A stretch of 64,000 nucleotides of DNA from Acidobacteriota bacterium. GTDB taxonomy: Bacteria > Acidobacteriota > Vicinamibacteria > Fen-336. The DNA lies in contig JAJDNS010000190.1 in NCBI GenBank assembly GCA_022340585.1, forward strand, positions 4,130-68,129. Reading direction: 5' to 3'. The notes beneath the pieces were generated by a model. It saw only the letters and a list, made by a program, of their open reading frames with translations, did no database searches and was not told the origin of the DNA. A program made the position numbers and the translations under genes. Numbering within the stretch: position 1 is the first letter of the stretch; the number at the start of each line of letters is the position of its first letter. Positions 1-64,000 of the stretch are shown in pieces.

Positions 1-766
1 GTTCCGAGCCGCCGCTCGTGGCCAGGGAGCCGACACGAAGGGAGAGATCGAGGACCGCTTCTCGGCGACGCGCCGGGTGAGCCAGGCTCACCCTCCATGC
101 CTCGAGGTCCGTTCCCCCGGCAGCGACCTGGCCTCCCAGGTCCACCATCCAGGCCCGGGTGCCGTGCACGAGCTCGCCCTCGGCCACCCGGTCCAGGGCA
201 GCGCCCTTGCCGAAGGCCCCGGCGTCCAGCACGACGCCGCGTATCCGGGTGATTCGGCAGGGCCCGCGCCGTACGAGAACGTGACTCAAGCCGACGTTGC
301 GCCGCGCCTCTTCGAGCTCGGCAGGGGCCGGCTGCCTTCCGCCCTGGCGCAGGCCCCAGGCGGCCACGAGGGTCCCGACCGCCGGGTCGAACGCCCCACC
401 GGTGGCCTGGTGCCAGGACAGGAGCTCCTCCAGGAGATCGCAGACCGGCTCGGGAGCCGGCGCCTCCGCCCCGACCGGTTGGCGGTTGATGGCGCTCAGG
501 TGGCTGTCCAGCCGCCAGGTGCTCAGCTGCCCTTCGACGGCCTCGAGGACGCGGAGCATGCGCTCGAGGGTGGCCAGCCCCCGGGCCCGATCGCCGTCGA
601 GGGTCGTGAGCGTGGCCCGGGTGCCCATGCTGTCGACCTCGCGGCGGACCGTACCGGTCCGAGGACGCCGCTCCTCACCTCCGGCGTACCGGGTCAGCCC
701 GGGTCCCGCCAGACCGACCGCCAGGATCCCGAGGAGGACCGCGGTCTGGAGACGCCGGGGGCTCAC
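1..766 (-). CDS. apbE: FAD:protein FMN transferase (ApbE/Ftp family), C-terminal part cut by window edge
   Basis: Not in the ORF track because it runs off the left edge. My minus-strand translation from GTG 766 gives VSPRRLQTAVLLGILAVGLAG (signal-like). It then shows the ApbE hallmarks VDSMGTRATLT, GGAFDPAVGTLVAAWGL, VVLDAGAFGKGAALD and WMVDLGGQV. The start overlaps the upstream stop as GTGA. Confidence 0.8.
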   Translation of the reverse strand, partial: MSPRRLQTAVLLGILAVGLAGPGLTRYAGGEERRPRTGTVRREVDSMGTRATLTTLDGDRARGLATLERMLRVLEAVEGQLSTWRLDSHLSAINRQPVGAEAPAPEPVCDLLEELLSWHQATGGAFDPAVGTLVAAWGLRQGGRQPAPAELEEARRNVGLSHVLVRRGPCRITRIRGVVLDAGAFGKGAALDRVAEGELVHGTRAWMVDLGGQVAAGGTDLEAWRVSLAHPARRREAVLDLSLRVGSLATSGGSE

Positions 767-1242
767 GAGGGGGCCGGGGCCCGCCGGGCCGGCTCCTCCG
801 GCAGGACGCCGGAGCTCGCCCTCTGGAGCCGCCATCCCTGGACCAGATGCCCTCCGTACCCGAGGACGAAGACCACGCTCGTGGCCAAGTGGGCCACCAC
901 CGCGAGGCGGAGCCCGTCGGGGCTGGCGATGACCTGAAGGAGGTAGCCCGACAGGGCCATCCCGGAGAAGCTGAGAAGTGAGGCCCAACCCGTGAGCCGC
1001 CCGCGGCGGCCGGTCGCCGCGAGCTTCGCGAGGACGTGGGACCGCAGGACGATCCCGAAGAGCACGAGGGCAAGGGGCGCCGCCACGACGTGGGCAGCCA
1101 GCATCGAAGGCTGCCAGGGGTGGTTGACGACGGCAAAGGGATCCTCCGCGGTCATCAGGTACTTCATGAAGAAGTACGCGCCGCCGCTCAGCCCCAGGAC
1201 GGCGTTGAGGACGTTGAAGGCCCAGGCCTCCCAGGGCCTCAC
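763..1242 (-). CDS. small 4-TM His-rich membrane protein, possibly a cytochrome-b-like/DUF4405-like electron-transfer subunit
   Basis: Inner GTG (aa 55 of ORF 763..1404) overlaps the stop of the FMN-binding gene as GTGA. The upstream 54 codons are Arg/Pro/Gly junk. There are four hydrophobic helices with His in or near each (VNHPW, AAHVV, RSHVL, VAHLA, GGHLV). Confidence 0.55.
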   Translation of the reverse strand: MRPWEAWAFNVLNAVLGLSGGAYFFMKYLMTAEDPFAVVNHPWQPSMLAAHVVAAPLALVLFGIVLRSHVLAKLAATGRRGRLTGWASLLSFSGMALSGYLLQVIASPDGLRLAVVAHLATSVVFVLGYGGHLVQGWRLQRASSGVLPEEPARRAPAPS

Positions 1243-1799
1243 GGGCCCTCCCCGGCGCGGGCCAGCACGCGATCGATCGCGAGGACCCGGCGCACGGCCG
1301 CGTTCGTCGCGTGGGCCGTCAGGGTGGCCCCGGCGATCGGGCGGATTGCCCGCTGAAGCCCCAGGTCGTCGTTCAGCTCGCGGTCGCGATACTGAGCCCT
1401 CCACGGCTCGGAGGCCAGGTACTCCCGGGGCTCCAGGAACGCGGTGACGTCGATTCTCCGAACACGGCCGTCCGGCGTGAGCGAGATCAGCAGGCTCTCC
1501 CGCTTCGTACGGACGACGTGCGTGTCCACGTACGCCCGCCCCACCACCGCGTCCGTGGTGCGAGCCACGTAGCGGGCGACGAGCGCGCTGGGCACCTCGC
1601 TCCCCGAGAGGGCCGCCACCTTCTCGAGCTGGTCGGCCGTGAGGAAGACCCGCTGGGCCTCGATCGCCGCGCCGGGGTAGCAGGCCGCGAGGGCTTCCTC
1701 TCGCGTCAGCAGGTCCCCCGCCACCACTGGCGAGCAGAGGGCTGCCACCGTCAAGAGGACCACGCCCGCCCGCCGCCTTGGCGCCACCCTAGAACGCAT
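1239..1799 (-). CDS. secreted FMN-binding (FMN_bind) domain protein, predicted ApbE substrate
   Basis: Signal peptide MRSRVAPRRRAGVVLLTVAALCSPVVAG. The C-terminal IRPIAGATLTAHATNAAV matches the FMN_bind flavinylation motif (G-A-T). It overlaps the porin stop by 11 nt and is followed by ApbE in the same operon. Confidence 0.75.
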   Translation of the reverse strand: MRSRVAPRRRAGVVLLTVAALCSPVVAGDLLTREEALAACYPGAAIEAQRVFLTADQLEKVAALSGSEVPSALVARYVARTTDAVVGRAYVDTHVVRTKRESLLISLTPDGRVRRIDVTAFLEPREYLASEPWRAQYRDRELNDDLGLQRAIRPIAGATLTAHATNAAVRRVLAIDRVLARAGEGP

Positions 1800-3204
1800 A
1801 CCCGAGGTCGAGGTTGAGCTGGTTTCGGCCCGTCTCGCCGTCGTTGGTGATGATCTGGTAGTCGAGCTTGAGCACGACGTTCGGTATGGGCTTCAGCTCG
1901 ACCCCGATGGTGTTCAGGGTCCTGAGGGTGGCCCCGCCCCGTTCGTACCCGGCGGGCATCTTCGCCTGGGTGTCGACCCTCTCCCAACGGTAGTAGGGCA
2001 GGAGCGAGACCCGGGTCGAGGCCACCAGGGACAGCACGTTGTAGCCGACCTGGACGTAGCCACCCGCCATCTCCTCCGCCACTCCGTCCGACCCCTCCAG
2101 GTCGAGGTACTGGTTGAGGGCGGCCGCGTCGTCGATCCAGGAGCGGGCGTAGAGACCCCGGACGTCGAGCCCGCGGATCTGGGCCTGGGCGTGGACATCG
2201 ACGATGGTGGTCCGGACGTCGTAGGACTGCCCGTCGACCGTGACCTGTCCCTGACCCGACCCACCCGAGTACAGGCTGGCACCCAGGAAGACGCCGGGCG
2301 TCGGCGTCACGTCGAAGCGGCCCGTGAAGGCCAGGTTGTCCGCCAGGGCCCGGGAGCCCTTCTGACGCCCGCCTCGGATGCCTCCTGCCGAGAAGGCGCT
2401 GCCGTTCAGCCCGTTCACGACGTAGGCGCGGTACACGAGCCGGCTCGCTGACCCGTGGACACCCAAGCCGTTCTCCCTCGACGTGGTCGGGATGATCGCC
2501 TGCTCCGTCTCCGGCCGCCTGGCACCGATGAAGACGTTGGGCTCGTGGAACTCGTTCACGAGTCCCATCGGGAGGAGGAGCATCCCTCCGCGGATTCCCA
2601 AGCTCTCGGTGGCGAGGTAGTCGATGTAGGCGAACTCCACGGAGACCTCGTCGGCGTGCTCGATCTCGATCTCCGAGTTGAACAGGAACTTGTCGTTGAA
2701 GCGATAGCCGACGTAGAGGATGGCCCGCAGGAAGTCCGCCTGCGCGCCGCTGCCGGTGAGCGCGCCGCTCTCGTCCTCGCTGGAGTAGCGCTCGTACAGC
2801 ATCTCGCCGTAGCCGGCGATGGAGACGCCGCGGTCCCGGCCATAGAGCGTGGCCGCCGACGGTGCGAGCCCGAGGGCCCGGGCCTGGTCCTCGGTCACGC
2901 CCTCGGTCTGCGTCTCACCGCTCCGAAGTCTCTCGACCTCGGCGGCGAGGACCTGGATCTGCCGCTCCAGCTCGGTGACGTCCGGCTCGGCGCCGGTGGC
3001 TCCCGCCTGGCGTGACATCTCGTCCTTGAGCTTCTCGACCTCCTTCGTGAGGGACTGGATCTGCCGCTCCAGCTCGGTCACGTCCGTTGGAGCCCCCTGG
3101 GCGACCGCCGCGACCGCGGGATCCGCGCCGGCCCAGCTCTCGGCGCGGGCGTCTACGGCGACCAGTGATGTCCCCAGGACGAGCGCGATGATGTATCGAA
3201 CCAC
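1789..3204 (-). CDS. outer-membrane beta-barrel porin with N-terminal duplicated coiled coil
   Basis: Inner GTG 3204 is preceded by GAGAGG 6 nt upstream. Signal peptide VVRYIIALVLGTSLVAVDARA. DVTELERQIQ heptad segments occur twice. The rest has alternating beta-strand character and a C-terminal ...LNLDLGYAF (terminal Phe, typical of outer-membrane proteins). Confidence 0.7.
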   Translation of the reverse strand: MVRYIIALVLGTSLVAVDARAESWAGADPAVAAVAQGAPTDVTELERQIQSLTKEVEKLKDEMSRQAGATGAEPDVTELERQIQVLAAEVERLRSGETQTEGVTEDQARALGLAPSAATLYGRDRGVSIAGYGEMLYERYSSEDESGALTGSGAQADFLRAILYVGYRFNDKFLFNSEIEIEHADEVSVEFAYIDYLATESLGIRGGMLLLPMGLVNEFHEPNVFIGARRPETEQAIIPTTSRENGLGVHGSASRLVYRAYVVNGLNGSAFSAGGIRGGRQKGSRALADNLAFTGRFDVTPTPGVFLGASLYSGGSGQGQVTVDGQSYDVRTTIVDVHAQAQIRGLDVRGLYARSWIDDAAALNQYLDLEGSDGVAEEMAGGYVQVGYNVLSLVASTRVSLLPYYRWERVDTQAKMPAGYERGGATLRTLNTIGVELKPIPNVVLKLDYQIITNDGETGRNQLNLDLGYAF

Positions 3205-3384
3205 GTGTTGCCTCTCGTTGCCGTTTCGGGCCGGACGAACCCATTCGGCCGACGCCCCCGGCCTCCCCCGGGAGACCCGGGCGTCTCCCCCATCCCTGCA
3301 ATCTGTCGATCTGTCAGTAGCTTGAGGCCCCACCCCCGAGGGGCCCGCGACTGGCGGCGGGTTCCCTGGTGACATCTCGATCCC

Positions 3385-3420
3385 GATAAATGAAATTGAA
3401 ACCCAGTTTCATCATTCTGA
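3385..3420. promoter_or_regulatory. AT-rich palindromic element (TGAAAC-CCA-GTTTCA nested in ATGAAA..TTTCAT), candidate operator in the divergent porin / lipoprotein control region
   Basis: gataaatgaaattgaaacccagtttcatcattctga is a conspicuous AT-rich island in GC-rich DNA, with a perfect 6-3-6 inverted repeat at about 3397-3411. It lies about 190 nt upstream of the porin start. Confidence 0.3.
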
Positions 3421-3878
3421 GGCAAATATACGCGCCGGCCCCCACTGCGGTCAAGAGGGAAGAAGGGAGGGTGTGGAGAGCACATCACCTGTCCGCTCGA
3501 AGGTGGATCGTGGGTACGAGGTGAAGCTGTCGTCAACGAGCTGCGCGTTGCGGAATGCCTCCCTGCGTGAGCGCTTGCTTCTCCACCCACAACGCGGAGG
3601 TCACCCGTGAGCCAGTCGACCCCAAGGGCGCCCTGGTCGACCCCGACCGGATCTTAATTGACTGTTGCTCCACAAGTTACAGAAGTCTCGAATCTCAGTG
3701 CCGGAGGCGGAGTACCCCCGGAAGTCCCGGGTGGAGGCTCCGGGGCGGACCCGCGTGGTGTGTGCTACGATCGCCGAAATTGGCCCTCCGGCATTCCCCT
3801 GGATCATCCAAGCGCAGACCACGCCTCGAGCAGGGAAGAGGCGCGCGCGCGCGTAGGACGAGCTCCCCGGGACCGCTG

Positions 3879-6119
3879 ATGGCCGTGTGGACAGTGGCTC
3901 TGGTCGCCGCCGGCTGCGGCCGGGCGGCCCCGGAGTGGAAGAGCTCCCTCGACCTCGCGGACTTCGTGGCTCACCAGAGGCTGAACGTCAGGACCCAGCT
4001 GATCTCCCCGGCGGACGGCCTCGGGCTTGACAACATCGGCTCCGGTTGGCAACTGCGTGACGACGAGGAAGACGAGCCCATCGCCGAGATGCCTCGCCAG
4101 CTGGGGCGGCTGCGAATCTTTGCTCCGGAGGCCGATGTCGCGTCTATCGAGGTCGAGCTGGGCCTGTCCCCCGACGCCGGCTCCCGCGCGGTGGCGGTGA
4201 GTGTCAGCTTCAATCGGGAGCCGTTGGCCGAACTCGACGTCGTGCAGGCCTGGTCGACCTACCGCATGGAGGTGCCGGCGGAGCTGGTCCGGCCCGGCCT
4301 CAACGTCCTCGATTTCCGGGACTCGGAGAGGAAGCGGAAGAAACGCTCGGTCCGACTCCGGCGCGCGCGATTCTCTCCGAGCAGCGGGGGAGCGCCCTGG
4401 CCCCGCCGCCCCGATCGTGTCCGGGCTGCCCGCGTCGAGGCAGATGGGGCCGTGGAGGGCCGTGTGGAGATGCCGACGGGGAGCTTTCTGGACATGGTCT
4501 TCCGCGTGCCGGAGGGAAGTGAGCTCACCGGCCGCTTCAGCCTGGAGCCCGCCCCGGGGAAGAACCCCGCGCCCGTCGTGGTCTCCGTCCGGCTGCTCGA
4601 CGCGCGAGGCGAGGAGCACAGCTTGCTCCGGGAACGCGTGGACGGGGAGGTGGCTCGTCCGCGGGCGGTGAGTGGCGATCTCAGGCGGTGGGCGGGCGAG
4701 CTGGTCCGTCTGCGGTGGGCGGTGAGAGGGCCGGGCCAGGCCCTCCTCCGGTGGCACGGGGCCGGCGTCCGGTCCACCGACCCGGGTCTGGAACCACCCC
4801 GCCCCGTCATCGAGCGGGTCGCGCCGGGCCGGTCCGGCCGGCTGGGCCAGCCCGACGTGATCGTGATCCTGCTCGACGCGGCGCGGGCGGACGCCTTCTC
4901 CCCCTTCGGCGGTCCCCACGAGACCCCCGCCGTCGCGCGCCTGGCCGCCGGCGGCACGGTGTTTCGCCAGGCCCGGACCGGCTCGTCGTGGACCCTCCAG
5001 TCGGTCACCAGCATGCTCACCGGGATGTACGCCGACGCGCTGGGTATTGCCGCCTGGAGAGACCGGCTGCCCGACGAGGTGCCGTCGCTCCCGGAGCTGA
5101 TGGAATCCGCCGGCTACGACACCGTTCTCTTCTCACAGCACCCGTTCTACCGGTACGACGAAAGCTACCGGCGTGGCTTCCAGACGGTCCGCGTTCTCCG
5201 GGGAGACGACACGACGACCCTGCCCGCGGCCCGGGAGCTCCTGGCCTCTCCGGGGCCGACCTTCGCGCTCGTCCACCTTCTCCCACCTCACATTCCCTAC
5301 ACGCCGCCGGAGCCCTTTCGCGGGCGCTACACCTCGGCCTACGCGGGCGACATGACGGTGGAGCCCGCGCGCCTGCGCCCGTTCACCCCCGACCGCCCGG
5401 AGCGGCCCACCGAAGCCGACGTGCGCTACGTCCGCGATCGCTACCAGGAGAACGTGGCTTACGCGGACAGCCTGTTGAGCCGGGTGCTGGGAATCCTCGA
5501 CCGGAGCGGGCGCTACGACGACGCCCTGATCGTTCTCCTCTCGGATCACGGCGAGGCCTTCCTGGAGCACGGGCGGTTCGTGCACTCCCTGGACCTCCAT
5601 CGCGAGGTCCTGCACGTCCCCCTCGTGATCAAGTGGCCCCGATCGTTGGCGGGCTTCCGCGCGGTGGTTGACGAGCCGGTGAGCCTGCTGGACCTCGTTC
5701 CCACCCTGGTCGATGGCCTCGCCCTCCGCGGCGCCGACGACGGCTTCCAGGGCCGGAGTCTCCTTCCCCTCGTCCTCGGCGAGGCGGTCTCCCCCCGGAG
5801 CTTCTACGCCGTGACGCGGGGCGAGGGCAGCCCCAACCGCGCCGCGACGCCGCGGATGATGCTCGAGTCCCGGGGCCGGAGCCTGCACTTCGCCCCCCTC
5901 GTCGGCCGCACCGAGCTTTATGATGTCGAGAAGGATCCCGGGGAGAGGAACGACCTCGCCCCGCACCAACCGCTGGAGGCCCTGCTCCTTCGCCAGAGCC
6001 TGCTCGTCCAGTCGGCCTGGAACCGTGAGCTTCTCCGGGTCGAGGGCGACGAGCGGCCGTCCGAGGAGCTCGACGACGAGAGCGTCGAACAGCTTGAAGC
6101 GCTGGGGTACCTGAACTGA
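3879..6119 (+). CDS. sulfatase-fold (alkaline-phosphatase superfamily) lipoprotein, Thr-type nucleophile motif, paralog 1
   Basis: Inner ATG 3879 of ORF 3555..6119 gives MAVWTVALVAAGC (lipobox). The C-terminal half has PDVIVILLDAARAD, GSSWTLQSVTSMLTG, LLSDHGEAFLEHG and ELYDVEKDPGERNDL. The ~330-aa N-terminal region looks beta-rich. Confidence 0.8.
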   Translation: MAVWTVALVAAGCGRAAPEWKSSLDLADFVAHQRLNVRTQLISPADGLGLDNIGSGWQLRDDEEDEPIAEMPRQLGRLRIFAPEADVASIEVELGLSPDAGSRAVAVSVSFNREPLAELDVVQAWSTYRMEVPAELVRPGLNVLDFRDSERKRKKRSVRLRRARFSPSSGGAPWPRRPDRVRAARVEADGAVEGRVEMPTGSFLDMVFRVPEGSELTGRFSLEPAPGKNPAPVVVSVRLLDARGEEHSLLRERVDGEVARPRAVSGDLRRWAGELVRLRWAVRGPGQALLRWHGAGVRSTDPGLEPPRPVIERVAPGRSGRLGQPDVIVILLDAARADAFSPFGGPHETPAVARLAAGGTVFRQARTGSSWTLQSVTSMLTGMYADALGIAAWRDRLPDEVPSLPELMESAGYDTVLFSQHPFYRYDESYRRGFQTVRVLRGDDTTTLPAARELLASPGPTFALVHLLPPHIPYTPPEPFRGRYTSAYAGDMTVEPARLRPFTPDRPERPTEADVRYVRDRYQENVAYADSLLSRVLGILDRSGRYDDALIVLLSDHGEAFLEHGRFVHSLDLHREVLHVPLVIKWPRSLAGFRAVVDEPVSLLDLVPTLVDGLALRGADDGFQGRSLLPLVLGEAVSPRSFYAVTRGEGSPNRAATPRMMLESRGRSLHFAPLVGRTELYDVEKDPGERNDLAPHQPLEALLLRQSLLVQSAWNRELLRVEGDERPSEELDDESVEQLEALGYLN

Positions 6120-6121
6120 CG

Positions 6122-8434
6122 ATGAAGACCAGAAACCGACGCCGCCTCGAATGGGGCGGAGGGCCGGGAATCCCGGGCCCCGTGGGGCCGCTGGCCCTGA
6201 CCGCCCTCCTGGTGGCGGGTGCCTGCGGTCCGCCGCACCGCGACTGGAAGAGCTCGCTCGATCTCGCCGACTTCGTGGCCCACCAGAGGCAGAACCTCAG
6301 CACCGAGACCATCTCGACGTCCCTGGGCACCGGCCTCGACGACATCGGCTCCGGCTGGCGGTTGCGCGAGGACGAGGAGGGCGCGCCGGTTGCCGAGATG
6401 CGCCGCCAGCTCGGACGTCTGCGCGTCTACTCTCCCGAGGCTGATCTGGCGTCGGTCGAGCTCGAGCTGGGCCTGTCCCCCGCGGACGAGCCCGGCCCGG
6501 TGAGGGTGAACGTCCACCTCAACCGGCAGTCGCTGGCCGATCTCGATGTCTCCAGGCCGTGGTCGACCTACCGCATGGAGGTGCCGGCGGCGATGGTGCG
6601 GCCCGGTCTCAACGTCCTCGACGTCTGGCACATGGAGAGGAGCCGGACGCAGCCCTCGGTCCGACTCCGGCGGGTGCGGCTTCTCTCGCGCCGCGGGCGC
6701 CCGCTCTGGCCGGAGCGGCCCGACACCATCCGGGTCCGGGATGTCGAAGTCGAGGGGGCCATCGAGCGGCGCGTGGAGATGCCCACCGCGAGCTACCTGG
6801 ACATGGTCCTGCGGGTCCCCGAGGGCGCGTACCTCGCCGGCGGATTCAGCGTCGAACGCGCCCCGGGAGAGGACGCTGCCGTCGTCGACGTCTCGGTCGG
6901 GCTGTTGGACGAAAGCGGCGAAGAGCAGAGCCTTCTCCACGAGCAGGTGGAGGGCGCGTTGGCCGGTTCCCGGAAGCTGGGCGTCGACCTGGCGGGATGG
7001 GCGGGTGAGCTCGTCCGTCTGAGGTGGACAGTGACGGGGGCAGGCAACGCGCTCGTGCGGTGGCACGGGGCCCGAGTCCTCTCCACCGAGCCCCGCCTGG
7101 AGCCACCTTCCCCGCCCATCCGGCGGGTCGCCCCGGGTCGGTCCGGTCGCCTGGGTCGGCCGGACGTGATCGTGATCCTGCTCGACGCGGCACGGGCGGA
7201 TGTCTTCTCTCCCTTCGGCGGTCCCCACGAGACTCCCGCGGTCGCGCGCCTGGCGGCCGACGGGACGGTGTTTCGGTCGGCCGTGGCCGGCTCGTCGTGG
7301 ACTCTTCCCTCGGTCTCCGCCATGCTGACCGGGCTCCACGCCGACACCCTCGGGGTCGGAGCGTGGGAAGACCGCTTGCCCGACGAGGTGCCCACCCTCC
7401 CCGAGCTGATGACGTCGGCCGGCTACCGGTCGGTTCTCTTTTCCCAGCACCCCTTCTACGCGTACGAGACGAGCTTCAAGCGGGGGTTCAAGAGGTTCCG
7501 GGCCCTGCGGGGCAAAGACACCACGGAGCTGCCCCGTCGCCGGGAGCTCATGGCCCGCAATTCGAAGCGTCGGACGTTCGCGCTGGTTCACCTGCTGCCT
7601 CCGCACACTCCCTACACCCCCCCGCCCCCGTTCCGGGGGCGGTACACCGCGGACTACACCGGCGACATGAAGGTCGACGCGACGTACCTGAACAGCTTCC
7701 ACCCGACGGACTCCGAGAGGCCGGACGAGGACGACGTGGACTACGTGCGCGGCCGCTATCTCGAGAACGTGGCGTACGCGGACAGCCTGGTGGGCCGTGT
7801 GCTGAAGAGGCTGGACCAGCACGGGCGGTACGACGACACCCTGGTGGTGCTGCTCGCGGATCACGGCGAGGCCTTCATGGAGCACGGACGCTTCCTGCAC
7901 TCCCAGAACGTCCACCGCGAGCTCCTCCACGTCCCGCTGGTGGTCAAGTGGCCGGCGTCGGTCACGGGCTTCCGCAGGGTGGTGGACGACCCCGTCAGCC
8001 TGCTCGACCTCCTTCCCACCCTCGTGGATGGGCTGGCGCTCGACGGCGCCGCCGATGGCTTCCAGGGCCGGAGCTTCCTTCCCCTCGCCTTCGGTGAGCC
8101 GGGCGGCGAGCGGTCCTTCTACGCCGTGACCCGGGGCGCCAACGGCCCGAACCAGGCCGCGATGCCCCAGCTCATGCTGGAGTCGGGGGGGTGGCGCGTG
8201 CACTCCACGCCCCTCCTCGGCACCACCGAGCTCTATGACGTTTCTCGAGACCCTCTCGAGACGCGCGACCTGGCTTCCGAGCAGCCCCTCCAGGCCCTGC
8301 TCCTCCTCCAGAGCCTCCAGATCCAGTCGGCCTGGAACCGGGAGCTCCTCCGGAAGGGGAGGCCCGGTGAAGCCGGTGGCGATCTCGATGCCGACGCGAT
8401 CGAGCAGCTCGAGGCGCTGGGCTACCTGAACTGA
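6122..8434 (+). CDS. sulfatase-fold lipoprotein, Thr-type nucleophile motif, paralog 2 (tandem duplicate)
   Basis: Starts 2 nt after the paralog 1 stop. Lipobox LLVAGAC. It is colinear with paralog 1 along its whole length (about 70% identity by eye in the catalytic half). The two share WKSSLDLADFVAHQR at the N-terminus and EQLEALGYLN at the C-terminus. Confidence 0.85.
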   Translation: MKTRNRRRLEWGGGPGIPGPVGPLALTALLVAGACGPPHRDWKSSLDLADFVAHQRQNLSTETISTSLGTGLDDIGSGWRLREDEEGAPVAEMRRQLGRLRVYSPEADLASVELELGLSPADEPGPVRVNVHLNRQSLADLDVSRPWSTYRMEVPAAMVRPGLNVLDVWHMERSRTQPSVRLRRVRLLSRRGRPLWPERPDTIRVRDVEVEGAIERRVEMPTASYLDMVLRVPEGAYLAGGFSVERAPGEDAAVVDVSVGLLDESGEEQSLLHEQVEGALAGSRKLGVDLAGWAGELVRLRWTVTGAGNALVRWHGARVLSTEPRLEPPSPPIRRVAPGRSGRLGRPDVIVILLDAARADVFSPFGGPHETPAVARLAADGTVFRSAVAGSSWTLPSVSAMLTGLHADTLGVGAWEDRLPDEVPTLPELMTSAGYRSVLFSQHPFYAYETSFKRGFKRFRALRGKDTTELPRRRELMARNSKRRTFALVHLLPPHTPYTPPPPFRGRYTADYTGDMKVDATYLNSFHPTDSERPDEDDVDYVRGRYLENVAYADSLVGRVLKRLDQHGRYDDTLVVLLADHGEAFMEHGRFLHSQNVHRELLHVPLVVKWPASVTGFRRVVDDPVSLLDLLPTLVDGLALDGAADGFQGRSFLPLAFGEPGGERSFYAVTRGANGPNQAAMPQLMLESGGWRVHSTPLLGTTELYDVSRDPLETRDLASEQPLQALLLLQSLQIQSAWNRELLRKGRPGEAGGDLDADAIEQLEALGYLN

Positions 8435-8439
8435 GCCTG

Positions 8440-8445
8440 TAGAAT
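8440..8445 (+). promoter_or_regulatory. -10-like TAGAAT, 8 nt upstream of ATG 8454 (candidate leaderless promoter)
   Basis: ctgTAGAATcgtcccccATG. There is no Shine-Dalgarno sequence between the hexamer and the ATG. Confidence 0.4.
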
Positions 8446-8453
8446 CGTCCCCC

Positions 8454-10634
8454 ATGGACACGGACGCGGGCGCACCCCCGCCGAAGGGAGTTGTCGCCGC
8501 CTGGGCCGTGCTGGGCCTCGCGCTTCTCCTCGCCTTCGGGGGCGCGGCGCGCTCGCCCGAAGGGACTCTCCTGGGGGCCCCGGGGCTCGTCGGGCTCGTG
8601 GTGGGCGCGTCAGCTCTGGCCCTCGGGATGGCCCGCGGAGGCTGGAGGGCGGGCGGCGTCGCCCTGGGCCTGCTCCCTCTCCTGGCCCTGATCCTCGCCG
8701 GGCTTCCCGTTCCGGGGGCCCGGGCTCTCACCGGGCCTCCCCTCTTCGCCCTGGGGCTGGCCGCCGCGGTGTTGATCGTGGGGAATCGAAAGGGCACGGG
8801 ACCGCCTTGGCTGTTCCTCGTCGTGGTCTTGGGCGTTCACCTCACCGCGGCCGGGCGCGTCCAGTCCCAGGTGGGGCCGAACGGCGATGAGCCCCACTAC
8901 CTCATGGTGGCGGACAGTCTCCTGCGGGACGGGGACGTCGCGGTGGAGAAGGACTACGAGGAAGGACGCTACCGCGCGTTCCACCCGAAGCCCCTCGCGC
9001 CTCACTACCGGGTCCGCGGCCGCGAGGGAGTGATCTACTCGCTGCACGCGGTGGGTCTGTCCCTCCTGATCCTTCCGGCGTACGCGCTGGGGGGATACGC
9101 CGGGGCCTCGTTCTTCATGGCGCTCCTGGGCGTCCTCGTGGCGTGGGAGATTCGGGGCCTGCTGAGGGACGTGCTGGGCGGGGCCGCCGGGGCCGGGGGC
9201 GAGGGCCTCCGGGCCGCCGACACGGTCGCGTGGGTCGTCGCCCTGTCACCACCCCTCGTCCACTTCGCCGGGCTCGTCTTCACCGAGGTTGCGGCGGCAC
9301 TCCTGGTCGTTCTCGTCCTGCGTCACGCGCGGGGTCTCCGGGACAAGCCCTGGTGGGTCGCCCTGGCCATGGGTGTCGCCACGGCTTTCCTGCCCTGGCT
9401 CAACGTCCGCTACGTGCCCATAGCGGGCCTGCTCCTTCTCTACGCGCTGTGGCAGAGGCCGCGGTGGCCCGGGGCGCTCGCCCTTCTCCTCGCGGCGGCG
9501 GGATCCGCGCTGGCCAGCGCCCTCTACCACTTCACCCTCTACGGGTTCTTCGACCCCACCCGGGTGTACGGTCGCCGCCACGACCTGGTCCTGGCCCGCA
9601 TCCCCGAGGGCGTGGGCGGGATCCTCTTCGATCAGGAGTTCGGCCTACTCGTGTACGCCCCGGTCCTGGCCCTCTCCCTCTTCGGGTTCGTCCTCCTGGT
9701 GAAGCGGGAGCGCGCCACCGGCCTCGCCTCCCTTGCCGTCACCCTGGCCACCCTGGGGGTGGCCGGCTCATGGATGATGTGGCGCGGCGGCTTCAACCCG
9801 GCGGCCCGTTTCCTGGTCCCGGTGATGCCGGCCCTGGCCCTGGCGGTCGGGGCGGCCCTGCCGCGGGGGTTCAACGCGCCCGCCGCCCTCCTGGCGGGGT
9901 GGAGCCTGTTCGCCGGCCTCGGTGGGGCACTGGAGCCTCGCCTCGTCCATCGCGACCGCGACGGGACCGCGCCCTTCTTCCGCGAGATGTCGGGCGCCGA
10001 GGAGTGGACGCGCCTCCTGCCGGGATACGTCCTGACCGAAACCGCCCGCGACAAGCGGCCGCTCACCGTGGTCTGGGGGCTCGCTCTCTTCGTGGCCATT
10101 CTCCCTCGCCGGCGGGGGCGAGAGGGCCCTCCAAGGGAAGGGGCCGGGCGGCTGGCCCTGGCCGCCGCGGGACTGCTGATGGCCACCGGGGCAGCCTCGG
10201 TGGTGTCGCACGGGCGCACCGGCGGGCGCGATGCGGTGCGCGTGATCGGACGGCCGGCGGTCGAGGTGCCCGGCTGGAAGCCGACGTCCGACGCCGCCGC
10301 GGTCTGGGGGGCGGAGGCCCTGCCCTGGGGCCCCGTCTACGAGCCCCACCGGCACCCCGAGGGCGCCGTGCTCGGAGCCCGGCTGCCTCTCCCGGCGGGC
10401 CGGTATTCCCTTCGGCTGCGAGGGGACCGCTACGGCCCCTCGCTCCCGGCGCTCAGCGTCCAGGACTCGCCGGCCCACGAGCCGAAGCCGGTGGGGGCTC
10501 TCCGCCCCGACGCCGATGGCCTGGCCGGCGAGGTCGTGGTGCCTCCGGGACAACGCGAGACCACGCTGCGGATGGCTGGCGGCGACCCCCTGCGTCTCGA
10601 CTCCGTGGAGCTGCGTCTCACCGGCGAGTCTTGA
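8454..10634 (+). CDS. large polytopic membrane protein, GT-C-like (ArnT/PMT-type), with ~150-aa C-terminal soluble domain
   Basis: It has at least 10 hydrophobic helices. The loop motif GPNGDEPHYLMVADSLLRDGDVAVEKDY resembles the acidic first-loop motif of GT-C enzymes. The C-terminal region is beta-rich (RYSLRLRGDRYGP...LDSVELRL). Confidence 0.65.
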   Translation: MDTDAGAPPPKGVVAAWAVLGLALLLAFGGAARSPEGTLLGAPGLVGLVVGASALALGMARGGWRAGGVALGLLPLLALILAGLPVPGARALTGPPLFALGLAAAVLIVGNRKGTGPPWLFLVVVLGVHLTAAGRVQSQVGPNGDEPHYLMVADSLLRDGDVAVEKDYEEGRYRAFHPKPLAPHYRVRGREGVIYSLHAVGLSLLILPAYALGGYAGASFFMALLGVLVAWEIRGLLRDVLGGAAGAGGEGLRAADTVAWVVALSPPLVHFAGLVFTEVAAALLVVLVLRHARGLRDKPWWVALAMGVATAFLPWLNVRYVPIAGLLLLYALWQRPRWPGALALLLAAAGSALASALYHFTLYGFFDPTRVYGRRHDLVLARIPEGVGGILFDQEFGLLVYAPVLALSLFGFVLLVKRERATGLASLAVTLATLGVAGSWMMWRGGFNPAARFLVPVMPALALAVGAALPRGFNAPAALLAGWSLFAGLGGALEPRLVHRDRDGTAPFFREMSGAEEWTRLLPGYVLTETARDKRPLTVVWGLALFVAILPRRRGREGPPREGAGRLALAAAGLLMATGAASVVSHGRTGGRDAVRVIGRPAVEVPGWKPTSDAAAVWGAEALPWGPVYEPHRHPEGAVLGARLPLPAGRYSLRLRGDRYGPSLPALSVQDSPAHEPKPVGALRPDADGLAGEVVVPPGQRETTLRMAGGDPLRLDSVELRLTGES

Positions 10635-10662
10635 CCCGGGACCGTCCGCTCCCCGCGCCGCC

Positions 10663-12414
10663 CTATCGCCAGGGGAAGTCGCGACCCGGGTACAGCTCCT
10701 CGGGATCCACCTTCCGGTCGAGCCGGAGCAGGACCGGCTTCATCAGGTCCAGGCGCTCGTAGCCCACCCCGATCCCCGCGAGCCGGCGTTCCAGCCTCCG
10801 GGCCGCGGTGCGGTTGACGGTGATGAGGGCGGCCTCGGGTGCGGCCTCCACGCGGCGGCGGTAGTCGAAGATGTACTCCGTGGTGAAGGGGCCGAGCTTG
10901 GCCGAGCAGATCACCCGCTGGCCCGAGAGGAAGTTGATCCGGGTGGCGAGATGGAAGTCGGTGTAGCAGTGCCGGACGCCCTCGGTTTCGAGCCGCTCCA
11001 CGAAGCCCCGCCACCGCGCGTCCCGGCGCGCCGTGCCCGGGAGCTGGGAGAGGTTGGCCATGGCCGAGACCGCGATGAGGATCGCCAGCAAGGCGCGTCG
11101 CCACCCGGTCCCGAACGCGTCGGCCATGAACGCGGGCAGCACCGACATGAGCGTGATGAGGTACCGCGGGTTTCCTGGCACGTGGGACAGGGCCACGAGG
11201 GCGACCGCGACGTTGACAGCCACGAAGAGGAGCAGCACGGCGAGGGCGGCCGACCGTCTGCGGATGGCGAGCGCGACGGCCCGGAAGAGCGCGGCGGCGG
11301 CGACGGCCACTCCCAGCCAGCCCACCACCACGAAGAGCCGGTCGAGAGCCACCCCGTACCCCTGGTCGTAGCCCATGAGGATGGGCAGGTCACCGGCGAC
11401 CAGCGCCACCCCCTTCTCGCCGAGACCCTGGAGGACACCGCGGACGCTGGGTTCAACGCCGCGGGCCGTGCCGGGAATGAAGTTCTCGAAGGAGCGCCAC
11501 TCGTTCGCGGCGTTCCACAGCAGGGCCGGCGCCGCGCCGAGACCCCAGCCCGCGGCCAGGGCCCCGAGCGAACGGGGAGCCTGCCGGCCACCAAGGACCA
11601 CGAACGCGAGGCCGACGGCGGCCAGGTGGATCACCGCGAAGATGTGCAGCCAGAAGGCGAGACCGAGCAGAAGGCCGACGACGAGAGCGAGAAGGGGCCG
11701 CCGGTCCCACTCCCGCGTCCATCGGGCCGCCAGCCAGAAGGCCCAAGTGCCGAGGGCAAGCAGCTCGACGTAGGTGCCGTCGTTGCTGAGGCTGTAGCGG
11801 TTGATGAAGACCGGCGGGAAGGCCGCATAGAGCCCGGCGAGGACCGCGGCCCGGCCGTCGAAGAGCCAGGCGGTCAAGCGGTAGAGGCCGGCCACGAAGA
11901 GGGCATAGAAGAGGACAGAGACCAGGGCGAAGGCCCGGGCCGGGTCCATGACCGCGGCCAGGGGGGCGACCAGCAGCGACTTGAGGGTGCCACCGTAGGG
12001 CTGGCTGGGGATGAAGACCGGGCGCTCGACCCCTTCGAGGAGGCGCAGCGTGACGTTGCCGTAGAGGGTCCCGTCCGGGGTCATCACCGCGGCCGCGCCG
12101 TGGGTGACGAACGGGAGGCGCGCGAACACAGAGAGAGCGACGACGAGGAGAAGGCCGGCCAGAAGCGGACGGGCCAGGGGCGTTCCGACGAGGGCGGGCC
12201 AGCGAGTGAGAAGCCAGCCGGCGAGCAGGACGAGGCAGGGGACCAGCAGGGCCCAGGAAGGCAGGGTGGCGAGCGCGGCCGGACGCCACGGCGCACACAC
12301 GTCGAAGAAACGCAGGCACCACGCGAGCCAGAGCACGGCGGCACCGGCGCCGGCGATCGAGGCCACCGGGACCCGGCTCGGAGGGCCGTAGAACGCTTCT
12401 TCGGGGATGGGCAT
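10663..12414 (-). CDS. large polytopic membrane protein, GT-C-like (PMT_2/ArnT-type)
   Basis: Inner ATG 12414 (aa 53 of ORF 10663..12570) starts MPIPEEAFYG. There are many TM helices. The loop TPDGTLYGNVTLRLLEG...IPSQPYGGTL resembles family-39-type glycosyltransferases. The C-terminal ~110 aa are soluble. Confidence 0.6.
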   Translation of the reverse strand: MPIPEEAFYGPPSRVPVASIAGAGAAVLWLAWCLRFFDVCAPWRPAALATLPSWALLVPCLVLLAGWLLTRWPALVGTPLARPLLAGLLLVVALSVFARLPFVTHGAAAVMTPDGTLYGNVTLRLLEGVERPVFIPSQPYGGTLKSLLVAPLAAVMDPARAFALVSVLFYALFVAGLYRLTAWLFDGRAAVLAGLYAAFPPVFINRYSLSNDGTYVELLALGTWAFWLAARWTREWDRRPLLALVVGLLLGLAFWLHIFAVIHLAAVGLAFVVLGGRQAPRSLGALAAGWGLGAAPALLWNAANEWRSFENFIPGTARGVEPSVRGVLQGLGEKGVALVAGDLPILMGYDQGYGVALDRLFVVVGWLGVAVAAAALFRAVALAIRRRSAALAVLLLFVAVNVAVALVALSHVPGNPRYLITLMSVLPAFMADAFGTGWRRALLAILIAVSAMANLSQLPGTARRDARWRGFVERLETEGVRHCYTDFHLATRINFLSGQRVICSAKLGPFTTEYIFDYRRRVEAAPEAALITVNRTAARRLERRLAGIGVGYERLDLMKPVLLRLDRKVDPEELYPGRDFPWR

Positions 12415-12425
12415 GCGCTCGGGAG

Positions 12426-12431
12426 AGGCTA
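12426..12431 (-). promoter_or_regulatory. extended -10-like TGcTAGCCT, 11 nt upstream of ATG 12414
   Basis: Minus strand reads gtgcTAGCCTctcccgagcgcATG, in the divergent 82-bp intergenic region. Confidence 0.35.
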
Positions 12432-12481
12432 GCACGCCCGCGTCGACCCGGCAGCACGGGGGCGGATGGCAGGCGACGGGG

Positions 12482-12487
12482 TAGAAT
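12482..12487 (+). promoter_or_regulatory. -10-like TAGAAT, 9 nt upstream of TTG 12497
   Basis: ggggTAGAATccgcgggtcTTGcgt. No Shine-Dalgarno sequence. Confidence 0.4.
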
Positions 12488-12496
12488 CCGCGGGTC

Positions 12497-15139
12497 TTGC
12501 GTCGCGTGGTCTCCCTCGCTGCCCGTGCGGGTGCCGCCCTCTGCGTCGTGCTCATGGCGCTCGCGGTCACCCGCTGGGCTCCCGTTCACGCCGAGCCGCC
12601 CCTCGACGTCCGGGCCCTGCCAATCGCCCCGTGGGCCCTGGGGTTCGCTGCCGTTGCCGCCCTGACCGGTGGCTCGCGGCGGCCGGGCCCGTGGCGCCGG
12701 GTGGCCCTCCTGCTGGCGGTGGCCGTGGGGACGCTCGCGTTGACCGTGGCCGCGCGGAGCCCCGCCGGGCTCTCCGCCGTCGTCTCCACCGGCGGCGCGG
12801 AGGTGGGCCGCACGGTGCCGGGGCCGATCGACATCGTCGGACGTGACCTGCGGCGCTTCGACCTCCGGCGGCTCACCCTGGATTGGGCGGGGGAGCTGCG
12901 CGTGCCCGAATCGGGACGGTACCTTCTTCATCTCGACGGTCGCGGCGGCGCCCAGGTGAGCGTGGGGGAGTGGCCGGTTCTCGACGCTTCCGGTGAGACG
13001 TTCTCGGGCGAGAGCGAGATCGCCCTGGGCCGGGGGGCGACGCCTCTCGAGGTGCACCTGGAGTTCCGGGGGCGGGGGCCGCGGCTGAGTCTGGGCTGGA
13101 CGCGGCCCGACGGGCGCCGCGAGATCATCCCGCCCCGCTACCTCGGACCGCCCATCGGCGGCTGGCAGTGGGCGCTCACCGATCTCCTGGCCCTCGGCGC
13201 GGCCCTGCTGGCGGGGCTGCTCGTCTTCCTCGCGCCCTGGGACGAGCCCCGGCGGCTCCCCCTGCCCCGGCCGGTCACGGGCCCCGAAATCGCCTCCGCG
13301 AGCGTAGGCTACGTTCTCCTGCTCGCGGCCATGAGCTGGCCGCTCGTCCGGGACCTCGCGCACGCCGGGCCGCTTTATCGCCCGGACGGGCGCCTCAATG
13401 CCTGGATCCTGGGCTGGGGCGGGCACGCGCTGTGGACCGAGCCCTGGCGGGTCTTCCAGGCCCCGTCGTTCCATCCACTGCCCGACACGCTGGCCTTCTC
13501 CGAGAGCATGCTCCTACCCGCGGCCCTCGCCGAGCCGGCCCAGGTTCTCGGCGGTCCCGTCCTCGCCTACAACCTCGTCTTCCTGGCGAGCCTCCTGTTC
13601 TCCGGACTCGGGACCTACCTCCTGGTCCGCCGGGGCGGAGGGGACCGCCTGGCCGCGTTCGCGGGGGGGGCCTTCTTTGCCGCCGGGCCCCACCGCTGGA
13701 CGCGCCTGCCCCACATCCAGGCGCAGGTGACGGCCTTTCTACCCTTCGCGCTGCTGGCCCTCGACCGCTTCTGGGAGCGGCGGACGCTTCGGCGGGCCCT
13801 GGTGGTGGGGCTGCTGGTGGCCCTCCAGGGGCTGAGCTCGGTGTACCTGGGCGCGATCACCGCCGTCGCGGTGACGGTGGCGGTGGCGGTGGGTCTCTTC
13901 GGAGGCCTTCGCCCCCGCGACCTGGGCCGCCTCGCCGCCGGCTTCCTGCTGGCCGCGGTGATCCTGTGGCCCATGGCCCGTCCGTACTTCCGGATGCGCG
14001 CCTTCCAGGGACAGGAGTTCCACCTCCAGGACGTCGCCGCCGCCGCCGCCACGCTGCCCTCCTACGCCGCATCGGGGACGCACCTGTGGGGAGACGTGAC
14101 GGGAAGGCAGCTCGAGCCCGGGCAGGCGACCGACGTGCTCTTTCCCGGACTCGTGGTCCTGGTCCTGGCTCTCTTCGGACTCGCGGTGGCGCCCCGACGC
14201 TACCGAGCGGTGGGCCTGGCCCTCATCGTGGTCGCTGTCGTCTTCTCCCTCGGCCCGGCCACCGCCGTGTACCGCTGGCTTCACGAGCACGTCGTGCTGA
14301 TCCGGGCCGTGCGGGTGCTGACCCGGTTCGCCCTCATCCCGTTCCTGGTCCTCGCGGTGCTGGCCGGCCTCGCCCTCACCGGCCGGCGTCGCCTCGCCGT
14401 TCTCCTGGCCCTGATCGGGATGATGGCGGAGTCGTCCAACCTGCCCCTGCGTCTCTCGCGGGAGGGCGGGCCCCCGCCGGCCGCCCGGTGGCTCGCGGGC
14501 CGGGAGGGGGCGGTGGTCTACCTTCCGGTGGGCGAGGGCGACACCCAGGCCCTCCTCGACGGCCTGGCCCACCTCCGGCCCCTGGTGAACGGCGGCGGCG
14601 CGTTCATGCCCCGCTCCTACGACCGGGCGCTCGACATGCTCGGGGGCACCACCCTGGACGACGAGGGTCTCCGCTTCCTCCGCGCCGTCGATGTCCGGCA
14701 CGTCGTTTCCCGCCAGCCCCTGGAGCTGCCCGTCGCCGCGGCCTTCCCGGAGGAGACGGTCTACGAGGTGCCCGACGGACCCGCGGCGGCCCCGGTGACC
14801 GCCGGAGTGCCGGTCTCCACGCGCTGGGACGCGACCTGGGTGAGCGTCGATCTCGGAGAGGTCCGGCCCGTGAGCGGCCTCGTGTTCGAGCTGGGCGACG
14901 GTCCCTGGAACGAGAGCCCCCGCGTCGCGGCCTCCCGCGATGGCCAGACGTTCGAGGAGGTGAAGGCCCGGGCGAGCCTCGCCGACGCGACGGTCTCGCT
15001 GTATCGCGATCCGCGGCGCGGACGGGGACACGTGCTCTTCGCCCCGCTGCCGGCCCGCATCCTGCGGATCGAACGGGCCTTTCCCATTCGCCCGGGGGTC
15101 CTCGAGGTCGTTCCGGGCACCGGCCCGGGCCCGCGGTAG
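12497..15139 (+). CDS. 880-aa membrane protein: N-terminal TM helices + PA14-like domain + polytopic GT-C-like core + C-terminal discoidin (F5/8 type C)-like domain
   Basis: PA14-like segment: LDWAGELRVPESGRYLLHLDGRGGAQVSVGEW...LEVHLEFRGRGPRLSLGW. Core motifs are shared with 16809..18794 and 18929..21274 (PDTLAFSESMLLPA, GLGTYLLVRR, HLRPLVNGGGAFMP). The C-terminus has WVSVDLGEVRPVSGLVFELGDGPW...SRDGQTFEEV. Confidence 0.7.
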   Translation: MRRVVSLAARAGAALCVVLMALAVTRWAPVHAEPPLDVRALPIAPWALGFAAVAALTGGSRRPGPWRRVALLLAVAVGTLALTVAARSPAGLSAVVSTGGAEVGRTVPGPIDIVGRDLRRFDLRRLTLDWAGELRVPESGRYLLHLDGRGGAQVSVGEWPVLDASGETFSGESEIALGRGATPLEVHLEFRGRGPRLSLGWTRPDGRREIIPPRYLGPPIGGWQWALTDLLALGAALLAGLLVFLAPWDEPRRLPLPRPVTGPEIASASVGYVLLLAAMSWPLVRDLAHAGPLYRPDGRLNAWILGWGGHALWTEPWRVFQAPSFHPLPDTLAFSESMLLPAALAEPAQVLGGPVLAYNLVFLASLLFSGLGTYLLVRRGGGDRLAAFAGGAFFAAGPHRWTRLPHIQAQVTAFLPFALLALDRFWERRTLRRALVVGLLVALQGLSSVYLGAITAVAVTVAVAVGLFGGLRPRDLGRLAAGFLLAAVILWPMARPYFRMRAFQGQEFHLQDVAAAAATLPSYAASGTHLWGDVTGRQLEPGQATDVLFPGLVVLVLALFGLAVAPRRYRAVGLALIVVAVVFSLGPATAVYRWLHEHVVLIRAVRVLTRFALIPFLVLAVLAGLALTGRRRLAVLLALIGMMAESSNLPLRLSREGGPPPAARWLAGREGAVVYLPVGEGDTQALLDGLAHLRPLVNGGGAFMPRSYDRALDMLGGTTLDDEGLRFLRAVDVRHVVSRQPLELPVAAAFPEETVYEVPDGPAAAPVTAGVPVSTRWDATWVSVDLGEVRPVSGLVFELGDGPWNESPRVAASRDGQTFEEVKARASLADATVSLYRDPRRGRGHVLFAPLPARILRIERAFPIRPGVLEVVPGTGPGPR

Positions 15140-15142
15140 AAT
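15137..15142 (+). promoter_or_regulatory. -10-like TAGAAT overlapping the TAG stop of the preceding gene, 23 nt upstream of ATG 15166
   Basis: cgcggTAGAATcccactcttccgagcgaaacgagATG. Confidence 0.25.
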
Positions 15143-15165
15143 CCCACTCTTCCGAGCGAAACGAG

Positions 15166-16842
15166 ATGGGGCCAGACACCTCCGTCGCCACGCCCGACCC
15201 GAGGGACGAGAACCGTCTCGTTCTCTGGGCCTACCGCCTCTTCCCCGTTCTCCTGCTTCCCCTGATGCTCGTCCTGTCGAGGGACTTCGGCATCACCTGG
15301 GACGAGAGGACCCACCAGCAGTACGGGCAGCGGGTCTGGGCCTTTCTCGCCGAGGGGAAGGACAACAACTGGTTCCGACCCGGGCTCGTGTACATGTACC
15401 TGCACGGGGGGCTGTTCGACGCCTTGTGCATCGGAGCCGAGAAGGTCCTGAAGGGCGACCTCTGGACGAACCGCCACTACGTGAACGCCTTCTTCGGGTG
15501 GCTCGGAGTCGTCTCCGCCGGGGGCATTGGACGGATGCTGGGGGGGGCGGGCACCGGCCTGCTGGCCATGGTCCTCCTCGTGGTGTCGCCGCGCTTCTTC
15601 GCCGACGCCATGGCCAACCCGAAGGACATCCCCTTCGCGGCCCTGGCGACGGCGACCCTGTACTTCCTCCTCCGCCTCGATCCCCGGTACCCGTTCCTGA
15701 GATGGCCGCTGGCGATCCCGACCGCCATCTCGATCGGCCTGGCGCTGAACGTGCGGGCCGGGGCGGTGCTGTTCCTCGCCTACCTCGCCCTCGCCCTCGG
15801 CGCCCTGACTCTCGCGCGCCGCGAGCTCTCGCCCCGCCGGCTCGCTGCCACCGGGGCGCGGTGGCTGGTGGTGAGCGTGGCCGCCCTCTTCATCGGGTCG
15901 GCCTTCTGGCCGTGGGCGCGTGGATCCCCGCTCACCCGACCCTTCGAAGCAGTGAGACGACTCTCGGAGTTCGACTGGACCCACCACCTGCTCTACAACG
16001 GGGCCGACATCACCGGGGACACCCTGCCCTGGGACTACGTGCCCCGCTGGGCCTTGATCGGGACGCCCCCGGTGGTCCTCCTGGGGGCGGCACTGGCCCT
16101 CCTGATGCTGCTCCACCCGCGCACGCGGGGGCGGTGGCGGCTGCTGGCGGTGTGGGGGGCCACGCTGTTCCCGGCGGTCTACGTGGTCGTCTCCCACGCC
16201 ACGATCTACGACGGGATCCGGCACCTGCTCTTCACCTACCTGCCCCTCGTGGCGCTGGCAGGGTGGGCCTGGGTCGAGCTGCTACGGAGCCGGCGGCGGG
16301 CCCTGAGTATCCTCACCGGCGGGGTGCTCGTCCTCGGGCTCCTGGAGCCGGTGGTCTTCCAGTGGCGCAACCACCCGCACCAGGCCGTCTACTTCAACTT
16401 CCTCGTCGGCGGACCCCGCGGCGCCTTCGGCCGGTTCGAGATGGACTACTGGGGCGTGAGCGTTCGCGACGCGGTGCAGTGGGTGGGCCGGGCCGCCGAC
16501 GCCGCCGGCACTCCCCTCGTCGTCTCCGGTCACCCGCACCAGATCGTGCGTGACGAGAGCCGACGGATCAAGGGGCTGGACTACAACCGGATCGAGAAAC
16601 AGGACCACCACGTCGAGGTGGTGCTGCTTCGCGGTCCCCGGGCCGACGTCATGGAGCTGGCCGAGCGGACCGACGCCCTGTACCGGGTCTCCACCGCCGA
16701 CGGGACCCCCCTCACCGTCGTGGTCCCGGGGCCGCGCTACGGCGAGGTCGAGGACGCCCTCGGTGTCGCTCTCGAGAGGGCGCCCCGGGACGTGGCTCGC
16801 GCGGCGTCCTACTCGAGAGGTCGGGCGGCGGGCAGGGAGTAG
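15166..16842 (+). CDS. polytopic membrane protein, GT-C-like (family 39/ArnT-PMT-type)
   Basis: In-frame ATG inside ORF 13168..16842; the upstream part is Arg/Pro/Gly junk overlapping the previous gene. Motifs: GITWDERTHQQYG (acidic first loop), NPKDIPFAAL, IYDGIRHLLF, EMDYWGVS. The C-terminal ~120 aa are soluble. Confidence 0.7.
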   Translation: MGPDTSVATPDPRDENRLVLWAYRLFPVLLLPLMLVLSRDFGITWDERTHQQYGQRVWAFLAEGKDNNWFRPGLVYMYLHGGLFDALCIGAEKVLKGDLWTNRHYVNAFFGWLGVVSAGGIGRMLGGAGTGLLAMVLLVVSPRFFADAMANPKDIPFAALATATLYFLLRLDPRYPFLRWPLAIPTAISIGLALNVRAGAVLFLAYLALALGALTLARRELSPRRLAATGARWLVVSVAALFIGSAFWPWARGSPLTRPFEAVRRLSEFDWTHHLLYNGADITGDTLPWDYVPRWALIGTPPVVLLGAALALLMLLHPRTRGRWRLLAVWGATLFPAVYVVVSHATIYDGIRHLLFTYLPLVALAGWAWVELLRSRRRALSILTGGVLVLGLLEPVVFQWRNHPHQAVYFNFLVGGPRGAFGRFEMDYWGVSVRDAVQWVGRAADAAGTPLVVSGHPHQIVRDESRRIKGLDYNRIEKQDHHVEVVLLRGPRADVMELAERTDALYRVSTADGTPLTVVVPGPRYGEVEDALGVALERAPRDVARAASYSRGRAAGRE

Positions 16843-18794
16843 AGCCGCCCGTCGTCGGTCTCGGCCTCGAGGTGAAGGCGATCCGGGAACTCCGCGGCCC
16901 GCGCCCCGACGCGGTCCCAGTCCTCTTCCGAGTAGAAATCCCTGTGCAGCACCGCGTAGCCCACGCCGAGCTCCTCGAGCTCGCGCAGGCTGGCGAGGTC
17001 GGGGAAGGCGGTCAGGATCATGAACAGGCGCTGGTGGCGCGGAGGGACGATGCCGCTGTAGCCGTTCACGAGGGGCTGCCAGTGCGCCATCGAGTGGAGC
17101 ATGTAGTAGGAGTGCAGCCGCGCGGACCGGGTGGCGTCCGTGGGGTCGGGCACCGGGAACCCGGCGGCGGCGAACGGGCGTGGCCGCGTGGCCAGCTCCC
17201 GGTCGATGGCCGGGATGTCGATGCCATAGTCCCGCGCGCCGAGGGGGAACGCCGCGAGTTCGCCCACCAGGAGGACGACGGCGGCGGCGCCCACCCACAC
17301 GCCTCGCGGGGCCTTCAGGCCCCGGACGAGACGGTCGAGGCCCACCGCGGCGAGCACGCCGAGGGCCAGGAGCGTCAAGATCCCCAGACGCGAGGGGACA
17401 CGGATGAGGTCGAAGCCGGGCAGGATCCGGTAGAGCACCTTGTAGAGGATCCACTCCGGGCCCAGGGTGAGCCAGACCGAGAGGACGGCCAGGACGACGT
17501 AGAAGCCCGCGTCCAGGCCCATGCGCGTCTCGAGGAAGCGGCGGAGGGCCTCGCGCATCCGCACGAGGGGCGGGGCGAAGGCGAAGGGCCGGAGCCGTGC
17601 GACCCCGAGGCGCAGGACGACCAGCACGCCGAGAACGACGAAGGCCCGGTTCGCGTTACGGGCGGTGATCGTCGCGCCTCCCACCGTCCACCGGATGCCG
17701 CCCTCGACGTGGATCGCGAGGGCCGCCAGCGCAACGAGGACCACGGCCCCGTCGAGAACCTTCAGCCACCAGGGCGCCCCCGGAGCGGCGGGAGGAATCG
17801 CCGCTGTGACCTCGTCGCCGTCCCCGCCTCGTCGGCCGAACGCCAGCGCCGCGAGCAGGAGGGTGATCCAGCCCGGGAAGAGGTAGGCCTTCGCGTCCGC
17901 AACCTTCGCCTGGACGCCGGGGAACAGGGAGAGAAGCCACTCCTGTACGTGCGCGGGGGAGGCCAGAAAGCTCACGGCGTTGGGGACCCAGTCGTAGACG
18001 GCGCCGATGGTCCGGTGGAGGCCCACGTCGTGCTGAGCCCGCAGGTACGGGACCAGGAAGACGAGGTTCACGGCGAGGAGGAGGAGGCCCACGACGCCCA
18101 GGTCCCGGAGCATGCGCCCGGGGCCTGGCAGCTGGCCGAAGACCCAGTCGTAGAGGATGAGGGCTCCGAGGGCGAGGGTGAGGAAGAGCCCGCCGTGGCC
18201 GCTGCTGAGCGACTGGACGGTGAAGAACGCGGCCACGGCCACGAGGTCGCGGCGGTGCCGGTGCCGTGCGTAGAGGTGCATGAAGGCCAGGGCGAACGGG
18301 ATCCACTGGACGACGGCGACGTGGACCTGGGCCAGACGCACGAAGCGGGCGGGACCGAACGCGAAGACGACGCCGGCGGCCAGGGCGGCGACCGCACCCA
18401 CGCCCAGGCGCCGGGCCAGGTAGTAGGCCCCGAGCCCGGACAGGACGCAGGAGAGGAGGACGATCACGTTGAGGGCGAGGACGGGGTTGCCCGTGGCCAG
18501 CAGGGCCGGGGCCCCGAGGACCGCGCTGCCGATCAGGTGCTCGGAGTAGGCGAGGGTGCGAGGCTCGGGGAAGAAGATGTTGGCGTCGAAGATGGAGAGC
18601 GGCTGGTGCAGGAGGGCGTGCACGTCCCAGGAGATCGTCCAGAGGAAGAGTCGCGTGTCCGCCGACAGGGGCAGAGCCTTCGTGGCCGGGGCCAGGCTGA
18701 GAGGCGCGGCCAGGACGAGGGTGAGGAGGACGAACAGCAGACCCACGAAGACGAGCTCGCGGCCCCGCACGCCGCCGGGGGGCGCGGTGCTCAC
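16809..18794 (-). CDS. 661-aa polytopic membrane protein, paralog of 12497..15139 core (GT-C-like)
   Basis: GTG 18794 is preceded by GAGGGG. Motifs: FFPEPRTLAYSEHLIGSAVLGAP, SGLGAYYLARRLG, FAFGPARFVRL, VQSLSSGHGG, HWQPLVNGYSGIVPP. Its 3' end overlaps the convergent gene by 34 nt. Confidence 0.75.
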   Translation of the reverse strand: MSTAPPGGVRGRELVFVGLLFVLLTLVLAAPLSLAPATKALPLSADTRLFLWTISWDVHALLHQPLSIFDANIFFPEPRTLAYSEHLIGSAVLGAPALLATGNPVLALNVIVLLSCVLSGLGAYYLARRLGVGAVAALAAGVVFAFGPARFVRLAQVHVAVVQWIPFALAFMHLYARHRHRRDLVAVAAFFTVQSLSSGHGGLFLTLALGALILYDWVFGQLPGPGRMLRDLGVVGLLLLAVNLVFLVPYLRAQHDVGLHRTIGAVYDWVPNAVSFLASPAHVQEWLLSLFPGVQAKVADAKAYLFPGWITLLLAALAFGRRGGDGDEVTAAIPPAAPGAPWWLKVLDGAVVLVALAALAIHVEGGIRWTVGGATITARNANRAFVVLGVLVVLRLGVARLRPFAFAPPLVRMREALRRFLETRMGLDAGFYVVLAVLSVWLTLGPEWILYKVLYRILPGFDLIRVPSRLGILTLLALGVLAAVGLDRLVRGLKAPRGVWVGAAAVVLLVGELAAFPLGARDYGIDIPAIDRELATRPRPFAAAGFPVPDPTDATRSARLHSYYMLHSMAHWQPLVNGYSGIVPPRHQRLFMILTAFPDLASLRELEELGVGYAVLHRDFYSEEDWDRVGARAAEFPDRLHLEAETDDGRLYSLPAARPLE

Positions 18795-18915
18795 GCCTGC
18801 CCCTCGAGCCCGGGAGAGGGCGTGTGGCGTCGCGTCCGGGGCGAGCGTGGCATCGGGCCATCGGAGTCTATCTCATGCCCCCCTCGGGCGCGCCGAGCGC
18901 CTCCGAGGCCTGTGC

Positions 18916-18921
18916 TAGGCT
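18916..18921 (+). promoter_or_regulatory. extended -10-like TGcTAGGCT, 7 nt upstream of ATG 18929
   Basis: cctgtgcTAGGCTcgggcccATGgtc. Confidence 0.35.
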
Positions 18922-18928
18922 CGGGCCC

Positions 18929-21274
18929 ATGGTCCGGCGCGCCGGCTTCCCCGTGCTCCTCCTGGCGCTGGGCCTCGTCGCCGGCGTTCTGGTGGCGCGG
19001 GTCCCCCCCGACCTCGAGCGCACCGTCGTCACCCGCCGGCACCACACCTCCGACCCCCTGCACACCGCGGTGCTCCTCCGCTTCGACGTGGACAGCCTGC
19101 TCCATCACCCCACCCGGTACTTCCAACCCCCCTTCCTCTATCCCGACCCCAACCCCATGCGGGGAACGGAGCCGCTCATCGCCGAGGCCCTCCTGGCCGT
19201 CCCCTTCCGCCTGCTCCTGGGGGACCGTCCTGCTGGGGTGTTCACGTGGGTGAGGATCGTCACCCTGGCCCTTCTCACCTTCGCCACCGGGCTCATGCTG
19301 AAAGAGCTGGGGACGAGCCGCGCCCTGGCCCTCCTGGGGGGCGGCCTGGCGGTGCTGGTGGCGAGCACTCCTTTCTTCTTCGATCGACTCCAGGCCGTGT
19401 CCCTCCAGTGGCTGCCCCTGGGGATCTTCTTCGCAGCCCGGTACGGGAAGCGGGGACGCCTCCTGGACCTGGGGGCCTTCGGCGTGTGCGTTTTCCTGAC
19501 CATCCAGGCCAGCCTCTACACCACGGTCATGCTCCTCGCCGTCGTTCCCTTCCTCCTTCCCCTCGCCCGGCACGGGCTGATGGTCGACCGGAGACGGACG
19601 CTGTCCCTGGGGGGGGCGGCCCTGGCGGCGGGGGCGGTCTCGATCCTGGTGCTCTGGCCCTACCTCACCCGCCGCGGCGACATCGCGGTTTACTCCAGCG
19701 CGGCCTTCGTGGGGGAGAAGAGCTGGGGCGCCGCCGCCCTCAACGCCCTCCTCACCACGGCTCCGGAGTACGAGGCGAACCGCTGGCCCCCGTCCCCTCC
19801 CGCCCGATGGGGCGACGTGTACCCCGACGCCGCGGTCTACCCCGGTGCGGCCTTCGTGCTCATGGTCGCTGTGGTGGCGCTCCTCGCCCTCGTGGACGGG
19901 GTGAGAGCGCGCCGTGACGGGAGGGCGCCGCCGGGAGGGGTCGCCACGAGAGGCGCGCTGGCCCTGCTCCTCACGGCCTTCGTGGGGACGGTGGCGCACT
20001 CGGCCTGGGCCGGGCCCTCCTCGGCCACCCGATTCGCGGCCGGCGGGCTTCTGTGGGTCGTCCTCGTCGCCTGGTGGCTGCGGCTGGCCCGGTGGCCCCG
20101 GGTGGGGGACTCCGAGGGAGCCCTCCGACTCCTCGCCAGCGCCTCCTCCCTGGCCGCCCTGGTCCTGCTGTTCCTGAGCTTCGGCAGCCCGGTGCGCCTG
20201 GAGGCCTTCGGGCCGGGCTTTCTGGAGGGGCTCTTTCGTCCTCTCTCGTCGGTCTTCACGCCGCTGCGGGAGCTGCGGGAGCTGAAGCGCTTCCTCATGC
20301 CCGCGGGCTGGGCGGCAGTGGTGGCCTTCGTCCTCATGCTCGAGCTCCGCCTGCGTCGCCGGGCCCCCGCCGCGGCCGCCGTTCTTGCCACGGTGCTCCT
20401 CGCCCTCGGGTTGGGAGAGCGGCTGAGGGCCGACACCAGGAAGGTCTTCGTCCCGCCCCCTCCCGCTCCCTACGCGCTCCTCGAGGACTCCTCGGGAACC
20501 GGTGGGCTCCTCGAGCTGCCCTTCGAGCCGTGGGGCCAGGTGCGGTCTGTCCAGCGCATGCTGTGGCAGCCCTCCCACGGTCGTCCCATCGTCGCCGGCA
20601 AGACCGGGATCGATCCCGGCTGGTACACGCCGGCGCGCGAGGTCTTCAACGAGTTCCCGTCCGACGAGAGCGTGCGGCTGATGCGGACCTGGGGCCTCGA
20701 CAGCGTCCTCGACCACCGGCCCGACGCCGCACCGCTCGATGGGGCCACGTTGCCTGAAGGGGTCGTCCCGCGCGGCCGCCAGAGAGATCGGGGAGGCCGG
20801 CGGGAGTGGCGCCTGTACGACGTGCTGGGCTCCTCGCCCGCCCTGACCCCCGAGCCGACCCCCGGCCCGGGGACGTGGCGTCGGCCCGGGGGGGCGACGG
20901 GAGACGCGGCGGCACCCCCGGCGACCGATGGCTCACCGAGCACCGCGGGGGAGATCACGAGTCCAGACGGACTCGAGCTGCGGGCTCCCGACGAGGGGAT
21001 CGTGGTCGCCCTGGAGCTGGACTACGGCCCTGGCCGCTTCAATCGAGTGCCGCCCCAGCTCAGCGTGCTCGGTCTCGTGGACGGCGAATGGACGAATCTC
21101 ACCATGCCGCCGAGTGGCACGCTCCTGCGCGCGAGGGCGGCCGAACAGCTCCTGCGGCACCAGTCCGCTCGACTGGTGATCACACTGCAGCCGAGCGCGG
21201 CGCGGCGCCTGCGCCTCCTCTCGAGCCGGGTGCCCTGGGACCTTCCCGAGGTCCGTGTCCGCGTGCGCCCCTGA
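18929..21274 (+). CDS. 781-aa polytopic membrane protein, third paralog of the same family, with C-terminal beta-sandwich (discoidin-like) domain
   Basis: Inner ATG 18929 starts MVRRAGFPVLLLALGLVAGV. Motifs: YFQPPFLYPDPNPMRGTEPLIAEALLAVPF and SHGRPIVAGKTGIDPGWY. C-terminus: VVALELDYGPGRFNRVPPQLSVLGLVDGEWTNL...ARRLRLL. Confidence 0.7.
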   Translation: MVRRAGFPVLLLALGLVAGVLVARVPPDLERTVVTRRHHTSDPLHTAVLLRFDVDSLLHHPTRYFQPPFLYPDPNPMRGTEPLIAEALLAVPFRLLLGDRPAGVFTWVRIVTLALLTFATGLMLKELGTSRALALLGGGLAVLVASTPFFFDRLQAVSLQWLPLGIFFAARYGKRGRLLDLGAFGVCVFLTIQASLYTTVMLLAVVPFLLPLARHGLMVDRRRTLSLGGAALAAGAVSILVLWPYLTRRGDIAVYSSAAFVGEKSWGAAALNALLTTAPEYEANRWPPSPPARWGDVYPDAAVYPGAAFVLMVAVVALLALVDGVRARRDGRAPPGGVATRGALALLLTAFVGTVAHSAWAGPSSATRFAAGGLLWVVLVAWWLRLARWPRVGDSEGALRLLASASSLAALVLLFLSFGSPVRLEAFGPGFLEGLFRPLSSVFTPLRELRELKRFLMPAGWAAVVAFVLMLELRLRRRAPAAAAVLATVLLALGLGERLRADTRKVFVPPPPAPYALLEDSSGTGGLLELPFEPWGQVRSVQRMLWQPSHGRPIVAGKTGIDPGWYTPAREVFNEFPSDESVRLMRTWGLDSVLDHRPDAAPLDGATLPEGVVPRGRQRDRGGRREWRLYDVLGSSPALTPEPTPGPGTWRRPGGATGDAAAPPATDGSPSTAGEITSPDGLELRAPDEGIVVALELDYGPGRFNRVPPQLSVLGLVDGEWTNLTMPPSGTLLRARAAEQLLRHQSARLVITLQPSAARRLRLLSSRVPWDLPEVRVRVRP

Positions 21275-21278
21275 CCGA

Positions 21279-22229
21279 TCACCGGGGGTTGGCTGACGCG
21301 GGCCGGTAGTAGGCGGGCCGGGCGAGGACGTCGCCCTTCCGTCCGCGGAGCTCCACCTCGAGCTCGTGCCAGCCGGCGGTGTCGACCCCGGCGGGGGTGT
21401 AGCTGAGCACGTAGCGGGCGCGGATGTCGTGGAGGACGTCCAGGAAGCGCGCGGGGAGGTCGTCCGTCTTGCGGGCTCTCCACACCCGCCCCCCGGTTGC
21501 CCTCGTCACGTCCTCGAGGAAGTCGTCATCCGGGTCGCCGGGCTCCCGGGCGTCGACCGCATAGACCACCGCGCCGGAGCGACCGGCCGCCTCGACCACG
21601 TCCTCGCCCGAGAGCCAGCTGACGTTGTCCATGCCGTCGGAGAACACCACCACCGCGGAGCGGCGGGGACCGGCCTCGGGCAGGCGCAGGGCCACGTAGA
21701 CGGCGTCGTGGAGCGCGGTGCTCCCCCCACCCTCGACCGTGTCGAGGGCGAAGCGGACGCTGGGGATCGCGTGAGTCGCGGGAACGGCCACCACCACCGA
21801 CTGCTGGAAGCCCACCAGCGCGGCCCGGTCGACAGGGGAGAGACCATCGAGAAACGCTCCCGCCGCCTCCCGCAGGGCGTCGAGCTTGCTCCCCTTGACG
21901 CTCTCACTCAGGTCGAGCACGAGGAGGGCGTTCACGGGCGCCTCCTCGAAGGTGGTCGAGTGGAGCTGCTGGCGGACGCCGTTGTCGCGGAGCTCGAAGT
22001 TCTCGGCGCTGAGGTCCCGGACCGGCTCGCCCCTGCGGGTCACGAGGACCTCGACCCGCACCACCTCGACTTCGACCCCGAAGACCGGGGGCTTCTCCTG
22101 GGGACTGAACCGGCCTGCGGCCGGCTGCCCCGGCCAAGGCCCCGATTCCGCCACGGCGATCGTGTCCTTGGCGGGACTGAACCGGCCTGCGGCGAGGGCG
22201 GCGGACAGGAGGGCGAGCAGGAGGGTCAT
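21279..22229 (-). CDS. von Willebrand factor A (VWFA-related) domain protein, secreted
   Basis: ATG 22229 overlaps the upstream stop as ATGA. Signal peptide MTLLLALLSAALAAG. MIDAS-like LVLDLSESV...GGGSTALHDAV...VVVFSDGMDN. Confidence 0.8.
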   Translation of the reverse strand: MTLLLALLSAALAAGRFSPAKDTIAVAESGPWPGQPAAGRFSPQEKPPVFGVEVEVVRVEVLVTRRGEPVRDLSAENFELRDNGVRQQLHSTTFEEAPVNALLVLDLSESVKGSKLDALREAAGAFLDGLSPVDRAALVGFQQSVVVAVPATHAIPSVRFALDTVEGGGSTALHDAVYVALRLPEAGPRRSAVVVFSDGMDNVSWLSGEDVVEAAGRSGAVVYAVDAREPGDPDDDFLEDVTRATGGRVWRARKTDDLPARFLDVLHDIRARYVLSYTPAGVDTAGWHELEVELRGRKGDVLARPAYYRPASANPR

Positions 22230-23368
22230 CGCTCGCAGAGCTTCTCGTGGAGCGCCTCGAAGGGACGCCCCAGGCGCATCTCGGGCGGGCCGAACAGGTA
22301 CGCGTTCCATGGGTCGTCGCGCACCCAGGACCGGCTGCTCTCGAGGAAGAAGGCCACGAGGACCTCCCGGGCCGCCTCGTCGCCGGCGTGCCCCTCGAGG
22401 GCGTGAGCGAGGGCGACGTGGGCGACCTGGAAGTGGGGGGCGATCTCGATGGCCCGACGGTAGGCCTCGATCGCGGCCCGGGCGTCCTCGCGCTCCTCGT
22501 GCGCCTTGCCCAGGAAGAGCCAGGCGAGGGCGCGGCGGCCGGGGTCACCGGGTGTCTCGGCGACGGTCCTCAGGAGTGGTCGCGCCTCCTCCGCCCGCCC
22601 CCGACGGACGAGCACCCAGCCCAGGCGGAGCCGTGCCTCGAGAAGCGCGGGGTCGTCGTCGAGGGCTTCGCCGAAGTAGCGCTCCGCGTCGCGCAGCTCC
22701 TTGTCCAACCGGTGACCGCCCCGGATGACCGCCTCGGTCTCCCGGGCGCACCCGGCGAGGAGGCGCATCTGCGCGTCGTGGCCGTCGCTCCTCAGGGACT
22801 CGGCGGCCACCGCTCGAGCCGTATCCGGACGCGCCATGATGAGCTCCGCGGACGCGAGGGCCAGATAGAAGTCGCGGGGCCTCAGCCCCCGGGCCTCGCG
22901 AGGCCACGTGCCCTCGCGATACCGGTCCCGAAACCACCGGAGGAGCCCCAGCGCGGCCTTCACGTGCTCCTCGTGGCCGGTCCGCCCCAGGGCCAGACCC
23001 GTGTCCTGGCTCACCAGGACGGCGTGGGTGTGGAGCAGGAAGGCTCCCTGGGCGGTCCGCACGCGGGCCGCGGTCACACCGCCCGGGGATCTCTCGCACC
23101 AGTCGAGCAGGCGCCGCGTGGTCGACCTGATCCAGATGGGCCCCCAGCTCACAGCGGCCCGGACGGGGGTCTCGACGTCTCCCGACAGGTACCGCTCGAT
23201 GAGCAGGAGATGGGTCTCGAGATCGGGCCCGTAGTCCTCAGCGGTGGCGACACCCGTCGACGCGAGGACGACGAGGGCGGCGGCGCGGACAGCGCTGGCG
23301 GGAAGGACCCACCACTCGTGCACGGAAGCGTCACCCCCGAGGCTCAAAGCGGAATCTCCCCCGGACAT
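22226..23368 (-). CDS. TPR-repeat protein (start uncertain: 23368, 23323 or 23431)
   Basis: C-terminal TPR-like helices (ALLEARLRLGWVLVRRGRAEEARPLL; LFLGKAHEEREDARAAIEAYRRAIEIAP). Codons between 23431 and 23368 have poor third-position GC, so I prefer ATG 23368. Confidence 0.65.
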   Translation of the reverse strand: MSGGDSALSLGGDASVHEWWVLPASAVRAAALVVLASTGVATAEDYGPDLETHLLLIERYLSGDVETPVRAAVSWGPIWIRSTTRRLLDWCERSPGGVTAARVRTAQGAFLLHTHAVLVSQDTGLALGRTGHEEHVKAALGLLRWFRDRYREGTWPREARGLRPRDFYLALASAELIMARPDTARAVAAESLRSDGHDAQMRLLAGCARETEAVIRGGHRLDKELRDAERYFGEALDDDPALLEARLRLGWVLVRRGRAEEARPLLRTVAETPGDPGRRALAWLFLGKAHEEREDARAAIEAYRRAIEIAPHFQVAHVALAHALEGHAGDEAAREVLVAFFLESSRSWVRDDPWNAYLFGPPEMRLGRPFEALHEKLCER

Positions 23369-23416
23369 GCGTACCGCGTCCGGCCCGCCGGCGTCAACGA
23401 GTTGCGCGACTGCCGC

Positions 23417-23422
23417 TAGAAT
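23417..23422 (+). promoter_or_regulatory. -10-like TAGAAT, 20 nt upstream of ATG 23443 (short leader with GAGGTG Shine-Dalgarno)
   Basis: gccgcTAGAATcggtcccacGAGGTGaagacATG. Confidence 0.35.
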
Positions 23423-23442
23423 CGGTCCCACGAGGTGAAGAC

Positions 23443-25557
23443 ATGGTCGTAGCCCCGAGTCGCCCTCTTCGTATCCGCTCCGTGCTGATCGCCCTGCTCG
23501 TGTCGGTCCTGACCCCCGTGGCCCGAGGGGAGGTGGAGCGCATCGAGATCACATCGCGCTCGACCTTCGCCGCGGGCCGCGAGTTCGGCGACGTGGGCAC
23601 CTTCGAGAAGGTTCGTGGCCGCCTCTTCTACGCAGTGGATCCGGAGAACGCGGCCAACGCCCCGGTCGTGGACCTCGCTCTCGCCCCCCGAGGGGCGGAC
23701 GGACGGGTGCGGTTCTCCGGTGACTTCGTTCTCCTCAAGCCCGTGGACCTGCGGCGGGGCCGTCGCCGACTCCTGTACGACGTCAACAACCGGGGCAACC
23801 TCTACATGCTCCGCCATTTCAACGAAGCGGCGGCCAGCAACGACCCATCGGGGCCGGCGCACGCGGGGAACGGCTTTCTGATGGCGCAGGGCTACTCGCT
23901 CCTCTGGAGCGCCTGGAACTGGGACGTGCGGGCGGGGGACGACCGCCTGCAGATCGAGCTGCCCATCGCCACCGAGGCCGGGACCCCGATCCGGCAGCGC
24001 ATCGTGGCCGAGATCGTCAACAGCTCCGGGAGAGAGGCGCACCCCTCGATGCCTCTGGCCTGGGGCAACAGCCGGTGCTACCCGGCCCTCGACGCCAGCG
24101 ACAACTCGGAGGCGGTCCTGACCGTGCGCGACGCGCCCCGGGGTGAGCGCACGCGCATCCCGAACGACGCCTGGAGCTTCGCCCGAGACGAGGACGGTGT
24201 CGCAGTACCCGACCCGACGTCGCTGCGGGTCGAGGGAGGGATCGCCCCGGGACGGATCTACGAGCTCGTCTACGAGACGCAGAACCCTCGCGTCGTCGGT
24301 CTGGGACTGGCCGCGGTGCGCGACGCGATCTCTTTCTTCCGCTTCGACGGTGCCGACCGTCTGGGAACGCCGAACCCCTTGGCGCTGCGCGACGAAGCCG
24401 GGGGCTGGACGCCCGCCGTCGACCACGCGTACATCTTCGGCGTCTCCCAGTCGGGTCGCTTCATCGCCCACATGCTGTGGCAGGGCTTCCACGTGGACGA
24501 GGCGGATCGGATGGTCTTCGACGGCGCCCGCATCCACGTGGCGGGCGGGGGCAAGGGTGGCTTCAACCACCGCTTCGCCCAGACCACCCACCATCCGAGC
24601 CACCTCGAGGGCAACCTGATGCCCGCCGACCACCCGCCCTTCAACTACCTCCCGGACGGCTCGTCCCCGGAGAACGACGTCCTGGCCGAGGCGAAGCGGC
24701 TCGGCCAGGTGCCGAAGATCCTCATCACCAACAACGCTCTCGAGTACTGGACCCGCTCGGCCTCCCTGGTCCACACCGACCAGACGGGAACGCGCGACGT
24801 CCGCTTCCATCCTCACGTGCGCTACTACATGACCAACGGCGTGCCCCACGGCGGGGCCTGGACCCGGGCACGGACCCTCACCGAGCACGAGCGCAATCCC
24901 CTTGACGTCCATCCCCTGCAGCGCGCGCTGCTCGTCGACCTCGACCGCTGGGTGAGCGGGGGCGTCGAGCCGCCCCCGAGCCGCTACCCCCGCATCGACA
25001 GGGGCGAGCTGATCACGGCGGCGGAGCACAGGGCCCGATTCCCGGCGATCCCCGGCCTGCGTCACCCGGGCCGGAACCTTCAGCCGCCGCGGGTCGACTA
25101 CGGCGACGAGTTCTGGACGAAGGGGATCTTCACCGTCGTGCCCCCGAGGCCGGGGCCCGCCTACCCGACGCGCGTTCCCGCCTTCGACGAAGACGGGAAC
25201 GGTGTCGGCGGGATCCGCCTGCCCGAGCTCGAGGCGCCGCTGGGTACCTACCAGGGCTGGAACCCCAGGAGGGCCGAGTTCGGGGCTCCCGAGTACCTGA
25301 TGCGGTTCGACGGCTCGTTCTGGGCTTTTCCCGTCACCGAGGCCGAGCGAGAGCAGACAGGAGACCCGCGCCGCGCGGTCGAGGACCGGTACGCGACGAA
25401 GGAGGACTACGTCGCCCGCGTCGGGGCGGCGGTGCGGAAGCTCCTCGAGGAGCGCTTCCTCCTTCCGGACGACGCCGCGGCCGACAACGAGCTGGCGCGC
25501 CGGATTGCCTGGCCCCCGAGGCCCATCGACGGCGCGCCGTACTGGCTGCTCGAGTAG
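23443..25557 (+). CDS. secreted 704-aa protein of unknown function, possibly alpha/beta-hydrolase-like
   Basis: Signal peptide ...LLVSVLTPVARGE. It has good codon bias and non-repetitive composition. IFGVSQSGRFIAHML is a nucleophile-elbow-like motif. The functional call is weak. Confidence 0.6.
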   Translation: MVVAPSRPLRIRSVLIALLVSVLTPVARGEVERIEITSRSTFAAGREFGDVGTFEKVRGRLFYAVDPENAANAPVVDLALAPRGADGRVRFSGDFVLLKPVDLRRGRRRLLYDVNNRGNLYMLRHFNEAAASNDPSGPAHAGNGFLMAQGYSLLWSAWNWDVRAGDDRLQIELPIATEAGTPIRQRIVAEIVNSSGREAHPSMPLAWGNSRCYPALDASDNSEAVLTVRDAPRGERTRIPNDAWSFARDEDGVAVPDPTSLRVEGGIAPGRIYELVYETQNPRVVGLGLAAVRDAISFFRFDGADRLGTPNPLALRDEAGGWTPAVDHAYIFGVSQSGRFIAHMLWQGFHVDEADRMVFDGARIHVAGGGKGGFNHRFAQTTHHPSHLEGNLMPADHPPFNYLPDGSSPENDVLAEAKRLGQVPKILITNNALEYWTRSASLVHTDQTGTRDVRFHPHVRYYMTNGVPHGGAWTRARTLTEHERNPLDVHPLQRALLVDLDRWVSGGVEPPPSRYPRIDRGELITAAEHRARFPAIPGLRHPGRNLQPPRVDYGDEFWTKGIFTVVPPRPGPAYPTRVPAFDEDGNGVGGIRLPELEAPLGTYQGWNPRRAEFGAPEYLMRFDGSFWAFPVTEAEREQTGDPRRAVEDRYATKEDYVARVGAAVRKLLEERFLLPDDAAADNELARRIAWPPRPIDGAPYWLLE

Positions 25558-25669
25558 CCGATCCGCCCCGGGAGACCTCGCGACGCTGGACGGCCACGGG
25601 GTTCGCGGTGATGGTCGCTCCTGGGGCCCTCGCCGAGCCTGCCTGCTGAACGAGAGGCCACCGGTCAGA

Positions 25670-25675
25670 TAGAAT
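25670..25675 (+). promoter_or_regulatory. -10-like TAGAAT, 5 nt upstream of GTG 25681 and 8 nt upstream of ATG 25684 (candidate leaderless)
   Basis: ggtcagaTAGAATgcgcgGTGATGgaa. Confidence 0.4.
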
Positions 25676-25680
25676 GCGCG

Positions 25681-27600
25681 GTGATGGAAGCGATCGAGGG
25701 GCCTCTCTGGGAGGGTGTCCTCCCGGGAGTCCTGCGCACGCTCTTCGTGGGCCGCAAGACGGGGGTCCTGTCCTTCCACCTGAAGGACGAGCGCCGAAGC
25801 GTTCGCTTCCTCGGCGGGAACATCGTGAGCGCCGAGAGCAGCGTTCGCGAGGACTGGATGGGCGAGATACTCGTTCGCCAGGGCCGCCTGTCGCGGGACG
25901 ACCTCAAGCGCGCGGTGGGGTTCGCGCTGCGCGACAAGAGACGCTTGGGGGTCGTGCTGCAGGAGCTCGGCCTCCTCGACGCCGACGGTCTCGAGGAGGC
26001 GGTGGGCGACCACGTGAAGGCCGTGCTCGGCAAGGTCTTCTCGTGGAGCGACGGACGCTACCGCTTCGAGGAGGGACCGGAGGATCAGGCTCGGGAGGGC
26101 GACGTGACCCTGCGGCTCTCCACCGGAGAGCTGATCCTGGAGGCGGCCCGGAGCGTCTCGGACCCCGATGTCGTCCGCTTCAACCTCGGCAACCTCGACC
26201 AGGTCCTGGCCCTGTCGAACGATCCTCTGCTGCGCTTCCAGCGGATCAGCCTCAGCCCCGCCGACGGCTTCGTTCTCTCGCGGGTGAACGGCAGGCTGAC
26301 CGCACGCGAGCTGGGAGACCTCGTCCCGCTCGCCGAGGACCAGTTCCATCGCAGCCTCTTCGGGCTCCTCTCCGCGGGCGTGGTCGACTTCCTGCCCGAG
26401 GATTCGGGGGCCGGGGCGGACAGGGGAGCGGTGGCCCCATCGGCCGCGGAGCCCGTGGTCGAGACCCCGAAGGCGCCACCGCTGCCGGATTGGGCAGAGG
26501 AGACGATGGTCATCCCGTCGGAGCTGCCTCCCGACACGGGGCAGTCGGCGATGGAGAAGACGGTGGTGATCCCGCCGCCCGGGCAGTCGGCGATGGAGAA
26601 GACGGTGGTGATCCCGCCGCCCGGGCAGTCGGCGATGGAGAAGACGGTGGTGATCCCGTCGCCCGACCGCTCGGCGGTCGAGGAGGAGGCCGTCCCGTCG
26701 TCGGAGGAGTGGGCGGACGGGCAAACCATGATCATGCCGCCCCTCCGTGATCTGCCCATCGGCCAGACGATGTCCCTCCCGACCCTCCCCACCGCCGCGG
26801 GAGGCGCCCCCCTCGCGTCCGAGGCCGAGAAGACACAGAAGCTGGCCCCGGTGGACACCCGTCGCCTGGAGGTCCTGGACGCCTACGAGAACCTGGCGGC
26901 GCGGACCCACTTCGAGGTCCTCGGAGTGCCGAGCGACGCCCGGGAGGCCCAGGTCCGGGAAGCCTACTTCCGCCTCGCCAAGCGCTTTCACCCCGACGTG
27001 CACCACGACCCTGCGCTCTCGGACCTGCGCGAGCAGCTGGATGAGATCTTCGGCCGCCTGGGCGAGGCCTACGAGGTGCTCTGCAGCCCACGCCTCCGGG
27101 CCCGCTACGAGAAGCTGCTGGCCGAGCAGGTGGCGGCGCCCCAGACCCGCGCGCGGCGCGAGCCCGAGGAGGAAGAGGTGCTGGCCGCGGAGGCGATCGA
27201 CCGGGGTGCGGAGAGCATCGCCGGGGAGCGCTACTCCGAGGCGATCAAGCTGCTGGAGCCGGCCATCACCCGGGCCCGGGGCGAGGCCCGCTCCCGCGGT
27301 CGCATCCTGTTGGCCCGGGCGTATGCGGAGCACCCCAACTGGGTCAAGCAGGGCGAGGAGCTTCTGCTGAGCGTGCTCCTGGAGGAGCCGGAGAACGAGG
27401 ACGCCCTGCTGCTCCTCGGCCGCATCTACGGCGGTCTGGGCCTCCGGAGCCGGGCGGTGGCGATGCTCGGTCGCGTGCTCGACCGGCACCCCGAGCACGT
27501 CGAGGCCCAGGGGCTGATCACGGAGATCGGCGGCTCTTCCCTCTCGCCCGGGCAGGGACACGCCCGGATGAAGAGCCTGCTCAGCTGGAGACCCGGCTAG
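25681..27600 (+). CDS. DUF4388-like N-domain / repeat linker / DnaJ J-domain / TPR protein
   Basis: N-terminus LRTLFVGRKTGVLSFHLKDERRSVRFLGGNIVSAES is DUF4388-like. J-domain: THFEVLGVPSDAREAQVREAYFRLAKRFHPDVHHD (HPD present). The C-terminus has TPR-like helices. Confidence 0.8.
   Translation: MMEAIEGPLWEGVLPGVLRTLFVGRKTGVLSFHLKDERRSVRFLGGNIVSAESSVREDWMGEILVRQGRLSRDDLKRAVGFALRDKRRLGVVLQELGLLDADGLEEAVGDHVKAVLGKVFSWSDGRYRFEEGPEDQAREGDVTLRLSTGELILEAARSVSDPDVVRFNLGNLDQVLALSNDPLLRFQRISLSPADGFVLSRVNGRLTARELGDLVPLAEDQFHRSLFGLLSAGVVDFLPEDSGAGADRGAVAPSAAEPVVETPKAPPLPDWAEETMVIPSELPPDTGQSAMEKTVVIPPPGQSAMEKTVVIPPPGQSAMEKTVVIPSPDRSAVEEEAVPSSEEWADGQTMIMPPLRDLPIGQTMSLPTLPTAAGGAPLASEAEKTQKLAPVDTRRLEVLDAYENLAARTHFEVLGVPSDAREAQVREAYFRLAKRFHPDVHHDPALSDLREQLDEIFGRLGEAYEVLCSPRLRARYEKLLAEQVAAPQTRARREPEEEEVLAAEAIDRGAESIAGERYSEAIKLLEPAITRARGEARSRGRILLARAYAEHPNWVKQGEELLLSVLLEEPENEDALLLLGRIYGGLGLRSRAVAMLGRVLDRHPEHVEAQGLITEIGGSSLSPGQGHARMKSLLSWRPG
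26539..26664 (+). repeat. in-frame tandem repeat, 42 bp x 3 (GQSAMEKTVVIPPP)
   Basis: Copies at 26539-26580 and 26581-26622 are identical. The copy at 26623-26664 differs by one base (P to S). A degenerate copy (ETMVIPSELPPDT) precedes them. Confidence 0.95.
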
Positions 27601-27613
27601 ACGGATCCCAGAC

Positions 27614-29380
27614 CTACTGAGGAGCGGCCGCCGCCCCCGCGGTGGCGGTTCCGTCCCCGGTGGTGAAATCCACCGAGACCGGATCGTCGCTCGGTGAGGA
27701 GAGGGTCACCGTGAAGTCGACCTGGGTCGTTCCCGCGTCGCCCTCGGTGACCTGAGCGTCGGAGACGCCCAGAGCGGGGAGCGGACCCGCGCCGGGGAGG
27801 GCGACGCCGCGCCGGTGCTGGCTGCCCCGGCCGGTTCCCCAGAGGATCCGGGCCCCCGCGGTGCCGGGCAGGTCGAAGGCGACGACCCCGGAGGCCGCGG
27901 TGCCGAGAACCGCCTCGAGGTCGGGGTCCCCGTCGATGTCGGCCACGGTGGGGGCGGCCAGGCTCCCGTTCCACTCGCCCGAGCCCACCGCGGGCAGGGG
28001 GATGCGGTGGAGCTCGTTGCCCCACGCGTCGAGCACGTGAAGGTGACCCGAGAGGCCGCTCCCATTCCGGGGCCACGACGCAAACAGCACCTCGGCGCTC
28101 CCATCGCCGTCGAGATCGACAACCGCCGGCTCGCTGGCGAAGCGATAGGTGTCCCCACCGCTGCCGGTGGCGGGAACGGTGTAGGGCCAGGCCCCGTGCT
28201 GGGTCTTGTCGAGCCAGTAGGCGTGCATCCTCCCGTCGTAGGAGGGATACAGGATCTCGAGCCGCCCGTCGCCGTCGAGATCGGCGGGCACGACGTTCGT
28301 CGCCGCGCTCTGGATGACGTGCCAGTCTTCCGACTTCGGTCCAGCGCCGGCGGGGGGCGTGGGGACCACCGTCCAGTCGAACCCGGCTCCGCTCCACCGC
28401 GTGCGGTCCGGGCGGAGGATGAAGGGGATCTGGTACAGGCTGGTGTAGGGCGAGGTGGCACAGTTGTGCACGTTGCCGACGACCACGATCTCGAGCGACC
28501 CGTCACCGTCGACGTCGGCGACGGCGGGAGCACCCTGGATGAAGTTGGGCCGGTGCTCGGTCCCGCAGTGGGCGTATCCCCGCAAGTCGACCTCGTGATC
28601 GACGTGGACGCCGACCTCGCTCCAGAACGTGCGTCCCGTGTACATCGCGTGGACCGGCAGCTGGTCCCCGCCGTCGTCGAAGGCCATGATGTAGTGCGAG
28701 TCGGTGGGCACGATCAGCTCCATGTCGCCATCCCCGTCCAGGTCCTCGACGGCGACGTTCTGGTTGAACAGGCCCGCGCCGTAGCCCGGCTCCCCGGCTC
28801 GCTTGGCCGGCCACCCCGAGCGGACGGTCCCGGAGGGCTCGTAGACCTCGACCTGGTTCGTGGAGACCCCGGCCGCGTGGCCGGCCACGATCTCGAGGAC
28901 CCCGTCAGCCTCCAGGTCGGCCACGGCCAGGGTCCGCACCTCTCCGCTGCCGAAGGGGTGGCGCGTCCAGACCACGGCCCCGGTGCTGTCGTAGACCATG
29001 AGATTGTCGGAGTTGCGACCCACCACGATCTCGAGGGGTCCGTCACCGGTGAGGTCGGCGATCACCACCCCGGGATAGACGCGGTTGGCGTGGGTCGCCC
29101 GCCACTCCAGGCCGCCGGTCGCCCCGTCGAGGGACACCAGGTCGTAGGAGCCCCACACGACCTCAGGCTCACCGTCGTCGTCGATGTCGGCGACCGCCGG
29201 CGAGGCGTACCAGCCCGTCTGGCACCAGGACGTGCACCCGCCGCGCTCCCACTTGAGGACCGGCGCGGCCACGTCCGCCGACGCCTCCGGGCCCGGTGCC
29301 CCCACGAGGCCGAGTATCGTCAGGCTGGCCGCCCGCCTGACGACTCGTCGCCAGGATCCGTCCCGACCCCTGTCCGCCAT
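27614..29380 (-). CDS. secreted FG-GAP/VCBS repeat beta-propeller protein ending in a partial Calx-beta-like segment
   Basis: ATG 29380 is preceded by GGAGGAGG. There are eight FG-GAP-like calcium-loop repeats (VADIDDDGEPEVV, IADLTGDGPLEIVV, VADLEADGVLEIV, VEDLDGDGDMELIV, VADVDGDGSLEIVV, PADLDGDGRLEILY, VVDLDGDGSAEVLF, VADIDGDPDLEAV). Confidence 0.85.
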   Translation of the reverse strand: MADRGRDGSWRRVVRRAASLTILGLVGAPGPEASADVAAPVLKWERGGCTSWCQTGWYASPAVADIDDDGEPEVVWGSYDLVSLDGATGGLEWRATHANRVYPGVVIADLTGDGPLEIVVGRNSDNLMVYDSTGAVVWTRHPFGSGEVRTLAVADLEADGVLEIVAGHAAGVSTNQVEVYEPSGTVRSGWPAKRAGEPGYGAGLFNQNVAVEDLDGDGDMELIVPTDSHYIMAFDDGGDQLPVHAMYTGRTFWSEVGVHVDHEVDLRGYAHCGTEHRPNFIQGAPAVADVDGDGSLEIVVVGNVHNCATSPYTSLYQIPFILRPDRTRWSGAGFDWTVVPTPPAGAGPKSEDWHVIQSAATNVVPADLDGDGRLEILYPSYDGRMHAYWLDKTQHGAWPYTVPATGSGGDTYRFASEPAVVDLDGDGSAEVLFASWPRNGSGLSGHLHVLDAWGNELHRIPLPAVGSGEWNGSLAAPTVADIDGDPDLEAVLGTAASGVVAFDLPGTAGARILWGTGRGSQHRRGVALPGAGPLPALGVSDAQVTEGDAGTTQVDFTVTLSSPSDDPVSVDFTTGDGTATAGAAAAPQ

Positions 29381-29520
29381 CTCGCCTCCTCCGGCGAAGG
29401 GCAACGCGCTCCGGTGGTCTGCCGGAAGAGACCCTAGCGCCCCTGGCCCCGGAGTGCGGCGATCCCCGTCACACTTCGCCCCGTGCTCCTGGCCGCGGGT
29501 CGCGGTCTCGGGGGAGGCGC

Positions 29521-32500
29521 TCAGGCTCCGTCGGTCGGCTTGGTGCCCGCAGGCTCGTCGGCGCCGATGCGGAACCGACCGATGGCCGCATTGAACCGCT
29601 CCGACAGGGCCACGAGGTGGCGCACCGCCTTCGAGGTCTCTCGGGACCCGGCTGCCGACTGCTCGGCGATGTTGGCGATCGTCTGCATGGCGTCGGCGAC
29701 GGTGCGGGTGGCGGTGGTCTGCTCCTTCGAGGCGCTGGAGATCTGGCGGCTGAGGTCGGTGGACTGCTCGACGAGGGACTGGATCTCGGCCAGGCTCTTC
29801 TGGGCAAGCTCCGAGAGCTCCTGGCCGGACTGGACCTCGTCCTGACCGACCTTCATCGCCTCGAGGACCTCCCGGATGTCCTCCACGATGCCCTCGACGA
29901 TGACCGTCACGTCCCTCGTGGCCTTCTGCGAGCGGTCGGCGAGGCGGCGGATCTCCTCCGCCACCACCCCGAAGCCGCGGCCGGCCTCGCCGGCGTGGGC
30001 GGCCTCGATGGCCGCGTTGAGGGCGAGGAGATTCGACTCGGCGGCGAGCTCCTCGATGAGCTCGATGATCTCGAAGACCTCCTGGCTGCGCTGCTCGAGC
30101 TGGCGCATCTTGTCCCCGGTCGCCGCCACCGCAGAGTCGATGCGCTTCATGCCTTCCACCGCGGCCCGGACCGCCACGTCGCCGTCGTGGACGTGGGCAA
30201 GGGCGGAGCTGGCGGTCTCGGCAGAGTGGGCGGCGTTGTCGGCCACCTGGGACATCGACGCTGCCATCTCGTCGACGGCGGTGGACGTGGAGAGCACCTG
30301 CTCCGTTCCGTACTGCGAGCCCCTCGAGATCTCGTTGGCGGTGGCCAGGATCTGGGAGGCGGAGCTCGCCACCGAGATCGCGGCGCCGCGCACATCGGCC
30401 AGAAGCTCGGAGAAGCGGGACAGCATCTGGTTGATCGATCCGCCGATCCGGCCCAGGGTCTCCTCTCCTTCCGACGCCCGCTTCGTCAGATCGCCCTCGG
30501 CGATCTCGGCCACGACCGCCGTGAGCGCGGCGAGGTCCCGCTCCAGCCTCACCTCCGCTCGCTTGCTCTCGGTGATCTCCTTGGAGACTCCGACGAGTCC
30601 GGTGACCGTTCCCGAGGCGTCGCGGGTGGGGACCTTGGTCACCAGGTACCAGCGGTCGGACCGGGTGTCGTGCTCGGTCTGGCCCAGCAGCGGAGTGTTC
30701 GCCCTCATCAGCTCCTGCTCGTCGGCGAGCGTCTTCTTCGCGAACTCCGGGGAGAAGAACTCGATATCGCTCTTGCCGATGGCGTCCTCGGGGCTGAGGA
30801 GCTGCAGCGAAGCCGCCTGGGCAGCGTTGACTCGAAGGAAACGGCTCTCACGGTCCTTGAAGTAGATCTGGTCGGGGATGGTGTCGATGAGCGTCCGCAG
30901 CAGATCCCGCTCGCGCCCCGCCTCGGTCTCCAGCCGGCGTCTCTCCTCGATCTCCCGCTCGATGGCCTGCTGCTGCTCCACGAGCTCGGCGTTGGCCTTG
31001 CGGGCCTGCTCCGCCGCCTCACGCGTCTTCTCCTCGGCCTGTCGCCGCTCGGAGACCTCGCTCTCCAGCGCTGCGGTCCGCTCGCGGACACGGTCCTCCA
31101 GCTCGTCCCGGGCCTGGGTGATCTCCGCGTGGGCGGCCTCGAGGGCGCGGTTCTTCCGGTTTGCCGAGCGCACCCAGAATGCACCTCCGGACAGCACGAG
31201 AAGGAGCGCGGCCAGGAGGACGAGGGTGTGACGCAGGCGCCACCAGGACGCGGCCCGGGTGACGACCACGTCGTCGACCGAACGGAGCAGAACCCGGAAG
31301 GAGGCCGGTGGGCCGGCCGTGTAGGCGTACACGCCGGTGATCCGGACGTCGCTCCCTTCCACGATCCCGGCCAGCCCCGCGCTCTCCTCCGTGGCCTCGA
31401 CCTCGGCGTTGAAGACCTGCTCGCCGATCTGCAGGATCAAGACGCGACTCGCAGGGGTGAGGGTGGCCCCCAGGAGCTGGCAGTCGACCCGGACGAGGGT
31501 GGCGTCGTATTCGATGGAGAGGGGAGTCTCGGCGTCGACGGGGACGGGGTCCGGCTCGGCTCCCTGGCCCGCTCTACGAAGGCTCGCGTTGGCCAGGATG
31601 GGCCGGGACCCCCGAACGAAGACGGGGAAGCCCACCGCGTCGGCACGATCCCCCGCAGCCAGCGAGATCTCATCGGCGCTCTCGACCTTCAACCCCCCCT
31701 GCGCATCCTGAAGGTAGACGTACTGCCCGGGTCGGGTGACGGTCACCACCCCCTGCAGGTGGATGCGATGGTCCGTCGAGCCGTCCGTCGAGAATTCGAG
31801 GACCCGGTTGAGGGGGCGCGGCGCGAGGGTGAAGGGATCCGCTGGCCCCGGCTCCTCGATGACGACGTCCTCCACCCGCGCGACCTGGATGGCGACCCCG
31901 GTCAGCTGCCCGGTCGCGGTGAAGGTCGAGGAGCACACCCCTCGCAGGCGAACCCGCGCGTCCACGAGGGGAGGAAGCGATTCTTCCGTGACGTTCCCGA
32001 AGTTCGCCTGGACCGTCCCCCCGGGGACCGCCACCTCGGCGACGAAGCGCGGGTCCTGGGCCTGGGTGGATCGCACGATTCCAGTGATCTCGATCCGCTG
32101 GCTGTCGAAGCGTCCGGTGGCGAGCTCGTAGTAGGGAGGCGCGGGCGGCGGGCCGAGCCGCCCTCGGCCTACGGCCCGAACCGACGCGGCGACGATGACG
32201 GGGGCGAAGTCGCCGCTGTCGGTCCGTCCCGTCAGCTCCACGAGGTCACCGGTGGTGACCTGGAGCTCGTCCGTCAGCTCGCTGAGGTTGACGTAGATCC
32301 CGGTCGTGCCGTCGTCGACGAACAGCTGGGAGTATCCCGCCGTGCTGACGTGCGAGGCCGTGGCCCGCAGCCGGACCGGATAGCCCCGGTCCGCCTCTCC
32401 GCGGTCGAGGGCCCTCACTGCGGCGATGGAGGTGACGGTGGGGAGGTCCGACTCCGGGGTCACGTCCTGGGCCCCGAGGGCGGGGGCGAGAGCCCCGACG

Positions 32501-32598
32501 ATGCCGAGGGTTGCCAGCAGGACGCTGGCCCGCGTGGGACGGAGCGAGATGCCCGACTCAGCCAGGGTGGCCGTCAGCACGGCGCCAGTATGCCCCAT
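29521..32598 (-). CDS. ~1025-aa methyl-accepting chemotaxis protein: large periplasmic repeat sensor, TM, coiled coil, PAS, MCP signalling domain
   Basis: The C-terminus has the canonical MCP hairpin ([44 protein letters not shown]). PAS: [18 protein letters not shown]...WYLVTKVP...[11 protein letters not shown]. The start is uncertain (ATG 32598 or GTG 32685). Confidence 0.85.
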
Positions 32599-33251
32599 GG
32601 CCGGCTCGGTTGCACCCAAAGGGTGATTCCCCGTGGGCGGCCTCTGGCCAGAAGTCTCGGGCTGACCGGCGAGGGATACGACCACGCCTCGCGCCCGGCG
32701 GCGGCGAGCCGTTCGGGCACCACCGCGGCGGCCCCGCTCCGGGTGGCCGACGTCACCACGGCCAGCCGCTCGAACTCAACCATCGAGCGGAAGGTCTCGA
32801 TGTCCGAGACGAAGGACGGGGAGTAGGTGGCGTAGACGAGGTTCGGCTCCCCGCTGCGTCCCTCCGTCATGGGGAACCCCTGGATTGACGCGTCCAGGAC
32901 GTAGGGCGCGATGAGGGGCTTGGCCAGGCCCCGGCGCCGGCACGCCTCGTCAGAGGCGAGGATGCCTCCGGCCAGCACCACGTCCACCTCGGGGTCGGCG
33001 AGCAACCGGTCGAGGACGGCGCCGACGCCCGGCAGCGTCCAATCGGCAGCGACGAGCTTCTCCTCTACCGTGAACTCGCCCTGGAGCAGCGCCCGGATCT
33101 CCTGGCGAAACCGGTCGGCGATGGGCAGGGTGCGCGGGGCCTCCCCGTCGATTACGACGCCGAGTCGGACGACGCGCGGCGCGGCGGGGTCGGAGGCATC
33201 GCCCGCAACAGCGCTCGCCGCCGCGGTGGACAGACCCAGGACCAGCGACAA
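32574..33251 (-). CDS. periplasmic-binding-protein-like (ABC_sub_bind-like) protein, apparently only about two thirds of normal length
   Basis: TTG start two codons after an in-frame [14 protein letters not shown]...[14 protein letters not shown]...[10 protein letters not shown]...ERLAVVTSA follows the order of a type-I PBP first lobe. The last ~35 codons ([18 protein letters not shown]...) look non-native and overlap the MCP start. Confidence 0.4.
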
Positions 33252-33314
33252 CCGTCAGATCGCTCGCACAGGCACCCTCATCGACCGCTCATCGAAGGAG
33301 GACTCACTCAACCA

Positions 33315-33320
33315 ATTATA
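33315..33320 (-). promoter_or_regulatory. perfect TATAAT -10 box (minus strand) between ydbT and the PBP-like gene
   Basis: Minus strand reads ggccataccTATAATtggttgag, about 64 nt upstream of TTG 33251. It is one of very few AT-rich hexamers in this region. Confidence 0.35.
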
Positions 33321-33337
33321 GGTATGGCCGACGAAGG

Positions 33338-34828
33338 TCAGACCGCGTCCGGGAGCCAGGCCCCGGCGGCGGAGGCCGCGCTCGAGAGCGACCGCTGAAG
33401 CTCGACCGCCGTCTCTTCGGCGAGATCCACGATGTGCGCGGCGCCGGCGGCGGTGGCCACGGTCGCCGACGCGATCCCCAGCCGGCGCTGAAACGGGCTC
33501 TGGGTGAGGCCGACCCACTGGATCTTGCTCTCGGGGACGATGGTCAGGCGCCGGTGCAGCACGCCGGTGCGCGAGATCAGGTGCCCCGCGTGGAGCGCCC
33601 AGGCGAGGACGCGGTAGCGACGCAGGGCCAGGGCCCAGGCCAGGAGCGCTCCGGGGACGAGGGCCACGATCCAGGTCCAGTGGCCGAGGGCCAGGGCGGC
33701 GGCTCCCACCAGCACGAGGGCGATGAAGAGGTATCGGAGGAACCCGCGACGGATGGTGGCCGGGCTCACCGGCCTCCAGTCGACGACGTCGAGATCGAGG
33801 CCGGGAAGGAGCTGGTCGCAGAAGCCCGCCATCTCCCGTCGGCGCAGGAGCGGGCAGAGCAGGGCCGAGCCCGAGCGCTGCCCGTCGAAGGACGAGCCGG
33901 CGGTGTGGGCGGCCACCTCCCAGAAGCCCAGACGTCTCCGGAGCCACGATGCCCCCACGCGCAGGAGCTGGATGCGAGCGGGGTTCACAACGGTCTCGAA
34001 GCGCGACAGCAGCCCGTAGCGCCGGCGTAGTCGGCCGTCGGGCTCGCGGGTGACCAGGAAGCCGAAGTTGCGGACGACGGCCAACACGATGGAAAGGAGC
34101 CAGCCGAGGAGCAGCATGGTTCCAAGGAGCACGGCGCCCGCGAGGAGCGGGCTCACCACTCCCGCGACCCCGGCCAGCCCCTTCTGCAGCCTCTCGAAGT
34201 AGCGGGGCAGCTCCTGTCCGAGGAAGACGAGCAGACCGGCGAGGGCGCCCACGATCGCGCCCACCCGGTTCGACGTGGCACCCAGAACGACGAGGTCGCC
34301 GGGGGTGGCCTGCCAGAGGACGCGGGAGGCGGGCGCGGCCTCGGGCTCGTCCGTGGGCAGTCCGCGGCCGGACAGGATCTCGGCCTTCAGCCGCTCGGCC
34401 TCGTCCCGGGCCAGGACGGCGAGGTGGGCCTCGGCCTCGGGGCCGGCCGCGGTCTCGATCCGGAAGTCCACCACGTCCACGAGCTGCTGGATCGCGTTCT
34501 GACGCAGCTCCACGTTCTGGATCTTGTCCAGGGGGATGGTGCGGAGCTGGCGGGAGACGATCCCGCTGCGGATGACGAGGTGGCTGCCGTCGACCCAGTA
34601 GCGGAGGCTCAGGTAGCGCGCCAGGGCCACCAGTACGCCGGAGCCAGCCAGGAAGAAGATCCAGGTGGTCGGGTCGGCCTGGCGTCCCCCGAGCGAGCTC
34701 ACCACGAGGAGCATCACCAGGAACCAGGCGAATCGCCCGAGGACACGCCCGATCTCGAGGAGAACGGTGAGGGGGTGGAGGCGGTGTGCCTCGACGTTCT
34801 GGCCGGGGCGAGGGCCCTGGTCGCTCAC
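33338..34828 (-). CDS. ydbT: YdbT-like membrane protein with three bacterial PH (bPH_2) domains
   Basis: GTG 34828 overlaps the ydbS-like stop as GTGA. The pattern 'TM hairpin + ...RSGIVSRQLRTIPLDKIQNVELRQNAIQQL...' recurs three times. Confidence 0.8.
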   Translation of the reverse strand: MSDQGPRPGQNVEAHRLHPLTVLLEIGRVLGRFAWFLVMLLVVSSLGGRQADPTTWIFFLAGSGVLVALARYLSLRYWVDGSHLVIRSGIVSRQLRTIPLDKIQNVELRQNAIQQLVDVVDFRIETAAGPEAEAHLAVLARDEAERLKAEILSGRGLPTDEPEAAPASRVLWQATPGDLVVLGATSNRVGAIVGALAGLLVFLGQELPRYFERLQKGLAGVAGVVSPLLAGAVLLGTMLLLGWLLSIVLAVVRNFGFLVTREPDGRLRRRYGLLSRFETVVNPARIQLLRVGASWLRRRLGFWEVAAHTAGSSFDGQRSGSALLCPLLRRREMAGFCDQLLPGLDLDVVDWRPVSPATIRRGFLRYLFIALVLVGAAALALGHWTWIVALVPGALLAWALALRRYRVLAWALHAGHLISRTGVLHRRLTIVPESKIQWVGLTQSPFQRRLGIASATVATAAGAAHIVDLAEETAVELQRSLSSAASAAGAWLPDAV

Positions 34829-35343
34829 GAGACCTTCGCCGAGTCGAGGAGCGCCTCGCGCAGCGCCCCGGCCTCGGCCGGGGCGAGGCCGGGGATGGTG
34901 AGGACCGGCCCCGCGGAGCCGGCCACGTGGAGGGAGACCTCGACGAGACCGAGTGCCCGGTCGATGGGGCCAGAGCGCACGTCCACGTGCTGGACTCGCA
35001 CGCGGGGGATGGACCGGCTCACCCGCCACACGACGCCGTAGCGGGCCACGACGTCATCGGGCCTCAGGGCCCACTTCCAGCTCCGGAACAGCATCCGGGC
35101 GTGCCACAGCCCGAGGACCAGCACCACGACGAAGACCCCCAGGCCGAACAGCGGCGGACGAAGGGGCACCCACCGCGCGAGGCTCGCCTCGGCGATGACC
35201 GCCATCGTGGCCAGGAAGACGGCGTTGAACACGCGACCGAACATCCACCCCACCTGGACCGCCGGGTGCACGCCCCGCTCGCGGGAAGCCACCGGTGGCG
35301 GCGCGCCGGCGCTCCGCTCCTGACTGTCCGCGGGCTCGGTCAT
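34825..35343 (-). CDS. ydbS: YdbS-like membrane protein with a single bPH_2 domain
   Basis: Starts at ATG 35343 (MTEPADSQ), which lies within ORF 34825..35469. It has two TM helices followed by YGVVWRVSRSIPRVRVQHVDVRSGPIDRALGLVEVSLHVAGS. Confidence 0.8.
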   Translation of the reverse strand: MTEPADSQERSAGAPPPVASRERGVHPAVQVGWMFGRVFNAVFLATMAVIAEASLARWVPLRPPLFGLGVFVVVLVLGLWHARMLFRSWKWALRPDDVVARYGVVWRVSRSIPRVRVQHVDVRSGPIDRALGLVEVSLHVAGSAGPVLTIPGLAPAEAGALREALLDSAKVS

Positions 35344-35492
35344 CGTCGGGGATCCCCCTTCACCCCCGCGGACGCTAGCACAGGGCCCCGGCTCTTGCCA
35401 TCGGAGGGATGGCGGCCCACTTGCGGATCTGGTATGGAGTGTCTTGTTCCCACCAGCCCCACGGATCACGGGAGCACTGGAGGAGTGAAGGC

Positions 35493-36041
35493 ATGCCTGA
35501 CCACAAGCTCGTCATGCACCCCGAGGATCCCCGGGCCATCCTCCAGGATCCCCCGGAGCTGCTGGAGTCGCTCCGTCAGCTCGGCCTGATCGGCCCCTCC
35601 TTCGGTCATCTCGGCGAGCTGCACCACCGGGCGGGGCCGCGGTTCCTCGAGCTGGTTCTCTTCGAGGAGGGGGTGACCCCACCGGCGGGAGAGGAGGCCT
35701 GCCACGTAGCGCTCTCGGAGACCACCGAGGACACGATCTTCCTCGGGGGCGGAAACGCGCAGGCCCCGTCGTGCCCCGGCTGCGGGCACCGCCACGACGG
35801 ATGGCGGGAGCGGCTCCAGGAGTGGCGGCTGGCGCCGGAGAAGCCCTGGACCTGTGCGTCCTGTGGACGACAGAGGAAGGCCCACGAGCTCGACTGGGGT
35901 CGCCGAGGAGGCTTCGCCCGGCACGCCCTCGACGTCTGGAACGTCCGCGAGGACGAAGCCGTGCCCTCACCGGAGCTGCTGGAGCTGCTCCGCGTCGTGA
36001 CATACGCGGACTGGACGTACTTCTATTACCGGTTTCCCTGA
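35493..36041 (+). CDS. hypothetical 182-aa protein with CxxC...CxxC zinc-ribbon
   Basis: GGAGGAG Shine-Dalgarno 8 nt upstream of ATG 35493. Contains CPGCGHRHDGW...(24 aa)...CASCGRQR. I recognise no family. Confidence 0.6.
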   Translation: MPDHKLVMHPEDPRAILQDPPELLESLRQLGLIGPSFGHLGELHHRAGPRFLELVLFEEGVTPPAGEEACHVALSETTEDTIFLGGGNAQAPSCPGCGHRHDGWRERLQEWRLAPEKPWTCASCGRQRKAHELDWGRRGGFARHALDVWNVREDEAVPSPELLELLRVVTYADWTYFYYRFP

Positions 36042-36153
36042 ACGGGGGAACTGCACGACCTCGCTCAGCAGACCTGGCGACGTGTCTGGCGAAGGTGGCA
36101 ACGTGTTCGCAGCGGCGATGAATGGATCACCGGAGGAAACACGTGGTCTCCGG

Positions 36154-36633
36154 TCACTCCGTCCCGCAAGCGGCGACGAAGCACTCACCGAAGACGTGGG
36201 CCCATCCGCTGTCGTAGCCCTCGCGCGTCTCCCGGGCCCTGTCGCCGAGGACGGCCCAGTTGCGGTGCTCGAGCTCCACCTTCGCCCCTTCCGGGGTGGC
36301 CTCGAAGCGGACCTCGACCTCCTGGGCGGTGTCGGCCTCGCGCCCCGGGTGCCAGGTCATGGCGAAGCGCCGGGGCGGATCCCAGGCCAGGACACGGCCC
36401 CAGGGAGAGCGCTCCCCGCGCTCGTCGACCTCGTAGACCTCGCCGCCCACCCGGGGCTCGATGGCACAGTCCCGGGCCTGCTCCTGTCCGACAGAGTACT
36501 GGCCGAGCGGCCACCAGGAGCTGATGCGGCCGGTGAAGACCTCGAACGCATGCTCCACGGAGCACGACACCGTCACGGACTTGCGAAGCGGCTCGAGGTA
36601 CGGCTCGATCCGCTCAACCTTGCTCGCGGCCAT
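36154..36633 (-). CDS. SRPBCC / AHSA1-like (Activator of Hsp90 ATPase homolog 1-like) protein
   Basis: ...SVEHAFEVFTGRISSWWP...PRVGGEVYEV...RVLAWDPPRRFAMTWHPG...EVRFEATPEGAKVELEH. This is the typical partner of ArsR-family regulators. Confidence 0.8.
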   Translation of the reverse strand: MAASKVERIEPYLEPLRKSVTVSCSVEHAFEVFTGRISSWWPLGQYSVGQEQARDCAIEPRVGGEVYEVDERGERSPWGRVLAWDPPRRFAMTWHPGREADTAQEVEVRFEATPEGAKVELEHRNWAVLGDRARETREGYDSGWAHVFGECFVAACGTE

Positions 36634-36955
36634 CGTCTTCCTCCCCCGCGCTCGACCCCGCCCTTTCCGCCTCGGCCTTGAAGGCCCGCAGCACGTCCTC
36701 CCAGAAGCCGTCCAGATACTTGCGAAGCTCGACGAGACCGTGGAGCTCCACGCTGTAGACGCGACGCGTCCCCGTCTGTCGCTCCCGGACCAGGCCCGCG
36801 CCCTTCAGCACCCGAAGATGCTGCGAGACGGCCGGACGCGAAACCGGGATCTTCTCGGCCAGCCGGCCGACCGGGGAGGGGCCCCGGCGGAGCTCCTCGA
36901 AGATCGACCGGCGGGTCGGATCGGCCAGTGCCTGGAGAATTTCTTGGTAAGCCAC
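36614..36955 (-). CDS. ArsR/SmtB-family transcriptional regulator
   Basis: GTG 36955 starts VAYQEILQALADPTRRSIFEELRRGPSPVGRLAEKIPVSRPAVSQHLRVLKGAGLV (wHTH). It overlaps the SRPBCC start by 20 nt. Confidence 0.85.
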   Translation of the reverse strand: MAYQEILQALADPTRRSIFEELRRGPSPVGRLAEKIPVSRPAVSQHLRVLKGAGLVRERQTGTRRVYSVELHGLVELRKYLDGFWEDVLRAFKAEAERAGSSAGEEDDGREQG

Positions 36956-36966
36956 AGCTAACCGTA

Positions 36967-36994
36967 AGTATAAGATTACCAAGCATCTTGTCAA
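36967..36994 (-). promoter_or_regulatory. sigma70-type promoter of the arsR operon: TTGACA - 16 nt - TATACT, 11 nt before the GTG
   Basis: Minus strand reads cccTTGACAagatgcttggtaatctTATACTtacggttagctGTG. It is flanked by the 8-bp inverted repeat CTTGGTAA (36943-36950) / TTACCAAG (36976-36983). Confidence 0.5.
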
Positions 36995-37061
36995 GGGAGT
37001 GAAACGCAAGCGTCTGTAAGTGATTAATAAGGCAAGAGTTGATTTAGTCGAGAGAGAACGC

Positions 37062-38246
37062 TCAGCGTTCCTTCCGGAGCACGAAGCACTTCAAGTAGTG
37101 CGTCTCGGGCACCCCGAGGAGGACGGGGTGGTCACGGGCCTGGCGGCGCTTCTCCACCAGGGACACCGTGACCCCGGCGTCCACCGCCGCCTCGGTCAGG
37201 AGGCGCTCGAAGTCGTCCTCGTGGATGTGGTACGAGCACGAGCAGGTGACGAGACACCCGCCGGGGCTCAAGACCTTGAGGGCCCGGAGGTTGATCTCCT
37301 TGTAGCCGCGGATCGCCTTGTCGACCGCCTTGCGGCTCTTGGCGAAGGCGGGAGGGTCGAGGATGACCATGTCGAAGCGCTCGCCCTCGTCGTCGAAACC
37401 GCGCAGCACGTCGAAGACGTTGGCGTCCCGGGGGGTCACGTTGGTGAGCCCGTTGAGCTCGGCGTTGATCTCCACCCGTCGGAGGGACTCCGCCGAAAGG
37501 TCCACCGCCAGGACCTCGTCCGCTTCCCGCGCCACCTGCAGCGCGAAGCCGCCATCGTAGGTGAACCCGTCGAAGACTCGACCGCGAGCGTACCTCCGGG
37601 CGGCGAGGTGGTTCTCGCGCTGGTCCAGGAAGAGCCCGGTCTTCTGTCCGCTCCGCAGGTCGACGCGCAGGCGCACGTCACCCTCGTTCACCTCAACCGT
37701 CTCCGGAACTTCGCCGTGGAGGACGGACACGGTCTGCTCGAGGCCCTCGAGGCCCCGCACCTTCGGGTCGTTGCGCTCGACGATGCCCGTGGGCTCGAGA
37801 AGATCGACGAGGACGCTCACGATCTCGGCCTTCGCCCGCTCCGTGCCCTGGGAGAGCGTCTGGACCACGAGGTGATCCCGGTAGCGGTCGACCACGAGGG
37901 CCGGAATCCCGTCTCCCTCCCCATGGATCACTCGATACGCCTCGGCCCCCGGCGCCACCTTCCGGCGCCAGGCAATGGCCTGCTCGATCCGGTCGCGTAG
38001 CCAACTTTCGGGGAACGACTCGCCGCGCTCCACCATGCGCAGGCGAATCTCCGACTGCGACGACCAGAACGCGAAGCCGAGGGGCCGACCCCGGGGATCG
38101 GCCACCCGCACCAGCGCCCCCGGCGTCGCTCCGCCGTCCTCCACGATGTCCGAGCGGAAGATCCACGGGTGCCCACGCGCGATGCGCGCCTCGGCCCGGC
38201 GATTGACGACGACCGGCCCTTCGGTTTCCACGGTGCCGGAGAGCAT
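37062..38246 (-). CDS. rlmI: 23S rRNA (cytosine1962-C5)-methyltransferase RlmI-like (PUA + class I SAM MTase)
   Basis: ...ARIARGHPWIFRSDIV...VRVADPRGRPLGFAFWSSQSEIRLRM... plus VFDGFTYDGGFALQ...MVILDPPAFAKS. Confidence 0.85.
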   Translation of the reverse strand: MLSGTVETEGPVVVNRRAEARIARGHPWIFRSDIVEDGGATPGALVRVADPRGRPLGFAFWSSQSEIRLRMVERGESFPESWLRDRIEQAIAWRRKVAPGAEAYRVIHGEGDGIPALVVDRYRDHLVVQTLSQGTERAKAEIVSVLVDLLEPTGIVERNDPKVRGLEGLEQTVSVLHGEVPETVEVNEGDVRLRVDLRSGQKTGLFLDQRENHLAARRYARGRVFDGFTYDGGFALQVAREADEVLAVDLSAESLRRVEINAELNGLTNVTPRDANVFDVLRGFDDEGERFDMVILDPPAFAKSRKAVDKAIRGYKEINLRALKVLSPGGCLVTCSCSYHIHEDDFERLLTEAAVDAGVTVSLVEKRRQARDHPVLLGVPETHYLKCFVLRKER

Positions 38247-38253
38247 ATCGTCA

Positions 38254-38260
38254 AATAATG
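38254..38260. promoter_or_regulatory. overlapping face-to-face -10 boxes (AATAAT on plus, CATTAT on minus) in the 18-bp rlmI / hydrolase intergenic region
   Basis: catATCGTCAAATAATGGGGGatg. The plus-strand hexamer ends 5 nt before ATG 38265. The minus-strand hexamer ends 8 nt before ATG 38246. Confidence 0.4.
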
Positions 38261-38264
38261 GGGG

Positions 38265-39101
38265 ATGCTCCGTCGTGTGCTTCGCGTGCTCGCCTCGGCC
38301 GCCTTCATCCTGGGGGTGCTCTGGATCATGCTGCCCTTCCTGCTGAACTCGCTCCTCTACTTCCCGTCAAGACAGTTCTTCGCCGGCCCCGCCGCCTTCG
38401 GCCTGGAAGCCCGGGACGTGGTCTTCGAGACCGAAGACGGCGAGACGCTGCACGCGTGGTGGTTCCGAGCCGGTGAGGACCCCCTCGGCCACGTGCTCCT
38501 CTTCCACGGCAACGCGGGCAACATCGGCGACCGACTCCTCCATGCCCGCCTCCTGACCAACGTCGGATTCGACGTCTTCTCCTTCGACTACCGGGGATAC
38601 GGGCGGAGCACGGGGAGCCCCAGCGAAGAGGGAACGTGCAACGACGCCCGCGCGGCGCTCCTGGCCCTCGCTCGGCAGGACGGCCTGGACCCGAAGCGCG
38701 TCTTCTACCTGGGGGAATCGCTCGGTGGCGGAGTGGCGGTGGCGCTGGCTCGCGAGGCCCCGCCGCGGGGGCTCGTCCTGCTCTCCGCCTTCACCAGCGT
38801 GCGCGACATGGGCCGGGTCCACTACCCCTTCATCCCGACACCCCTCGTGCCCGACGCCTACCCGAACCTCCGGAGAATCCGTGGCCTCGAGTGCCCGGTC
38901 CTCGTCATGCACGGCGACCGCGACGAGATCGTGCCCGTCGAGCAGGGAAGGGCGCTCTACGAGGCTGCGCCCGAGCCGAAGCGCCTCCACCTCTTCGCGG
39001 GCGCCGGCCACAACGACCTCCTGGAGCAGGCGGGAAACGAGTGGGCAACGACCATTGCCGAGTGGGTGAGGGGCTTGCCGGAGCCGTCCCCGGAGCCTTG
39101 A
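38265..39101 (+). CDS. alpha/beta-fold hydrolase (S33/hydrolase_4-like)
   Basis: LLFHGNAGNIG, GYGRSTGSPSE, nucleophile elbow GESLGGG, MHGDRDEIVP, GAGHNDL. Confidence 0.85.
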   Translation: MLRRVLRVLASAAFILGVLWIMLPFLLNSLLYFPSRQFFAGPAAFGLEARDVVFETEDGETLHAWWFRAGEDPLGHVLLFHGNAGNIGDRLLHARLLTNVGFDVFSFDYRGYGRSTGSPSEEGTCNDARAALLALARQDGLDPKRVFYLGESLGGGVAVALAREAPPRGLVLLSAFTSVRDMGRVHYPFIPTPLVPDAYPNLRRIRGLECPVLVMHGDRDEIVPVEQGRALYEAAPEPKRLHLFAGAGHNDLLEQAGNEWATTIAEWVRGLPEPSPEP

Positions 39102-39173
39102 GCGCGGCTCGATCGGCCGGTCGCGTCCGGGGGCCCGCGACTCCGCGGGTATACTGTTCCCCTTCGCACGACC

Positions 39174-39614
39174 ATGCCCATGCATGACCCTGTCATCCTC
39201 GGATCCGACCACGCCGGCTTCGCCCTCAAGGAGAAGCTCAAGGACACCCTCGACCGTCTGCGGGTTCCCTGGGAGGACGTGGGGACCACCTCCGAGGACT
39301 CCGTGGACTATCCCGACTTCGCCCACCGCGTGGCCGAGGCGGTGGCCTCGGGACTCTTCTCCCGCGGCGTTCTCGTCTGCGGCACCGGGATCGGGGTGTC
39401 GATCACCGCCAACCGCCATGCCGGAGTGCGAGCGGCGCTGGTGTGCGACGAGGACGGAGCTCGCCTCAGCCGTGAGCACAACGATGCCAACGTCCTGGCC
39501 CTGGGCGGACGGACCACCGACCCCGCGGCGGCCGATGCCATCCTCGAAACCTGGCTGAACACTCCCTTTGCCGGCGGACGCCACGGGCGCCGCGTGGCCA
39601 AGATCGAGAGGTAG
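39174..39614 (+). CDS. rpiB: ribose-5-phosphate isomerase B
   Basis: [15 protein letters not shown]...VDYPDFA...[25 protein letters not shown]...[13 protein letters not shown]. Confidence 0.93.
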
Positions 39615-39619
39615 CCCCC

Positions 39620-40894
39620 ATGGAGAACCTGGCCCGCATCGACCCTGAAGTGGCGGACGCCATCCTGAACGAGACTCGCCGGGAGGGGCGCCAGCTCGAG
39701 ATGATCGCCTCCGAGAACTTCGTCTCCGAGGCGGTGCTCGAGGCCCTGGGAACGGTTCTCACCAACAAGTACGCCGAGGGATACCCGGGGCGCCGCTACT
39801 ACGGTGGCTGTGAGTTCGTGGACGTGGCCGAGAGCCTGGCCATCGAACGAGCGAAGCAGCTCTTCGGAGCCGATCACGCCAACGTTCAGCCCCACTCCGG
39901 CGCCCAGGCCAACACCGCGGTCTACCTGGCCACTCTCCAGCCCGGGGACACGATCCTCGGCATGGATCTCTCCCACGGAGGCCACCTGACCCACGGACAC
40001 CCGCTCAACTTCTCGGGGAAGTACTTCACGGTGGTGCCCTACGGCGTGCGCAAGGAAGACGAGCGGATCGACTACGAGACCCTGGCCGCCCTGGCCGCCG
40101 AGCACCGGCCGAAGGTCATCGTGGTGGGAGCGTCCGCCTACCCGCGGACCATCGACTTCGCGGCGGTCCGGAAGGCCGCCGACGCGTGCGGGGCCGTGAT
40201 CATGGCGGACATCGCCCACATCGCAGGCCTGGTGGCGACCGGTCTCCACCCGAACCCGGTCCCCCACTGTGAGTTCGTGACCACCACGACCCACAAGACC
40301 CTGCGTGGGCCCCGGGGTGGGCTCATCCTCTGCGGGGAGGAGCAGAAGAAGGACCTCAACCGGGCGGTCTTCCCGGGGGTCCAGGGCGGACCCCTCATGC
40401 ACGTGATCGCAGCCAAGGCCGTGGCGTTCAAGGAGGCCCAGGCCCCGGAGTTCGCGGACTACCAGAAGCAGATCGTGGCCAACGCGAAGGTGCTGGCGAG
40501 CACCCTGTCCGGTGAAGGGTGGCGCCTCGTCTCCGGGGGCACCGACAACCACCTCCTGCTGGTGGACGTCTTCTCGAAGGGCCTCACCGGCAACGTGGCG
40601 GAGAAGGCCCTCGACGACGCCGGGATCACCGTCAACAAGAACACGATCCCCTTCGACACCAACAAGCCCATGATCGCCTCGGGAATCCGTATCGGGACCC
40701 CCGCCCTCACCACCCGGGGCATGCAGGAGGCGGAGATGGAGGAGATCGGCCACCTCATCTCCCGTGCCCTCGGCAGCGTCGAGAACGAGACGGAGCTGGC
40801 CGCGGTGAAGCAGGACGTGCAGAAGCTCTGCGACCGCTTCCCGCTCTACGCCGCGCGCCTCGAGTCCTACGAGAAGGCTCTGGCCAGCGCCTGA
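39620..40894 (+). CDS. glyA: serine hydroxymethyltransferase
   Basis: [17 protein letters not shown]...[15 protein letters not shown]...[14 protein letters not shown] (PLP lysine motif). Confidence 0.97.
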
Positions 40895-41141
40895 CCGCGG
40901 GCGTTGGCTCCATGAGAGAGTGGCCCGTGCGCCCCCGTTTCCGGGCACGGTCCGTCATCTCTGTCGTCGCGCTCGCCCTGCTCGCAGGAGTGCTCGGGAT
41001 TCCCTGACGTCGGTTCGGGCGCTCCGGGATGGGTTTCCCGGACCTCGCTGCCGAGTGGGCGCCGGGGGCGAAGACGGCCGCTCGAGAGGCCGAGTCGCCG
41101 TCATCCTCGCACCCGGGCTGGCGGTGTCCAGCGACGTGAGC

Positions 41142-41147
41142 TAATCT
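41142..41147 (+). promoter_or_regulatory. -10-like TAATCT, 7 nt upstream of trkA ATG 41155 (candidate leaderless)
   Basis: gtgagcTAATCTccacgccATGcgc. Confidence 0.35.
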
Positions 41148-41154
41148 CCACGCC

Positions 41155-42525
41155 ATGCGCGTCCTCATCTGCGGAGGCGGACAAGTGGGTGCACTCACTG
41201 CGCGCCGCCTGATCCGCGAGGGCAACGAGGTCACCATCCTCGACCCCAAGCCGACGCGTTGCGAGGAGCTGGAGTCCACGCTCGACGCGCACGTGGTCAC
41301 GGGCAGCGCCTCACGCGTCACCTCCATGCAGAAGGCCGGAATCGCCCGCGCCGAGATGGTGATCGCGGTGACCGACCTCGATGAGGTGAACCTGCTCGCG
41401 TGCCTCATCGCCCAGGTCGAGGCGCCGGCGGCCATCAAGGTGGCGCGCCTCCGGACCCACGAGGTCGACGAGTGGAAGCGCGTGGCCGAGGAGTCCGAGA
41501 TCAAGATCGACCTCGTCATCCACCCAGAGGAGGAGCTGGCGAAGAAGATCATGCGGGTCGTTCGCCTGCCCGGGGTCTCCGACATCTACGAGTTTGCCGA
41601 CGGCCAGATCCGGCTGTTCGGGATGAACGTCGAACGTGGCTCGCGACTCGCTGGCCGCACTCTCGTCGAGCTGCAGAAAGACGGGCCTCCCGAGAACTCC
41701 CTCATCGCCCTGATCTTCCGCGGCCCCCAGGTGATCGTCCCCCATGGCGCGGTGGAGCTCCAGGTCGGAGACCACCTCTACGTCCTGGGCACCAGCGAGA
41801 ACCTGCTGGACGTCGTCGAGTTCATGGGACTCAAGCGGACGACGGAGCTGGAGCGCGTGTTCATCCTGGGCGGGAAGCAGCTCGGCATCACGTGCGCGGA
41901 GCTCCTCGAAGAACAGGGGGTGAGTGTCAAGCTTTTCGAGAGGAACGCCGACCGCGCCGCTCGCATCGCCGAAATCCTCGACAAGACGGTCGTCCTCCAC
42001 GCCGATGGGACCGACCAGCTCATCCTCGAAGAGGAGAGCATCGAGGGCGTGGACGCCTATCTCGCCCTCACGAACGACGACGAGGACAACATCATCGCCT
42101 CGCTCCTCGCCCGCCGGCTCGGGGCGCACAAGGTGGTGGCCCTCATCAACCGCCTGAACTACCTGCCCATGGCCCAGCGGCTTGGGGTGCACACCACGGT
42201 GAGCCCACGCCTGGCGGCGGTGGACCGGATCCTCCAGTTCGTCCGCAAGGGAAGGGTGCTCTCGGTCACGACGTTCCGCGAGGAGGAGGCGGAGGCCCTG
42301 GAGCTGGTGGCGACCGAGAAGTCGAAGTACGTGGGCCGCAAGCTCCGCGACCTGCGCTTCCCCCGCGGGTCGATCGTGGGGGCGATCGTGCGGCCCGGCG
42401 GCGAGGCCGTCGTGCCCCGCGGCGAGGTGGAGATCCACCCCGGGGACCGGGTCCTCTTCTTCGCCCTCGAGAGCGTGGTGCCGGAGCTCGAGTCGGCGTT
42501 CCTCGCGGAGTCGGGAAGGGCCTGA
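41155..42525 (+). CDS. trkA: Trk potassium uptake system NAD-binding protein TrkA
   Basis: Two RCK_N/RCK_C repeats: MRVLICGGGQVGALTARRL and VFILGGKQLGITCAELL. Confidence 0.93.
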   Translation: MRVLICGGGQVGALTARRLIREGNEVTILDPKPTRCEELESTLDAHVVTGSASRVTSMQKAGIARAEMVIAVTDLDEVNLLACLIAQVEAPAAIKVARLRTHEVDEWKRVAEESEIKIDLVIHPEEELAKKIMRVVRLPGVSDIYEFADGQIRLFGMNVERGSRLAGRTLVELQKDGPPENSLIALIFRGPQVIVPHGAVELQVGDHLYVLGTSENLLDVVEFMGLKRTTELERVFILGGKQLGITCAELLEEQGVSVKLFERNADRAARIAEILDKTVVLHADGTDQLILEEESIEGVDAYLALTNDDEDNIIASLLARRLGAHKVVALINRLNYLPMAQRLGVHTTVSPRLAAVDRILQFVRKGRVLSVTTFREEEAEALELVATEKSKYVGRKLRDLRFPRGSIVGAIVRPGGEAVVPRGEVEIHPGDRVLFFALESVVPELESAFLAESGRA

Positions 42526-42528
42526 GGC

Positions 42529-43983
42529 GTGCTGATCCGCTGGGCGGCCGTCGGCTACATCCTCGGCCAGCTCCTCCTCGCTCTCGCTGTCTCCATGCTG
42601 CTCCCGATCGGCTGGGGGCTCGTGTTCGGGGGCGGGGGCCTCGAGGCCCTCGTCGGGTCGGCGCTCGTGACCGCGGCGTGCGGCGGCTCTCTTCTCGCGG
42701 CCCTGCCGCGCCCGGAGAGGGAGCTCAAGCAACGCGAGGCCCTGGCCCTGGTCGTGCTGGCCTGGTTCGTGGCCGCTGCTTTCGGCGCCCTGCCGTTCGT
42801 CTGGTCCGGCTACTTCCGCAGCGTGACGGACGCGGTGTTCGAGGCCACCTCCGGGTTCACCACCACCGGCGCCACCGTCCTCACCGACGTCGAGGTGCTT
42901 CCGGAGCCGATCCAGCTGTGGCGCTGCTTCAGCCACTGGCTCGGGGGAATGGGCATCGTCCTCCTGGGGCTCGCCATCCTGCCCCTGGTCGGACACGGCG
43001 GCATGTCGCTCTACCGGGCCGAGTTCTCGGGGGCGAAGTCGGAGAAGCTGAAGCCGCGCATCGCGGAGACCGCGCTCTCACTCTACAAGCTCTATGTGGC
43101 CTTCACCGTGGCCGAGGTGCTGGCCCTCCGTCTGGCCGGGATGACCTGGTTCGAAGCTCTCAGCCACGCCTTCTCGACCCTCGGTACCGGCGGTTTCTCC
43201 ACCCGCAACGCGAGCGTGGGAGGCTTCAACAGCCCGGCGATCGAGTGGATCATCATCGTCTTCATGCTGATGGCCGGGGCCAGCTTCGTCCAGCACTACC
43301 GGCTGTTCGTGGAACGGAAGCCCCGGACCTTCTTCACCGACTTCGAGGTGCGCGCCTACCTCCTGATCGCGTTCGCGGCCGCCGTCCTCATCACCCCGAC
43401 CCTGATTCTGTTCAATGGCTTCGACACCGACCGAGCGATCCGCGGGGCGGCGTTCCAGGTGACCTCCATCCTCACCACGACCGGCTTCGGCAGCGAGGAC
43501 TTCGAGCTCTGGTACCCGCTGGCCAAGATGATCCTGCTGGGGCTCATGTTCGTCGGCGGTTGCACAGGATCGACGGCGGGGGGGATCAAGGTCTCCCGCT
43601 CCGTCTTGCTGGCCCGGGTGGTGGGGCGGGAGTTCCGCCGGATGGTCGAGCGGCACGGGGTGTTCACGGTGCGGCTGGGGGGGCGGGTCGTCCCCGAGGT
43701 GACCATCCAGAGCCTCCTCAACCTGGTCTACCTCGCCTTCGTCGTACTCGCCCTGAGCTGCCTCCTCCTCGCGGCCCAGGGCGTCGACCTGCTCACGTCC
43801 ATCGCGGCCACCGTGGCGTGCATGTTCAACATCGGCCCCGGCTTCGGCTCCGTCGGTCCCACCGAGAACTACGCGCACCTGCCTGCGCTGTCGAAGTGGG
43901 TGCTCACGGTCTGCATGGTGGCGGGACGGCTGGAGTTCTACACCCTGATCGTGATCCTGACCCCGGACTTCTGGAAGAAGTAG
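42529..43983 (+). CDS. trkH: Trk potassium uptake membrane protein TrkH
   Basis: EATSGFTTTGATVL, STLGTGGFSTRN, ILTTTGFGSEDF, GGCTGSTAGGIKV (pore-loop repeats). Confidence 0.93.
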   Translation: MLIRWAAVGYILGQLLLALAVSMLLPIGWGLVFGGGGLEALVGSALVTAACGGSLLAALPRPERELKQREALALVVLAWFVAAAFGALPFVWSGYFRSVTDAVFEATSGFTTTGATVLTDVEVLPEPIQLWRCFSHWLGGMGIVLLGLAILPLVGHGGMSLYRAEFSGAKSEKLKPRIAETALSLYKLYVAFTVAEVLALRLAGMTWFEALSHAFSTLGTGGFSTRNASVGGFNSPAIEWIIIVFMLMAGASFVQHYRLFVERKPRTFFTDFEVRAYLLIAFAAAVLITPTLILFNGFDTDRAIRGAAFQVTSILTTTGFGSEDFELWYPLAKMILLGLMFVGGCTGSTAGGIKVSRSVLLARVVGREFRRMVERHGVFTVRLGGRVVPEVTIQSLLNLVYLAFVVLALSCLLLAAQGVDLLTSIAATVACMFNIGPGFGSVGPTENYAHLPALSKWVLTVCMVAGRLEFYTLIVILTPDFWKK

Positions 43984-45872
43984 TGGCCTTCTTCGGCGCC
44001 CATGGGCAGCTTGCCCGCGTTCTCCCCGGCTACGAGGAGCGTCCGGCCCAGCAGCGGCTCGCGGAGGCGGTCCGGGGGGTGCTCGAGGACGGGGGGTTGC
44101 TCCTGGCGGAGGCCGGGACGGGAACCGGGAAGACCCTGGCCTACCTCCTGCCGGCGGTCGAGCTCGGGCGCCGGGTGGTGGTGTCCACCGGGACGAAGAA
44201 CCTCCAGGAGCAGCTCGTCAACAAGGACATCCCCCTCCTGGCGAAGGCGCTGGGTCGCGAGGTCTCGGTGGCGGTCATGAAGGGACGGGGGAACTACCTC
44301 TGTCTCCTCCGTCACGCCTCGTTCGCGAAGGGGGGAACGTTCCGGCAGACGGACGAGATCCCGCTCTTCGAATCCGTGGAGGCGTGGGCCACCGAGACCG
44401 AGACCGGTGACCGGGCCGAGATCGCCGACCTGCCCGACACCGTCGACTTCTGGCGCGAGATCTCGGCCACGAGCGAGACCTGCATCGGTCAGTCGTGCTC
44501 GGTCTACGACGCCTGCTGGGTGACGAAGATGCGCCAGCGGGCCCTGGAGGCCGACCTCGTGGTGGTCAATCACCACCTTCTGTGCGCGGACCTCGCGGTC
44601 AAGGATGGGAGCTACGGGCAGGTGATCCCTCCCTACGACACCGTCATCCTCGACGAGGCCCACCTGGTCGAGGACGTGGCCACCCAGTACTTCGGCGTGC
44701 AGGTCTCCTCATACCGAGTGGAGGAGCTGACCCGGGACGTCGAGAGTGCTCTCAAGGAGGCTCAACTCGATGCCCGGGAGGTGCGGTCCGAGCTCGCCAG
44801 TGTGCGGATGCGATCCGAGCGGCTCTTCCGACAGCTCTCTCGCGGTCCCGCGCGCCGCCTGCCTCCCAACTGGATCACGACCCGGGCCACGGAGGAGGCG
44901 CTGGCCCTGCTCCAGCGTCTCGAAGGGCTGCGCACCGCGTTGCTCGCGATTCCCGATCGGCCGGAGACGATCGCCGGGCTCGCGGGTCGCTGCCTCACTC
45001 TCGCTGGTGAGCTCGCCTTCCTCTTCAAGGCGGAGGACGACGGGCACGTCTACTTCATCGAGACGCGAGGCCGCGGCGTGTTCCTCCGCGCGATGCCCAT
45101 CGACGTTTCCGAGCGGCTCAAGGAGCTGATGTTCGATCAGGTGCGGGCCGCGGTCCTGACCTCGGCCACGCTCGCCGTCGACGGCGGATTCTCCTTCCTG
45201 AGGGACCGACTCGGGATCGAGGCCACCGACGAGCTCCTGCTGCCCTCGCCCTTCTACTTCGAGGACCAGGCGGTCCTCTACGTGCCCCGGGGACTGCCCG
45301 AGCCGCCGGCACCGGGGTTCGTGGACCACGCCGCCGAGGAGATCGTCCATCTTCTCGAGCTCTCGAGGGGCCGGGCCTTCGTCCTGTTCACCTCCTACGC
45401 CAACATGAACGCGGTGGCGGAGCGGATCGCGGGGCGGATCGACTACCCGCTCTTCATCCAGGGCGAGGCGCCCAAGCCGGCGCTTCTCGAGACCTTCCGC
45501 GCGACTCCGCACGCCGTGCTCCTCGCCACGGCCTCCTTCTGGCAGGGAGTGGACGTGGTGGGAGAGCAGCTCTCCTGCGTGATCATCGACAAGCTCCCCT
45601 TCGCCTCGCCCGGCGACCCGGTGGTCGGGGCCCGCATCGACCGTCTCCGCAGCCGCGGCCGAAACCCGTTTGCCGAGTACCAGGTGCCGGTGGCGGTCCT
45701 GACGCTGAAGCAGGGTCTCGGCCGACTCATCCGGTCGGCTTCCGATACCGGCATCCTGGCTGTCCTCGACAGCCGCCTCGTCCGGAAGGCCTACGGACAG
45801 CGTTTCCTGGAGAGCCTGCCCCCGGCCCGCCTCGTCCACGACCTGGCCGAGGTCGAGCGCTTCATGGCCTGA
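43983..45872 (+). CDS. dinG: ATP-dependent DNA helicase, DinG/XPD (Rad3-related) family with Fe-S cluster cysteines
   Basis: GTG 43983 overlaps the trkH TAG stop by 1 nt. AEAGTGTGKTLAYLLP, cysteine cluster C..(n)..CIGQSCSVYDACW, VVNHHLL, ILDEAHL, C-terminal FWQGVDV...IDKLPF. Confidence 0.88.
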   Translation: MAFFGAHGQLARVLPGYEERPAQQRLAEAVRGVLEDGGLLLAEAGTGTGKTLAYLLPAVELGRRVVVSTGTKNLQEQLVNKDIPLLAKALGREVSVAVMKGRGNYLCLLRHASFAKGGTFRQTDEIPLFESVEAWATETETGDRAEIADLPDTVDFWREISATSETCIGQSCSVYDACWVTKMRQRALEADLVVVNHHLLCADLAVKDGSYGQVIPPYDTVILDEAHLVEDVATQYFGVQVSSYRVEELTRDVESALKEAQLDAREVRSELASVRMRSERLFRQLSRGPARRLPPNWITTRATEEALALLQRLEGLRTALLAIPDRPETIAGLAGRCLTLAGELAFLFKAEDDGHVYFIETRGRGVFLRAMPIDVSERLKELMFDQVRAAVLTSATLAVDGGFSFLRDRLGIEATDELLLPSPFYFEDQAVLYVPRGLPEPPAPGFVDHAAEEIVHLLELSRGRAFVLFTSYANMNAVAERIAGRIDYPLFIQGEAPKPALLETFRATPHAVLLATASFWQGVDVVGEQLSCVIIDKLPFASPGDPVVGARIDRLRSRGRNPFAEYQVPVAVLTLKQGLGRLIRSASDTGILAVLDSRLVRKAYGQRFLESLPPARLVHDLAEVERFMA

Positions 45873-46029
45873 GGCCGGCGTGCCGGCGCCCGCCGTCCTG
45901 TGATCGAGGCCACAATTGGAAGGGCATGGGTCCCCGGAGGCCCCAAGATGGAGTATCCTCTGGGCACGTGTGTGGACAGCCCGCGGCGCCGGATCGGCGC
46001 GGGGCTGCGCCCCTCGACAAGGAGGTTCG

Positions 46030-47328
46030 ATGATCGTCGCTCTCCGACCGCGTGCGTTGGCGGCCCTGGCAGCGCTGGGGCTGCTCGTGGGCTCGACCGG
46101 CCGGGCCGAAGCCGGTGGCTTCGAGATCTACAACCAGGGCGCCCGGGCCATGGGCTTCGCCGGCGCCTACGTGGCCCAGGCCTACGATCCCTCCGCCATC
46201 TACTTCAACGCAGCGGGGATTGGCATGCTCCGGGGGACTCATCTCTACGTGAGCGCCGGCTTCGGGAGCCTCAATACCGACTTCACCGGTGAGGGGCCCT
46301 ATCCGCCAGCGGGAACCCTCGAGACGACCGACGGTGGGCTCGGGGTCCTTCCCAGCATCTACCTCACGACCCAGGTCGCGGACGACTGGGTCCTGGGGCT
46401 CGGCTTCTACACCCAGTTCGGGACCCGCGCCCTGTGGGAGAACCCGGACGAGTTCACCGGTCGCTACATCTGCACCGACTGCCGCATCCGGGCCCGAAAC
46501 CTGAATCCCACCGTGTCCTACAAGATCGAGGACCGGCTCACCATCGGCGCCGGTCTCGACATCCTCTTCGCGAGCTTCGACCATCAGCAGCGCCTCGTGG
46601 CCGACCCCAACCCGTTCCCCGACCCCACCGACGTGGCCGAGCTGACGATCACCGGCGCCAGCGACACCAGCTTCGGGTGGAACGCGGGCATCCTGGCCAG
46701 CCCGTCGGAGAACTTCTCGATCGGGCTGCACTACCGCAGCAAGGTGAGTGCGGAGTACGAAGGGGAGGCCGACTTCAACCAGATCCTGACCGGCGACGAC
46801 GTCGTGGACACGATCGTGGCCGCGAGCCTGCCACCGCGACAGCCCGTGCTCGTCAGCCACAACTACCCGGCCAGCATCACGGGAGGCATCGCCATTCGTC
46901 GGGAGAACTGGACGATCGAAGGAGACCTCATCTACACCTTCTGGTCGAGCTTCGACAGCGTGCTGTTCGCCTACCCCGACGGCGAGGGGATCACCGCGAC
47001 CGAGCTGGTGCAGGACTACGAAACCATATGGGAAGGACGACTGGGCATCGAGTACCTCCTGAGTGACACCTGGGCGGTGCGGGGCGGCTACGCGTACGAC
47101 CACAGCCCCCAGCCCACCGACACCATCTCGCCGTTTCTGCACGACGAGGACCGGCACGTCTTCGGGCTCGGCGGGACCTATCGGTACGAGAACCTGGAGC
47201 TGGATCTCTTCGGCCGCTACCTGCTCTTCCGGGACCGCTCGACTGACGGGCTGAGCCGCTACGGGTACGAGGGTCTGTACAAGACGACCTCGTTCCAGGT
47301 GGGGGCGGCCATCGGCTACCGGTTCTGA
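46030..47328 (+). CDS. fadL: outer-membrane transport protein, OMPP1/FadL/TodX family
   Basis: AAGGAGG Shine-Dalgarno before ATG 46030. Signal peptide, then GGFEIYNQGARAMGFAGAYVAQAYDPSAIYFNAAG. C-terminal ...VGAAIGYRF. Confidence 0.85.
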   Translation: MIVALRPRALAALAALGLLVGSTGRAEAGGFEIYNQGARAMGFAGAYVAQAYDPSAIYFNAAGIGMLRGTHLYVSAGFGSLNTDFTGEGPYPPAGTLETTDGGLGVLPSIYLTTQVADDWVLGLGFYTQFGTRALWENPDEFTGRYICTDCRIRARNLNPTVSYKIEDRLTIGAGLDILFASFDHQQRLVADPNPFPDPTDVAELTITGASDTSFGWNAGILASPSENFSIGLHYRSKVSAEYEGEADFNQILTGDDVVDTIVAASLPPRQPVLVSHNYPASITGGIAIRRENWTIEGDLIYTFWSSFDSVLFAYPDGEGITATELVQDYETIWEGRLGIEYLLSDTWAVRGGYAYDHSPQPTDTISPFLHDEDRHVFGLGGTYRYENLELDLFGRYLLFRDRSTDGLSRYGYEGLYKTTSFQVGAAIGYRF

Positions 47329-47425
47329 GGACCGAACCGGCCCACGGCCGGATGCCCTGGCCGAGGACAGGATCCGGCCATGGCGATCGAGTCCCTGGCA
47401 GTGTTCGGATCGTTCGAGTCATACC

Positions 47426-47458
47426 GGGGGGCGACGAGCCGCATGCTCGTCGCCCCCC
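47426..47458 (+). terminator. intrinsic-terminator-like hairpin after the fadL-like gene
   Basis: GGGGGGCGACGAGC-cgcat-GCTCGTCGCCCCCC is a perfect 14-bp stem, followed by GTTCT. The U-tract is weak, as is common in GC-rich genomes. Confidence 0.6.
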
Positions 47459-47543
47459 GTTCTGAGCCCCCGCAAGGGAGAATCGCCTGGACCGCCGATC
47501 TTTTCTCGGGCGTGCCGCCCTCCTCTCCTGGTCGGCTCGCCGG

Positions 47544-48356
47544 GTGGTGCCGATGAACGAAGGGCAGGATCCGGTGTCCCGTTCGGTGCGCGTCGGCATG
47601 TGCCAGCTCCTCGTGAAGGCCGGGGCCGGCGACGACAACCTGACCCGGGCGCGGGCGCTGGTGGCCCGCGCTCGAGAGGAGCGGTGCGACGTCGCCCTCC
47701 TCCCCGAGTGCCTCGATGTCGGGTGGACCCACCCCGAGGCTCCGCGGCGGGCGCAGCCTGTCCCGGGGCCCGTGAGCGATGTGCTCGCCGAGGCCGCCCG
47801 GGCCCACGGGATCTGGGTCGTCGCCGGTCTCACCGAGCGGGCCGGGGACCGGACCTTCAACACCTCGATCCTGCTCGATGATCGCGGCCGGATTCGCCTC
47901 CGTCATCACAAGATCAACGAGCTCGATATCGCGTGGGACCTCTACACGCGGGGCACGAAGCTGGAGGTCGCCGACACCCCCTTCGGCCGGGTCGGCATCA
48001 CGATCTGCGCGGACAACTCGCCGGCGTCGGTAGAGCTGGGGCTGGCCCTGGGGACCATGGGGGCTCGGCTGATTCTCTCGCCCTGCGCGTGGGCGGTGGA
48101 TTCCGACCACGACAACGAGAAGGAGCCCTACGGGCGGGACGTCTGGGACCCGGCGTACACGATCCTCGCCGAGAAGAGGGGAATCGCCACCGTCGGCGTC
48201 TCCAACGTCGGTCGCCTCGATGCCGGTCCCTGGGAGGGACGACTCTGCATCGGCAGCTCGCTGGCCATGGGAGGCGACGGCACGGTCCTGGCTCGGGCCC
48301 CGTACGGCGTGGCCGCGGAGACGATGCTGGCCGTGGACGTCCCCCTGACGGAGTGA
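47544..48356 (+). CDS. carbon-nitrogen hydrolase (nitrilase superfamily) protein
   Basis: VRVGMCQL...ALLPEC (catalytic Glu region), RHHKINE (Lys), ITICADN (catalytic Cys). ATG 47553 is an alternative start. Confidence 0.85.
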   Translation: MVPMNEGQDPVSRSVRVGMCQLLVKAGAGDDNLTRARALVARAREERCDVALLPECLDVGWTHPEAPRRAQPVPGPVSDVLAEAARAHGIWVVAGLTERAGDRTFNTSILLDDRGRIRLRHHKINELDIAWDLYTRGTKLEVADTPFGRVGITICADNSPASVELGLALGTMGARLILSPCAWAVDSDHDNEKEPYGRDVWDPAYTILAEKRGIATVGVSNVGRLDAGPWEGRLCIGSSLAMGGDGTVLARAPYGVAAETMLAVDVPLTE

Positions 48357-48451
48357 GTCAGACGCTCCCGCCAGTGGTGCAGAGCCAGGAGCCGGGGTCT
48401 CGTCGGTGGGCCGGCCCTGCCGCCGCGCCGTCCAGCTCGACCGCGTCGGCG

Positions 48452-49387
48452 CTAGGGGGAGACGGGCGGAACGCCCTTCACGAACGAGACCGTCAGCTCC
48501 AGGGCGTCGAGCGCGCCCTGCAGAAGCACCTCGCCGCGCTCGAGGTCGGGGCGGTCCTGGCCCTGGGGGCCGAGCACGAAGTCGTGGTAGCCGTGCTCGT
48601 AGACGTCGAGGCGGACCGACTTGCCGGCCCTCGCCAGCTCGTCGTGCAGCGTCCTGGCCATCGACTCCAGCCGGTCCTCGGTACCCACGAGGATCAGGAC
48701 CGGGGTCTGGATCGGGGCGACGTTGGCCGAGGCCACCTCCGGGTCGGGCTTCATTGCCGAGAGATCGGGGCGTTCGGCCCCTTCGGGGCGCTTCATCCCC
48801 AGGAACCAGATGGGGGCGGGCGCGCCCAGGACGGCGGCGTGAATGGTCGGCTTCCTCGAGATCAGGAACGAGACCAGGTTTCCGCCGAGGCTGACGCCGT
48901 AGAGGTTGACCCGGGAGGCGTCGACGTAGGGCAGCTTCTCGACGTAGTCGATCACCGCGAGGCCGTCGTCGATCGCGGTGGCGCCATTCCCGGTGGACGG
49001 CACGTTCGCGGTGTCCCAGTCACCGCCGCGGTAGTCGCCCACCGCCACCACGAAGCCCTCCTGCAGGAAGCGCTCCCACACCGGGCCACCCGTGGCCCCG
49101 AGTGACCAGCCCGAGATCTGCTCCATCCCGCGCCCCCCGGGCGCGCCGTGGAAGATGATGATGGCCGGGAAGGGACCCTCGCCTCGCGGTCTGCGGATCG
49201 CGGTCGCGACGTAGGTCCCGTCCTTTGACTTGACGTAGACCTGCTGCAGGGGGGAGTCGGCTTCGCTCACCACCCGCACGTACTTCTCGTAGGGGAGAGC
49301 GTCCGGACCACCCCCGTGCCGATGAACCTCGGCGTTGGCGGCGAGCGGAATGGACGCCATCAGGACGACGACGAGAACGCTCTTCAT
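48452..49387 (-). CDS. secreted alpha/beta hydrolase (dienelactone hydrolase / S9 peptidase-like)
   Basis: Signal peptide MKSVLVVVLMASIPLAANA. IIFHGAPGG, nucleophile elbow YGVSLGGNL, LVGTEDR, YEHGYHDF. Confidence 0.85.
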   Translation of the reverse strand: MKSVLVVVLMASIPLAANAEVHRHGGGPDALPYEKYVRVVSEADSPLQQVYVKSKDGTYVATAIRRPRGEGPFPAIIIFHGAPGGRGMEQISGWSLGATGGPVWERFLQEGFVVAVGDYRGGDWDTANVPSTGNGATAIDDGLAVIDYVEKLPYVDASRVNLYGVSLGGNLVSFLISRKPTIHAAVLGAPAPIWFLGMKRPEGAERPDLSAMKPDPEVASANVAPIQTPVLILVGTEDRLESMARTLHDELARAGKSVRLDVYEHGYHDFVLGPQGQDRPDLERGEVLLQGALDALELTVSFVKGVPPVSP

Positions 49388-49440
49388 GCGCGCAGTCTAG
49401 AGGACGACTGCCTGGGCGTCCACCGTGTCGTGACGTCTCG

Positions 49441-50511
49441 CTACTCGACCCTGGTCGCGGTGTTGGTGTCCCCACCCAGGCGGAAGGTGAGGCCCGTGAC
49501 CGTGCCGTCGGGCTTCAGATCGAAGTCCACGTCGCCGGCGGTCCAGCGCAGCGAGAAGGCGCCCTCGGAGTGGGGCACGAGCTCAAGCGCGCGACCGCCG
49601 ATCGCGCAGAGGAGTGTGCGCCCCTTTAGCGTGACCGTGTAGACCGACCGCCCCTCTCCCTCGACCTCGTACCGGCCCACGTACCGCTCGAGCTGCGAGA
49701 GAGACAGGTTGACCACCGGCCGCGGGTCGGGGGTCGGCAGCGTGGTGGGCCCTTCCGGCAGCTCGCGCAGCCAGATGTTCCGGTAGCGGACCGGGTTCCC
49801 GTGGTCCTGGAGGCCCAGCGGCAGCCTGTCCGCGTGGGCGGTGTAGGGCTGGGCCTGGAGCCACGCGGTCGGACCCCACGGCTCCACCCCGTCCTGGACG
49901 AGGATGCCGTTGTGGAACACCGTCACTCGCGCCGGGGTGGCGAGCCCGCCGTCGGGGTGGAAGCGGGGCCGGCGGAAGACGATGTCGTAGGTCTGCCACT
50001 CGCCCGGCGGGCGGCACGCGTTGACCAGCGGTGGGTACTGGCCGTAGATCGCCGCGGCCTGGCCGTCGGGGTAGGTGTCGTTCTGGTACGAGTCCAGGAC
50101 CTGCACCTCGTACAAGCCCATGAGAAAGACCCCGCTGTTGCCCCGGCCCTGACTCGTGCCCCGGGCGGGCACGGGCGTCGCCCACTCCACGTGGAGCTGG
50201 ACATCGCCGAAGCCCCGGGCCGAGAACAGGTAGCCGCTGCCCGGAACCGACTCGATGGCCCCGTCCACGATCACCCACTTCGCGGGACCGCCGTCGGCGC
50301 TGCGCCAACCTGAGAGGTCCGTGCCGTCGAAGAGGACGATCGCGTCGGCCGGTGGCGGGACGGGGAGGGCCTGCGGCGCGGGCTGGACCACGGGCGGGCG
50401 CGGCCGGCTCATGTCGTGGGCCTTGAAGCCGGTGAGCGACTGGGCGGGGGCGAGGGCCGCGGACGAGGTGAGCGCGGCGAGCGCGGTGAGCACGACGACA
50501 GAGGTCTTCAT
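49441..50511 (-). CDS. secreted DUF1080-like (3-keto-disaccharide hydrolase fold) protein with extra C-terminal beta domain
   Basis: AGGAG before ATG 50511. LFDGTDLSGWRSADGGPAKWVIVDGAI...FGDVQLHVEW...NSGVFLMGLYEVQVLDS...GEWQTYDIVFRRP. Confidence 0.8.
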   Translation of the reverse strand: MKTSVVVLTALAALTSSAALAPAQSLTGFKAHDMSRPRPPVVQPAPQALPVPPPADAIVLFDGTDLSGWRSADGGPAKWVIVDGAIESVPGSGYLFSARGFGDVQLHVEWATPVPARGTSQGRGNSGVFLMGLYEVQVLDSYQNDTYPDGQAAAIYGQYPPLVNACRPPGEWQTYDIVFRRPRFHPDGGLATPARVTVFHNGILVQDGVEPWGPTAWLQAQPYTAHADRLPLGLQDHGNPVRYRNIWLRELPEGPTTLPTPDPRPVVNLSLSQLERYVGRYEVEGEGRSVYTVTLKGRTLLCAIGGRALELVPHSEGAFSLRWTAGDVDFDLKPDGTVTGLTFRLGGDTNTATRVE

Positions 50512-50555
50512 GGGGAGCACTCCTATCCGAACGGGGCGTTCAATACAAGCGGTGG

Positions 50556-51533
50556 CTACCATTTCTCCTGCTCGACGCGATAGCCCCGGCTCTCGGCCAC
50601 CTGGCGGACGTCGGCCATGGGTGCCGCGCCTCCGCAGATCATGACCACCGTGCTCCCGGGACGCAGACGCGCCCGGAGGGCGGCGAGCTCGACGCCGGCG
50701 GGAAGCTGCGGTGGCACTGCTCGGGCCGCCGCTACCTCGAGGTCCGTGGTGTCCTCTCCGGTCGCCCGGGCTCGGTCGAGAGCGGCCTCCTCGGCCATGG
50801 GCAGGCCGAGGGCCAGGCGGAGCACGTTGTTGGCCCGCCCTCGGCCCACCGTCTCCCGGGCCTGCTCGTCACCGGGCCGGCTCACGGACGGCACGTAGAC
50901 GAAGTCGAAGCGGCCCGCGGCGGCGATGGCGTCCAGCTCGTTGTGGAAGGCGAGCTCGGGCCACGTTCGGTTCGCGTAGAGGAGCGTGACCTGGGGAGGG
51001 ACGGGCCGGCCCTTCGAGGCGTCGTGGTCGACCTGGCGCACCATCGAGACCAGCGGCGCGATCCCGGTGCCGGTGGCGACCATGAGCACGTGAGTGGCCT
51101 CGTGGACGCGCCGGGAGAGGGTGAAGTCGCCGACGATGCGCTCGACGTATTGCATGAGACCTCCCTGGCGGGGCTCCATGTCGAAGAGCGATTCGGTGAA
51201 GCGCCCGAGGGAGCTCGCCATCTCGAGCACCACGAGGAACTCGACGTGAGAGTCACGCTCGGTCTGGAACGGGGCGGAGGCGAGGGAGTAGGCGTGGGTC
51301 ACCGGGCCCCGCCTCTGCCGTCCCGTCTCGTCGAGCTCGGGGAGGTAGCGGGGGCGTCCGTCGGGTCCAGCCACCCGCCGGGTGAGCCGGCAGTCGTCGC
51401 GTCGCAGCGCCAGGTACTGGCCCGCCTCGTAGGCGGGGAACCGGTGACCTCCCTCGGGCGCGAGGCGGAAGCGGGCGAGGACGGGCGAGAGCTGTCTCCA
51501 CGACGTGATGGTGCCGGCTCGGATGTCGGGCAT
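50556..51533 (-). CDS. ferredoxin-NADP(+) reductase-like FAD/NAD(P)-binding oxidoreductase
   Basis: FPAYEAGQYLALRR, THAYSLAS (R-x-Y-S-like FAD motif), VLMVATGTGIAPLVSM (NAD(P) motif). Confidence 0.8.
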   Translation of the reverse strand: MPDIRAGTITSWRQLSPVLARFRLAPEGGHRFPAYEAGQYLALRRDDCRLTRRVAGPDGRPRYLPELDETGRQRRGPVTHAYSLASAPFQTERDSHVEFLVVLEMASSLGRFTESLFDMEPRQGGLMQYVERIVGDFTLSRRVHEATHVLMVATGTGIAPLVSMVRQVDHDASKGRPVPPQVTLLYANRTWPELAFHNELDAIAAAGRFDFVYVPSVSRPGDEQARETVGRGRANNVLRLALGLPMAEEAALDRARATGEDTTDLEVAAARAVPPQLPAGVELAALRARLRPGSTVVMICGGAAPMADVRQVAESRGYRVEQEKW

Positions 51534-51545
51534 GATCGATCGAGG

Positions 51546-52463
51546 TTAGTCGCTGCGCAGCGAGGGATCAACGGCGGTGGCGGCGAGGACGGGCGCCGCG
51601 TGGCGTATGCGCAGGGCCAGTGTGGCCGCCACCACCACGAGGACCGCGCCGGCGACGAACAGGCGGTCGGGCAGCTGGCCCCAGAGAAGCCAGTCCAGAA
51701 CACCGGCGAACACCGGCCCGGCGTAGAGGAAGGGGCCGATGCGCGCGGCCGGGGCGTAGACGTAGGCGCGGGTGAGGGTGAGCTGGCCGATGGTGGCGAG
51801 GACGCACATGAGCACGAGGATGGCCCAGGTGGCCGGCGACGGAGTGCGCCAGGTGAGCGCGGCCGGAGGGGCGGCGGCGAGCGAGGCGATGAGGCCGAAG
51901 TAGAAGACGATGCGGGTGACCGGCTCGGTCCGGGTGAGGCGGCGGATGCCGACCTGGGCGACGGAGGCCAGGACCGCCGAGGCCAGGCCGACGAGGGCGA
52001 CGGGCTGGAAGACGCCGGAGCCGGGGCGGAGGATCAGGAGCAGCCCGCCGAAGCCGACCAGGAGCGCTCGCCACAGGCGCGGCGGGATGGACTCGCCCAG
52101 CCAGACCCGCTCCACGAGGGGAACGAAGAGGGGGATCGACTGGTTCAGGAGGACCGCGTCGGCCAGCGGGAGGCGGGCGATGGCGTAGAAGTAGCAGGAC
52201 ACCGCGGCCACCCCGGCGAGCCCGCGCACGAGGTGGCCCCGAAGGTCCTCGGTCCGGAGGGCCCCTCGTCCGCCGCGCAGAAGCCAGGGGGCGAGGAAGA
52301 CCAGCATGAGGAAGTGACGAAAGAAGACGATCGGGGCGTTGGGCATTTCCCGGGAGATGACCCGCACCCCGGCGGCCATTCCCGCGAAGAGGAGAGCGGA
52401 GACGATCATGAGGAGAGCGCCGCGACGGATGTCGAAGGGCTGCCCGGGGGAGGCGTGGGTCAT
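51546..52463 (-). CDS. EamA/DMT-family transporter
   Basis: Inner ATG 52463 (MTHASPGQPFDIRRGALLMIVSALLFAGM). It has ten hydrophobic helices in two EamA-like halves. Confidence 0.85.
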   Translation of the reverse strand: MTHASPGQPFDIRRGALLMIVSALLFAGMAAGVRVISREMPNAPIVFFRHFLMLVFLAPWLLRGGRGALRTEDLRGHLVRGLAGVAAVSCYFYAIARLPLADAVLLNQSIPLFVPLVERVWLGESIPPRLWRALLVGFGGLLLILRPGSGVFQPVALVGLASAVLASVAQVGIRRLTRTEPVTRIVFYFGLIASLAAAPPAALTWRTPSPATWAILVLMCVLATIGQLTLTRAYVYAPAARIGPFLYAGPVFAGVLDWLLWGQLPDRLFVAGAVLVVVAATLALRIRHAAPVLAATAVDPSLRSD

Positions 52464-52562
52464 GAGCGGGACATCATACTCGGCGGTGGCGACGGACACC
52501 GGACGGGTCCCTCGCTGGACAGCCGCTCGCCGGGGCGGCACCATGAGCGACTGGAGGGCCAC

Positions 52563-52931
52563 GTGTTCGAGGTTGCCTACCAGACGACGTTCTGCGCCAC
52601 CCACGTCCTGCACGACGGAGGAGAGCCGATCGAGCCCCAGCACGGACACGACTGGCGTGTCGAGGTGGTGGCGGAGGGGGAGACCCTCGACCGCCTCGGG
52701 GTCGTCGTCGACTTCGAGCATCTGAAGAAGGCGGTGGGGGAGGTCTGCGGACGGTTCCACTACGGCGACATCACCTCGCACCCCGGCTTCGTCGACCAGA
52801 GTCCTTCGGCCGAAGCCGTCGCCCGGTACGTCTTCCAGGAGGTGAGGACGGCCATGGGGGAGGAGGGGCGGCACCTGAAGAGGGTCCGCGTCTGGGAGGC
52901 GCCGGGATGCAGCGCCACCTACTCCGAGTGA
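52563..52931 (+). CDS. queD: 6-carboxy-5,6,7,8-tetrahydropterin synthase QueD
   Basis: GTG 52563 starts VFEVAYQTTFCATHVL...HGHDWRVEVV (PTPS His/Cys motifs). Tail of ORF 50943..52931. Confidence 0.85.
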   Translation: MFEVAYQTTFCATHVLHDGGEPIEPQHGHDWRVEVVAEGETLDRLGVVVDFEHLKKAVGEVCGRFHYGDITSHPGFVDQSPSAEAVARYVFQEVRTAMGEEGRHLKRVRVWEAPGCSATYSE

Positions 52932-52932
52932 A

Positions 52933-53571
52933 GTGCTGACCGTCAACGAGATCTACTACTCGATCCAGGGGGAGGGGACGCGCGTGGGACGCCCGTCGGT
53001 CTTCGTGCGCCTCACCGGCTGCCCCCTGCGCTGCGTCTGGTGCGACACCGCCTACGCGTTCCACGAGGGCACTCGCCGCGACATCGACGAGATCGTAGCC
53101 GCGGCGGAATGCCACCCGTCGCGCCTCCTCTGCCTGACCGGGGGCGAGCCCCTCGCTCAGCCCGAGGCGTTCGCGCTCGTGCGCCGGCTCCTCGACGACG
53201 GCTGGGAGGTGGTCGTCGAGACCTCGGGCCACGTCTCGCTCGCCCAACTGGACCCCCGGGCGGTGGCGGTGATGGACATCAAGGCTCCGGGGTCGGGCGA
53301 AGCCGACCGGATGGACTGGGAGAACCTGGAGCGACTGAAGAGGAAGGACGAGGCGAAGCTCGTTCTCGCCGGGCGCGCGGACTACGAGTGGGCGCGTGAG
53401 ATCGTTCGGGGGAAGCGGCTCTCCGAGAGCTGCACGGTCCTCTTCGCGGCCGTCCACGGACAGCTCGAGCCCGGCGTGCTCGCGCGCTGGGTTCTCGAGG
53501 ACGGCCTGCCGGTGCGGGTGCAGGTGCAGCTGCACAGGATTCTCTGGCCCGAGGTGGAGAGGGGAGTGTGA
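52933..53571 (+). CDS. queE: 7-carboxy-7-deazaguanine synthase QueE (radical SAM)
   Basis: VNEIYYSIQGEGTRVGRPSVFVRLTGCPLRCVWCDT (CxxxCxxC-type cluster). Confidence 0.92.
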   Translation: MLTVNEIYYSIQGEGTRVGRPSVFVRLTGCPLRCVWCDTAYAFHEGTRRDIDEIVAAAECHPSRLLCLTGGEPLAQPEAFALVRRLLDDGWEVVVETSGHVSLAQLDPRAVAVMDIKAPGSGEADRMDWENLERLKRKDEAKLVLAGRADYEWAREIVRGKRLSESCTVLFAAVHGQLEPGVLARWVLEDGLPVRVQVQLHRILWPEVERGV

Positions 53572-54254
53572 GCAACGAGAGTCTGGTCGTCGTGTGCGTC
53601 AGCGGAGGGATGGACTCCGCTCTCACCGCGGCGCTGGCCGTCCGTGACCACCGAGTGGCCTTCCTCCACGGCAACTACGGGCAGCGCACGGAGTCGAAGG
53701 AGCTCGCCTGCTTCCACGCCCTCGCCGACCACTACGCCGCGGAGAGCCGCCTGGTCGTCGACTTCTCCGACCTTCGGCAGATCGGTGGCAGCAGCCTGAC
53801 CGACGCGAGGGTTCCCGTGCGGGAAGGGGAGCCGGTCGAGGGAGTCGTCCCCACCTCCTACGTGCCCTTCCGCAACGCTCACATCCTCGCCGCCGCCGTC
53901 TCCTGGGGCGAGGTGCTGGGGGCAGTCGCGGTCTACGTGGGCGCGGTCTGGGAGGACTCCTCGGGATACCCGGACTGCCGGCCGGAGTTCTACCGGGCCT
54001 TCGAGGAGGCGGCCCGTCTGGGGACGCGGCCGGAAACGTCGCTGAGGATCGTGACGCCGCTGATCGACCTGTCCAAGGCCGAGATCGTCCGCCGGGGGCT
54101 CCGTCTGGGTGTGCCCCTCGAGAAGACCTGGTCCTGCTACCAGGCCGAGGACCGGGCCTGCGGAGCCTGCGAGTCGTGCCGGTTGCGGCTCCGCGGCTTC
54201 CGTGAGGCGGGCAGCACGGACCCCCTGCCCTATCGCGCCCCGACCCCGGCGTGA
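53568..54254 (+). CDS. queC: 7-cyano-7-deazaguanine synthase QueC
   Basis: GTGA overlap with queE. VVVCVSGGMDSALTAALA (PP-loop). C-terminal zinc cysteines CYQ...CGACESC. Confidence 0.92.
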   Translation: MSNESLVVVCVSGGMDSALTAALAVRDHRVAFLHGNYGQRTESKELACFHALADHYAAESRLVVDFSDLRQIGGSSLTDARVPVREGEPVEGVVPTSYVPFRNAHILAAAVSWGEVLGAVAVYVGAVWEDSSGYPDCRPEFYRAFEEAARLGTRPETSLRIVTPLIDLSKAEIVRRGLRLGVPLEKTWSCYQAEDRACGACESCRLRLRGFREAGSTDPLPYRAPTPA

Positions 54255-54291
54255 GACACTAGGGTGTTCATACGTTCGAGGAGGAACAGCC

Positions 54292-55227
54292 ATGAATCGC
54301 GCACTCACTGGGTTCGCCCTGCTCGTTGGCCTCGCCCTCCTGGTGCCCCCAACCGGGGCTCAGACCACGGGAGCGGCCCGGGGGCGAGTCGTGGACGACC
54401 AGGGCCAGCCGGTCCCCGACGCCACCGTCACCATCGAGTTCACCGGAGATGTGTCCCGCAAGTTCGAGGTCAAGACGAACGAGAAGGGCGAGTACCAGCA
54501 GGTGGGCCTGGCCATCGGTGGGTACCACTTCACCGCCAGCAAGGAGGGCTATGTCGCCGCGGCCCTCGACATCAAGATCTCCATGGGCCTGGCTACCCAG
54601 ATCCCCGAGCTCCAGCTGATGAGCAAGACGGCGGCGGCGGCCCAGGCGAACCCGAACGAGGCCGTGGTCCGGGAGAAATTCAGCCAGGGAGTGGCGCTCG
54701 CCCGGGACGGCAAGCTGGACGAGGCGGAGGCGATCTTCAACGAGATTCTCGAGATCCAGCCGGGCATCGCCGAGGTCCACCGGAACCTCGGGTACATCTA
54801 CGCGCAGAGGAAGGACTGGGCGAACGCGGAGATGAGCTACCAGGCGGCCCTCGACCTGCGTCCTGGCGATCCCGAGTTCGTCGCCGCTCTCGCCCAGATG
54901 TACCAGGACTCCGGCCAGAAGGAGAAGGCCGTCGCGCTGATGAACGAGGCCGCCGCCGAGAACCCGGAGGACGCCGGTGCCCAGCTCAACCAGGGGATCT
55001 TCCTCCTGGGCTCGGGCCAGACTGACGAGGCCGCCGCGGCGTTCGAGGCCGCCCTGGCCGCTGACCCCTCCCTGGCCGAGGCGCACTACCACCTCGGCAC
55101 CATCCTCGTGGGTCAGGGCAAGGTCCCCGAGGCCGTGGAGCACCTCGAGGCGTACGTCGCGTCGAACCCGTCGAACGCCCAGAACGCGGCCACCGCCAAG
55201 GGACTCCTCGAGGCGTTGAAGCAGTGA
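54292..55227 (+). CDS. secreted carboxypeptidase-regulatory-like domain + TPR repeat protein
   Basis: GAGGAGG Shine-Dalgarno. Signal peptide. ARGRVVDDQGQPVPDATVTIEF...GYHFTASKEGY, followed by four or five TPR units. Confidence 0.8.
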   Translation: MNRALTGFALLVGLALLVPPTGAQTTGAARGRVVDDQGQPVPDATVTIEFTGDVSRKFEVKTNEKGEYQQVGLAIGGYHFTASKEGYVAAALDIKISMGLATQIPELQLMSKTAAAAQANPNEAVVREKFSQGVALARDGKLDEAEAIFNEILEIQPGIAEVHRNLGYIYAQRKDWANAEMSYQAALDLRPGDPEFVAALAQMYQDSGQKEKAVALMNEAAAENPEDAGAQLNQGIFLLGSGQTDEAAAAFEAALAADPSLAEAHYHLGTILVGQGKVPEAVEHLEAYVASNPSNAQNAATAKGLLEALKQ

Positions 55228-55919
55228 TTGCCGACCGCGTCGCCGCCGTCCGGGAGCGGATTGCCCGGGCCGCGGACCGCGCGTCGCGCCCGCCGGGTGA
55301 CATCACCCTCGTGGCGGTCAGCAAGACGTTCCCCGCCGAGTCCGTGCGCGCCGCGTTCGCCGCCGGAGTCCGGCACTTCGGGGAGAACAGGGTGCAGGAG
55401 GCGAGGGCCAAGATCGACGCCCTCGCCGACCTCCGGCCCCGCGGTCTGGAGTGGCACCTCATCGGCCATCTGCAGTCGAACAAGGGGCGCCGGGCGGCGT
55501 CCCTGTTCGACGTGGTCCAGTCCGTGGACTCGGCCGCGCTCGCCCAGCGGCTGGCGCGCGCGGCGACGGAGTCCGACCGCGTCCTGCGGGTGCTGGTGCA
55601 GGTCGATCTCGGCGGCGAGGCCACCAAGTCGGGCGTGCCCGAGGCCGAGCTGACCGAGGCGCTCCGGAGGATGCGGGGCCTCCACGGGCTCCGGGTCGCG
55701 GGGCTGATGGTGCTGCCCCCCTACCTCGGCCCGGAGCAGGTGCGCCCCTACTTCCGTCGGCTGCGGATCCTGCGCGACGAGGCCGTGAAGGAGGGTCTCC
55801 TGGACGGGGATGACCTGTCGATGGGAATGAGCCACGACTTCGAGACGGCGGTGGAGGAGGGGGCCACCCTCGTGCGCGTGGGGACCGCGATCTTTGGCGC
55901 GAGGACCGTCGCCGCCTGA
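55224..55919 (+). CDS. yggS: YggS-family pyridoxal-phosphate homeostasis protein
   Basis: GTGA overlap. LVAVSKTFPAESVRAAFAAGVRHFGENRVQEA...WHLIGHLQSNK...SMGMSHDFE. Confidence 0.93.
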   Translation: MIADRVAAVRERIARAADRASRPPGDITLVAVSKTFPAESVRAAFAAGVRHFGENRVQEARAKIDALADLRPRGLEWHLIGHLQSNKGRRAASLFDVVQSVDSAALAQRLARAATESDRVLRVLVQVDLGGEATKSGVPEAELTEALRRMRGLHGLRVAGLMVLPPYLGPEQVRPYFRRLRILRDEAVKEGLLDGDDLSMGMSHDFETAVEEGATLVRVGTAIFGARTVAA

Positions 55920-55946
55920 GAACGGCGGGAGGAGGATTCCGAACGG

Positions 55947-56282
55947 ATGTTCGTCCTGGCCAACCTGCTCACCGGCATCGCGATGGTGCTCCACTGGGTT
56001 CTGTGGATCTACCAATGGGTCCTGATCGCGCGTGCGATCACATCGTGGGTCAGTGCGGACCCGCGCAACCCCATCGTGGGCTTTCTGTATGCGGTGACCG
56101 AGCCGTTGCTCCGAGCCATTCGGCGGAGGCTGCCCTCGAGCCTGAGGTACTTCCCGCTCGACATCGCCTTCCTCGTGCTTTTCGCCCTCGTCATCTTCGC
56201 CCAGTACGGGATCGTGCAGTCACTCCTGGACGTCGCGGCGTCGATGCGTCAGCCTGCGATGCCCCGGGGAGATATCTTCTAG
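55947..56282 (+). CDS. yggT: YggT-family membrane protein
   Basis: WVLIARAITSWVSADPRNPIVGFLYAVTEPLLRAIRR. Two or three TM helices. Confidence 0.85.
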   Translation: MFVLANLLTGIAMVLHWVLWIYQWVLIARAITSWVSADPRNPIVGFLYAVTEPLLRAIRRRLPSSLRYFPLDIAFLVLFALVIFAQYGIVQSLLDVAASMRQPAMPRGDIF

Positions 56283-56291
56283 GGAGGAACC

Positions 56292-56795
56292 ATGAAGATC
56301 ACGCCGATCGACGTCCAGCGGCAGGCCTTCTCCCGCCGGTTCCGGGGCCTGGACGCCGACGAGGTGCGGGGCTACCTCACCCTCGTGGCGGAGGAGCTGG
56401 CCGCGGTCGAACGCGAGCGTAGCGAGCTCGAGCAGCAGGTGAAGCACATGGAGGGCCTCCTCGAGGAGCACCGCCAGCGGGAGGGCATCCTCAAGAGCAC
56501 GTTGCTCACCGCCCAGAAGGCCTCCGACGACATCCGCGAGGGCGCGCGCCGGCAGGCCGAGGCGCAGGTGAAGGAGGCCGAGCTGCAGGCCGACAAGCTC
56601 CTCGATCTGGCCCAGGCCCGTGCCCACGAGATGGAGAGCAACATCCTCGAGCTGCGTTCCACGCGCACTGCACTGCGCACCGACATCCGCGGACTCATAA
56701 CGCGCCTGACCAACCTCCTCGACCTCCAGGAGGAAGCCGAGCTCGAGGACAACCTGCGCTTCCTCAAGAGGCGCGAGGAGTCGGGGCAGGCGTAG
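56292..56795 (+). CDS. DivIVA-domain protein
   Basis: [29 protein letters not shown], followed by a long coiled coil. Confidence 0.88.
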
Positions 56796-56813
56796 CCCGA
56801 CCTGGCCGACGGG

Positions 56814-57152
56814 ATGGGCAAGCCCCGCAGCCGGCCGGAGCAGAGCCTCGGGGCCCTCGACGTTCGGGACGGTGCCGGGGGATCGACCTTCAGGGTGCGG
56901 GTCCAGCCGAGGGCTTCACGCAATGCGCTCGGCGGGGAGAGGGAGGGGGCGCTCGTCGTCCGTCTCACCGCCCCCCCGGTCGAGGGCGCGGCCAACCGGG
57001 CCCTCGCCCGTCTTCTCGGCCGGACCCTGGGAGTGGCTCCCTCCGCGGTCACCATCGTGAGCGGCGGCGGTGGCCGGTCCAAGCGTGTGGCGGTGGCCGG
57101 CATCGATGCCGAGACCGTGCGCTCGCGACTCATGGCCGGGGTGGAGGACTGA
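56814..57152 (+). CDS. yggU: DUF167 (YggU) family protein
   Basis: [14 protein letters not shown]...[22 protein letters not shown]...[16 protein letters not shown]. Confidence 0.85.
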
Positions 57153-57172
57153 ATGAACGCAGGGAGCCGCCC

Positions 57173-58465
57173 GTGATCCACGCCGAGTCCGCCGTTCGAC
57201 GCATCGGGCTCCTGGCCACGCTGGCCGGGAGTGGTCCCCGCACCGGTTCCGCCATGCGCGACCTCGGGACCCTGACCGATGCCGCGGTGGCCGTGGCGGG
57301 GGGCCGGATCGCCTGGGTCGGCGCCGATGCCGACTTCGACCGGGAGGTCGCGCTGGCTTCGGGCGCCGCTGCGCTCGACGCGGAGGGGGCGGCGGTCGTG
57401 CCTGGTCTCGTCGACCCCCACACGCACCTGGTCTTTGCCGGCAACCGCGACGACGAGCTGCGCCGCCGTCTGGCCGGGGCCTCCTACCGGGAGATCGCCG
57501 CCGCGGGCGGAGGGATCGTCCGCAGCGTCGACGCCACGCGCCGTGCTTCGGTCGCGGAGCTGGCGGCCGGGGTGGAGGCGCGGCTCGACGAGATGCTCCT
57601 CTGCGGCACGACCACCGCCGAGGTGAAGAGTGGATACGGCCTCGAAACCGGGGCCGAGCTGCGGAGCCTCGAGGCCATCCAGCGCGCCGCCTCCCGCCAC
57701 CCGGTGGCCGTCGTCTCGACGTTCCTCGGCGCCCACGAGGTCCCCCTCGACTATCGGGACCGGCGGGAGCACTACGTCTCCCTCGTGGTCGAGGAGATGA
57801 TCCCGGCGGTGGCCGAGCAGGGGCTTGCCGAGTTCGGCGACGTCTTCTGCGAGGCGGGGGTCTTCACCGTGGAGGAGAGCCGGAGGATTCTTCGCGCCAC
57901 CCGGGATCACGGGATGAAGCTCCGGATCCACGCCGACGAGCTGGCCTGGACCGGCGGAGCGGAGCTGGCGGCGGAGCTGGGGGCGCGCTCCGCCGACCAT
58001 CTGGGCTTCGTCTCCGAGGCGGGCATGAAGGCCCTCGCCGCCACCTCCTGCGTCGCCACGCTGCTTCCCTCGGCCGCGTTCTTCCTGCGTCTCGGGCACT
58101 ATGCCCCGGCGCGCTCGATCATCGAGGCCGGCGCTCCCGTGGCCCTCGCCTCCGACATCAACCCCGGGGGTGGACTGTCACCGTCGCTCCCGTTCGCCAT
58201 GTCGGTGGGGTGTTTCTCGATGGGACTCTCCCTCGAGGAGGCGCTGGTGGCGGTGACCGCGAACGCGGCCTTCTCCCTCGAGCGCCACCACGAGGTCGGC
58301 TCGATCGAGGTGGGCAAGCGGGCGGACCTGGTGTTGCTCCGGTCGCCTCGACTCCTCGACATGGTGCGGGTGGGGGTGCGGGCGGTCGACACGGTGGTCA
58401 AGGACGGCCACATCGTCGTCCGCGACGGCCGCCGCGTGGACGCGCCTCGCGGGGCCGGCTCCTGA
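57173..58465 (+). CDS. hutI: imidazolonepropionase (amidohydrolase superfamily)
   Basis: [21 protein letters not shown]...[10 protein letters not shown]...EVKSGYGL...RIHADEL...DHL...ASDINPG. Confidence 0.85.
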
Positions 58466-58478
58466 GGCCCGCCGGGCG

Positions 58479-59642
58479 GTGACGACCGTTCCTGCCTTCC
58501 GCGGGAAGCCCCGCACCCGCGTCCTCTCCATTCACGCGGACTACGTGTGCGGGAACAGCGGCGTGTGCTGCTCCTCGGGCTGGGACATACCGGTGGAACC
58601 CGAGATCGAGAATCGGCTCCGCGCGGCCCTCGAGCAGGGAGAGCTGCAGCGGCCGGCTCGGGCCGCGGGACGGGACCCGTTCCGCAGGGTCTCGGGCCTG
58701 CCCCATGGGGCCCGGGTCGTGCTCCGAGCCGACGACGCCGGTCGCTGCGTCTTCCTCGACCCGCAGCGTGGTCGCTTCTGCGCCGTCCACCGGGAGCTCG
58801 GTGCCCATGCCCTGGCCTCGGCCTGCCGGGACTTCCCCCGGATCGTCACGCTGACTCCCACCGGATACTCGATCAAGCTCTCGCACTACTGCCCGACCGC
58901 GGCCGCGCACCTCTTCCGGGACGACCCGGCGGTCACCGTCGAGGTCGATCCGCCCGCTTTCCCCCCCCACTGGCCCTACGAAGGGCTCGACGCGCGGGAC
59001 TCGGTGGGTCCCCTTCTGCGCCCCGGGGTGATGATGGGCTGGGAAGCTCACGCGCGGTGGGAGGGGCACGCGGTGCAGACCCTGGCGCGCCCCGACCTCG
59101 AGCCGGCCCGGGCGATCGCGCTCCTCGCGAGGCAGGCCGAGACGGCGCGGGAGTGGACTCCCGAGCGAGGCCGCTTCGATCACCACCTCGAGCGCTGCCT
59201 CGGGGTGACCCCGACCCCGGAGGAGGGGATGCCGCCCTCGAGCGAGGAGTGCGACCGGGCGTGGCGGGTGGTGGCGCAGTGCGTGCCCCGGGGTCACCCG
59301 CTCCCATCGCCTCCCGCGAGCGGGGCCGGGTCCGAGGCCCTCGGAGTGTGCGCCGGAGCGGTCCACCGCTGGCTGGCGACGCGGGCCTTCGGCAGCTGGC
59401 TGGCCCTCCAGGGAGAGGGACTCCGCACGACGGTCATGGGCCTGCGCCTCGCCCTCGCCGTCCTCACCGCCGAGCTTGGCCGCGGGAACGCCGGGGCCGA
59501 GCGGGTCGCGGAGCAAACGGTCCTGCTCGAGGCGATCCGGCGGGCCGACCTCTTGCTCGTGCACCTCGCGGATCCGGTGGCCCTGGCTCGCCGCCTCAGC
59601 GGGGCGGAGCGGGGTGCGGGGCTGCCCACGCCGCCGTGGTAG
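58479..59642 (+). CDS. Cys-rich CxxCxxCC (YkgJ/FliB-like, putative Fe-S or Zn) domain protein
   Basis: YVCGNSGVCCSSGWDIPV...GRCVFLDPQRGRFCAVH...ACRDFPRIV...SHYCP follows the order of the flagellin-lysine-methylase-like (FliB) family as I remember it. The functional call is tentative. Confidence 0.55.
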   Translation: MTTVPAFRGKPRTRVLSIHADYVCGNSGVCCSSGWDIPVEPEIENRLRAALEQGELQRPARAAGRDPFRRVSGLPHGARVVLRADDAGRCVFLDPQRGRFCAVHRELGAHALASACRDFPRIVTLTPTGYSIKLSHYCPTAAAHLFRDDPAVTVEVDPPAFPPHWPYEGLDARDSVGPLLRPGVMMGWEAHARWEGHAVQTLARPDLEPARAIALLARQAETAREWTPERGRFDHHLERCLGVTPTPEEGMPPSSEECDRAWRVVAQCVPRGHPLPSPPASGAGSEALGVCAGAVHRWLATRAFGSWLALQGEGLRTTVMGLRLALAVLTAELGRGNAGAERVAEQTVLLEAIRRADLLLVHLADPVALARRLSGAERGAGLPTPPW

Positions 59643-59673
59643 GATCCCCACCTCCGTCTTCATCTCAAGCTTC

Positions 59674-60644
<971 letters not shown>

Positions 60645-60648
<4 letters not shown>

Positions 60649-61409
60649 CCGCGTTCCTGGCGCTCCTGCGACGCGACCTGCTGGTGGCTCGACGCAACGC
60701 CGGCCCCCTGCTCGTGGCAACCCTGACCCAGCCGATCCTGGTGATCCTCGTCTTCGGGAACCTCCTGCCCCGGATGAACCTCGTGGCCTCCGACTTCGGC
60801 ACGGTGATGCTCCCGGGCCTCATGGCCATCACCATGATGATGGCCGGGGTCCAGGGCGTCCTCATGCCTCTGGTGCAGGACCTGTCGGGCAGCCGCGAGG
60901 TCGACGAGCGGCTGCTCGCCCCCATCGGGGTGCACGGGGTGGCCCTCGAGCGGATCGTGGCCGGGGCGCTGCACGCGGGGGTGGCCGGGCTCGTGGCCCT
61001 GCCGGCAATGATGGTCCTCATGCACGAAGTCGGGATGGACGTGAAGCCGGACTGGGCGGTGCTGCTTCCCCTGGCCGCGGTGTGCGGTCTCCTCTCCGCC
61101 GCCTTCGGCCTGACCCTGGGAACGAACGTGCAGCCCCGCTTCAGCGGGCTGCTCTTCGCGGTGGTGCTCGGGCCGATGATGCTCTTCGGGTGCGCCTACT
61201 ATCCCTGGTCCGCTCTCGCCACCCTGGGCCGGGCACGCTATCTCTTCCTGCTCAACCCCCTCACGTTCATGAGCGAGGCCATGCGCCTGGCGGTGACCCC
61301 GGGCGCAACCCACATGGCGCTGCCGCTGCTCTTCGGCGGCCTCGCGGTCTTCCTCGCGCTCTTTGCCTTCGTCGGCGCCCGCTCGTTCGAGCGACGCACG
61401 ATTCTGTAG
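60645..61409 (+). CDS. ABC-2 type transporter permease
   Basis: TTG 60645 overlaps the ATPase stop as TTGA. LTAFLALLRRDLLVARRN is followed by six hydrophobic helices. Confidence 0.8.
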
Positions 61410-61418
61410 AGCAGCTGT

Positions 61419-61424
61419 CATAAT
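61419..61424 (+). promoter_or_regulatory. -10-like CATAAT, 11 nt upstream of ATG 61436
   Basis: gctgtCATAATccgtttgggccATG. Confidence 0.3.
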
Positions 61425-61435
61425 CCGTTTGGGCC

Positions 61436-62731
61436 ATGCTTCGAAACCTGGGTCGTGCACTGCTCCTCGTCGTGGCCGCGACCGGCGTGGGTGCCGGGTG
61501 CGGTGGCAGCGACTCCACCGCCCCGACGAGCCCGGACGGCTCGCCCTCTCCTCCTCCGCCCGCAGGGCCGCCCAACATCGTCCTCATCTTCGCGGATGAC
61601 CTCGGCTGGGGGGATCTGTCGAGCTTCGGGCACCACCGCATCCGCACGCCCAACATCGATGCCCTGGGTGCCGAAGGCACCCGCCTCCTGGATTTCTCCA
61701 CGCCCGCCTCCGTTTGTGCCCCTTCGCGGGCGGCGCTGCTCACCGGGCGGTACCCCATTCGTGTCGGGGTCCCCTGGAATCCTCCGGAGCGGCTGAACGA
61801 CGGCGAGCTCACCATCGCGGACCTGCTCCGCCGGAGGGGCTACGCGACGGCCATGGTGGGCAAGTGGCACCTGGGGTGGGAGCCCCGGGACATGCCGATC
61901 CACCACGGCTTCGACACGTTCTACGGCAAGGTCCGCATGCAGGGCGACGTCATCGAGGGTGACCAGCCGACGACGGGGGTGGCCCTGGAGCACCTCACTC
62001 GGCAGTACACGCGGAAGGCGGTGGAGGTCATCGAGGCGAACCGCGACGGGCGGTTCTTCCTCTACCTCGCCTATCACGCTCCCCACTCACCCTATCTTCC
62101 CTCCGAGGCGTTTCGGGGGACCTCGCCGGCCGGGGCGTACGGCGACGTGGTGGAGGAGCTCGACTGGGGGGTGGGTGAGGTGATGCAGGCCCTCCGAGAC
62201 GCCGGGATCGAGGACAGCACACTCGTCTTCTTCGCGAGCGACAACGGCCCGGACATCCCCCCGGGCTCGGCGGGCCCCTACCGGGGCGGCAAGGGCTGGC
62301 CTACCGAGGGGGGCGTCCGCGTGCCGGCGGTGGCCCGGTGGCCGGCCCGGATCCCGGCCGGGAGCACGGTGGAGGAGATCACGAGCACCCTCGACGTCCT
62401 TCCCACGATGGTGGCCGTCGCCGGGGGGACGCTGCCTGCCACCCGCTCCTACGACGGGCACGACATCTCTCGCCTGCTCGCGGGCGAGGTGAGCCAGATC
62501 CCTGGGGCAGGAATCGATGGTCGCCGCGAGCTGCTCTATTTTCGGGGCCGGAACGCCGTCGGTATCCGCTCCGGCCGTTGGAAGTACCTCAAGGCCGGGT
62601 TCTGGCGGGTGACGGACGCCCTCCACGATCTCGAGGAGGATCCGGGTGAGAGACGCGACGTGCAGGACGCGGAGCCGGAGATCACCGAGCGGCTCATCAA
62701 CCGGATCGACGAGATCATCCGGGCCTGGTGA
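61436..62731 (+). CDS. Cys-type (formylglycine-dependent) arylsulfatase lipoprotein
   Basis: Lipobox GVGAGC. NIVLIFADDLGWGD. Canonical SVCAPSRAALLTGRY (C-x-P-S-R). FASDNGP, LHDLEEDPGERRD. Confidence 0.9.
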   Translation: MLRNLGRALLLVVAATGVGAGCGGSDSTAPTSPDGSPSPPPPAGPPNIVLIFADDLGWGDLSSFGHHRIRTPNIDALGAEGTRLLDFSTPASVCAPSRAALLTGRYPIRVGVPWNPPERLNDGELTIADLLRRRGYATAMVGKWHLGWEPRDMPIHHGFDTFYGKVRMQGDVIEGDQPTTGVALEHLTRQYTRKAVEVIEANRDGRFFLYLAYHAPHSPYLPSEAFRGTSPAGAYGDVVEELDWGVGEVMQALRDAGIEDSTLVFFASDNGPDIPPGSAGPYRGGKGWPTEGGVRVPAVARWPARIPAGSTVEEITSTLDVLPTMVAVAGGTLPATRSYDGHDISRLLAGEVSQIPGAGIDGRRELLYFRGRNAVGIRSGRWKYLKAGFWRVTDALHDLEEDPGERRDVQDAEPEITERLINRIDEIIRAW

Positions 62732-62803
62732 TGGGCGCGCGGCGCCCGGGCAACTTCCGGGGCCTGGTCTCGGCCGGGATCGGGTCAGGAATGGGGAGGA
62801 GAG

Positions 62804-63937
62804 ATGGCCAAGGCAGCTCGCACGTCTTCGCGGCGGAAGCCCATCCGTCGCATCGCGATCAACACCGGCGGTGGTGACGCTCCCGGCCTGAACGCCGTCA
62901 TTCGCGCCGTCGTCCTCTCCGCCCTCAACGAGGGATGGGAGGTCGTCGGCATACGCGACGGCTACAACGGGATCTTCAGGCCCGAGGACTACCCCGACGG
63001 AGGGCTGGTGCCCCTCAACCGGAGCCGCGTGCGCGGGATCACCCACCTCGGGGGCACCATCATCGGCACCACCAACCGTGGCAATCCTCTCAAGTACCCC
63101 ACGAAGATGCCGGACGGCTCGATGAAGGAGGTCGACCGCACCGACGACCTCGTGCGAGGACTCCAGGACCAGCAGATCGACGCCGTCGTCGCCATCGGGG
63201 GGGATGGCTCGCTGACCATCGCCAATGCCCTGGCAATGAAAGGTGTGCGGATCGTGGGGGTGCCCAAGACCATCGACAACGACCTGTCGAAGACGGTGGT
63301 CACCTTCGGCTTCGACACCGCGGTCTCCTTCGCCACCGAGTGTCTCGACCGGCTGCACTCCACCGCCGAGGCCCACCGGCGGGTCATGGTGGTCGAGGTG
63401 ATGGGTCGCTACGCGGGATGGATTGCCCTCAACTCCGGCGTCGCCGGCACCGCGGATGCCATCCTGATCCCGGAGATTCCCTTCGACCTCCGCAAGGTGG
63501 CGACCAAGGTCCTTCGCCGGGCCGGGGCCGGCCGCAACTTCGCGATCGTGGTCGTGGCGGAGGGGGCAAAGCCGAAGGGGGGCAGGCGCTCGGTGCTCGA
63601 GAAGCAGCTCGGCGCCGCCGAGCGCCTGGGCGGAATGGGGGAGAAAGTGGCCCTTGCCCTCGGTCAGATGACCGGGAAGGAGACGCGCCACGTCGTCCTC
63701 GGCCACCTCCTGCGCGGGGGCACCCCCACCGCGTTCGACCGCCTGCTGTCGCTGCGCTTCGGGGCGGCGGCGGTGCGGGCCCTCGCTTCGGGGCGGCGCG
63801 GGGTGATGGTGGCCCTGGACCCCCCCACCGTGCGCTACGTCCCGCTCGCACAGGCCACGAAGCGGATGAAGGTCGTGCCCCTCGACTGCGACACCGTCGA
63901 GACGGCCCGTGAGCTCGGGGTCTGCCTGGGGGATTGA
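62804..63937 (+). CDS. pfkA: ATP-dependent 6-phosphofructokinase
   Basis: IAINTGGGDAPGLNAVIRAV, AIGGDGSL, VGVPKTIDNDL, VVEVMGRYAGW. Confidence 0.92.
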   Translation: MAKAARTSSRRKPIRRIAINTGGGDAPGLNAVIRAVVLSALNEGWEVVGIRDGYNGIFRPEDYPDGGLVPLNRSRVRGITHLGGTIIGTTNRGNPLKYPTKMPDGSMKEVDRTDDLVRGLQDQQIDAVVAIGGDGSLTIANALAMKGVRIVGVPKTIDNDLSKTVVTFGFDTAVSFATECLDRLHSTAEAHRRVMVVEVMGRYAGWIALNSGVAGTADAILIPEIPFDLRKVATKVLRRAGAGRNFAIVVVAEGAKPKGGRRSVLEKQLGAAERLGGMGEKVALALGQMTGKETRHVVLGHLLRGGTPTAFDRLLSLRFGAAAVRALASGRRGVMVALDPPTVRYVPLAQATKRMKVVPLDCDTVETARELGVCLGD

Positions 63938-63942
63938 CCGGC

Positions 63943-64000
63943 TTGCGTCGCTCTCGACTCGTCGCCGCCGGCCTGCTGGTCGCGGGGACCGTTCTCGCCT
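63943..64000 (+). CDS. possible 5' end of a secreted protein (partial, window edge)
   Basis: TTG 63943 followed by RRSRLVAAGLLVAGTVLA (signal-peptide-like). Only 19 codons are visible. Confidence 0.25.
   Translation, partial: MRRSRLVAAGLLVAGTVLA

Follow-up and report, generated by a model that had tools for sequence, protein, structure and literature searches.

Positions 3879–21274 of the 64-kb stretch of DNA analysed here (the window), which comes from an uncultured Acidobacterium of soil type in the class Vicinamibacteria, are filled by eight large ORFs, g1–g8 (Table 1). The question raised by this locus is whether these genes form a single periplasm-facing system for the assembly and decoration of an envelope glycan, comparable to the mycobacterial embCAB/aft arrays, as a sequence-only reading of the DNA had proposed, or whether enzymes of separate origin have come to lie side by side.

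Gene models and context of the interval

All eight ORFs show a strong third-position GC bias (GC3 0.86–0.93), which supports the eight consecutive large ORFs of the earlier reading, and an independent gene caller applied to the source contig gives the same products of 746, 770, 726, and 583 residues. The start of g1 at 3879 is favoured by a shift in GC3; a longer ORF of 854 residues starting at 3555 was rejected, since GC3 upstream of 3879 is non-coding in character. Elsewhere in the window, the ORF at 27815–29437 (+) was discarded as lying on the wrong strand, the real gene being 27614–29404 (−).

Table 1. Coordinates and main features of the eight genes of the interval (positions in the window)
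Gene	Positions	Strand	Product
g1	3879..6119	+	746-residue lipoprotein; N-terminal domain of ~300 residues like the carbohydrate-binding domain (CBD) of BcsB, then sulfatase-fold domain of the AP superfamily with Thr as nucleophile
g2	6122..8434	+	770-residue tandem paralog of g1 with the same architecture; start 3 nt past the g1 stop
g3	8454..10634	+	726-residue membrane protein with predicted GT-C fold; C-terminal β-sandwich at residues about 600–723
g4	10663..12414	−	583-residue polytopic protein, PMT_2-like (GT-C clan); start from the gene caller, longest ORF reaches 12570
g5	12497..15139	+	880 residues; three N-terminal TM segments, periplasmic PA14, GT-C core, C-terminal discoidin-like domain (below threshold)
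g6	15166..16842	+	558-residue ArnT/PMT_2-like GT-C protein of a large, widespread family
g7	16809..18794	−	661-residue protein with predicted GT-C fold, PF10131-like; C-terminal α/β periplasmic domain
g8	18929..21274	+	781-residue distant paralog of g7 and g5; long C-terminal extension of no known family; alternative GTG start at 18824

The strands of g1–g8 follow the order + + + − + + − +, so that there are four strand switches instead of the three counted earlier, and the eight genes make up at least five transcription units. The gaps within g1–g2–g3 are 3 and 20 nt, and from this tight spacing these three genes look co-transcribed. A scan for sigma-70 sites, using a consensus that may not fit Acidobacterial promoters, found no promoter in the divergent gaps, and its one sigma-70-like site is located outside the island. 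GC content is flat over the whole window (0.70–0.75), no flanking tRNA was found by ARAGORN, the sole match of which lies inside an ORF ~3 kb away, and no integrase was seen; on these grounds, a horizontally acquired genomic island was rejected.

The GC3-supported ORFs of the island and of the rest of the 64-kb window (all but a few short ORFs) gave no Pfam match to GT-A or GT-B enzymes, a polyprenyl-phosphate-sugar synthase, a flippase, Wzx/Wzy, or nucleotide-sugar genes, and none to PF00535, GtrA, or MATE, nor was an exporter gene seen among them. The lack of sugar-activation and export partners, previously reported for the island, extends to these ORFs of the entire window.

Folds and families of the encoded proteins

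The two lipoproteins are 67% identical (blastp). Each carries a lipobox (VAAG/C in g1 and VAGA/C in g2) and matches the Pfam Sulfatase family (PF00884), g1 with E of 3e-40 over residues 325–612 and g2 with 1e-41, in agreement with their previous description as lipobox lipoproteins with an alkaline-phosphatase/sulfatase (AP) fold; no TM segments beyond the signal peptide are found in either. In an alignment with the choline sulfatase 7oz8, Thr372 of g1 falls on the Ser that becomes formylglycine, and the pair Trp371–Thr372, as well as Asp333 and Asp338, is invariant in the alignment of the g1 family (78/78), which bears out the assignment to the Thr-type members of the superfamily. Asp333, together with the DHG motif present in the g1 sequence as LLSDHGEAF, agrees with the core metal site. 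The best alignment partners of the C-terminal half of g1 are S1 sulfatases; however, at the formylglycine position g1 reads W-T-L-Q-S-V, and g1 and g2 were rejected as true S1 formylglycine sulfatases because the motif C/S-x-P-x-R is absent and WT is invariant in all 78 sequences. A canonical CAPSR sulfatase, with which g1 and g2 contrast, is encoded elsewhere in the window (61436–62731).

The sulfatase/AP fold, the Thr nucleophile, and the Asp/His metal site are shared by g1 and g2 with LtaS, EptA/MCR, and OpgB, and the context of the Thr in g1, T-x-x-S-V-x-x-M, is like that of EptA/MCR. Whereas LtaS, EptA, and OpgB have an N-terminal multi-TM domain, g1 and g2 have instead a lipobox and a domain of ~300 residues similar to the CBD of BcsB. 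Scores against the NCBIfam models of EptA, LtaS, and YejM are 12–31 bits, compared to cut-offs of 400–1250. The profile of the N-terminal domain of g1 matches BcsB (4hg6_B/5ej1_B) with E of about 3e-5, a weak resemblance to the glycan-binding domain of BcsB that would make this part of g1 and g2 a putative glycan binder.

The six remaining proteins are all polytopic, with roughly 9–13 hydrophobic segments each, as could be expected from their earlier characterization as dominated by hydrophobic helices. Fold comparison was needed to classify them because searches of PDB sequences with the family profiles of g3 and g7 returned nothing useful and the single sequence of g4 had no match there. In the AlphaFold model of g3 (pLDDT 81.9, pTM 0.85), compared with the PDB by Foldseek, the top matches are EmbB (2.6e-5), EmbA/B, and ArnT (4e-4); the three matches with E ≤ 1e-3 are all GT-C, as are the further ones with a probability of about 1.0 (ALG9, AftA, AglB, and AftD). 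The model of g7 (pLDDT 86.5, pTM 0.87) has 20 PDB matches with E ≤ 1e-3, all of them again GT-C, including DPY19 (2.3e-7), ArnT, STT3, AftD, and AglB. The predicted fold of both proteins is thus GT-C. The β-rich soluble C-terminal domain that had been attributed to all six is found as a β-sandwich in g3, but in the AlphaFold model of g7 this domain is mixed α/β.

The acidic loop motif noticed earlier in g3 is conserved throughout its family, with GDEPHY invariant in 20/20 sequences and Asp145/Glu146 forming the acidic pair. No Pfam match was found for g3; 17 of the 20 family members match the NCBIfam model NF047440 (‘LA_3751/LA_3752 putative glycosyltransferase’, best 1.2e-14), and the family ranges over Acidobacteriota/Vicinamibacteria only.

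Paralogy among g5, g7, and g8 is seen in blastp comparisons (1e-24 for g5 and g7, 2e-8 for g8 and g7, and 2e-4 for g8 and g5), and from this sequence relationship the GT-C fold predicted for g7 follows for g5 and g8. PF10131 (PTPS_related) is a family of the Pfam GT-C clan CL0111, the function of which is unknown (PMC7801869). Its cut-off of 26.4 bits is reached neither by g7 (22.7) nor by g5 (16.9), g8 has no match, and 9 of 24 members of the g7 family match with E ≤ 0.01; judged by these scores, the three proteins are remote relatives of PF10131, not members. For g8, with a GC3 of 0.88, there is no match in Pfam or NCBIfam. Asp46 and Glu85 of g7 are invariant in its family, Asp46 in all 24 sequences of an alignment that includes g5 and g8, and Asp46 should be periplasmic, since the positive-inside rule places the N terminus of g7 (Arg10 and Arg12) in the cytoplasm. 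Of the PA14 and discoidin modules reported as fused to these proteins, PA14 (PF07691) is matched narrowly by g5, with 25.8 bits at a cut-off of 24 and a weak match in the ortholog at locus L003 of a relative, whereas the F5/8 type C (discoidin) match of g5 (PF00754, 18.3–22.5 bits) stays below the cut-off of 28.2; neither domain was found in the other five membrane proteins.

The family of g6 is large, with 6408 cluster representatives at E ≤ 1e-3. While g6 itself scores 22.7 bits against PMT_2 (PF13231), below the cut-off of 26.1, 19 of 25 relatives match this family with E ≤ 0.001 (best 3e-8), some of them as fusions with GT2 or TPR domains, and the family profile matches ArnT (5ezm) with 5.6e-7; by these profile and family matches, the g6 family is assigned the GT-C fold. 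Its acidic motif GITWDE (Asp46/Glu47) and the YDGIRH motif (Tyr348/Arg352), both singled out earlier, are invariant in 25/25 sequences. The GT2 fusions may be taken as an indirect hint at the use of a polyprenyl-phosphate-sugar donor. In g4, the PMT_2 score of 26.2 bits lies at the gathering cut-off of 26.1, the ortholog in L003 carries a precomputed PMT_2 match, and the GT-C assignment is marginal. The GT-C nature proposed for all six proteins is therefore supported by structure in g3 and g7, by paralogy in g5 and g8, and by a family profile in g6, with g4 at the margin.

In the g3, g6, and g5/g7/g8 families, the first extracytoplasmic loop that follows core TM1 contains a conserved Asp/Glu; the candidate motif in g4 is TPDG. 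No relation between the profiles of g3, g6, and g7 was detected by hhalign, and the idea that all six are diverged paralogs was dropped because g3 is unrelated to both g6 and g7; only g5, g7, and g8 are paralogous. The six proteins thus fall into at least four families that are unrelated in sequence: g3; g4 and g6 (PMT_2/ArnT-like); and g5/g7/g8. With regard to the family models, where PF10131 reaches g5 and g7 weakly, PMT_2 reaches g4 and g6, and NF047440 covers most of the g3 family, the majority of the window proteins fall under the curated cut-offs, g3 and g8 belong to no Pfam family, and we know of no characterised member of PF10131, PMT_2, or NF047440 that is close to the window proteins. 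No functional study of these families was found in the literature on PF10131, LA_3751/LA_3752, and GT-C proteins in Acidobacteria.

Gene order in relatives and competing explanations

Neighbourhood searches anchored on g1, g3, g5, and g7 found the full set of eight genes in no other locus. Sub-blocks are kept only in relatives whose identity is about 70% or higher and consist of g1–g5 (L003, which is without g6–g8), of g3, g4, and g5 with a g7-like gene (L059, as well as L005 and L006, which have no sulfatases), and of g5–g6–g7 (L060). In L005, an RND efflux operon separates g5 from the true ortholog of g7. Even close relatives vary, with the sulfatases, g6, and g8 present or absent and the RND operon or a GFO_IDH_MocA gene inserted. 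At ≤58% identity, 45 of 46 species loci with g3 are free of the seven remaining genes, and a LexA/ECF-sigma context is common to 37–38 of the 46 loci. Homologs of g5 at 55% identity have TetR, DUF885, ProDH, and RNR genes as neighbours, those of g1 at 39–43% have no GT-C neighbours, and the inspected homologs of g5, g1, and g7 at 37–56% are solitary; the solitary homologs of g1, g3, g5, and g7 (≤58% identity) sit among housekeeping genes. The sequence-only reading had named a lack of synteny in relatives as a sign of chance juxtaposition, and such a lack is largely what was found.

Since the genes lie dispersed in all but the closest relatives, the interval is probably a neighbourhood specific to this lineage, where independent envelope-decorating enzymes have gathered, rather than a conserved operon or island or a new machine for glycan assembly. 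In diderm bacteria, periplasmic GT-C enzymes use a lipid-linked sugar donor that comes from a separate synthase and is moved by a flippase (PMC11127046). By analogy, polyprenyl-phosphate-sugar donors would be made and flipped by genes located elsewhere in the genome, and each GT-C enzyme would move a sugar from such a donor to an acceptor in the envelope (LPS, exopolysaccharide, or protein) on the periplasmic face. Catalysis would involve the conserved Asp/Glu of the first periplasmic loop, the PA14 and β-sandwich modules would hold the glycan acceptor, and the substrates of g1 and g2 may be phosphoester, rather than sulfate, substituents of a glycan. The folds, the conserved residues, the paralogy, and the pattern of synteny are what the analysis shows; donor, acceptor, and direction of transfer, as well as any cooperation among the genes, are what we infer, the donor chemistry wholly so because no donor-synthesis gene was seen.

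The proposal from which this analysis started, that of one Emb/Aft-like pathway in which the GT-C proteins build a single polymer in sequence while g1 and g2 add or trim phospho-substituents, draws support from the structural similarity of g3 and g7 to EmbB, AftD, and AftA, from lectin-like modules (PA14 in g5, the β-sandwich in g3, and the BcsB-like domain in g1) as in Emb/AftD, from the tight spacing of g1–g2–g3, and from the sub-blocks kept in L003, L005, L006, L059, and L060. Nevertheless, the eight genes occur together nowhere else, the families of g1, g3, g5, and g7 are all solitary at ≤58% identity, four strand switches divide the genes into five transcription units, and genes for donor synthesis, flipping, and export were not seen within 64 kb, all of which make a single pathway unlikely. 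Mycobacterial emb/aft arrays adjoin the genes for decaprenyl-P-arabinose synthesis. A bolder version is quite improbable. In it, four GT-C families that are dispersed elsewhere and the Thr-type lipoprotein pair would have been recruited into one locus of one Vicinamibacteria lineage to build or remodel, wholly at the periplasmic face and from polyprenyl-phosphate sugars, an undescribed envelope glycopolymer; this would be the equivalent, in a diderm, of the way mycobacteria assemble arabinan, and g1 and g2 would attach or trim phospho-substituents of the polymer.

The variable gene content of close relatives (sulfatases, g6, g8, and the RND or GFO_IDH_MocA insertions), the documented paralogy, and the solitary homologs elsewhere could also be the result of pure juxtaposition, brought about by local duplication (g5/g7/g8 and g1/g2) and rearrangement in a variable region, with unrelated substrates. 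We consider this rather unlikely, as six GT-C genes within ~13 kb, when the remaining 47 kb have none, would be improbable by chance, and the unrelated g3, g4, and g5 stay adjacent in L003, L005, L006, and L059. The meeting in one clade of four unrelated GT-C families that are solitary elsewhere, and the persistence of the g3/g4/g5 block down to about 70% identity, could mark selection for a shared function, which, like the apparent co-transcription of g1–g2–g3, also speaks against a gathering of independent enzymes. Very unlikely, finally, is that the GT-C-fold proteins, in part or as a whole set, are scaffolds, sensors, or transporters and not glycosyltransferases, with g1 and g2 plain nutrient-scavenging phosphatases or phosphodiesterases unrelated to envelope glycans. 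PF10131 is a family of unknown function (PMC7801869), the literature yielded no functional study of PF10131 or of the g3 family, the catalytic domain of g1 is nearest to arylsulfatase/choline-sulfatase hydrolases and not to EptA/LtaS transferases, and the membrane domain that known phospho-transferases possess is missing from g1 and g2, but the invariant acidic residues of the first extracytoplasmic loop occupy the site of catalysis in GT-C enzymes of solved structure, GT2 fusions occur among relatives of g6, and the N-terminal domain of g1 is like the carbohydrate-binding domain of BcsB.

Relation to known systems and significance

A local gathering of decorating enzymes has its closest parallels in three-component periplasmic glycosylation, represented by GtrA/GtrB/Gtr-type GT-C, ArnC/ArnT, CsbB/GtcA/YfhO, and GT136 pentofuranose systems (PMC11127046), with which the window proteins have the GT-C fold and the acidic residue of the first loop in common. 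These systems act outside the cytoplasm on a ready-made envelope glycan, as would the enzymes discussed here; g6 is related to ArnT at the level of profiles, and some of its relatives carry the GT2 synthase component as a fusion. However, whereas such systems combine one GT-C gene with a synthase and a flippase, here there are six GT-C genes, with neither partner among the GC3-supported ORFs of the window, and no locus for synthesis of the acceptor is found nearby.

With mycobacterial embCAB/aftA–D (GT53, GT85, and related), the locus shares the close grouping of several large GT-C genes, some of them paralogs, and attached periplasmic carbohydrate-binding modules, with EmbB and AftD scoring among the best matches by structure. 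No sequence homology to the window proteins is detectable. The organism here is in turn a diderm Acidobacterium, the genes have mixed orientations, synteny is limited to close relatives, and decaprenyl-P-arabinose genes are absent. The sequence-only view of the eight genes as one system akin to embCAB/aft is therefore not upheld, in light of the solitary homologs and of the uniqueness of the full set; the genes encode proteins that belong to known enzyme superfamilies but are themselves uncharacterised, and they have come together in a single narrow lineage of Vicinamibacteria.

Acidobacteria are abundant in soil, and the chemistry of their envelopes and exopolysaccharides is almost unknown. 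The locus supplies concrete enzyme families to test: g3, with an invariant GDEPHY and no Pfam model; g5/g7/g8, a PF10131-like family for which a confident GT-C model is now available; and g1/g2, in which an arylsulfatase-like scaffold has Thr in place of formylglycine and appears to have gained a glycan-binding domain like that of BcsB. Were the genes to cooperate, the locus would be a first among diderms, a periplasmic assembly line for glycans in the style of Emb/Aft. Because the synteny evidence makes such cooperation unlikely, the value of the locus lies chiefly in annotation and enzyme discovery.

Layout of the eight-gene island

The names of homologs assign the window to a metagenome-assembled genome of the class Vicinamibacteria (Acidobacteriota). 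GC content is about 71% across the whole window and, since most long ORFs are spurious in a sequence so rich in GC, the real genes were chosen by third-position GC (GC3). The island is filled by eight consecutive genes, g1–g8, with GC3 of 0.86–0.93, and for g1–g4 a gene caller run on the source contig independently gave products of 746, 770, 726, and 583 aa. Their orientation (+ + + − + + − +) includes four strand switches, one more than previously counted, and defines at least five transcription units: g1–g2–g3, g4, g5–g6, g7, and g8. Intergenic gaps are 3 nt (g1–g2), 20 nt (g2–g3), and 26 nt (g5–g6). The part of the ORF upstream of g1 is non-coding by GC3 (0.71 vs 0.87). The signal peptide of g1 (MAVWTVALVAAGC), with the start at 3879, has an n-region without positive charge, unlike that of g2. 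An ARAGORN tRNA call located inside the Abhydrolase_10 ORF is probably a false positive, and the two proteins listed downstream have no evident connection with the island.

Features of the island and of other parts of the window
Feature	Position	Strand	Remarks
ORF part upstream of g1	3555–3878		non-coding by GC3
Island g1–g8	3879–21274	both	eight genes
g6 (+)/g7 (−) 3' overlap	16809–16842	convergent	34 nt shared
Abhydrolase_10 ORF	23443–25557	+	
tRNA-Arg(tcg) call	24547–24639	−	93 nt
DUF4388-DnaJ-TPR protein	25681–27600	+	downstream of island
FG-GAP repeat protein	27614–29404	−	downstream of island
Canonical Cys-type sulfatase lipoprotein	61436–62731	+	PF00884 4e-62, lipobox GAGC, motif CAPSR

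The lipoprotein pair g1 and g2

The products of g1 and g2, 67% identical, both carry a lipobox and, in their C-terminal halves, a strong Sulfatase domain (PF00884; 3e-40 and 1e-41, respectively). Their closest relatives in the PDB are S1 sulfatases, with choline sulfatase 7oz8 as the top match (3.6e-25). In the alignment to 7oz8, Thr372 of g1 takes the position of the Ser that is converted to formylglycine, whereas the Pro and Arg of the C/S-x-P-x-R motif are replaced by Gln and Val, so that a role as formylglycine sulfatases was rejected. W371-T372, D333, and D338 are invariant among the 78 full-length members of the g1 family alignment. Since the canonical sulfatase of the same window retains its CAPSR motif, the Thr of g1 and g2 is a family trait rather than noise, and the earlier description of Thr-type sulfatase-fold lipoproteins is correct. 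Membership in the LtaS/EptA family was also rejected, as scores against the models of EptA, MCR, LtaS, and YejM were far under the cut-offs and neither protein has a membrane domain.

The profile of the N-terminal domain of the g1 family (~300 aa) matches the carbohydrate-binding region of the cellulose synthase subunit BcsB (E ~3e-5), modest evidence that this domain may be a glycan-binding jelly-roll. In a distant relative (locus L057, 7641–12286; 39% identity), g1-type lipoproteins adjoin as a pair in divergent orientation, and pairing may be a recurrent trait of this family.

Fold and families of the membrane proteins g3–g8

Hydropathy places ~9–13 hydrophobic segments in each of g3–g8. 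Proteins g5, g7, and g8 are paralogs (E of 1e-24, 2e-8, and 2e-4), and pairwise comparison detected no relation of g3, g4, and g6 to these three or to each other; hhalign likewise found none between the profile of g3 and those of g6 and g7. No Pfam family matches g3; its AlphaFold model (pLDDT 81.9, pTM 0.85), in which residues ~600–723 form a predicted beta sandwich, matches the structures of EmbB, EmbA/B, ArnT, ALG9, AftA, AglB, AftD, and AftB, and 17 of 20 members of its family match NF047440 of NCBIfam ("LA_3751/LA_3752 putative glycosyltransferase"). With the model of g7 (pLDDT 86.5, pTM 0.87), all 20 PDB matches at E<=1e-3 are GT-C proteins (DPY19, ArnT, STT3, AftD, AglB), and g7 weakly matches PF10131, a member of the GT-C clan CL0111 without known function (PMC7801869).

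The family of g6 is very large (6408 cluster representatives); PMT_2 is matched by 19 of 25 sampled relatives, and the family profile finds ArnT at 5.6e-7. Some relatives reach ~900–1100 aa (P0402, P0413, P0418, and P0446 among those listed). In the 25-sequence alignment, two relatives carry an N-terminal GT2 domain, a fusion that would link a lipid-sugar synthase to its own GT-C enzyme, and seven carry TPR repeats in a TMTC-like architecture. PMT_2 is barely reached by g4 (26.2 bits, threshold 26.1).

The acidic motifs that the sequence-only reading pointed out in g3 (GDEPHY) and g6 (D46/E47 together with Y348/R352) are truly conserved, and an Asp directly after TM1 is invariant in g5, g7, and g8. 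The GT-C interpretation of that reading is plausible for g4 and has good support for the other five membrane proteins. As to the proposed lectin-like modules, PA14 passes narrowly on g5, whereas the discoidin match is under the threshold.

Gene neighborhoods and interpretation of the island

Synteny was tested from four anchors: g3, g5, g1, and g7. In one g3 locus (L003, 79% identity, on the same contig as L009), g1-g2-g3-g4-g5 are retained, followed by unrelated genes. Two loci at ~70% (L005 and L006) contain g3, a g7-like gene (45–47%), g4, and g5, with the sulfatases absent. The true g7 ortholog of L005 (83%) is several kb past g5, beyond an RND efflux operon, and adjoins the Abhydrolase_10 gene that is also present in the window. 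Frameshifts split the g4 and g5 homologs on both of these long-read MAG contigs (L005, 14122–18550; L006, 16236–20700), being either assembly errors or pseudogenes. With g5 as the anchor, g5-g6-g7 are retained in a relative at 93%, and one at 74% carries a g7-like gene together with g4 and g5.

The g3 survey, with one genome per species, comprised 47 loci, of which only one bore a label other than Acidobacteriota or Vicinamibacteria. For the other 45 g3 homologs (42–58% identity), none of the remaining seven genes lies within 10 kb. A different context is conserved in 37–38 of the 46 other loci (L010–L055, Vicinamibacteria species): upstream of the g3 homolog are genes for LexA and a hypothetical protein of 289 aa, and downstream are those for an ECF sigma factor, a pair of small hypotheticals, and DUF4912. 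Such conservation suggests that g3 homologs are core genes in Vicinamibacteria, perhaps linked to an envelope-stress regulon. Homologs of g5 at 55–56% neighbor TetR, CMD, DUF885, proline dehydrogenase, and ribonucleotide reductase; those of g1 at 39–43% lack GT-C neighbors, and those of g7 (51% and a shorter subfamily) are solitary amid housekeeping genes. From all four anchors, therefore, the eight-gene set is limited to very close relatives, with fluid content even among those, and each family is normally solitary.

These neighborhoods largely contradict the single periplasm-facing glycan assembly system, similar to embCAB/aft, that had been proposed. A true single pathway is unlikely. Its best arguments are that the g3/g4/g5 block persists and that g1, g2, and g3 are tightly spaced; deep synteny is lacking, and donor genes are absent nearby. 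The earlier remark on missing partners stands in that no GT-A/GT-B, polyprenyl-P-sugar synthase, flippase, Wzx/Wzy, or nucleotide-sugar genes were found among the ORFs scanned across 64 kb. This absence is less odd than it had seemed, because the synthase and the flippase on which such enzymes rely are not always encoded next to the GT-C gene. In known periplasmic glycosylation systems, GT-C enzymes need both of these as separate components (PMC11127046).

On balance, we favor the view that periplasmic GT-C glycosyltransferases, independent of one another and drawn from at least four families, have gathered in this lineage beside two Thr-type AP-superfamily lipoproteins with a putative glycan-binding domain. 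This gathering would have arisen partly by local duplication, in g5/g7/g8 and in g1/g2. The products of all eight genes probably decorate envelope glycans or proteins, and the lipid-linked donors for g3–g8 are presumably synthesized by genes elsewhere in the genome. All components belong to known superfamilies, as uncharacterised members, and do not constitute a new kind of system; the value of the locus is in annotation and enzyme discovery.
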